Counted from the stretch's first letter, positions 1 to 45,110 are shown. The stretch is DNA of 45,110 bases from Macrostomum lignano (GCA_002269645.1 NIVC01004456.1:1-45110), one strand, 5' to 3'. Program-made: numbers and translations. Notes: generated by a model from the letters alone, not told the origin.

Positions 1-266
1 GTCCGTAGCGAGATATTGCTTCCCTTTACTTCAATAGTTCGAAGCTGCGACTTTCAAACTTTGGCATTGCAACGACTCGTAGGACTTGCGTTAGGAGGCC
101 ATGGGCTTCCTGAACTAGAAACCTGGACTGGAAGCAGAGCTCTGTCTACAGAATTTCTCTGCAGTTGTATGCTAATCGCTTGACAACCTCTGATCTGATA
201 CAGTATGGCTAGCAAGCGCATTCCATTGCAGCCCGATGCAACCTGACCGTTGCTGCTGAAAGGGGT

Positions 267-499
267 TATGAGTATGAGTATGAGTATGAGTATGAGTATG
301 AGCATGAGTATGAGTATGAGCATGAGTATGAGTATGAGTATGAGTATGAGTATGAGTATGAGTATGAGTATGAGTATGAGTATGAGCATGAGTATGAGTA
401 TAGGTATGAATATGAGCATGAGCATGTGTATGAGCATGAGTAGAGTATATGAGTATGAAATGACATGAGCATGAGCATGAGTATGAGTATGAGCATGAG
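267..499. repeat. (GAGTAT)n / (GAGCAT)n hexanucleotide microsatellite
   Basis: Direct read of about 38 hexamer units; it produces the MS/LI/YS low-complexity ORFs in the track. Confidence 0.97.
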
Positions 500-1003
500 A
501 TTTAAATTATCTGCTCTAATCTATCTAGTCTTGAAGTTGCAGAGCAAAATCAAACACAAAAAGCTAAAACAGTATGTACTTTGGGGCTGATCGAAATTCA
601 TTTTCAAGAGTAAGCGGCCGATGCAAGCTCAGGCTTGGCAAAAGTTCAAACCAGTCATTGCTATCAGCTGCCGGGGTACCACAGATGTTGGGCAGCGCAG
701 CAGTGGAGATATTTGGGAGTGAAAGTTCAGGCCGGCATCGAACAGTCACCGGAAACAAGTTGTGGGCTGCGCAGCAAGGGTGCGACTTCTGTTTCTTCGA
801 TACTGGTCTGACGGCAGTGACTATTGCCAGAGTTGCTGCCCCACCTGCGGTCTCGGATCCGAAATTGTCCGGACTGAAGCGAATCCTCAGCCCGGAGTGC
901 ATGCTGGTAAAATTGATTTGCATTGGAATTCCCCAGGGTACTCTGGGGCGGCCCAGGCTGCCAGAAAATGGAGATTTGGCCAGTCGCTGGCTGTGACAAG
1001 TGG

Positions 1004-1208
<205 letters not shown>

Positions 1209-1236
1209 GGACTCTCATCACTCCCGCATCCCGCAG

Positions 1237-1697
1237 GTGCTGGCTGACCCAGTTTGGCAGCGCCACTTCGCCATGACGCGGGTGAAGAAGGTCATTGACG
1301 AGGTGTCCCTGTCGCACTACTCGCTCAACTTCCTCATCTACCTGGCCACCGGCATGCAGTTCCGCCTCCGGGTGGCCGACATTTTCCGGCGCATTCGCCG
1401 AATTTCCGCTGCTGCCGCAGTGCGGACGAGCTCTCCGGCCAGAGGCGCCGCTCGAGAACCAGCTGGTCGGCCACCATGGAGGAGCGGCGGCTCAGCAGCG
1501 TCAGCAACCGGCGGTCCCGGAGGGCCACCATGGCAGCAGCCGAGGCAGCCAACGATGAGCTGGCGAAGTCGAGGAGGGCGAGGAGCCAGCGGCGGGCCGG
1601 CGGAAGCGACAGCGGCGGGGACGAGCCGGGACAGTCGGAGACTGGCGGAGCTGATGGAGCAGAGGCAGCAGAGGCACTGGTTGCCAGCAAAGTTTGA
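1237..1697 (+). CDS. Terminal exon of a class A (rhodopsin-like) peptide GPCR, FMRFamide/sex-peptide-receptor-like; TM7, helix 8 and C-tail; apparent 1-nt frameshift at about 1403-1405
   Basis: Acceptor ccgcag|GTG at 1236/1237. Translation [28 protein letters not shown] matches the TM7 NFxxY..G..FR pattern of invertebrate peptide receptors. Adding one T gives [14 protein letters not shown]...ALVASKV* (stop 1695-1697; 462 nt = 154 codons). Upstream exons were not identified in the window. Confidence 0.7.
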
Positions 1698-2628
1698 GCA
1701 CTGAAGGAGCTCCGGTGGCATTCGCATGACTGATAGGCATGCCACCAAGTGCTACGTGTACTTTAGTTGTGAATCTTCATAATTTAATAGCAATAGTTTA
1801 GTGACCATACGCTCGTACCACTAAATAACTTGTTTAACTGTAGTCACCACAATGCTATTGGACAAGCAGCTCACGCAGTATTGTGCACTGGTGTGAGTCA
1901 CCCACTGCAACAGCTTGTCTTTGCTGTTTACCCAGCAACGCCAGCAGGCCGGTACAAAACAAGCAGGGCCATGGCACTTTGCCTGGATCTGTCCTCTTCT
2001 TTAGCCACTGTAAGACCATTTTCTGTACCAAACAGTTCTGCTTCACCATAACGCATTGACGCAATTTTCACGATCGCAAAATCGCACCTTAAATATAAAA
2101 AACAACAGGCTGTTTGAAGACAGTTAGTTGCGTTGTTGGCAACGTTAGTTAGATGTCCGTAAATCCCGAAAATTTGTTTTATTTCACTGCTGACTTCAAG
2201 CCTGACTCAAATAATTCCGATCCAAGTGCAGCCGGAGCAAAAGTCCGACAGCAAAAGCGAAAACAAGAAAACAGCTGCGTGATAAGCTGGTCTCGGGTGC
2301 GCTGATCAGCAGCTGATTACTCGTACAGCAAGACAGAAGTACTTTTATAGTATCCTGGTCTCAATCTGCGCAAAACAGCTCTTATCTTGTTTTCGAATAC
2401 TCATCACATTTTCGTACCTTGTTGCTATCAATTTGGCCAACTATCATGGGGTGACAAACACTTCTGAAAAAGGTGCCAGAGGTTGAGAGCATGAATTGCA
2501 GTTGCGCTAATCTCATTTTTGCGCAGTCAGCTGATCTGTGGCGCCTCAGCAATCTGTATAAATGTCCACACGGCAGCGCTGGCCAAATTGCCAAGGACCC
2601 CCGGCATCAGCAGCACTCGCACCGCGAT

Positions 2629-3755
2629 ATGGCAGCGCACTTCGCCGCTCAAGTCAGCAACCAGCGTCTGCAGGTGAAGGAGACGGGCAGCAGGTGCCAA
2701 GTGCCCAATGACGATTACGCCAAGCTGATGTTCTACCTGGCCTGCGTCGAGGGGTTAAGTGCGGCGACTTCCCCGCCTACATGACGACTACTCCAAGTAC
2801 CGGCAGCTGACGGAGTCGCAGAAGCGGAACATCGTGGCCACGGCGAGGCGCCACGACCCGGATGAAGTGTGAGAATCTGCTGAGTTGTGGTTGATTGCTA
2901 CATGTATGCTGGGACATTGGACTCGATCCAAACGGCGGGAACAGCTGCGCTGGGGCCAAGTGACCAAGCCAAACAGCTCACTAACGCAATTCACAGGCTG
3001 CGCTGGGGCCAGTGACCAAGCCAAACAGCTCACTAACGTAATTCACAGGCTGTGCTGGGGCTGGGGCCAGTGACCAAGCCAAACAGCTCACTAACGTAAT
3101 TCACAGGCTGCGCTGGGGCCAAGTGACCAAGCCAAACAGCTCACTAACGCAATTCACAGGCTGTGCTGGGGCCAGTGACCAAGCCAAACAGCTCACTAAC
3201 GCAATTCACAGGCTGCGCTGGGGCCAGTGACCAAGCCAAACAGCTCACTAACGCAATTCACAGGCTGCGCTGGGGCCAAGTGACCAAGCCAAACAGCTCA
3301 CTAACGCAATTCACAGGCTGTGCTGGGGCCAGTGACCAAGCCAAACAGCTCACTAACGCAATTCACAGGCTGCGCTGGGCCAGTGACCAAGCCAAACAGC
3401 TCACTAACGCAATTCACAGGCTGTGCTGGGGCCAAGTGACCAAGCCAAACAGCTCACTACTAACGCAATTCACAGGCTGTGCTTCATAGAGGCGGACGAG
3501 CTGCCGGACAACCACGGCAACAAGTTCCTGCAGCTGTCGGCGCAGGAGGAGAACCTCACCGCTTTCGGCATCCGCGGAGCCGGCGGCGCTATGATGGGGC
3601 TGCGCCGGGAACTGGGAGACAGCCAGAATCTGATGAAGATCATGGCGCACACAAAGTCCTGGGCTAGCAACAACTATTACCAGCCGCTGCGGAGGCTGGG
3701 CGGCGCCTCATCGACTGACGCCAGCCAGGCCGCGCTGCTGCTGCTGATGAGGTGA
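2629..3755 (+). CDS. Two-exon protein of unknown function (about 173 aa) with two apparent 1-nt deletions; join(2629..2868,3476..3755)
   Basis: GC3-rich codons; donor GT|gtgaga at 2868/2869 and acceptor ttcacag|G at 3475/3476 have compatible phase. Adding 1 nt near 2751-2754 and 1 nt near 2779-2781 gives one frame MAAHFAAQVSNQ...VPNDDYAKLMFYLACVEGVKCGDFPAYxDDYSKY...DPDEVLCFIEADEL...KIMAHTKSWASNNYYQPL...LLMR* (522 nt = 174 codons). Confidence 0.6.
2944..3483 (+). repeat. 51-58 nt intronic minisatellite (10 copies), each with a branch point and 3' splice site
   Basis: Unit GCTG(C/T)GCTGGGGCC(A)AGTGACCAAGCCAAACAGCTCACTAACG(C/T)AATTCACAG; acceptor G at 2996, 3048, 3106, 3159, 3211, 3263, 3316, 3368, 3419, 3475. 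Confidence 0.95.
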
Positions 3756-4389
3756 ATGAGATGCTGTGCCATGCAGAAGCTGATTCCTCAGAGCAGGTGT
3801 ACAAAGCACAGAAATTTAAACTAATTCAAGACTTACTGTTAACTGATTAGTGAGCGTCATGCCCGGCACTCGGCTGTTTCTCCAAGCAAAAATTTCAACG
3901 CACACCAATTTCAGAGCTCTGAGAACGGACTGAGCTGGGCCACTCTCAACAAAGGCTGTACGGCACAGCGTCTTAAAAAACTGAGCGAAGATTTATGCGC
4001 AGTCTATGCTACTAACAGATTATGCTCGCTTACCAAAATCCGAACTGTAAAATTAACTGGCATTTTTCATTTCGTAAAGCCGAATCGATTATATCAATAA
4101 TAAATAATAATAAATGAAAAATCAGATTTGATTGAGTAATATTTTTTATGTTTGATACAACCGGAAGCTATTCACCATCGATAAAGTAGCTAAACAGTAG
4201 TATAGTGCGCCTTTTTATTCAATGATTTCTTTAAAATTCAAAAAACCTTTGTCTGTAACAAGGGTTTGCCTATTCGGATATAGCGTTTGCAATGGGTCAG
4301 TTTAACTCGGAATAGAGGTGACAATGAAGGTCAGTGGCCTCGACAAAACACGCCAAATTCCAAGCCGAGCTGCCAGCACGCCGCAGGGG

Positions 4390-7300
4390 TCAGACAGCGC
4401 CGATGAACAGCCGGCTGAGCTCCGGGTCGGAGGCGCGCACCGTCATGTTCATGGTGACGCCCTGGCCCGACGCTGCCAGGCGGCACCGCGCCAGCACGTC
4501 GTGGCCGCCGCGGAACACGCCGGCCAGGTGGAGGGTGTGGGTGGACTTGCCCGGGTCTGGCTTGTCCGAGCGGTCGCAGGCGGCCAGGCCGAGGACCTTC
4601 ACCAGGTTCTGCACCGCGTCAACAATGGAGGCCATGCTGGTGAGGGCGAAGGTGTCCTCCAGCTCCGAGTCGGGCGCCAGCTCCTCCCAGGCCGCCGAGA
4701 AGTTCGGCTTGATGACCGGCTGAACAAAATCGCACACGCCAATGTCCAGCTCCTCGAGCACGTACTCATCCGCGTAGCCCTCGTCTGAGTCGGGCTGCCC
4801 GGTAGCCGGGTCGCAGTCCTTCACCACGAAGCGCAGGGTGCACGACAGGCTGCAGGCGGACGGCTCGGTGGGCCGGAACACCGAGTAGCAGGTGGCCGGG
4901 GTGTTGTAGGGCAGCGCGGGTGCCGGGATCACCTGGTGCGATGGGATGCCAGTTTTGTAGGGTTCAACAGGGTTTCGAAAGGTTGCAGCCTGCATTGAGG
5001 GATCTGGGAGGGTTGCAGCCTAAATTATTAGGAGAAAAAGCACAAAGCCGCCTCACCTTGACCAGCTCCCAGTCCTCCGAGGGCACGCAGTCTACGTGGA
5101 CATCCTCAAGCCGCTGATCTGGCAGAGTGTTGAGCAGGTCGAACTGCAGCAGCAGGTAGTCGCTGAATGCGTGCTTGACACAGGTGACGGAGTACTCGGT
5201 CTCCTCCTCGGTGAGACGCACCGGCTCGGAGCTCTTGAACAGGCTTCCCAGCGCTGACAGCTCGGGCACGGCGGCCAGCTGCTTGGCGTAGCGATCCGCC
5301 TGCGTCTCCAGCGACTTGGCCGGCTGCTTGGCAGCGAAGGCCTCCGGCAGCTGCTCGTCCGGCTTTGGCCTGGCGGCCGGGGTGTGCACCGGCACGGAGC
5401 GTAGGTCGAATTTCTGCTGCAGAGAGTCGGCAGACTGTTGCGTGTACCTGGCGATGGGAGTGCGAGCGGGGACTGCTGCGGCACCGCGCTACTCATAGTA
5501 GGCAAAATGAGATCCGACTCGCGAAAAAGAAAATTAGAAATATAAAATAATATTCAAATATTCATCTTGGCTACGACTTTCGATCTCCTTGGATAGGCAC
5601 TCAAGCTTGACCAGATCAGCACCCGAGTCTGACCAGATCAGCACCCAAGCCTGACCAGATCAGCACCCAAGTCTGACCAGATCAGCACCCAAGCCTGACC
5701 AGATCAGCACCCAAGTCTGACCAGATCAGCACCCAAGTCTGACCAGATCAGCACCAGAGTCTGACCAGAGAAGCAGCCGAGTCTGACCAGAGCAGCACCC
5801 AAGTCTGACCAGAGCAGCACCCGAGTCTGACCAGAGTAGCACCCAAGTCTGACCAGAGCAGCACCCAAGTCTGACCAGAGCAGCACCCAAGTCTGACCAG
5901 AGCAGCACCCGAGTCTGACCAGAGTAGCACCCAAGTCTGACCAGAGCAGCACCCAAGTCTGACCAGAGCAGCACCCAAGTCTGACCAGAGCAGCACCCAA
6001 GTCTGACCAGAGCAGCACCCAAGTCTGACCAGAGCAGCACCCAAGTCTGACCAGAGCAGCACCCAAGTCTGACCAGAGCAGCACCCAAGTCTGACCAGAG
6101 CAGCACCCAAGTCTGACCAGAGCAGCACCCAAGTCTGACCAGAGCAGCACCCAAGTCTGACCAGAGCAGCACCCAAGTCTGACCAGATCAGCACCTGGTC
6201 CCAAACACTCACCTGAGCAGCACCTGGTCCCAAACACTCACCTGAGCAGGGCCTGCTCCAGGCCCACAACGGAGAGCTGCATGGGCTGCAGGACGAACTT
6301 GGAGGCCAGCTGCTCGTTGCGCAGCGACAGCACTCGGTGGTAGAAGGTGGCCCGGTCGCGGACCTCATCGTCGGTGTCCAGCTTGCAGCGGTCGAGCAGC
6401 ACCAGCACGGAATCCAGCAGCGGGGCGTGCAGGGCGCCGAACTTGGCGAGGGCGGCCACAGCCGCGGCGCGCACCAGCGGAACCTCCAGGATGACCCGGT
6501 TGTAGATGTACCTGCGGCGGAGGGCAGATGGGGGAAGAATGCAGCTGGGGCTTCAGTCTGGCTGAACTATTGCACAGATTGGCCTATACAGCTGGGTTAG
6601 CCCAGTTTGGCGCACCTGATGTACTTGGACGGCCGCATCGTCTTTGGGCCTTCGTCGCCGAGCAGGTGCAGCGTCTTGACGGCCAGCACGGGGTGCTCGC
6701 AGTCCTCGATGAACTCGCACAGGTGGGACAGGCCGGCCTCCTTGGACTCCGGGTTGTCCTCAATGACGGCCAGCAGGGCCTCCACGATGGACCGCTTGTA
6801 GTCGTAGCTGCCCTCCTCGCGCAGCATCTGGCTGAGGAAGGTCATCATGACGGCCTGCTTGCGCGGGTACTTGCTGCACAGGGCGCGCACGCTCTGCACC
6901 ACAACTATTTTGAACTCGTCCGAGATGTCCGTCATGAAGGTGGAGATCTGCTTCATCAGCCGGTCAACGGAAGCCTCGGAGCCTGTTTTCAGCAGGGTGG
7001 TGATGGCCAAGGTGGCGATTGACCTGGTGAGGGTAAACGGCAGGAGTAACTATAGTGTCTAAGTTCCTCGTCATCTAATTAGCAAAACCTTGACACCATA
7101 GCTTTTTGCGCCACACTCTACACTTTCTACTACCACTACCAGTAGACGAACTCAGACAATAACCAACCAACCTGTTTGAGTCGGCGATGAGCTGCTCCAG
7201 GTCCAGATTGCAGGCGGTCACAGCGGCCGGGTGCTTCATGGCCACCTGGTTGAGTGTTCGAACGGCAGCAAAGCGAAGCACCGCCTTGGGCGAGCTGAGG

Positions 7301-10300
7301 AACATCTGCAGCACGGAGACGGCCGGGGCCAGTTCCTTGGCCGAAGTCTGCTCCAGGGCCACAATAGCTCTGGCGGCCTCGTACACAACCAGCTCCGACT
7401 TGTTGCGCAGGCAGCTCTCCAGGAACTCGAAGGAGGCCGCGTCCTGGCCCGAGGAGCTCTCCTGCGGGATACCATTGAGGGGCGATTCTCAAGGGAATTG
7501 AGGAGGGAATTGAGGGGCGATTCTCAAGGGAATTAAGGGGCGATTCTCAAGGGAATTGAGGAGGGAATTGAGGGGCGATTCTCAAGGGAATTGAGGGTGG
7601 ATTCTCAAGGAAATTAAAGGGCGATTCCCAAGGGAATTGAGGGGCGATTCTCAAGGGAATTGAGGAGAGAATTGAGGGGCTATTCTCAAGGGAATTGAGG
7701 AGGGAATTGAGGGGCGATTCTCAAGGGAATTGAGGAGGGAATTGAGGGGCGATTCTCAAGGGAATTGAGGAGAGAATTGAGGGGCTATTCTCAAGGGAAT
7801 TGAGGAGGGAATTGAGGGGCGATTCTCAAGGGAATTGAGGAGGGAATTGAGGGGCGATTCTCAAGGAAATTGAGGAGAGAATTGAGGGGCGATTCTCAAG
7901 GGAATTGAGGAGGGAATTGAGGGGCGATTCTCAAGGAAATTGAGGAGGGAATTGAGGGGCGATTCTCAAGGGAATTGAGGAGGGAATTGAGGGGCGATTC
8001 TCAAGGGAATTGAGGAGAGAATTGAGGGGCTATTCTCAAGGGAATTGAGGAGGGAATTGAGGGGCGATTCTCAAGGAAATTGAGGAGGGAATTGAGGGGC
8101 GATTCTCAAGGGAATTGAGGAGGGAATTGAGGGGCGATTCTCAAGGGAATTGAGGAGGGAATTGAGGGGCGATTCTCAAGGAAATTGAGGAGAGAATTGA
8201 GGGGCGATTCTTAAGGGAATTGAGGGGCGATTCTCAAGGAAATTGAGGAGAGAATTGAGGGGCTATTCTCAAGGAAATTGAGGAGAGAATTGAGGGGCGA
8301 TTCTTAAGGGAATTGAGGGGCGATTCTCAAGGAAATTGAGGAGAGAATTGAGGGGCTATTCTCAAGGAAATTGAGGAGCGATTCTCAAGGGAATTGAGGA
8401 GGGAATTGAGGAGCGATTCTCAAGGGAATTGAGGAGGGAATTGAGGAGCGATTCTCAAGGGAATTGAGGAGAGAATTGAGGGGCTATTCTCAAGGAAATT
8501 GAGGAGCGATTCTCAAGGGAATTGAGGAGGGAATTGAGGAGCGATTCTCAAGGGAATTGAGGAGGGAATTGAGGAGCGATTCTCAAGGGAATTGAGGAGA
8601 GAATTGAGGGGCTATTCTCAAGGAAATTGAGGAGCGATTCCCAAGGGAATTGAGGAGGGAATTGAGGGGCGATTCTCAAGGGAATTGAGGGGGGAATTGA
8701 GGAGCGATTCTCAAGGAAATTGAGGAGCGATTCCCAAGGGAATTGAGGGGCGATTCTCAAGGGAATTGAGGGGGGATTCTCAAGGAAATTAAAGGGCGAT
8801 TCCCAAGGGAATTGAGGGGCGATTCTTAAGGGAATTGAGGGGCGATTCTCAGGAAAATTGAGGGGCGAATTGGAATTGAAGGGTGATTCCCAAAGAAATT
8901 GAGGGGCGACTCTCAAGGGAATTGAGGGGTGATTCTCAAGGGAATTGAGGAGGGAATTGAGGAGCGATTCTCAAGGGAATTGAGGAGAGAATTGAGGGGC
9001 TATTCTCAAGGAAATTGAGGAGCGATTCCCAAGGGAATTGAGGGGCGATTCTCAAGGGAATTGAGGGGGGATTCTCAAGGAAATTAAAGGGCGATTCCCA
9101 AGGGAATTGAGGGGCGATTCTTAAGGGAATTGAGGGGCGATTCTCAGGAAAATTGAGGGGCGAATTGGAATTGAAGGGTGATTCCCAAAGAAATTGAGGG
9201 GCGACTCTCAAGGGAATTGAGGGGTGATTCTCAAGGGAATTGAGGAGCGATTCTCAAGGGAATTGAGGAGAGAATTGAGGGGCTATTCTCAAGGAAATTG
9301 AGGAGCGATTCCCAAGGGAATTGAGGGGCGATTCTCAAGGGAATTGAGGGGGGATTCTCAAGGAAATTAAAGGGCGATTCCCAAGGGAATTGAGGGGCGA
9401 TTCTTAAGGGAATTGAGGGGCGATTCTCAGGAAAATTGAGGGGCGAATTGGAATTGAAGGGCGATTCCCAAAGAAATTGAGGGGCGACTCTCAAGGGAAT
9501 TGAGGGGTGATTCTCAAGGGAATTGAGAAGCAATTCCCAAGGGAATTGAGGGGCGATTCTCAAGGGAATTGAGGGGCCATTCCCAAGGATTCCTAAATAA
9601 TTCAACTCCAACCTGAATAAGCCGGCTGGCCACGCGGATGAGGTAGCAATAGGCCAGCGGAGACCGCAGCGAGCTCTTGCTGTACTTCTGCACCAGCTTG
9701 GTGACGGCCAGGCGGTCGGAGCGCCGGATCTGGTGCAGCAGCCCCAGGGCGTGGTACTGCACCATCACCGAGTCGGAGTTGACGGCCTCCTGGACCTCGT
9801 TGCTCCATCGGCGGACAACATCTTGGCTGGAGCGGAACATCTGGTAGGCGCTGACCAGGGCGGCGCTGCTCACTGGGGGTGAGCGGTCAACGATGGCCTG
9901 CTTCATGAAGCGCTCGATGCTCTGCAGCATCCCGGCGTCAGTGATGCGGCACAGCGCCCGGATCGACGGCGCGCGGAAGGCGTCCTCCTTGCCTGCGTTG
10001 AAGGGGCATCTGACTCAGTGAGCACTCCTTGTGATTGAATTCTTATCGGTTAATTCCCCTTTAGCATGGCATGAATTCCCCTGGAGCATGGCATGAATTC
10101 CCCTGGCGCATGGCATGAATTCCCATGGAGCATGGCATGAATTCCCCTGGAGCATGGCATGAATTCCCCTGGAGCATGGCATGAATTCCCCTAGAGCATG
10201 GCATGAATTCCCTTGGAGCATGGCATGAATTCCCTTGGCGCATGGCATGAATTCCCACGGAGCATGGCATGAATTCCCCTAGAGCATGGCATGAATTCCC

Positions 10301-13300
10301 TTGGAGCATGGCATGAATTCCCTTGGAGCATGGCATGAATTCCCTTGGAGCATGGCATGAATTCCCCTGGAGCATGGCATGAATTCCCCTGGAGCGTGGC
10401 ATGAATTCTCTTGGAGCATGGCATGAATTCCCCTGGACTATGACATGAATTTAACGCACCAGTCATGTCCTTGGTGAGACTGCTAGTGACAATAATGACA
10501 TCCTCGGCAACCGTGGCCATCTCCTTGATCACGATGTACACCAGGCGACGCAGGTGCACATCCTTGTTCTGGAACAGCTTGGTCATGGCAAAAAACGCCT
10601 CGGTGGCCTCCGTTCGGCCCAGCTGCTCACCCTGGCCAAGAATCACCAGCATCTTGGTGAGGATCTCAGTGCAACGCCGAACTTTCAGTGGTGTCTCGTT
10701 GAACACCCGGGCCTCCTGCAGCACGGTGCTCTTCTCCAGGCCGGTGTACAAGCTGGCTCGGCCTGGGGGATGTAAATACAGCCGTATAAATCAATATGGG
10801 AGCCTTAAACTGCACAGATCAATGAGATGAATGTAGAATTCTGCTTATTGCATGTCTTCTAGCTAAGCAGCAATAGTTAGTTTCATGTCCCAATCAAAGA
10901 TGAAAATAATTCACTCAAAGACATATTTTCTGCAAAAGTTAAAGATAAACTTCAGAAAAAAATACATAAGGGTCCATCAGCTTCTTTTACTTCTTCGCAG
11001 TAACAGTCGATGCTGTGACAATACATGTAGTATATTCACGTTCTTAAACAGCTTGAAGCATGGGTATTACTGTTATTGTTCAATAGACATTTATGCCCTA
11101 GCAAGGCACAACCACAGACACTCATTTGATGAAACCAAGCTTATCTGCCCGCAAATTTGAGAGCATTAAATGAAAGTTATGACTTAGACTTTCGTTCGAT
11201 TCATGCGGGCTTAAATGTTGGTCTATAATGTTAAAGGGATCAAGTGCCCACGGGGTAAAAAGGCCATGGCACAATACAGCATTTACAAACTGCCATACAC
11301 TGATTTTATTTACAGACCAAGCTAGGACAACTGAGTGATTCGGAGAGCAGTGCCAGTTTTTCCACTGCTGAAGAGGAACTGAATGAAGGACGCAGCTTAT
11401 GTCATGTGATAAAATTGGTGACTGACATTCCAAGGGTGCATTGAGCACCTCATTGTCAGAGTGCATGATAACTAATGTAAATGGCTTGCAGGAAATTGAC
11501 TGCTTTCAGGATCAAATTGATTGCAACAATAAGACACCTTAGCTATAGAACCCCAGAGACTCTCAGACTGCATGTCTTTTTAACATTCAAGACCAAATTG
11601 ACTGCTTTCGGGATTAGTTAGAAATGCTATATTATGAGTACTTATTGTACTAATAATTTGGTGCAAAATTGCTTATAACATCAATATCAAAAATGCTTTA
11701 CATAATATAGGAATGGTTATTTTACTAAGTTTAAATAGCTATATAACCTGCTATAAAGTAAAGTAGTTAGTATTTGTTGAATTTTCTTATTATTCAGCAA
11801 AACAAAGCTACAACTAGCTATTATGAGCCTATTGATTATATAATATTATATACATAATGTACATTTAGGCACAATGTTTCTTAAGTTATTATCTGCAATT
11901 CTTTACTTACTATTTTGTCTACCAAGTTTTTTCTACCAAGGTTCTTTACAATTGTGCAAGAGATAATAGCATAGTGCAATAACTAAAGTATTAAAATATT
12001 TATGTTTATTTTAATAAATTTAGTTTATATCAAAAATTGTATATATTAAATGCATGTGAAGTTTTTATATTCTAACTTTGAAAGGTCATTTGTATGCCAG
12101 AAATTCTTAGAAATTTATTATATTAGAAACTATTCAGAATGTGCAAAATAGTGCAAAACTGGATATCTACCAAAATTTTTAATGCAGAAAGCATAAGACA
12201 ATAACAGTTTTTTTATATAACAATACAATATAATATATATGCAGATAATGTAATTATCTTAAATTATGCAAATAGTAAAGACTCCTAGTTATCTTTTATT
12301 TTTGTACATTTAGCTATTTTCTTAGAAATTTATTGTTCAAATAGACATAGAATGGTGTATCTTAAATAGAAGATTTATCTATGTCTATGATGGTATAAAG
12401 TCTAACTATCAATTGGAAAGGTAGACTAAGTCAATGGTCAGTCAGTATAAAGCAGATGCACTGGAGGAAAAACTCAAGCAAGTTAATTACTGTTGTGCAA
12501 CAACAAACCATGGTTTGCCTGTCTTGTCACTGGTATCTATAAGACCACCCATTTATTAGTTTCACTAGTTGATAAATGGCAATCTATCTATTGAAACTTA
12601 TCAATTTTTCTATAAATCTATTATAAGTATTCATCATTAAACTAAATAGATACTACAAACCTTCAAAGAAAATAATTTAATACACAAAAGTAAAAGAGAT
12701 CTGGACTCCTTTTATATATTATCATTATATTCCAAGTGTACTCGTACCTAAGACCCTGGCCTTGTATATATTGGAATTGTGTACCAAGTGCATTAGGGAC
12801 CCTTTGTGTATGCCAGAATTTACTTTGGCAAAACCAAAGGTTACTTTCTTGACTATGGAAAGTTTATTTTTGTCTATGTATAAACTAGGATACAAATAAT
12901 ATTAAGATGATTTTAAAGTTTAGTATAAAATGCTTTTTATATTTAAAAAAGGTACAATCCTTAAAACATTTTTATCCAAGTTTTTCATATTTTGTCCAGA
13001 CAATAGCAAGTCAATTTGCCAAAAGTTAATTTGCTTAAAGCCAATTTGCCAAAAGCAAATGTTTTGCCAAAAGTTGTTTTGGTGAACAAATAAACAAAGA
13101 AAAATAAAAAATAAACAAATGAACAAATGAAACAGTAAATGTTAAATTTGAAACATTAAAATCAATCAATGACCTCATCTATGAACAAATAAATAACATA
13201 AAATGTTAAATATTAAATGTTAAAACCACTTGTCTTTTACAAATGCGGTAAAATGCTTGCATATTGTGGCTTACAAAGCAATAGCCTATTTTGAGAGGCA

Positions 13301-14150
13301 TAAAATTATGGAGTTTGCTGCATTATAAGCCAATCTTAATTCATTATTGATTTGTTGAGAAAAGAGTAAGTAATAATACTTTATATTCGTATATTACAAT
13401 TGTTTATTTGAAAAATATCTTTCTTGAGAAGAAAAAGTGTCTTTTGATAAATATTGGCTGAATACAACAATAGCTATATTGCATATATATGGGCAAATGT
13501 GGAAATTGTTTTGCAAAAGTTATTCTCCTTATATTTTTTATAAAAGTAGAAAACTTAAATAAACCAATAGGAAAATTTTTTCTATAGTTGATAATTATCA
13601 ATAAAAAATTATTGGCAATGACAAATAAAAAATCGAACTCACAACCTTACCTAGGCCTACATGACCCAAGTATCACACCATGATGCCAGAAAAGACTTCA
13701 AAAGATTGCCAAAGGCCTATTGCTATTTGAATTGGTGGATATCAGTTTCCTAATCAGGTTTTTGGCAAATTGACTTTCAGAAAAATGTATTCAGTGAATA
13801 AAATTTTGGCAAATAGTTTTTTGGCGAATCATCTAGTATTTGTAGCATTCTAGTATTCGGATCACTCACTTTATGGAAGCAATTTTGACTAGGCCTAGAG
13901 ATTCATTGTCATTAAGTTATTTTCTTATATTAAATAGAATCCATAAATGCATAATCTAAGACAAATGTCTTAATGATTAACTTAAATAACGATACACACA
14001 TATTTTACTAATATAAACACAAAGCTGCATTAAAGAAGTGCATGTGCATTACATTGCATTGCATACAAAAAATGTGATTGTTGTTTCAATTTCATTTGAA
14101 TGTTTCAGAAGCAACTCACCTTCTTCTTCATCTTTTTTATCACGACGCAT
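4390..14150 (-). CDS. COPG: Coatomer subunit gamma (COPI); complement(join(4390..4932,5057..5447,6242..6511,6616..7023,7172..7461,9613..9992,10460..10762,14120..14150)), 871 aa
   Basis: Recognisable gamma-COP motifs [111 protein letters not shown]. All 7 introns are GT-AG with compatible phases; total 2616 nt = 872 codons, the expected length for this family. Confidence 0.97.
5609..6248. repeat. 22-nt minisatellite (about 26 copies) plus a 29-nt duplication of the donor site in COPG intron 6
   Basis: Unit GTCTGACCAGAGCAGCACCCAA. On the minus strand CTGCTCAG|GTGAGTGTTTGGGACCAGGTG occurs twice (donor G at 6241 and 6212). Confidence 0.95.
7475..9582. repeat. About 2.1 kb purine-rich satellite filling COPG intron 3 (21-nt and 12-nt monomers, about 295-nt higher-order unit)
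   Basis: Monomers GGGAATTGAGGGGCGATTCTCAA-type and GGGAATTGAGGA. Blocks near 8937-9231 and 9232-9526 repeat almost identically (identical ORF text in the track). Confidence 0.96.
10064..10450. repeat. 22-nt minisatellite (about 17 copies) in COPG intron 2
   Basis: Unit GGAGCATGGCATGAATTCCCCT with point variants. Confidence 0.95.
13008..13776. mobile_element. Possible degenerate foldback/MITE-like element in COPG intron 1
   Basis: Perfect 17-bp inverted repeat AAGTCAATTTGCCAAAA (13008-13024) / TTTTGGCAAATTGACTT (13760-13776), with extra TTTGCCAAAA copies on the left and TTTTGGC(A/G)AAT copies on the right. No target-site duplication or transposase seen. Confidence 0.3.
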
Positions 14151-15690
14151 TTTGAGTTTTTATTACAATAAGCTGACCTAATTTCAGAAAACTATTTTAC
14201 TAAGAATAGGATTAATCAGTAAAGTAAGCTTTCGACTTCTTGAAGCTGATCTGAAGTCACGACCACGAGCTGAATTGCGCTTTACGAGTTCTTAGAATTT
14301 CGCTTCGTCAGCGGCGTTTGAAAATGTCAAAGAAAATTAGGTGTTTAACAAAGGTTTCTTACTAAAACCAAATTTTCAGATGATTCACACATAAACTCTT
14401 TTATATAAAATAAAATTATTCAACCTATAGTAGTCCTAATGATTGTTTCAACCATCCACGGAAGTAGGACGTTCTTTTTTAAACAATATTCGAATTATGG
14501 CGAATGGAAAACTATCAATAAAACCATCAATAAATTGTATATAAATTTGCCTCTACATGTACATTTCCGTTTTCAGCTTATACTCTTGCACGCAGAAAAT
14601 TGTTTTCTTGCATGTACAGAACTTCTGAGTCCTTCCTTAAGAATAAAAATCAAAAGTGAAGAAACGAAAAAACCTCAGTATTTAGCTATTTAACCTGAGA
14701 AAGGTAAAATTTTATTTAATTCAAAATCAACATCACAGTCAACATGGAAGAACATTGAACACAGCGCACCTTTATAATTGCTTGAAATCTTGAAACGTAG
14801 TAGCAAGAAGTCGAGGAATGGAAGAAAGCAGTCTGCAGCGATGCACGTAATGAATCGCGGGATGGCACCCTAAAATTACCATAGCGTACCAGCTAAATTG
14901 TTGGCAACGGAGCAACGATAGCTAAATTTACAATTCTTTAAAAGTAATTAGTGTTATACAGTGCTAATTATTTTTAATAATTTCAACTATGGTCGAAACA
15001 ACTTTTTTCAAAGTGAAGAAGTGGTCTTTAATTACCAGATCGCGGTTATACTGTAAAAACTAGGTGTGAGATAACCATAACTTAACAAAGAAGTTCAGCA
15101 AGATTTAAACAAGTAAATTACGAAGTATAGCTATTCTCGCAAGCCATGTGTCGGCAAGAAATTACCAAGCAAAAAATGGAAACACAACGGATAGAAACTG
15201 ACTTTTTGTTCTTAACTCGAAAGAACCAAAGCCTTCAAAGTGCGAGGAAGCAGCTGGCGGAACAGGTTAGCAGCCATTTCAGACAAATTAGATCAAACAA
15301 TTAGAGATTCGACACATTAGCGGTGAATGCATTTGGACACTGCAGCCAGGAATGGAAAGAAAACACCTGCACAAAAAGCATCTCACACAGTCCCGGGGTA
15401 CTTAAAAAGCCACGGCTAAAAGTCTCCAAAAGCAAGCTATGGCCCAAGTTATAGAAGCTTAAATCTTCATGAACATTTTTACTGAATTATTTGATGGACA
15501 CAAGAGAATAGTAAACACGGTACACACCAAACAGACGCACACATATAGACAGACTAAAATGTTTGAACTCATTAGCCTATGACCTGCAAGCAGTGACAAC
15601 AGAAACACACACACAGGACTCAATCGCAGGTGACACAGAAAAGTCTGGGCAGGAATTGTGGAGGCATGAATTGTGTGGCAGCCCGGGCTG

Positions 15691-18600
15691 TCAATCATCC
15701 GACACGGAGCGCCTGACGGTGACGGACTCGGAGAAATGGCGCACCCGGTGAGAGGCGAAGTCGGATTCTCGGGCCGGTAGCGCTTCGAGCTGCAGCGGCT
15801 GCCGATGCCGGCACTGCCTGCCGCTGCTGCTGCGAGCTGCTTGACCGTCTCCTGCGGGAGAGATTCGAACTCGTGAGCAGAATTCTAAGTTTCAGTTTAC
15901 GCATGTGTCAGGAAATCCGTGAGTGTGTCATCTAGTCTGAGTATGTCAGGAAATCTGTGAGTGTGTCATCTAGTCTGAGTATGTCAGGAAGTCTGTGAGT
16001 ATGTCAGGAAATCTGTGAGTGTGTCATCTAGTCTGAGTATGTCAGGAATCTGTGAGTGTGTCACCTAGTCTACGAATGTGTCAGAAAATCTGTGAGTGTG
16101 TCAGGAAATTTGTGAGTGTGTTACCTAGTCTGCGAATATGTCAGGAAATTTGTGTGTGCCACCTAGTCTGTGAATGTGTCAGGAAATTTGTGTGTGCCAC
16201 CTAGTCTGTGAATATGTCAGGAAATTTGTGTGTGCCACCTAGTCTGTTAATGTGTCAGGAAATTTGTGTGCGCCACCTAGTCTGTTAATGTGTCAGGAAA
16301 TTTGTGTGTGCCACCTAGTCTGTGAATGTGTCAGGAAATTTGTGTGTGCCACCTAGTCTGCGAATGTGTCAGGAACAGTGCTGGATGAAATCAGGCCCAT
16401 AGAGAACTGACATTGATGCAACAAGAAATCGACAACCAATTTGGCGCAAAACACAAACTGGATACCGCGAGAAAAGGATTCGGGAACACTTTCTAAACTA
16501 GCCAATTTGGGTCAGTAAAACATGCAGAATGCACAGCAGGCCGGGCTTAAACGCAAGCGTAAACATGAAATTAAATAACATTAATAAGAATAGCTCGTAT
16601 AAATTTAATAACAGTTCAATTTAAATTTAAACTAATCATCCAGTACTCGTACTTGCAGGACTACTGTGCGATCCAAGCATTAAACTCGATTCCAAATTTA
16701 CTATGTTGTTGAAAATTTGCACTTTTACCTACGATTGAATACTATAATCTGCACTTTTATCTCCAATCTGCAATCAGACGCTAGAATTTGTACTTTTATC
16801 TCCAATCTGCAATTGGATACTATAATCTGCACTTTTATCTCCAATCTGCAATTTAGACGCTAGAATTTGCACTTTTATCTCCAATCTGCAATTAGACGCT
16901 AGAATTTGCACTTTTATCCCCAATCTGCAATTTAGACGCTAGAATTCGCACTTTTATCTCTAATCTGCAATTGGATACTATAATCTGCACTTTTATCCCC
17001 AATCTGCAATTTAGACGCTAGAATTTGCACTTTTATCTCCAATCTGCAATTTAGACGCTAGAATCTGCACTTTTATCTCCAATCTGCAATTTAGACGCTA
17101 GAATTCGCACTTTTATCTCTAATCTGCAATTGGATACTATAATCTGCACTTTTATCCCCAATCTGCAATTTAGACGCTAGAATTCGCACTTTTATCTCTA
17201 ATCTGCAATTGGATACTATAATCTGCACTTTTATCTCCAATCTGCAATTTAGACGCTAGAATTTGCACTTTTATCTCCAATCTGCAATTGAATACTATAA
17301 TCTGCACTTTTATCCCAAATCTGCAATTAGACGCTAGAATTTGCACTTTTATCCCCAATCTGCAATTTAGACGCTAGAATTTGCACTTTTATCTCCAATC
17401 TGCAATTAGACGCTAGAATTTGCACTTTTATCTCCAATCTGCAATTTAGACGCTAGAATTCGCACTTTTATCTCTAATCTGCAATTGGATACTATAATCT
17501 GCACTTTTATCCCAATCTCCAATTTAGACGCTAGAATTCGCACTTTTATCTCTAATCTGCAATTGGATACTATAATCTGCACTTTTATCTCCAACCTGCA
17601 ATTTAGACGCTAGAATTTGCACTTTTATCTCCAATCTGCAATTGAATACTATAATCTGCACTTTTATCCCAAATCTGCAATTAGACGCTAGAATTTGCAC
17701 TTTTATCTCCAATCTGCAATTAGACGCTAGAATTTGCACTTTTATCTCCAATCTGCAATTAGACGCTAGAATTTGCACTTTTATCTCCAATCTGCAATTA
17801 GACGCTAGAATTTGCACTTTTATCCCCAATCTGCAATTTAGACGCTAGAATTCGCACTTTTATCTCTAATCTGCAATTGGATACTATAATCTGCACTTTT
17901 ATCCCCAATCTGCAATTTAGACGCTAGAATTCGCACTTTTATCTCTAATCTGCAATTGGATACTATAATCTGCACTTTTATCTCCAATCTGCAATTTAGA
18001 CGCTAGAATTTGCACTTTTATCTCCAATCTGCAATTGAATACTATAATCTGCACTTTTATCCCAAATCTGCAATTAGACGCTAGAATTTGCACTTTTATC
18101 TCCAATCTGCAATTAGACGCTAGAATTTGCACTTTTATCTCCAATCTGCAATTAGACGCTAGAATTTGCACTTTTATCTCCAATCTGCAATTAGACGCTA
18201 GAATTTGCACTTTTACCCCCAATCTGCAATTTAGACGCTAGAATTCGCACTTTTATCTCTAATCTGCAATTGGATACTATAATCTGCACTTTTATCCCAA
18301 TCTGCAATTTAGACGCTAGAATTTGCACTTTTATCTCCAATCTGCAATTTAGACGCTAGAATCTGCACTTTTATCTCCAATCTGCAATTTAGACGCTAGA
18401 ATTCGCACTTTTATCTCTAATCTGCAATTGGATACTATAATCTGCACTTTTATCCCCAATCTGCAATTTAGACGCTAGAATTCGCACTTTTATCTCTAAT
18501 CTGCAATTGGATACTATAATCTGCACTTTTATCTCCAATCTGCAATTTAGACGCTAGAATTTGCACTTTTATCTCCAATCTGCAATTGAATACTATAATC

Positions 18601-21600
18601 TGCACTTTTATCCCAAATCTGCAATTAGACGCTAGAATTTGCACTTTTATCCCCAATCTGCAATTTAGACGCTAGAATTTGCACTTTTATCTCCAATCTG
18701 CAATTAGACGCTAGAATTTGCACTTTTATCTCCAATCTGCAATTTAGACGCTAGAATTCGCACTTTTATCTCTAATCTGCAATTGGATACTATAATCTGC
18801 ACTTTTATCCCCAATCTGCAATTTAGACGCTAGAATTCGCACTTTTATCTCTAATCTGCAATTGGATACTATAATCTGCACTTTTATCTCCAATCTGCAA
18901 TTTAGACGCTAGAATTTGCACTTTTATCTCCAATCTGCAATTGAATACTATAATCTGCACTTTTATCCCAAATCTGCAATTAGACGCTAGAATTTGCACT
19001 TTTATCTCCAATCTGCAATTAGACGCTAGAATTTGCACTTTTATCTCCAATCTGCAATTAGACGCTAGAATTTGCACTTTTATCTCCAATCTGCAATCAG
19101 ACGCTAGAATTTGCACTTTTATCCCCAATCTGCAATTAGACGCTAGAATTTGCACTTTTATCTCCAATCTGCAATTGGATACTAAAATTTTCCATTTTTT
19201 CTTATCTGTAATCGGACACTAGACTTTGCACACTTTTATTCTCAAAGCTACAGTTGCTTTCTTATACCCCAACTCCTGCCTAACTCAAAAAAATCTTAGA
19301 AAGACTAATTAAATCAGCTCTATCAGGCGAAAATCATTGATCCAAATCAAATATAATGAGGTTAGAAAAATAAAATCAGACACAAATGCCTCAGAGGCAT
19401 AAACATTACCTGTCGCCGTTTAGCCTGAAACGGGCGAGAACGATTTGCATCAATATTTTACAGCAGAAACACCTTGCTGACTACTGACTGCACTGAGCAA
19501 TGGAATTCGTTAAGACTCTATGCCAACACCACGGATACAGACAGGAACTGCAGCGAGGAAGCCGCGATAAAAGACAGGCAGATCTGATCAATCAGTGACA
19601 AGCAGTTGGGGTGGCAAAGTTACAGCTGACTCAATGGAGTTCTGCAAACCGCACCCCAGTCTTACATGTACATTACGGAGCGCGGTTTCCCTAACGGAGC
19701 AACGTTCAATCACAGCAAACTTCAAGAGCACAGTCAAGATAATCTACTGCTGCGTGGACTGAATTCTTTGAGCCTTGCTGAGCTCTTTCCATCAACAATA
19801 GACAGTTCGAGTCTTCAGAGATTGGGAAGAGACAGTCAGCATTGGTTGCAACTCCAGTTACAGTCTGAGGCAAGTCTGCAGGGATGGGGAAGAGACAGTC
19901 AGCATTGGCTGCAACTCCAGTTACAGTCTGAGGCAAGTCTGCAGGGATGGGGAAGAGACAGTCAGCATTGGCTGCAACTCCAGTTACAGTCTGAGGCAAG
20001 TCTGCAGGGATGGGGAAGAGACAGTCAGCATCAGCTGCAACTCCAGTTACAGTCTGAGGCAAGTCTGCAGGGATGGGGAAGAGACAGCCAGCATCAGCTG
20101 CAACTCCAGTTACAGTCTGAGGCACTCACTGGCGTCGGCGGAGGACGCCGCAGCCTTGAGGCCGCAGTGCAGGCCGATGCCCGACAGGCACAGGGCCATG
20201 CCGGCCCAGTTTACCGGGTTGATGACGTCATCGTTGATGCCGGCCGCCAGGACGATGGTGCAGACCTCCTTGAAGATGCCAGACACGGACAAGGTGAGGG
20301 AGCTGGTGCGGCTCAGCAGCAGGTACTCGGAGCATTCCAGGCCGAATGCGAGAAAGGCGCCAACCAGAAGGATCCGCACCGTGCCAAAGGCGGCCGTGGC
20401 GCTGGAGGCCCGGAACAGATTGGCCGTGGTGGCGATCTCCGTGCCCTCGAATGCCACGGACAGAGGCAGCAGCACCAGCACCATCCAGGGCTGCACATGG
20501 TAGATCATGTCCACCGGGTTCGCCAGCCCGAGCTCCGCCCGCTGCGTCACCACCTGGGCGGTGGTCCAGCGAATCCCCGACACGAACGAGGCGGACAGCA
20601 CAAGCAGGAAGCCGCCGGTGTGGAACTGCGTGCTCTTGTAGGTGAACAGGAACAGCCCCACCGCGATCAGCAGGATCACCAGCACAAGGCTCCAGCGCTG
20701 AGGGAGGGGCGACCGCATCTCAGGTGGCATTCCTGGCTCTCAGACTCTACCACTGATTCTACCTCTCTCTATTTCTGACTCTGATTGGCTGACTCTCTGC
20801 ACCTGACTGGCTGACTCTCTACACCTGACTGGCTGACGCTACATCTGACCGACTGACTCTGCATCTGACTGACTGACTCTCTACATCTGATTGGCTGACT
20901 CTGCATTTGACTGACTGACTCTGCATTTGACTGACTGACTCTTTACATCTGACTGGCTGACTCTGCATTTGACTGACTGACTCTGCATTTGACTGACTGA
21001 CTCTGCATTTGACTGACTGACTCTCTACACCTGACTGGCTGACTCTCTACACCTGACTGACTGACTGTTATGTTTTCTGCTTTTTGTAAGACAATAATTC
21101 CAGTCTCGATAGACTCTTCTAAATCAACGACATTAAAGTCGAAGTCCGTGATGTTTAATTGAAGCGAGTTACCAGCGTACTTTATATTTTTTCCTGCAGC
21201 CGCAACTTGTTCTTTCTTTCTATTTTAGTCGCGGCTCATTAAGGGCACTCAAGTCAAGCACATAAGACATGAGCACTGTAATGCATAACACAAATGAAAA
21301 ATAACGTGCGTCGTATACGCAATAGTTAAATTAGAGCATATACAACACTGACTCTCTACATCTGACTGGCTGACTCTGTATTTGACTGACTCTAACTCTG
21401 ACTCTCTACCCCTTGTCTCCAGACCTTTTTTGACTCTCCCCCACTGACTCTACCACTGATTATCCGAGGAGCTCCCTTTATCATAACACGTAACTCTCCC
21501 CAGCACTCTTTTCTCCTGACTCTCAGCACCTTCTTGACCCTCCTTGCTGACTCAGCTTCATGAAACCAATCGCTCAAAGGGCACCAGAAACACCCAGCCT

Positions 21601-22065
21601 GTAACTTTTTACCTTCTCCTCAAGCCGCAGGTAGATAGCGAACAGCAGGATGAAGACCACGGCAGTAGACTTGGTCATGGTGTACAGCGACACCGTGACA
21701 AACTCGAAGCTCCAGTTGGACAGGCCGATGTCCAAGGAGCTGGCAATGCCGGCCGGGGACACCCGGCGGCAGTAGGCGGCCCAGCACAGTTCCAGTCGGT
21801 GGCAGCCGGTCAGCTGCTCCACGACCTGGCGGATCAGCCAGGCCAGGAGGAATTTCACGCACAGGTGCAGCACGGTGATGGACAGGGGATACGGGTACAG
21901 GGTGATGTACTTCTTGTTGTAGAAGGTCAGCGTGATGGAGAAGCTGTAGAACACTAGAATCAGCACAAGGGTGCGCAGGGCTTCTAGCAGCATGTTGGCA
22001 CGAGATGCGCGCCCTGAGTGCTGAGAGTGCTCAGCCATGCTGAGTTGCTGGTACCGCTGTGTCAT
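15691..22065 (-). CDS. SLC35C2: Solute carrier family 35 member C2-like nucleotide-sugar transporter; complement(join(15691..15851,20130..20697,21613..22065)), about 393 aa
   Basis: Motifs FSITLTFYNK, DIGLSNWSFEFVTVSLYTMTKST, GLFLFTYKSTQF, SGIRWTTAQV, NPVDMIYHVQPWM, SSLTLSVSGIFKEV. Exons 1-2 are firm. Exon 3 is inferred from a strong acceptor (tctctcccgcag|G at 15852), matching phase 1, GC3-rich codons and a stop at 15691. The start could be the ATG at 22065 or at 22038. Confidence 0.88.
15903..16375. repeat. About 35-37 nt degenerate minisatellite
   Basis: Unit approximately ATGTGTCAGGAAATTTGTGTGTGCCACCTAGTCTGTGA, about 13 copies drifting along the array; lies about 50 nt upstream of the putative SLC35C2 exon 3 acceptor. 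Confidence 0.9.
16722..19185. repeat. 39/40-nt satellite (about 62 copies) with higher-order structure
   Basis: Unit TAGACGCTAGAATTTGCACTTTTATCTCCAATCTGCAAT alternating with TGGATACTATAATCTGCAC... variants; repeated ORF text at offsets of 393 and 1298 nt. Confidence 0.97.
19813..20123 (-). repeat. 63-nt minisatellite (about 5 copies) starting just inside SLC35C2 intron 2, each with a polypyrimidine+AG acceptor
   Basis: Minus-strand unit ...CTGTCTCTTCCCCATCCCTGCAG|ACTTGCCTCAGACTGTAACTGGAGTTGCAG...; acceptor G at 20065, 20002, 19939, 19876 and a variant CTCTGAAG at 19813. Confidence 0.93.
20755..21066. repeat. Degenerate (CTGA)-rich 19-25 nt tandem repeat in SLC35C2 intron 1
   Basis: Repeated CTGACT(G/-)GCTGACTCT(CTACA/GCATT) units; decayed copies also near 21345-21550. 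Confidence 0.85.
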
Positions 22066-25000
22066 GCCAGTGCAGTGGGGCAGCCGCCTGCCAGCGGGCA
22101 GCAGTTATGGGCACACATGATCCTGAAAATTGGATGTTAGTTTTAAGCTGTAACTTATGCCCATTCTGTTCTATTCAAAATGAAAGGTCTGCCAGGCATT
22201 CGATTCTCTACTTTGAAATTAAAAGTACTAATAATTAAAGAAAACTAGGTCACAGTGGCTTTACATAAAAATAGATCCATATACTAATGAATAATAATCT
22301 TCCTAGATTCAATATATGAGATTAGGTAAGATCTTCAAAATATAGTTTTCTGTGGAAAGCAAAGTATAAGAATATAAATAATAGATAAAACAAGCTCAAT
22401 TAGAAGAGAAACTTAATGTGTATTTACTAACACCAATTTTTTTAGAATAATAAATAAGATTATACATAATTTGTCAATTGTTTTTTTCTTTATTATTACC
22501 TAATTTGACTAAGAATAGATTGTTGCCAAATTTGCTTTTACTAAATTTGTCCATGGTGAATCTCTGTCATCAAATTTGTTTGTCCCTTAATTGGTCAGCA
22601 CCAATGCCATACTCACACCTCCGGCCAAAATTGTCATATTCGAGATCTTCATATGTGGGTTACAAAAAACAACTAAATTATCTAAATTGTCATTGTCTCT
22701 ACATTTAGACAATGCTGGATTTACTAAATTGTCATATTATGTTTCATTATTTGCACAAGGATCTTGGCTCTCATAGCGGCAACATGTTCTTGTTTGATAA
22801 CAAAATGATTTTCAACTTTAAATTACATTCATACTATCTACTTAAAAGATACAAAGCCTTGGACTAATTCCTGTATTGAAGTTAATAGTCTAGCTGAATT
22901 TCAAGGTTTAACCAAAGAATACTAAGCTAATATTAGCACAGTTACACAGTATTCTATGGGTTTAACTAGGAATGAATGATAGAAAGATTGCATTGTAATG
23001 GTTTGATACCTTTATAATTAGAAGCAAATATATTTTTAAACTTTATTTAAGATTATATTTCTTAGCTATTATAAAAATTTGCTTTAATTTATTCTAGGGT
23101 CCTATGTTATTTTGTTTAACTTGATTTCAATTCCAAGAAATTTGACAAATTGGTCATATTCAAATGGTAAAGTCTTGTAGATTGGCCAAGTTGTCATCAT
23201 TATATGACAATTTAAAATATGACAATTTCGACCATACCCTACTACACTACTGCCCTAAACTGAGCTAATATTAGGCTGATCTTATGCTGGATATTATTTG
23301 CCAAAATCTCTATATATTAGCTATAGTATAATATAATTGGAAAAGTCATTCTGTCCAATCCTTTTATTTGTATCAAATTGCTTGATTTGATAATTCAGTC
23401 AAATTGTGGCAGTCAATTGTTGTGAACCCTTCTTTGAATCATTATATAATCAACAAAAATAAATTGATCTTATTCTTAAAAGTATAATATCCTAGGCCTT
23501 ATTATTATTCTATTTTACCTGTCCTAATATTCATTAACTAAATATATAATAAAAAGTATTTTTTATAAAAATTTTGTAGATCTTGTGTCTTGAATGGCTT
23601 ACTTTCTTAATTCTAATGTGACATTATTGTATATCAATTTAAATCAATACTTAACTATGTTAAAGATAATTTATCCATAAATTAGAGTTTCGAGTTTTAA
23701 AGAAATCTGAATTTCTCATTAGGATATATAATTTAGCCACTAATGCTTCTGTCCGAACTGAATAAGACTATAGTTTTCTAAAACATAACACTTTATGCAT
23801 GCCATATGGCCTACTGAAATTGTTGTGTCAGCAGTGATATGTTGCATCAGACTAATGCACTGGCTATAAAAAGATCAACGTTAAAAAGGTTATGATTAAT
23901 AATAATAAAGGGCACTAATTATAAAAGGGGCATGACATTTTCAAACGAGCTAATGCTCAACAAATCGTACTTGCTTTTGTTGATTCCATGGCTAAATCTG
24001 TTTTGCTGACTCGACATGTTTTTTCATAGAAATAACGATTTTAAAAGGGTCGACACGGACAAAATCAACGCGAAAATTAGAGATATCGTAGCAAATTTGT
24101 AATCATGCAAATTTTTAAGAAGTTATGAGGACTCGGTTATCTATGGTAATTAAATTGCAGAAAAAAATGAAAGGCTTTTTAGATATACTGGGCCCGTTCT
24201 ATAACTAGCCATCGTAAGATAAGATCGTTCTTTGCTCCTATCTCCTCAGTGTAAAAGTTCCGACGTACGATCGAGCTTACGCCACGACAGCTTTATAGTA
24301 CGACCCCACTGTCTCTAGTTTCTTATTTTCTGAATGGTACAAGTAATATGGCTAGCTGCAACAGACCACCATAGTAAAGCCGGCTAACCAGCTATTTAGC
24401 AAATTCTATTTTGTCAGCAACTTCATTTGTCGACGAAACTGCCCAATATTCGCCGTCAGTGAATTTTAAACGACCTAAATCTACGTGTAGTAATCCGTGG
24501 TACTCATTGATGCAACCGATTTGCAAGTAAAAACGGAACTCGGCTGGCTTTTAGTATTTAATTTTAAAAGTGCAAAAATAGAAAAAAAGAAAAATTTGTA
24601 CAAAAACCGGAAAGAAGTCTTCAGAAAGACTAGTTTAGGGTTATTCTCTGTCAACTTCAAGCACATTTCAGCTTTCACACCTTAAACCAGAAATAACTTA
24701 CGTACGTACACTAAAGAGTACATTACAAGCACAATAATATTGTTGGGACGCAGCCTACTAATTGTCCCTGCACAATGCTATAATGATGAGCTCCAGTAGA
24801 GAATTACTTAGTACATGGAACACAAATATATGTAGTCAATACAATATAAACAATGCTAAGACTGAGAAATTCTGAATCTCAGAAACGTGATCAGTCCGTC
24901 CCGTTCCGAATTTTCTCGTGTAAAATGAGAAAAAAACAGAAGCACACTGCTAATAGCGCCCACTGCTAATACCTGCACTGTCACTAGCGCCCACAGGAAA

Positions 25001-25589
25001 TGGCTATGTCGTTACGACGCGTCGTGTACTAAGTGTAATTACGTTTTTACTAGAGTATCGCAATCGTTACATTGCGGCGATATTTTGCCTGGTATTCGCC
25101 ACGACTTTTGCTTAACCGAAGCCTGATTTTTGTTCAGCTAATCGCTCTTTAGGGACAAAATAAACGTCAGTACGAACCAAAAATAGCTGTACCAACTTAA
25201 GTTGACGGTACACGTCGTAGTTTATGCAAATGTACATTTAAGCTGTTCGTAGCACTTTTAATCTAGCTGTTAGATAATAAAAAAATTTTCAGCCAGGAAT
25301 GACACAAAAACAGCTCAAGCAGTGGCACAATATTTCAGAGATGCCCCTTCACTAAGAGAATGCATGAAAAACTGTGACTAAGATGTGAACCGTGAATAGT
25401 GATTGCAATCGATCGGGTGAATGCTCAACTCAATTTTCAGTTTTCATTTTTCAGTTCAACTCGAAAATCTATAACGAATCCTCATTTCCGCAGATAGGCA
25501 ACGGACATAAGCCAAGTATCACGAGTACCCACATATACTCGTACATAACTTACACTACTTTGACTCAGCTGCAGGATGGTCCGTAGACA

Positions 25590-26290
25590 CAGCGGGGGGG
25601 CTAGGGTCGCCCATTCCGCTAGCCCCTGAAGGCCTGCAGACAGGCAGAGGCGTGGGGCTGGTCAGGGTGGTCCGCCGGTCCGTCCTGCAGCGTGATCTTC
25701 CGTGGGGAAGAAAGTGGCTCGTCTTGTCGCCCGAAGGAACTGGATGAGCCGTGGGATGTTGTCGAGCTAGCAGACCTCGTCAATGGACGGGTTTGGCCCG
25801 AGGTAGCGTAGCCGGTCTCTGGTAAAGGGCAGTGACAAACAAAGTGCTGAGCATCTTCATTGTCGTACCCGCAAAAAGGGACAAAGTTCGCTCTCGAGGT
25901 CGCCTCAGAGGAAGCAGGGCCTGGCGAGGTAGCCATGGCCGGTATATGTCATGACGAGGGCTCAAATATCCTTCCGATTTTGGTTCAGAAAGACGTTTTT
26001 GAGCCTGCGGGAGGGGCACGGAACTGCGGCAGAAATTTTCGGCAGTTTTGGGTGCCCGCTCATCTGTCCCTGTGTAGGGAGTCAGTCCAGTCATCGATCT
26101 GACGATTGATGACCGTCGAAGGGATAGGGACCAGGGGGCAGGGCCAAAGAAAGAGCCAGAGCCGCCCCTCTTGGCGAGGGTGTCTGCCAGCTCGTTCCCC
26201 AGAAATCCTGCGTGCCCTGGAATCCACTTCAGCCTGACAGTATTGCTACTGGCCAGGAGGTTGAGCTGCCGGGCGCAGTTATACAACATA
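25590..26290 (-). mobile_element. 5'-truncated, decayed non-LTR retrotransposon fragment (RNase H C-terminus + CCHC zinc-knuckle region; I/R1-like group)
   Basis: VRLKWIPGHAGFLGNELADTLAKRG is the conserved end of non-LTR RNase H. Downstream, in other frames, TGHG...PFCGYDNEDAQHFVCHCP and LIQFLRATRR are typical ORF2 C-terminal motifs, interrupted by frameshifts and stops. Confidence 0.85.
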
Positions 26291-26557
26291 ATTAACGACA
26301 GGTTGAAATGCTGCTTAGCTATTGTCAAGCCACACATGTCTGCCTCTCCATCCAATGCAAATGTGTTGCTCTATCTTCCCAGCTGCATCTGCACCTGAAG
26401 TTTTTCTTCCACCCAATAAAAGTTGCCATTTAATACGGGACAATCCACTGTTACGAGGAGGAAGTGATCGCCATATATATACTCGCATTATCGCTGCCGG
26501 ATTAATGAATTTGCAGCAGCAAAAATTGTACTTATTGACAGAACCAGCAGCAAGAAG

Positions 26558-28666
26558 ATGGAGCAGGCTACAACGTTCTGCACATCCCGGATTCTCATTT
26601 TGCTCGTCATTGCTCCGATTCTAGCCATAGCCAGACTACCTTGCCCCAGATCCACTCAAGACTCGGCACTCTTGCAGGCGCACAGACAGTTATTGCCAAA
26701 GCAGCATCTGCAGCAGCACTGCATCCAGCAACGATGGCAAAAGTCATGCGACATCTTCCTGCCGCCGAGATCAGCTGAGTCAGCTGTCGGTGCGACCGCT
26801 AGCCTGAACTGCAGCGCTGAGTTGGCTGGGGTCAGGCCGCTCAGACAATTGCACCTCCGCTTTGTCTTCGGCTCGGCTGCAGGCCTATGGCGGGCGCCGG
26901 GCGGCGGGTCCTGCGGCCGGCTTCAGCGGCTGCGAATCCGGGGCTGGCGCTCCTCGGAGGGCCTGTCAGCCACGCAGATGCTGGGCCTCACCAGTTTGAG
27001 AAGTCTCGGCATTCATGATTCACAGGTAATTAGTTCGTTGTGGACTGCTATTGTGACGAACTATTTAAATCCGCAGTTGCACTTGTAGCTACAGCTAGTA
27101 CATAAATAAACAATCTTCGAACAGCTCTCCGGTACATGCTCCGAGAGTCAGACATTATTTTTAAAGCCAACCAAATCACACTTCAGATTGGCACTTTGGG
27201 TCCTGGTCTCCTCGTAGCCTCCGGTGGCCGCCTATCTGAGCTTCAGCTCACTGGCAGCGGCATTCAGATGCTCAGCCCGATGTCCCTGACACCTTGTCGA
27301 GGCCTGAAGACCCTCGACCTGTCCGACAATCGGCTGACTCACCTGCCTGACGAGTTGCTTATCGATTGCACTGAGCTCGTCGAGTTGCGCCTCTCGGCGA
27401 ATCGGCTGAAAATGCTGCCGTCCAGGCTGCTGACTGCCGTGGTGGCTCTGCAGCGACTGGAGCTTCAGCAGAACCGGCTGCACAGGATCCGAGCTGTGGC
27501 CAGAGGGTCGGCTTTGTCAAGCAACCGACGTCTCGAGCTGATCGATTTGCGAAGAAATCCGATCGAGCTGGGCCAGCCCGACAGGTGAGTCGTCAGATCA
27601 CTTGATGATGCTGCTGATGATGCTGCTGATGATGATGCTACTGATAATGCTACTGATAATGCTACTGGTGATGCTACTGATGATGCTACTGATGATTCTA
27701 CTGATGATGATGCTACTGATGATGATGCTACTGATGATGCTACTGATGATGCTACTGATGATGCTACTGATGATGATGCTACTGATGATGATGCTACTGA
27801 TGATGCTACTGATAATGCTACTGGTGATGCTACTGATGATGCTACTGATGATGCTACTGATGATGATGCTACTGATGATGATGCTACTGATGATGATGCT
27901 ACTGATGATGCTACTGATAATGCTACTGGTGATGCTACTGATGATGCTACTGATGATGCTACTGATGATGCTACTGATGATGATGCTACTGATGATGATG
28001 CTACTGATGATGATGCTACTGATGATGATGCTACTGATGATGCTACTGATAATGCTACTGGTGATGCTACTGATGATGATGCTACTGATGATGATGCTAC
28101 TGATGATGCTACTGATAATGCTACTGGTGATGCTACTGATGCTGCTACTGATGATGCTACTGATGATGATGCTACTGATGGTTATGCTACTGATGATGCT
28201 ACTGATTTCATGCGACTCGAGAAATGGGTAGCCAAAGCCCATGAAAATCAACTCCAGCCTGCAGGAAGCGTCCTTCTGCGGCCCGGCTAACGTCACGGTG
28301 ATGTTGGACGGGCCATCGACATGTTCAGCGGAATCTGCCGCGGCCGTGCTGAACTGCCAGCTGACATCAGCCGCAGGCGGGAGCAGCTGCTTGGGCCGCT
28401 CAGCCCGACTCCTCGTCGCATTCGCTGCCTGCAGTCGGCTCTTTGAAGCCGCGGACACCTGTCCTGCAGACTCGGCTACTGCAGGCTCCGTGGCAGCGTC
28501 AGGAGCTGGCAGGAACCCGCGTGCCGAAGGAGCAGCTCCGGCCGCCCGCCAGAGAGAGTCGGCAGCCGCGGCTGGCATTGTCGGCCGGGCTTCAACAGCC
28601 GCAGTGGCTTTGGCAGCCTTGGAACTGCTGTTGATGTTTGACTGGACTGACTGGCTGATGGACTGA
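26558..28666 (+). CDS. Secreted leucine-rich-repeat protein with probable GPI anchor; join(26558..27025,27187..27584,28258..28666), about 424 aa
   Basis: Signal-peptide-like N-terminus (RILILLVIAPILAIA); typical LRRs LKTLDLSDNRLTHLP, LVELRLSANRLKMLP, LQRLELQQNRLHRI, LELIDLRRNPI; Cys-containing cap, Ala/Ser stalk and hydrophobic C-terminus (VALAALELLLMFDWTDWLMD*). Donors cag|gtaatt and cag|gtgagt; total 1275 nt = 425 codons. The exon 3 acceptor is the least certain element. Confidence 0.75.
27603..28206. repeat. (GAT)n-based compound microsatellite with GCTACT interruptions in LRR intron 2
   Basis: 12/15/18-nt units such as GATGATGCTACT; gives the MMLL/SSII ORFs. Confidence 0.96.
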
Positions 28667-29682
28667 AGCCCGAAATTCAGGCATCGGTTTGAGGGTTGGG
28701 TTGGGAGACGCAGAACCTGAAAGGTAAAACGCTCTGAAGCCGGAAGCTTGAAGCCTGATCCCTGATTTGCAACAATCAGTTCGCAATCGCTACAACATGC
28801 TCTGGAAAGCCATTAAGATTCACAAATCTAATGGGTTTTAAGACTTGCAAAATGCAGCTTTAGTCTGGATGTGGTTTCAAAATGTAACTTTTTGATTTTT
28901 CCCGACGACTGCAAGGAAACTTGAATGCTCGGGTGCAGAAGAGCCGGATGAAGGCATCTGCGCAGTGAGTTGAAGGCTGAAGATTTCGGCTTCCGAATTT
29001 ACAGGCAATTTTGATTCGAAAAACATTCGATGAAATGTTTCTAATCCTACCGGCTAGAGAATACCAAACACTGTATCGAATCTAAGGGCTTTGATCAGTA
29101 CCTGTACCAGCCAAGAAACTGTCTGTCAAAGTTGTCAGATCACATTAATAAGCAACTAAATTCGATCTGATCTTCCGAGTTTATTGACAAATTGTCGTTA
29201 AAGATCTAGAATTTTCAGTGTAAAAAAGTCGTTTTACTCGTAAAGTCTGGCGATTTTTCACCCCTACAATGAAGAAAGGCGCAAACGCTGGGCTTTATCG
29301 ACTTTGCCAGCTGTGACCAATCCAGTGTAAAAAGTTAAGAAAACAAAGAATCAAAGATCATTTTCCCTAATTGTATTGACCAGCTTTAAACTGAATCTGG
29401 ATAGAGCACAGGCGAGGCAATGGCGAAGGAGTAGAAGCTGAACGATGCGCTTTATCGTCATCCATCATCTTCCAAGACAGAATACTGTAGCCAAGATGAC
29501 ATATAAAATTTCGCAGTTGCCCCCATCGAGAGGACGGCTGGAAACAAAAAAAACAGTAAAGGAAAAAGTGAGCCAAGTGCGATTCGCTGTGGGCTGCGGC
29601 TTTCCCTCGGCCAGCTGCCGTCTCGGGTCAGCTAGATTCCTGCGCAAATCCGCAGCTCCCATGCTGCTTGGGGGAGGGGATT

Positions 29683-30158
29683 TCAGCGCTCCAGTTTCCG
29701 GTCGCAGGGGTCGCAGTCTGCGATCGAGTGCTTTACGGCATGGCTTGCGGCGAAGCTGATGGGTGTAGCAAAGCGCCACCCGTTGCTGCCAATGTACTGC
29801 AGGGAATTCTGGCTTCAATTGAGCTGGCAGAGCCAAGTGTTCCGCATCTCCCAGCTCACACACGGTCAAAGTTCTATTTACAGTAGACAATCTTTGAGCA
29901 ACCTTTTGGACCCACTGCTCGGATAAGAAATTCATCAATCGCTATTCCTTTCTCGCTACTCGCTAGTAGGCTAGCTGTAATCTGATTATGCTGAAGCTCA
30001 TTGCCAAACTCTGATGGCAGAGCTCGGCGGTAACTCACGCCACCCCGACCTGGGCTTGATTCGGCAATTATATGCGCGCTGAAGCTGTTCCCGATTATGA
30101 GGGGCTGCCCCCAAGGCTCAGAGTGTGCGTGCACTACGATGAGGGAGTAGCCAGCCAG
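29683..30158 (-). CDS. Putative last two exons of an unidentified gene; complement(join(29683..29796,30039..30158))
   Basis: Acceptors gtgcag| (30159) and ttccctgcag| (29797), donor |gtgagt (30038); both phase 0, giving LAGYSLIVVHAHSEPWGQPLIIGNSFSAHIIAESSPGRGG-YIGSNGWRFATPISFAASHAVKHSIADCDPCDRKLER*. No recognised homology. Confidence 0.28.
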
Positions 30159-30165
30159 CTGCACT

Positions 30166-31770
30166 CTGACCTTCAGGTCACAATTTTCCCTTAGATATTC
30201 CCAAATCTCGCAAATCTGACTTTCAGGTCACAATCTCCTCTTAGATATTCCCAAATCTCGCAAATCTGACTTTCAGGTCACAATCTCCTCTTAGATATTC
30301 CCAAATCTCGCAAATCTGACTTTCAGGTCACAATCTCCTCTTAGATATTCCCAAATCTCGCAAATCTGACTTTCAGGTCACAATCTCTCTCCTCTTAGAT
30401 ATTCTCAAATCTCGCAAATCTGACCTTCAGGTCACAATATCCTCTTAGATATTCTCAAATCTCGCAAATCTGACCTTCAGGTCACAATATCCTCTTAGAT
30501 ATTCCCAAATCTCGCAAATCTGACTTTCAGGTCACAATATCCTCTTAGATATCCCCAAATTTCGCAAATCCGACTTTCAGGCCACAATATCCTCTTAGAT
30601 ATTCCCAAAATCTCGCAAATCTGACTTTCAGGTCACAATCTTCTCTTAGATATTCCCAAATCTCGCAAATCTGACCTTCAGGTCACAATATCCTCTTAGA
30701 TATTCTCAAATCTCGCAAATCTGACCTTCAGGTCACAATATCCTCTTAGATATTCCCAAATCTCGCAAATCTGACTTTCAGGTCACAATCTTCTCTTAGA
30801 TATTCTCAAATCTCGCAAATCTGACCTTCAGGTCACAATATCCTCTTAGATATTACCAAATCTCGCAAATCTGACTTTCAGGTCACAATATCCTCTTAGA
30901 TATCCCCAAATTTCGCAAATCCGACTTTCAGGCCACAATATCCTCTTAGATATTCCCAAAATCTCGCAAATCCGACTTTCAGGCCACAATATCCTCTTAG
31001 ATATTCCCAAATCTCGCAAATCTGACTTTCAGGTCACAATCTTCTCTTAGATATTCCCAAATTTCGCAAATCCGACTTTCAGGCCACAATATCCTCTTAG
31101 ATATTACCAAATCTCGCAAATCTGACTTTCAGGTCACAATCTTCTCTTAGATATCCCCAAATTTCGCAAATCCGACTTTCAGGCCACAATATCCTCTTAG
31201 ATATTCCCAAAATCTCGCAAATCTGACTTTCAGGTCACAATATCCTCTTAGATATCCCCAAATTTCGCAAATCCGACTTTCAGGCCACAATATCCTCTTA
31301 GATATTCCCAAATTTCGCAAATCCGACTTTCAGGCCACAATATCCTCTTAGATATTACCAAATCTCGCAAATCTGACTTTCAGGTCACAATCTTCTCTTA
31401 GATATCCCCAAATTTCGCAAATCCGACTTTCAGGCCACAATATCCTCTTAGATATTCCCAAAATCTCGCAAATCTGACTTTCAGGTCACAATATCCTCTT
31501 AGATATCCCCAAATTTCGCAAATCCGACTTTCAGGCCACAATATCCTCTTAGATATTCCCAAAATCTCGCAAATCTGACTTTCAGGTCACAATCTTCTCT
31601 TAGATATTCCCAAATTTCGCAAATCCGACTTTCAGGCCACAATATCCTCTTAGATATTCCCAAATCTCGCAAATCTGACCTTCAGGTCACAATCTTCTCT
31701 TAGATATTCTCAAATCTCGCTAATCTGACCTTTAGGTCACAATATTTTCTTAGATATTCTCAAATCTCGC
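30166..31770. repeat. 50-nt satellite (about 32 copies)
   Basis: Unit TTTCAGGTCACAATATCCTCTTAGATATTCCCAAATCTCGCAAATCTGAC with recurring variant combinations. Confidence 0.97.
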
Positions 31771-32493
31771 AGCACAATAACGTAAGCCAGTGGGTGCCCC
31801 GACTGACACTGGGTCTGCAGAGAAGTGACAAAGACACGAAAAGTCCATGATGGGCTGAGCGATTCAACTGGTACAACAAAGCCTGAAGACTGCGTCTATT
31901 CTAAGCAATTGGATTCAAGTCGCCAGGTTCAGTGAGAGGGGTGCTCAGGAAGAGCAGTCTGGCGGGCCTGTTATGATTAATGAGACGGCACGCAGCTGAA
32001 GGAAAAAGCGGGAGAAAACAACAGATAAAATTGCATTGATTGACAGGCGACTCAGCTTAGGGAAGCAGCAAAAAAGACAAGCTAGAAACAGGAAACACAG
32101 CTGGAACAACACCTGGAGCGGTAAAACTGGAATGCCGATAAACGTTGCTGCAGCGCGGTTAGAGCGGATTAGCTAAAGCCGGAATTCGTAAAGCGGAAGA
32201 TAAACGAGACAAATAAGATGCGATGCAGCGCAGAGGCTGCATTAGACTAGAAAAAGTAACAGATTGCAAATTAACAAATAAATTGTTCCTAACAGCAAAA
32301 TCCATAGGTTCTATTCGTCATAAATCTATGACAAAATTGGGGATGTATTTTTATATTGCTATTACTTCAATATCGCTTTGTGTTGTCCTATATAATAAGA
32401 GGTGAAAATCCTCCCTGACAATGTCCTTCATTTATCTACGAGCATTTTGGCTTCTCAGTAACAATAAGCTATCTATGTATTAAGGAGCGGAAT

Positions 32494-33186
32494 TCCCCCT
32501 GACAATAAGTTATCTGTATAATAGGGACAGAATTCCCCCTGACAATAAGTTATCTGTATAATAGGGACAGAATTCCCCCTGACAATAAGTTATCTGTATA
32601 ATAGGGACAGAATTCCCCCTGACAATAAGTTATCTGTATAATAGGGACAGAATTCCCCCTGACAATAAGTTATCTGTATAATAGGGACAGAATTCCCCCT
32701 GACAATAAGTTATCTGTATAATAGGGACAGAATTCCCCCTGACAATAAGTTATCTGTATAATAGGGACAGAATTCCCCCTGACAATAAGTTATCTGTATA
32801 TTAGGGACAGAATTCCCCCTGACAATAAGTTATCTGTACAATAGGGACAGAATTCCCCCTGACAATAAGTTATCTGTATAATAGGGACAGAATTCCCCCT
32901 GACAATAAGTTATCTGTATAATAGGGACAGAATTCCCCCTGACAATAAGTTATCTGTATAATAGGGACAGAATTCCCCCTGACAATAAGTTATCTGTATA
33001 ATAGGGACAGAATTCCCCCTGACAATAAGTTATCTGTATAATAGGGACAGAATTCCCCCTGACAATAAGTTATCTGTATAATAGGGACAGAATTCCCCCT
33101 GACAATAAGTTATCTGTATAATAGGGACGGAATTCCCCCTGACAATAAGTTATCTGTATAATAGGGACGGAATTCCCCCTGACAAT
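32494..33186. repeat. 40-nt near-perfect minisatellite (about 17 copies)
   Basis: Unit AATAGGGACAGAATTCCCCCTGACAATAAGTTATCTGTAT; only a few substitutions; no spacers. Confidence 0.97.
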
Positions 33187-33530
33187 ATGCTTCCGCACCA
33201 TAATGGATGATAGCAGGAACTCCAAATTCCACACTAATGATTCTTCAACGCTCCTATCACTCAGTGCTTAGTCAGGAGCGAGAGTTCATCGACTGTATCC
33301 ACATACCGGACGATTCAAAAATAGTTGAACTGCTTTAACCAAATGAACGCACATTCAATACTGCAGTCAAAGAGGACGCACAAAAACGCGAAAAAATTCG
33401 GCCACAACGGAGGCAATGGTGAGTGATAGATTGGCAGACAATTGTCGGGTGTGGGCTCGAAACGGGAGCAAGTGAAGCGGCAGTGCGGTGCAGGGGGGGG
33501 GTCTCCACTCAGCTGACTCAGCCTCTGCTG

Positions 33531-33846
33531 TGGATCACATGATTTGAGTCACATGATTTGGATCACATAATTTGAATCACATGATTTGGATCACATGATT
33601 TGGATCACATGATTTGAATCACATGATTTGGATCACATGATTTGGATCACATGATTTGAATCACACGATTTGGATCACATGATTTGGATCACATGACTTG
33701 GATCACATGATTTGGATCACATGATTTGAATCACACGATTTGGATCACATGATTTGGATCACATGACTTGGATCACATGATTTGGATCACATGACTTGGA
33801 TCACACGATTTGAATCACACGACTTGGATCACATGATTTGAATCAC
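33531..33846. repeat. 15-nt minisatellite (about 21 copies)
   Basis: Unit TTGGATCACATGATT with TTGAATC, CACG and GACT variants. Confidence 0.95.
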
Positions 33847-34475
33847 GGGTTCTGATAGCACATGGATAAAACTCGTTCTTCCAGGCTACATTCTCCCGCT
33901 AGAATCTTGAGGTTTTACAGATCCTATTCACAGGACATTGGCATTAACCAGCTAAAGGTGGGTTTATCTTCAGGTTGCAAATGTCTTCAGGCTTCAAACC
34001 TCCGCACACCTCAGGCAGTGAAACACAAAGTTAGCCCACTGATTTACAAAAATGTCAAGCAAAATGCAGAGCAGGAGGCCGCCAGAGGAGAGACGCGGAT
34101 ACAGTGAGAAGGTGCAGCAAATCTTCACTTATGCCGAAAGGGAAGCCATGTGCTCACTCAGCACTGGAGCGATGCAAAATGACAAGATTCGAAAGCGAAA
34201 TGGCAAAATCAGCAACCGATTAACAGGCGAGTTAAAAATGGTTTTATAATATAAGATTGTCAAATGCTCGCGCAGCTCAACTGATTGAAGCAATAAAGCA
34301 ATATGCAACTGACTAGAACAACAACCGTGAGGCGGCGGCTTCAAAGTGCCAATAAAAATTAAAGGAAACAACTGTCTGCTTTGGGAGTGAGGATTCAGAA
34401 CGAACATCAGCAGATCTTTTTATATAGCAATAAACAAAATTGCGTAAACAAAGTCTTTAAAAAGATATTTGTAGT

Positions 34476-35200
34476 CCAATCTACAGCAAGATTATTCCAA
34501 TCTACAGCAAGATTATTCCAATCTACAGCAAGATTATTCCAACCTACAGCAAGATTATTCCAATCTACAGCAAGATTATTCCAATCTATAGCAAGATTAT
34601 TCCAACCTACAGCAAGATTATTCCAATCTACAGCAAGATTATTCCAATCTACAGCAAGATTATTCCAATCTATAGCAAGATTATTCCAACCTACAGCAAG
34701 ATTATTCCAATCTACAGCAAGATTATTCCAATCTACAGCAAGATTATTCCAATCTACAGCAAGATTATTCCAACCTACGGCAAGATTATTCCAATCTACA
34801 GCAAGATTATTCCAATCTACAGCAAGATTATTCCAACCTACAGCAAGATTATTCCAATCTATAGCAAGATTATTCCAACCTACAGCAAGATTATTCCAAT
34901 CTACAGCAAGATTATTCCAATCTATAGCAAGATTATTCCAACCTACAGCAAGATTATTCCAATCTACAGCAAGATTATTCCAATCTACAGCAAGATTATT
35001 CCAATCTACAGCAAGATTATTCCAATCTACAGCAAGATTATTCCAATCTACAGCAAGATTATTCCAATCTACAGCAAGATTATTCCAACCTACAGCAAGA
35101 TTATTCCAATCTACAGCAAGATTATTCCAATCTATAGCAAGATTATTCCAACCTACAGCAAGATTATTCCAATCTACAGCAAGATTATTCCAATCTACAG
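34476..35200. repeat. 21-nt minisatellite (about 34 copies) immediately downstream of the DLGAP stop codon
   Basis: Unit CCAATCTACAGCAAGATTATT; gives the QSTARLF/VDWNNLA ORFs. Confidence 0.97.
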
Positions 35201-35206
35201 GCAGAT

Positions 35207-38200
35207 TCATGCAAAGATTTGGACGCCCTCGGCCCCTTTAGCCTCAGCTGCATGGCTGGGTGCCGCGGAATCTTCCGCGTGCTGCAGCCGCTGCCTGCCT
35301 CGCCGCTTCAGCTCAGCGAGACGCTCTCGACGCTGACGCTCCGCCAAGGCTGGCTGCTTCGCCGGCTGCTGCTGTCGCTGCTGCTGTCTGGGTGGAGCTC
35401 TGGACGGCTTTCGCTTCTGCAGCGGCTCCCGTGGCTGCTGCGGTGCCGGAGGCGAAGGCGGCGCTGGCGGCACCCGCCGGAACTGGCAGTCGCGGATCTG
35501 CCTGCACGTGGCCAGCATCCGCCCGATGTCCTGCAGCTGCAGGCAGCAGATGGCCCAGAAGCCGTTCAGGTCGCAGTACTGGGTGACCCCGTTGGCCATG
35601 TTGTCCTCGCAGAGGCCGCGGAACTGCGCGAGCTTCTCGGTGAGCAGCAGGCGGGCCTTGCCGGCCGACACCCGGAGAATCCCCGACACTGCAGTGACAC
35701 AGGATCAGTGACTCACCTCCTCAGACAGGGAATCAGTGACTCACCTCCTCAGACAGGGCATCAGTGACTCACCTCCTCAGACAGGGAATCAGTGACTCAC
35801 CTCCTCAGACAGGGGATCAGTGACTCACCTCCTCAGACAGGGGATCAGTGACTCACCTCCTCAGACAGGGAATCAGTGACTCACCTCCTCAGACAGGGAA
35901 TCAGTGACTCACCTCCTCAGACAGGGAATCAGTGACTCACCTCCTCAGACAGGGAATCGGTGACTCACCTCCTCAGACAGGGAATCAGTGACTCACCTCC
36001 TCAGACAGGGAATCAGTGACTCACCTCCTCAGACAGGGAATTAGTGACTCACCCTCCTCAGACAGGCCCAGGGACTCACCCTCCTCAGACAGGCCCAGGG
36101 ACTCACCCTCCTCAGACAGGCCCAAGGACTCACCCTCCTCAGACAGGCCCAGGGACTCACCCTCCTCAGACAGGCCCAGGGACTCACCCTCCTCAGACAG
36201 GCCCAGGGACTCACCCTCCTCAGACAGGCCCAGGGACTCACCCTCCTCAGACAGGCCCAGGGACTCACCCTCCTCAGACAGGCCCAGGGACTCACCCTCC
36301 TCAGACAGGCCCAAGGACTCACCCTCCTCAGACAGGCCCAGGGACTCACCCTCCTCAGACAGGCCCAGGGACTCACCCTCCTCAGACAGGCCCAAGGACT
36401 CATCATCCAGGCAGGCCTCAATCCAGTCGGTGTCGGCGCGGATCCGCTGCTCCTCCCGCTCGGCCAGCAGCAGGAAGTAGCGCCCGGCGCTGGACGCTCC
36501 GCCATCGGCGGCGGTGTCGTCGGAGGCGGCCCCGGCGGCGGCCACTGACGATGAGGCCTCCAGGCAGAGGGAGCGGGTCATGCCGGCCGCCAGCACCTGG
36601 GCGCTGCGCAGGGCGGCGCTGATCATGATGAGCGAGGACCGCTCCGTCGGCGATGTGGCTGCCGCGGTCGCCCCAGTGGAGTCTCGGCTGGCCGCCGCGC
36701 CGGCCACCGACGCCTTTGCCGCCGCAGCAGCCTTTAATGAACGGACAGCCTCGGCACTGGCGTCAGAGCGGCTTCTGGCCTGAGAGACGGCAGTGGAGGT
36801 GGAGAAGAAGATTGCCTTCAGATTGCACACCATCAGGTTGCACACCATCAGGTTGCACACCATCAGGTTGCACATCATCAGGTTGCACACCATCAGGTTG
36901 CACACCATCAGGTTGCACATCATCAGGGTGCACATCATCAGGTTGCACACCATCAGGTTGCACACCATCAGGTTGCACACCATCAGGTTGCACACCATCA
37001 GGTTGCACATCATCAGGTTGCACACCATCAGGTTGCACATCATCAGGTTGCACACCATCAGGTTGCACATCATCAGGTTGCACACCATCAGGTTGCACAT
37101 CATCAGGTTGCACACCATCAGGTTGCACATCATCAGGGTGCACACCATCAGGTTGCACACCATCAGGTTGCACACCATCAGGAATTTTCTTCAATATAAT
37201 TATTTTTATGATACTTCGCTCCTATGTATCATACCATATCTGCATGGTAACTATTCGAGTTTGAGTAGCCCTAGCCCATAGCCGCTCGAATCCGCACACC
37301 AACCTTCCTAGCGGCCAGCGATCGCTTCTGGCCGTTGAGTTTCCTGGCGGCGTTGGCGCCGCCGCTCCTGAGCGCAACCGGGGCGCCGGCCTCTTCGGCG
37401 TCGGCAGTCGCGCTGGGGCTGGCGATGCCGTCGGAGTCTTCGGCGGGACCCGTTGGCTGGGCGGCAACTGGGGAGCTGGCGGCTGCTGCGGAGTTTGGGG
37501 CATGGGAAGGGTGCTCTGGATTGGCTGCGGCGGCATAAACTACTGTGAGTAGCCACCGAATTTCACACTGTAAAAAGCATTGAAAGTCGAATTATCCTCT
37601 TTACAGACAATGCGTACCAGATCTGATACACATACAAGGGTCCAAAATCTCACCCCATGAGATAGGGGATTCTAAACTCTCACCCTGTGAGATAGGGGAT
37701 TCTAAACTCTCACCCCGTAGGATAGGAGATTCTAAAATCTCTCTCCAGGAGATATGAGATTCTAAACTCTCACCCCACGAGATAGGAGATTCTAAACTCT
37801 CACCCCGTGAGATAGGAGATTCTAAACTCTCACCCCACGAGATAGGAGATTCTAAACTCTTACCCCACGAGATAGGAGATTCTAAACTCTCACCCCATGA
37901 GATAGGAGATTCTTAACTCTCACCCCACGAGATAGGAGATTCTAAACTCTCACCCCACGAGATAGGAGATTCTAAACTCTCACCCCGTGAGATAGGAGAT
38001 TCTAAACTCCCACCCCGCGAGATAGGAGATTCTAAACTCTCACCCCGTGAGATAGGAGATTCTAAACTCTCACCCCGTGGGATAGGAGATTCTAAACTCT
38101 CACCCCGTGAAATAGGAGATTCTAAACCCTCACCCCTCACATAGGATAGACCAGAATTCTCGAACTACGGAACCCCAAAACCCAGCTTCATTCTCCACCT

Positions 38201-41200
38201 GGCTCAGCCGCTGGGAGCAGCTCTGGCGCTGGCGCAGCTGCGGACGTCGAGACGGCGCTGGCGCTCGAGTTGGGCGCCGCGGCCGTGACAGAGGCGCCAG
38301 AAAAACCGGCCAGGCGTTTCGGCAAGCTGCTCTCGGCGAAGGTCACCACTTGAGAGCTCGGCGGTGGCGCACGAGTGCCAAGGCGGTTGCCGGCTTCGCC
38401 TCCAGCGCCGAGGTCGGGATGGTCAGGCCTGGCTGCTGGGATCTCTGCTGCAGCTGGAGGGTTGAAGATTGGCGGCAAAGACTCCGTGTGATGATGGGAC
38501 TTCCAGACTGAAATTTTCAAATTCACTGACAACAGCAGTACCAACACAGACTGAAATTTTCAAATTCACTGACAACAGCAGTAGCAACACAGACTGAAAT
38601 TTCAAATTCACTGACAACAGCAGTAGCAACACAGACTGAAATTTCAAATTCACTGACAACAGCAGTACCAACACAGACTGAAAATTTCAAATTCACTGAC
38701 AACAGCAGTACCAACACAGACTGAAATTTTCAAATTCACTGACAACAGCAGTAGCAACACAGACTGAAATTTCAAATTCACTGACAACAGCAGTACCAAC
38801 ACAGACTGAAAATTTCAAATTCACTGACAACAGCAGTACCAACACAGACTGAAATTTTCAAATTCACTGACAACAGCAGTACCAACACAGACTGAAATTT
38901 CAAATTCACTGACAACAGCAGTACCAACACAGACTGAAATTTTCAAATTCACTGACAACAGCAGTACCAACACAGACTGAAATTTTCAAATTCACTGACA
39001 ACAGCAGTAGCAACACAGACTGAAAAGTGCTCTGACACTGCCCGCCTACTCAATACAAATCTCAGGTCCCAGATGGAGCAAACAAGCAGGATTCCCTCAC
39101 CGGGCTGCTGCGCCTCCAGCAGCTGAGGCTCGCCAATGTCGAACCGCCGCCGGCGCTTCGTCCGCCGCGGCAGCCGATTGAGAAACTTGCGAATGGCGGC
39201 CAGCGGTGCGGCTGCCGACGAGCTCGGAGCCGCCGGGGCTTCTACCGGGGCTTCCGCCGCCGTTGCCGCCGGGGTCTCTTCGGCACCGTCGAAGTCGGCC
39301 TTAGCCGGCGGCTGCTGCGAGCCGGCGGCGGCGGAGCGGGTCTTCATGCGGGCCAGCCGGCCCAGCAGGGACCGCGGCTTCTTGGCGGCGGTGGCAGCGG
39401 CTGGCGGTGGGACGGCGGCCGCCGGCTCGGCGGGGCAGTTGGCAGGGTTGGGGCGGACACCGTCGGGACTGCCCCCGTCAAAGTCCTGCAGCTTCACTTT
39501 GAAGGCCTTGGGCGTGGCCAGGCTGTCGATGGTCCGCTTGGCCGTGCCGGTGGACAGGTCCGAGTGCAGCGACGTAGTCATGAGGGTGGAGGTTTCCATG
39601 GTAACGGGATGTGGCGGATTGAAAATCGCTTCGATGGACAGCGGCGGGTGCGGCGGCGAGCGAACCGACTCGTTGGACACCTATTTCAAGGTCGGTGTAG
39701 AAAAGTAAAAATACACTAACCAATTCAATATTTTGGTCTACTATTAGTAGTTTACGATTTCTGACAGCAAAATCTAGCGCATCGATTAGCAATAATAGCA
39801 GCGCTAGACCTGCAGCGTACGCGCAGATTAACCTAGAATAGGGAGCAACTGTTCCACTGCAATCAGGCCGCACCTGACACACCTGAAACTTGGCGTGCCG
39901 AGGAGTGTCAGGTGTCTCAGCAGCAGCGTGCGAGGCCAAGGCGGGCGGCGCACAATCGATTAGGGGAGCGCGTGGGGGAGCCTTCTTGGAAAGGGGATTT
40001 TTCACCCACTTTCTCTTTCCCAACTGATCACGGCAAGACACAGAAGCGGAAATCAACACACCTTAAATTGACCCCTGAGTCGCCCACTAAGCAGAACCGC
40101 GAGGGAACAGAATTCGCCTTTCTAAGTTGAAGTAATACAGCGTTTGGAGTAGTTCAAGCCCTATTTTACGAGCAGCGAATGATAGGAGCGATGCTTGAGA
40201 ATGGTTCAGGGTGACTCTTGAGAAAGGTTTAGGGGTGAATCTTGAGAAAGGTTCAGGGGTGACTCTTGAGAATGGTTCAGGGGTGACTCTTGAGAATGGT
40301 TCAGGGGTGACTCTTGAGAATGGTTCAGGGGTGACTCTTGAGAATGGTTTAGGGGTGACTCTTGAGAATGGGCGATGCTTGAGAATGGTTTAGGGGTGAC
40401 TCTTGAGAATGGTTCAGGGGTGACTCTTGAGAATGGTTCAGGGGTGACTCTTGAGAATGGTTCAGGGGTGACTCTTGAGAATGGTTCAGGGGCGACTCTT
40501 GAGAATGGTTTAGGGGTGACTCTTGAGAATGGTTCAGGGGCGACTCTTGAGAATGGTTCAGGGGTGACTCTTGAGAATGGTTTAGGGGTGACTCTTGAGA
40601 ATGGTTCAGGGGTGACTCTTGAGAATGGTTCAGGGGTGACTCTTGAGAATGGTTTAGGGGCGACTCTTGAGAATGGTTTAGGGGTGACTCTTGAGAATGG
40701 TTCAGGGGTGACTCTTGAGAATGGTTTAGGGGTGACTCTTGAGAATGGTTTAGGGGTGACTCTTGAGAATGGGCGATGCTTGAGAATGGTTCAGTGGTGA
40801 CTCTTGAGAATGGTTTAGGGGTGACTCTTGAGAATGGTTCAGGGGTGACTCTTGAGAATGGTTCAGGGGTGACTCTTGAGAATGTTTCAGGGTGACTCTT
40901 GAGAATGGGCGATGCTTGAGAATGGTTTAGGGGTGACTCTTGAGAATGGGCGATGCTTGAGAATGGTTTAGGGGTGACTCTTGAGAATGGGCGATGCTTG
41001 AGAATGGTTTAGGGGTGACTCTTGAGAATGGTTTAGGGGTGACTCTTGAGAATGGTTCAGGGGTGACTCTTGAGAATGGTTCAGGGGTGACTCTTGAGAA
41101 TGGTTCAGGGGTGACTCTTGAGAATGGTTTAGGGGTGACTCTTGAGAATGGTTCAGGGGTGACTCTTGAGAATGGTTCAGGGGTGACTCTTGAGAATGGT

Positions 41201-43321
41201 TTAGGGGTGACTCTTGAGAATGGTTTAGGGGTGACTCTTGAGAATGGTTCAGGGGTGACTCTTGAGAATGGTTTAGGGGTGACTCTTGAGAATGGTTCAG
41301 GGGTGACTCTTGAGAATGGTTCAGGGGCGACTCTTGAGAATGGTTTAGGGGTGACTCTTGAGAATGGTTTAGGGGTGACTCTTGAGAATGGTTTAGGGGT
41401 GACTCTTGAGAATGGGCGATGCTTGAGAATGGTTTAGGGGCGACTCTTGAGAATGGTTTAGGGGCGACTCTTGAGAATGGTTCAGGGGTGACTCTTGAGA
41501 ATGGTTTAGGGGTGACTCTTGAGAATGGGCGATGCTTGAGAATGGTTTAGGGGCGACTCTTGAGAATGGTTTAGGGGTGACTCTTGAGAATGGTTCAGGG
41601 GCGACTCTTGAGAATGGTTCAGGGGTGACTCTTGAGAATGGTTTAGGGGTGACTCTTGAGAATGGGCGATGCTTGAGAATGGTTTAGGGGTGACTCTTGA
41701 GAATGGGCGATGCTTGAGAATGGTTTAGGGGTGACTCTTGAGAATGGTTTAGGGGCGACTCTTGAGAATGGTTTAGGGGTGACTCTTGAGAATGGTTCAG
41801 GGGTGACTCTTGAGAATGGTTCAGGGGTGACTCTTGAGAATGGTTCAGGGGTGACTCTTGAGAATGGTTCAGGGGTGACTCTTGAGAATGGTTCAGGGGT
41901 GACTCTTGAGAAAGGTTTAGGGGTGACTTTTGAGAATGTTTCAGGGGTGACTCTTGAGAATGGGCGATGCTTGAGAATGGTTTAGGGGCGACTCTTGAGA
42001 ATGGTTCAGGGGTGACTCTTGAGAATGGTTTAGGGGTGACTCTTGAGAATGGGCGATGCTTGAGAATGGTTTAGGGGCGACTCTTGAGAATGGTTTAGGG
42101 GCGACTCTTGAGAATGGTTCAGGGGCGACTCTAGAGAATGGTTTAGGGGTGACTCTTGAGAATGGTTTAGGGGTGACTCTTGAGAATGGGCGATGCTTGA
42201 GAATGGTTTAGGGGCGACTCTTGAGAATGGTTCAGGGGTGACTCTTGAGAATGGTTCAGGGGCGACTCTTGAGAATGGTTCAGGGGTGACTCTTGAGAAT
42301 GGTTTAGGGGTGACTCTTGAGAATGGGCGATGCTTGAGAATGGTTTAGGGGCGACTCTTGAGAATGGTTTAGGGGTGACTCTTGAGAATGGTTCAGGGGC
42401 GACTCTTGAGAATGGTTCAGGGGTGACTCTTGAGAATGGTTCAGGGGTGACTCTTGAGAATGGTTTAGGGGTGACTCTTGAGAATGGTTCAGGGGTGACT
42501 CTTGAGAATGGTTCAGGGGTGACTCTTGAGAATGGGCGATGCTTGAGAATGATTTAGGGGCGACTCTTGAGAATGGTTTAGGGGCGACTCTTGAGAATGG
42601 TTCAGGGGCGACTCTTGAGAATGGTTTAGGGGTGACTCTTGAGAATGGTTCAGGGGCGACTCTTGAGAATGGTTCAGGGGTGACTCTTGAGAATGGGCGA
42701 TGCTTGAGAATGGTTTAGGGGTGACTCTTGAGAATGGTTTAGGGGTGACTCTTGAGAATGGTTTAGGGGTGACTCTTGAGAATGGGCGATGCTTGAGAAT
42801 GGTTTAGGGGTGACTCTTGAGAATGGGCGATGCTTGAGAATGGTTTAGGGGTGACTCTTGAGAATGGTTTAGGGGCGACTCTTGAGAATGGTTCAGGGGT
42901 GACTCTTGAGAATGGTTTAGGGGTGACTCTTGAGAAAGGTTTAGGGAAAGGTTTTAGAGGCGATGCTTGAGAATGGTTTAGAGGCGATGCTTGAGAATAA
43001 TCAAATAGTCGAAGCAATTTTTGCGAATGCTTTGAGGTGGCTTGTGAGTGGTTAGCTTGCTGCTCAAGCAAAGGTGAGCCTTGCAAACTATACTGCCAAT
43101 TAGGGCTTATGGAATTGAAGGACTTATTGAGTCACCTGGCACTTGAGCAGGTAGGCCCGGTCCCTCTCAAGCTCCGCCTGTCTGGCAGCCATGAGGCTCC
43201 GCAGCCGGGAGTTCAGGCTCTCAAAGTGGGCCAGGCGGGAGGCGGTCTGTCCAGAAAAAGCTACATCACCCAGCGTAGTTGCCATGGCAACTGCTGAGGG
43301 AGGTGGCAGCGACCGAGTCAT
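35207..43321 (-). CDS. DLGAP: DLGAP/SAPAP-family protein with C-terminal GKAP homology domain; complement(join(35207..35688,36377..36815,37304..37542,38199..38507,39101..39680,39883..40023,43136..43321)), about 791 aa; 5' end uncertain
   Basis: GKAP-domain pattern GRYFLLLAEREEQRI...LSEE|VSGILRVSAGKARLLLTEKLAQFRGLCEDN...DLNGFWAICCLQLQDI...RERLAELKRR. All six introns are GT-AG and the phases chain (0,0,1,1,0,1; 2376 nt). The N-terminal exons are low-complexity Ala/Pro/Ser-rich and less certain; the first-exon frame stays open upstream to about 43596. Confidence 0.82.
35706..36402 (-). repeat. Compound array of 5' splice sites: 13 x 27-nt in-frame units then 12 x 28-nt units
   Basis: 27-nt unit GTGAGTCCCTGGGCCTGTCTGAGGAGG (donor G 36376 to 36052, step 27); 28-nt unit GTGAGTCACTGATTCCCTGTCTGAGGAG (36024 to 35716, step 28). 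Confidence 0.96.
36820..37181. repeat. 15-nt minisatellite (about 24 copies) abutting a DLGAP acceptor
   Basis: Unit CATCAGGTTGCACAC/CAT; minus strand ATGGTGTGCAACCTG contains no AG. Confidence 0.96.
37648..38143. repeat. 30-nt minisatellite (about 16 copies) in a DLGAP intron
   Basis: Unit GATAGGAGATTCTAAACTCTCACCCC(A/G)(C/T)GA. Confidence 0.95.
38504..39026 (-). repeat. 42/43-nt array of 3' splice sites (13 AG sites) in a DLGAP intron
   Basis: Minus-strand unit TCTGTGTTG(G/C)TACTGCTGTTGTCAGTGAATTTGAAAATTTCAG; acceptor G at 39020, 38977, 38934, 38892, 38849, 38806, 38764, 38721, 38678, 38636, 38594, 38551, 38508. Confidence 0.96.
40190..42998. repeat. About 2.8 kb satellite of 24-nt monomers punctuated by 17-nt monomers, in DLGAP intron 1
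   Basis: GTGACTCTTGAGAATGGTT(C/T)AGGG and GGGCGATGCTTGAGAAT; gives the TLENGSGV ORFs. Confidence 0.97.
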
Positions 43322-45110
43322 GATGGAGTCGGCGCAAGTCGGGCTGCTGAACGCAAAGCCCTGAGGCTGTTGCTTCTGCTGCTGGCGCCTGAGGCTGCCC
43401 CGGCTGTCGAGAAAGGAGACTGGCGCCTCGGTTGGCACGAAGCGCGTGGCGGGGCTGCGCGTAGCGGGTGATTCGGTCCAGCGACCGGCTCTGCATTCTC
43501 GCTGGGCTGCGGCGGCTGGTGGTTGGTGTGCAGAAATTCGTCCAGGCGGGAGGCTCGGCCGTTCACAGCGGGGGATCGCAGCAGCGACTGGAGAGTCTCA
43601 GCTGCGGCAGCTCCGCCGCTTGAGCCTGCCGGATGCTGAGGTGGCGTTGATGACGAGAAGGTCTAATGACAGTTTTATTATATACAGAACAAACTTCTGA
43701 ATTAATGTAGGCTTTATCGTAGATAATTCCGCACTTGTAAATCTTAGAGTTTAGCTTTATATGGGTAGCATATGGTTAAAATGTGCCCAAATATTAATAA
43801 GTCAAAAAGCATTTACTGATATAATTAAGCATTACACATGATGATATAGCTTTTGCTATTGGGTTAGCCAAGCTCTAGTCTGCAATCTAGATATGGCACA
43901 CTAAAACATTTTGCCTAGCCCCCTAATAACAGAAAAAACTTATTAGGGCCGGAGTATCAACTTGGAAGTATGTTGAAACTTATAATATTTGTTTGCATTA
44001 GTATATTATTTTTTATGCTGTGAACAGTTGTTAATTCAAAAATCAAAACTGAAATCTTAATTTCTTTTCCCACGTCGAATCATAATTTAGCCATGACATA
44101 TGCAAACAAACTTTTTACCCTCAATGAAAAAACTTTTTCAATGATTTGAATGATTTGAAAATTCCTGACATAAAAAACTTTTGTACTATCAGCAATACAT
44201 GAAGAAAATTTTGCAACATGGCTATAATAGCAACAAAATATCAATAATTAAAATGTGCTAGGCTTTAAAACAAGTAGAAAGTGGATTATTTTTTGTCACA
44301 TTGCTTCACAAAACACTTATGCCAAGTTTAAATTATTTCAGTTATCAAAATGCCAATGTAAAAGTACTAAGGTTGCTAAGAAATTTTTAATCAACTTTTA
44401 TTCTTTCAATTATTTATTAGGAAAATCAATACTATGCAAATCATTTCTTTGCAAATTCAGTAAAAAATAATAATAACATATTAAGAACATTAATAAATGA
44501 TATAATATAAATTTATTAAGAATACTGAGATTTTATATTAAAAGCAAGATGCTCAATACTTTCGAAAAAAACTTGGATAAGATCTTTGATTTAGTAAAAC
44601 CAAATAGCCTAAGTTAATAACATATATTAAACCCTTAATAGAAATAAGCTAAAACTTCCTTCTCGTATTTTTCATCACATAATATTGAGCTTATACTCAG
44701 CATAAAACAATTTCATTTGATAACTAATACAGTGATACTTCTTCCTTGAGCTAATACTAATAGGATGCATCATTTCTTGTAATTTCAAGTCAATGCAAAT
44801 TTCCGCATTTCTAATGTTTTCGTGTCAAGCATAAAAACAAATACAGTCATGCTAAATCAGTAGTTTTTTGCCACCAATAGTTACTTTTCCTGAAAAAAAT
44901 GAATGCGTTTCTTTAAGTAGTCGAAACTGTTTAATTAAGTTATCCGAAAAAAGTGTTATTGTCGTCGTCAAATTTCACCATATAGTAAAAAATTATATTA
45001 TATTTTAACAACAACTGTAGACGCGCGCCATTAACTCGTGTTGTGCGCTCCTTTTCTGTAGACCTAATCGGTTCTAACGTTGTAGGCTGCGGAAAAAGTT
45101 ATAGCTTGTT

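Follow-up and report, generated by a model that had tools for sequence, protein, structure and literature searches.

Minisatellites that span an exon–intron boundary are known from amphioxus, where such "mirages" occur in Adh3 and in the globin genes BflGb6 and BflGb9 (PMC3087553, citing the original Adh3 report) and where regular splicing is reported to be undisturbed by them (PMC3087553). In human F7, a 37-bp repeat in intron 7 has its first unit across the exon 7–intron 7 boundary (PMC1557585), and intron gain by tandem genomic duplication has also been described (PMC3265369, PMC4974935). Here we analyzed a window of 45,110 nt from Macrostomum lignano and found that three of its arrays, designated (a), (b), and (d), are further cases of this already known mirage-type minisatellite. 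A first-pass annotation had not recognised junction arrays at this density as described; the amphioxus and F7 examples show that the phenomenon is known. All three are head-to-tail arrays with units within the ~10–160 nt range (52 nt × 10.2, 29 nt × 2.3, and 27/28 nt × 25), and they contain the authentic splice site with adjoining exon bases, the terminal copy being the authentic one, which is not the case for arrays (c) and (e). Copy number also varies between the window and L001, a diverged copy of the same locus: array (a) has 10 copies versus 18 in L001, and array (b) 2 versus 1.

As in amphioxus, the units are tens of nucleotides long, carry AG/GT signals, and span either the 5′ or the 3′ boundary; haplotypes differ in copy number, and boundary units escape homogenisation. 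The M. lignano arrays differ in that they occur in Platyhelminthes, carry more junction copies (10, 18, and 25), and arise secondarily from a general swelling of introns, with a private array in 11 of the 15 mapped introns of the region; in addition, splicing has been reported for amphioxus, whereas the M. lignano case is known from sequence and annotation. The likeness to F7 lies in an authentic donor followed by identical tandem pseudo-donors, and use of the most upstream site in F7 matches the annotated exon-attached donor in the COPG and GKAP-like genes. However, F7 is a single locus dissected by experiment, whereas site choice in M. lignano is deduced from annotation, and M. lignano also has acceptor-side arrays and one donor array with 13 in-frame copies. 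Human introns derived from tandem arrays were reportedly described by Zhuo et al. 2007 (PNAS; cited in PMC3488318), a study that, to judge by its title, deals with how alternatively spliced introns originate within arrays; in both cases genes acquire repeated splice signals from tandem arrays, whereas the M. lignano introns pre-date their arrays. Intron gain by tandem duplication likewise involves a duplication that crosses or creates splice signals and leaves the mRNA unchanged, but in M. lignano existing introns were lengthened and none was created.

The window is the entire scaffold NIVC01004456.1 of assembly Mlig_3_7, and the sample comprised this one 45-kb window and three other loci. Gene models were derived from annotated M. 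lignano proteins, namely COPG (coatomer gamma; P0001), an SLC35C2-like protein (P0126), and GKAP-like proteins (P0122, P0123, and P0125). The GenBank gene models are RNA-seq-guided (PMC5730564). Use of junction copies was read from GenBank and UniProt protein models, several of which are frameshifted by assembly errors; when M. lignano transcript contigs were sought among the protein hits, only transcripts of other species (P0002 and P0003) and genomic annotation were found. Tandem Repeats Finder (TRF) placed 36.6% of the window in tandem arrays (19 minisatellites and 2 microsatellites), with higher-order periods of 2, 3, and 5 units. The corresponding share was 29% in the diverged copy, which is 96–98% identical to the window, and 36.6% at the unrelated locus L004; simple and tandem repeats account for 15% of the M. 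lignano genome (PMC5730564). About one-third of the scaffold consists of locus-specific minisatellites, and short introns are swollen by them. TRF and motif searches reproduced exactly all array positions, motif counts, and coordinates of the first-pass annotation. No consistent skew was found in the sense-strand composition of the arrays. A LINE fragment is also present in the window.

Gene A is small and unnamed; in sister scaffolds it encodes 186/194 aa. Its intron 1 (2869..3475, plus strand; 607 nt, ~119 nt with the array collapsed) would be bounded by the only donor and acceptor that keep the frame, GAAGT/gtgaga and ttcacag/GCTGTGCT (slashes mark junctions), a placement suggested by frame logic. 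Array (a) (52 nt × 10.2; 2944..3483, plus strand) has a 3-unit higher-order period of 157 nt and contains ten TTCACAG acceptors, the AG ends of which run from 2996 to 3475. Each unit consists of 44 intron nt, including a branch-like CTAAC and the AG, followed by 8 exon nt (GCTGYGCT), and the array is a real junction-spanning acceptor array. According to computed translations, all nine upstream acceptors would yield a premature stop. In the 18-copy version of the diverged copy, the 17 decoy units include 14 that are identical; relative to this majority form, the unit at the boundary carries two changes. A 3-nt insertion in the last unit (TACTAAC) was considered as a discriminator of the authentic acceptor and rejected, because it is absent from the diverged copy and hence not conserved.

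COPG intron 5 (5448..6241, minus strand; 794 nt) was defined by spliced alignment of P0001 with 0 mismatches. The unit of array (b) (29 nt × 2.3; 6182..6249, minus strand) comprises 8 exon nt (CTGCTCAG) and 21 intron nt, creating two identical donors, the authentic one at 6241 and a decoy at 6212, use of which would produce AGG TGA and hence a stop. In the diverged copy, intron 5 is present without the 29-nt duplication, and the single donor lies in a single-copy progenitor flanked by CTGcTCaGG and CTGaTCtGG. Since the duplication is absent from this copy, it is recent. The other COPG arrays, all on the minus strand, also differ between the two copies. A 22-nt × 27 array in intron 5 (5597..6195), which spans no junction, has 16 copies in the diverged copy, and a 22-nt × 18 array (10052..10451), which begins at position +9 of intron 1 (10459..9993), has 43. 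Intron 2 (9612..7462; 2151 nt, ~89 nt collapsed) is filled by a 23/35-nt array family (7504..9588) of ~2085 nt in the window versus ~520 nt in the diverged copy, and a 30-nt × 15.5 array in intron 6 of the latter corresponds to ~1.3 copies in the window (one unit and an 11-nt repeat).

Intron e of the GKAP-domain gene (35689..36376, minus strand; 688 nt) is nearly all array and lies at a phase-1 junction (GAGGAGG/gtgagt ... cactgcag/TGTCGGGG). Array (d) (27/28-nt unit; 35699..36403, minus strand; TRF: 35699-36390) contains 25 GTGAGT donors from 36376 to 35716, the 13 exon-proximal ones being spaced 27 nt apart and the 12 farther ones 28 nt. The unit corresponds to the exon end plus GTGAG; TRF extends the array 14 nt into the exon, the last 27 nt of which (36403..36377) agree with the unit at all but two positions (25/27), and the TGAGTC in the exon end recurs 27 nt away at the start of the intron. 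Computed translations indicate that donors 1–13 would give in-frame products with 0–12 extra copies of GESLGLSEE and donors 14–25 premature stops. The position and phase of this intron are the same in the paralog at L004, which has an unrelated 21-nt array there. Since COPG intron 5 occurs in the diverged copy without the duplication and GKAP intron e occurs in the paralog, the introns are older than their arrays. A diverged copy for comparing the copy number of array (d) was sought and not found: one candidate (L005) was the same allele (99.5% identity), and L004 was instead an old paralog. The exon-attached copy is the one joined in annotated P0001 for array (b) and in P0123 and P0125 for array (d).

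The first-pass annotation had named five arrays as made of the adjacent splice site and exon bases; gene models support this for (a), (b), and (d), so that exact decoy splice sites do exist in three genes, while (c) and (e) contain look-alikes only. Array (c) (63 nt × 5.0; 19810..20124, minus strand) begins 5 nt past the real donor of the last intron of the SLC35C2-like gene (TPT family; 19425..20129, minus strand), which was defined using P0126, an acceptor search, and the annotated CDS (22065..19420). This intron splits the final Ser codon, so that the last coding exon is only GC+TAA, in agreement with the end of P0126 (...ADAS). The five YCTGMAG motifs of the array (AG ends 20065 to 19813) are strong acceptor look-alikes (ctcttccccatccctgcag) and show no homology to the acceptor annotated at 19425, a site 385 nt beyond the array; use of these motifs was computed to add C-terminal tails of 35–119 aa. 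In the annotation of the diverged copy, the SLC35C2-like model stops early in a shifted frame and the gene A range has no ATG start, and these gene ranges are therefore unusable for exon definition; enumerating GT-AG models that matched the annotated product length there was far too permissive and was abandoned. Array (e) (43 nt × 12.2; 38504..39026, minus strand) in GKAP intron b (39100..38454) contains 13 weak acceptor look-alikes (TTTCAG; AG ends 39020 to 38508) and ends 50 nt before the annotated acceptor. The array-adjacent AG is used by none of four protein models, and AG 38508 would be an in-frame alternative acceptor adding 54 nt.

The remaining intronic arrays, all on the minus strand, are a 20-nt × 13 array in SLC35C2-like intron 1 (20775..21066; intron 21612..20698) and, in the GKAP-like gene, a 15-nt × 24 array in intron d (36818..37182; intron 37303..36780), a 30-nt × 16 array in intron c (37644..38136; intron 38198..37486), and a 24-nt × 120 array in intron a (40194..42998; intron 43135..39681). 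Seven arrays, with no strand assigned, lie outside annotated genes. Two lie in the interval that separates the 3′ end of the SLC35C2-like gene from the 5′ exon of COPG (38 nt × 7.5, 15904-16375; 39 nt × 62, 16742-19190), and both are found in the diverged copy too. The others have units of 12 nt (27603-28206), 50 nt (30165-31771), 40 nt (32461-33187), 14 nt (33531-33846), and 21 nt (34475-35207), the last of which begins at the GKAP stop codon.

The first-pass annotation had proposed that exon–intron boundaries are hotspots on which arrays are preferentially seeded. Array-free introns measured 104–148 nt, and array-bearing introns collapsed to one unit were mostly ~89–250 nt. We used a within-intron null model with a uniformly placed, unit-long seed, in which the spanning expectation is 2(u−1)/(L0+u−1); progenitor intron length was estimated by array collapse, except that GKAP intron e was bracketed at 28–100 nt. 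Among the 12 intronic arrays of the window, 3 spanned a junction versus 3.4–3.9 expected (P(≥3) = 0.72–0.85), and adding the disputed arrays (c) and (e) gave P(≥5) = 0.22–0.33. Three other M. lignano loci contributed nine further intronic arrays, none of which spanned a junction, so that 3 were observed versus 4.8 expected in the combined set (n = 21). With progenitor introns this short, junction-spanning arrays are expected by chance, and at the scale of this window no hotspot is needed. Most arrays do lie near splice sites, as had been stated (for 9 of the 12 intronic arrays, the start or end is no more than ~50 nt away), but 7.7 are expected to do so by chance (P = 0.25). A cruder null, with seeds uniform over all collapsed non-coding DNA, does favor targeting (3 spanning versus 0.8 expected, P = 0.04), an excess that we attribute to the concentration of arrays in introns, which make up 31% of collapsed non-coding DNA and hold 12 of the 19 arrays (P = 0.004). 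Despite this excess and the real junctions inside three arrays, we consider mutational hotspots at boundaries unlikely, given also that seven arrays lie outside annotated genes, one abutting a stop codon instead of a splice site, and that arrays (c) and (e), of the five named, contain only look-alikes.

We instead favor, with a probability of roughly 0.75, the interpretation that M. lignano has an unusually heavy burden of young, locus-private minisatellites that are born locally and hit junctions at the geometric rate. In an all-against-all comparison of the units of 29 arrays (window, L004, and the diverged copy; 406 pairs), only one non-trivial pair reached z = 5.7, in accordance with the earlier statement that each array has a different unit. 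That the arrays were born locally, and are not copies of one dispersed satellite, also held up: the units are unrelated, three contain the host exon end, and the diverged copy retains a single-copy progenitor. The seed would be a tandem duplication of a 12–65-nt local non-coding piece, with short direct repeats as the probable sites of slippage or unequal exchange, a step suggested by two polymorphic cases and by array anatomy. Growth, shrinkage, and homogenisation would follow, often in multi-unit blocks. Within genes, the counts show arrays lasting only in introns, since selection removes expansion into coding sequence. Because unexpanded introns are short, the duplicated segment fairly often takes in a splice junction, and the resulting array carries exact copies of the donor, or of the branch site and acceptor, with a few exon bases. 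The exon-attached copy (the 5′-most donor or 3′-most acceptor) is probably the one used, in agreement with annotated proteins. Most decoys, if used, would lead to premature stops, presumably cleared by nonsense-mediated decay, while the first 13 GKAP-like donors would give harmless in-frame 9-aa insertions.

The junction copies could also be alternatively spliced to produce copy-number-dependent isoforms, such as GKAP-like proteins with 0–12 copies of GESLGLSEE or SLC35C2-like proteins with 35–119-aa tails. The exact 27-nt spacing and open in-frame products of the 13 exon-proximal GKAP-like donors, the 63-nt unit of array (c), open in the frame set by its look-alike acceptors, and the in-frame AG beside array (e) are consistent with this idea. 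However, one unit length in three is divisible by 3 a priori, the repeat insertions occur in no annotated protein, the gene A and COPG decoys all lead to premature stops, and both the silence of the human F7 pseudo-donors (PMC1557585) and the undisturbed splicing at amphioxus mirages (PMC3087553) point the other way. We therefore regard such isoforms as improbable overall; they may occur, if at all, only with the GKAP-like donor array.

Far less probable still is that the arrays or junction copies are long-read assembly or polishing artefacts. An exon of the scaffold does contain 1-bp homopolymer deletions, and two other scaffolds of the same assembly duplicate it at their ends, so that their copies are not independent evidence; but the diverged copy has these arrays at matching positions, with copy numbers and unit variants of its own, the architecture is repeated at unrelated loci, tandem and simple repeats make up 15% of the published genome (PMC5730564), and 25 phased 27/28-nt units are beyond what indel noise makes. 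We give equally little credence to a dispersed satellite family or to internal repeats of transposable elements inserted in introns. The LINE fragment in the window and the 21% of the genome made up of LTR elements would fit such a source, but unit similarity among the 29 arrays does not exceed chance, no unit recurred at unrelated loci among these 29 units and the loci compared, the junction-bearing units are built from host exon and intron sequence, and the sister copy has kept a single-copy progenitor. The near-complete occupation of GKAP intron e by copies of the exon end recalls a Rogers-type model, in which an intron is gained when an exon segment containing AGGT is duplicated in tandem. 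This origin is nevertheless highly unlikely, given that the paralog has an intron of unrelated content at the same codon and phase and that the diverged copy has COPG intron 5 without the duplication; absence of the intron from relatives lacking the duplication was found for neither COPG intron 5 nor GKAP intron e. Together, these results support the local birth of private arrays, with junctions included at the rate set by geometry.

For M. lignano genomics, the arrays explain part of the difficulty in assembling and annotating the genome, and gene predictors can be misled by open-frame arrays or strong splice look-alikes such as those in array (c). The finding that arrays sit at splice sites need not mean targeting where introns are ~100 nt. 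A tentative further suggestion, which we would not favor at present, is that minisatellite birth and expansion concentrate in transcribed introns instead of being spread evenly over non-coding DNA; if so, introns would be bimodal, either ~100–150 nt or 0.5–3.5 kb with 60–98% in one private array, which would account for the long mean intron of M. lignano. Mean intron length is 1,114 nt in this species versus 558 and 692 nt in relatives (PMC10468722), and private intronic minisatellites may contribute to this difference. Under the tentative suggestion of birth concentrated in introns, a by-product would be numerous natural series of 2–25 identical splice sites across the genome, including in-frame ladders like the 13 GKAP-like donors, in a transgenesis-capable animal. 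Arrays of identical donors, or of identical branch-site-plus-acceptor units, offer a natural test of how one site is chosen by the spliceosome among equals. Since M. lignano can be made transgenic (PMC5730564), both the number of copies and their position could be altered in vivo.

Introns in the window were placed by spliced alignment of annotated proteins, with GT-AG ends and exact translation across each junction required. The minus-strand COPG-like ORFs corresponded to the M. lignano coatomer gamma protein P0001 (BOX15_Mlig030230g1), at 98.5–100% identity per exon and 92% identity between P0001 and a rough composite of the ORFs, giving minus-strand introns at 14119..10763, 10459..9993, 9612..7462, 7171..7024, 6615..6512, 6241..5448, and 5056..4933. 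The SLC35C2-like product P0126 (BOX15_Mlig005048g4), encoded by this very scaffold (NIVC01004456.1), gave minus-strand introns at 21612..20698 and 20129..19425. The P0126 C terminus (...ADAS) needs the donor GCCA/gtgagt together with an acceptor that has GC TAA directly after it. The closest site of this kind was 19425, which agrees with an annotated CDS ending at 19420, and the last coding exon (19420–19424) is GC+TAA only, with the final intron splitting the last sense codon. The GKAP-domain gene (Pfam GKAP, E = 1.6e-11) had minus-strand introns at 43135..39681, 39100..38454, 38198..37486, 37303..36780, and 36376..35689. For the plus-strand gene A, which had no family match, the intron 2869..3475 was predicted from the reading frame rather than from a protein sequence, GAAGT/gtgaga and ttcacag/GCTGTGCT being the only frame-keeping pair.

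The scaffold end L002 (NIVC01000716.1) and the scaffold start L005 (NIVC01003740.1) represented the same allele as the left 15 kb (1–15200) and the right 14.4 kb (30671–45110) of the window, respectively, at ~99.5% identity. Their array structure and copy numbers were like those of the window, the sole difference being G-run lengths, and the window looks able to bridge and join these two scaffolds. L001 (NIVC01003279.1) was a syntenic copy of positions 1–24239 at 96–98% identity, and L004 and L006 were unrelated loci with GKAP-like and SLC35C2-like paralogs. All of these comparison loci belong to the assembly that contains the window. Compared with L001 and L002, gene A exon 1 (2630–2868) lacked a single base at three places in G/C runs, and its reading frame was thereby broken; we rejected a pseudogene and attribute the breaks to assembly indel noise. 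Because of homopolymer errors and redundant scaffolds in the assembly, exact array copy numbers are provisional.

The first-pass annotation had described five intronic minisatellites as copies of the adjacent splice site. Every repeated splice-motif position that it listed was exact, and this description held for three of the arrays. Array (a) (2944–3483) consisted of ten units, each CTCACTAAC + AG + 8 exon nt; splicing at any of the nine upstream acceptors would lead to a premature stop. Within the authentic acceptor unit (3420–3475), a 3-nt insertion absent from L001 creates a perfect TACTAAC branch consensus. Array (b) (6182–6249) was two copies of a 29-nt unit, CTGCTCAG plus 21 intron nt, whose second donor, as read from the sequence, would give AGG TGA and hence a stop. 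Array (d) (35699–36390) carried 25 GTGAGT donors, and of the last 27 exon nt (ATGAGTCCTTGGGCCTGTCTGAGGAGG), 25 were identical to the unit. The 13 exon-proximal donors, spaced by 27 nt, would all give in-frame products with 0–12 extra GESLGLSEE, and the last 12, spaced by 28 nt, would lead to premature stops; this distribution across 35716–36376 could reflect chance or selection against frame-shifting decoys near the exon. The other two arrays did not fit the description. Array (c) (19810–20124) begins 5 nt past the true donor, and its five polypyrimidine-CAG motifs, which if spliced would add tails of 35–119 aa, bear no relation to the annotated acceptor, which lies 385 nt beyond the array. 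As for array (e) (38504–39026), the GKAP-like models P0122 and P0123 join ...EAQQP/AAAEIP at 38454, 50 nt beyond it, and neither these nor two further models, which take yet other sites, used the AG adjoining the array. That AG would be in frame (+54 nt), which leaves room for its alternative use.

Exon–intron boundaries had further been proposed to be hotspots of amplification, and at the scale of the window comparison with chance gave this no support. Arrays occupied 11 of the 15 mapped introns; the four without one were three introns of 104, 124, and 148 nt and a 5′ intron, rich in AT, of 3357 nt. With each array collapsed to one unit, the estimated intron length (L0) was 89–250 nt for most array-bearing introns and 453–674 nt for three; the progenitor length of GKAP intron e is not reconstructable in this way. 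Under a null in which a seed of unit length u falls uniformly over positions not wholly exonic, the probability of spanning a junction is 2(u−1)/(L0+u−1). From the estimated L0, this predicted 3.4–3.9 junction-spanning arrays among the 12 intronic arrays of the window, compared with 3 observed (P(≥3) = 0.72–0.85); adding (c) and (e) as spanning gave P(≥5) = 0.22–0.33. No junction-spanning case was found among nine more intronic arrays in L001, L004, and L006, so that pooling the sample of one window and three loci gave 3 observed against 4.8 expected. Nine arrays did end within 50 nt of a junction, as claimed, against 7.7 expected by chance (P = 0.25). Only a null scattering arrays over all collapsed non-coding DNA yielded an excess (0.8 spanning arrays expected, P = 0.04), for which the higher density of arrays in introns accounts: the 31% of collapsed non-coding sequence that is intronic held 12 of the 19 arrays (P = 0.004), and arrays made up 59–76% of intron bases versus 38% of intergenic DNA. 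We conclude that a junction hotspot is unnecessary for explaining the spanning arrays. The mapped introns fell into two classes, 104–148 nt and array-free or 0.5–3.5 kb with 32–99% private array, and introns of L004 and L006 showed a similar tendency.

According to Tandem Repeats Finder (TRF), tandem arrays take up 36.6% of the window; of the 21 detected, 19 are minisatellites (units of 12–63 nt) and two are microsatellites. When 29 consensus units drawn from the window, L004, and L001 were each compared with all the others (406 pairs), no family relationship emerged, in line with the earlier view that all units differ; one non-trivial pair reached z = 5.7 (score 13 over 22 nt), and the other notable pair was trivial, both members coming from a single array. 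TRF also reported higher-order periods of 2, 3, and 5 units, which point to block-wise exchange. A 21-nt × 35 array (34475–35207) begins at the final base of the GKAP-like stop codon, with a degenerate partial unit (AATCTTTGC) within the last codons, so that its edge is pinned to a coding, non-splice boundary. A (CAGA)52 array (1004–1212) ends 24 nt before a probable acceptor (ctcccgcatcccgcag/GTGCTGG, ~1236), placing 52 CAG motifs ahead of it; this acceptor would open the last coding block (ORF to 1704) of a 7TM receptor gene, a 7tm_1 gene in L001 and L002. A LINE RNase H fragment (25619–26355) and a leucine-rich-repeat ORF, both unannotated, were also present, the latter followed directly by a 12-nt array open on both strands (27136–28206 together). 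In the region 19706–20125, the 63-nt unit of array (c) reads open through its 21 codons, and several further arrays form long ORFs; such arrays are likely traps for gene predictors. In L004, a predicted 339-aa "gene" (14916–15935) lies almost wholly within a 20-nt array.

That the arrays were born locally, as the first-pass annotation proposed, is supported by the unrelated units and by the COPG donor region, which is single-copy in L001 (...CTGCTCAG/GTGAGTGTTTGGGACCAGGTG CTGATCTGG...) and carries the 29-nt segment twice in the window. In COPG intron 6, L001 has a 30-nt × 15.5 array (17817–18280) and the window (4981–5019) a single unit followed by 11 nt that repeat the unit start; this is either an array birth seen between the two copies or an array that has shrunk back to roughly one unit. 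The GKAP-like gene has TGAGTC in an exon end and again 27 nt on at the intron start; together with the COPG cases, this suggests that arrays would start as tandem duplications between short direct repeats. Copies of shared arrays in the window and L001 numbered 10 versus 18, 18 versus 43, and 27 versus 16, and one array measured ~2085 versus 520 nt. Of the 17 decoy units of gene A in L001, 14 were identical, and the exon-attached unit differed from the majority form at two positions, the pattern expected of concerted evolution with boundary units left out, as in amphioxus mirages (PMC3087553). At the codon and phase of GKAP intron e, the paralog in L004 carries an intron (GAAGAGG/gtcagt ... 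tttcag/TCGCC) that contains an unrelated 21-nt array. Since this intron holds a different array and COPG intron 5 in L001 lacks the duplication, the introns predate their arrays.

According to the protein models, annotated products join the exon-attached copy, that is, the 5′-most donor or 3′-most acceptor. The human F7 intron 7 repeat, in which 5′-to-3′ donor selection was shown experimentally and identical pseudo-donors are silent, provides a mechanistic model for this donor choice (PMC1557585), which is here read from annotation. Mis-splicing at gene A and COPG decoys would lead to premature stops, and nonsense-mediated decay may make it tolerable.

The density of junction arrays had seemed undescribed; as cases of such arrays, F7 (PMC1557585) and mirages, a named class of minisatellites duplicating exon–intron boundaries in amphioxus Adh3 and globin genes, which combine copy-number polymorphism with undisturbed splicing (PMC3087553), were already published. 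In M. lignano, simple and tandem repeats make up 15% of the genome (PMC5730564), and a recent comparative study that left the nature of the repeats open gives a mean intron length of 1,114 nt, with 558 and 692 nt for two relatives (PMC10468722); we found no publication that connects minisatellites of Macrostomum with introns or with splice sites. That arrays crowd into introns is an observation apart from the hotspot question. The local density of junction-spanning arrays follows from the genome-wide array load and short introns, and arrays (a), (b), and (d) are therefore filed as members of the mirage-type class already described, now in another phylum.
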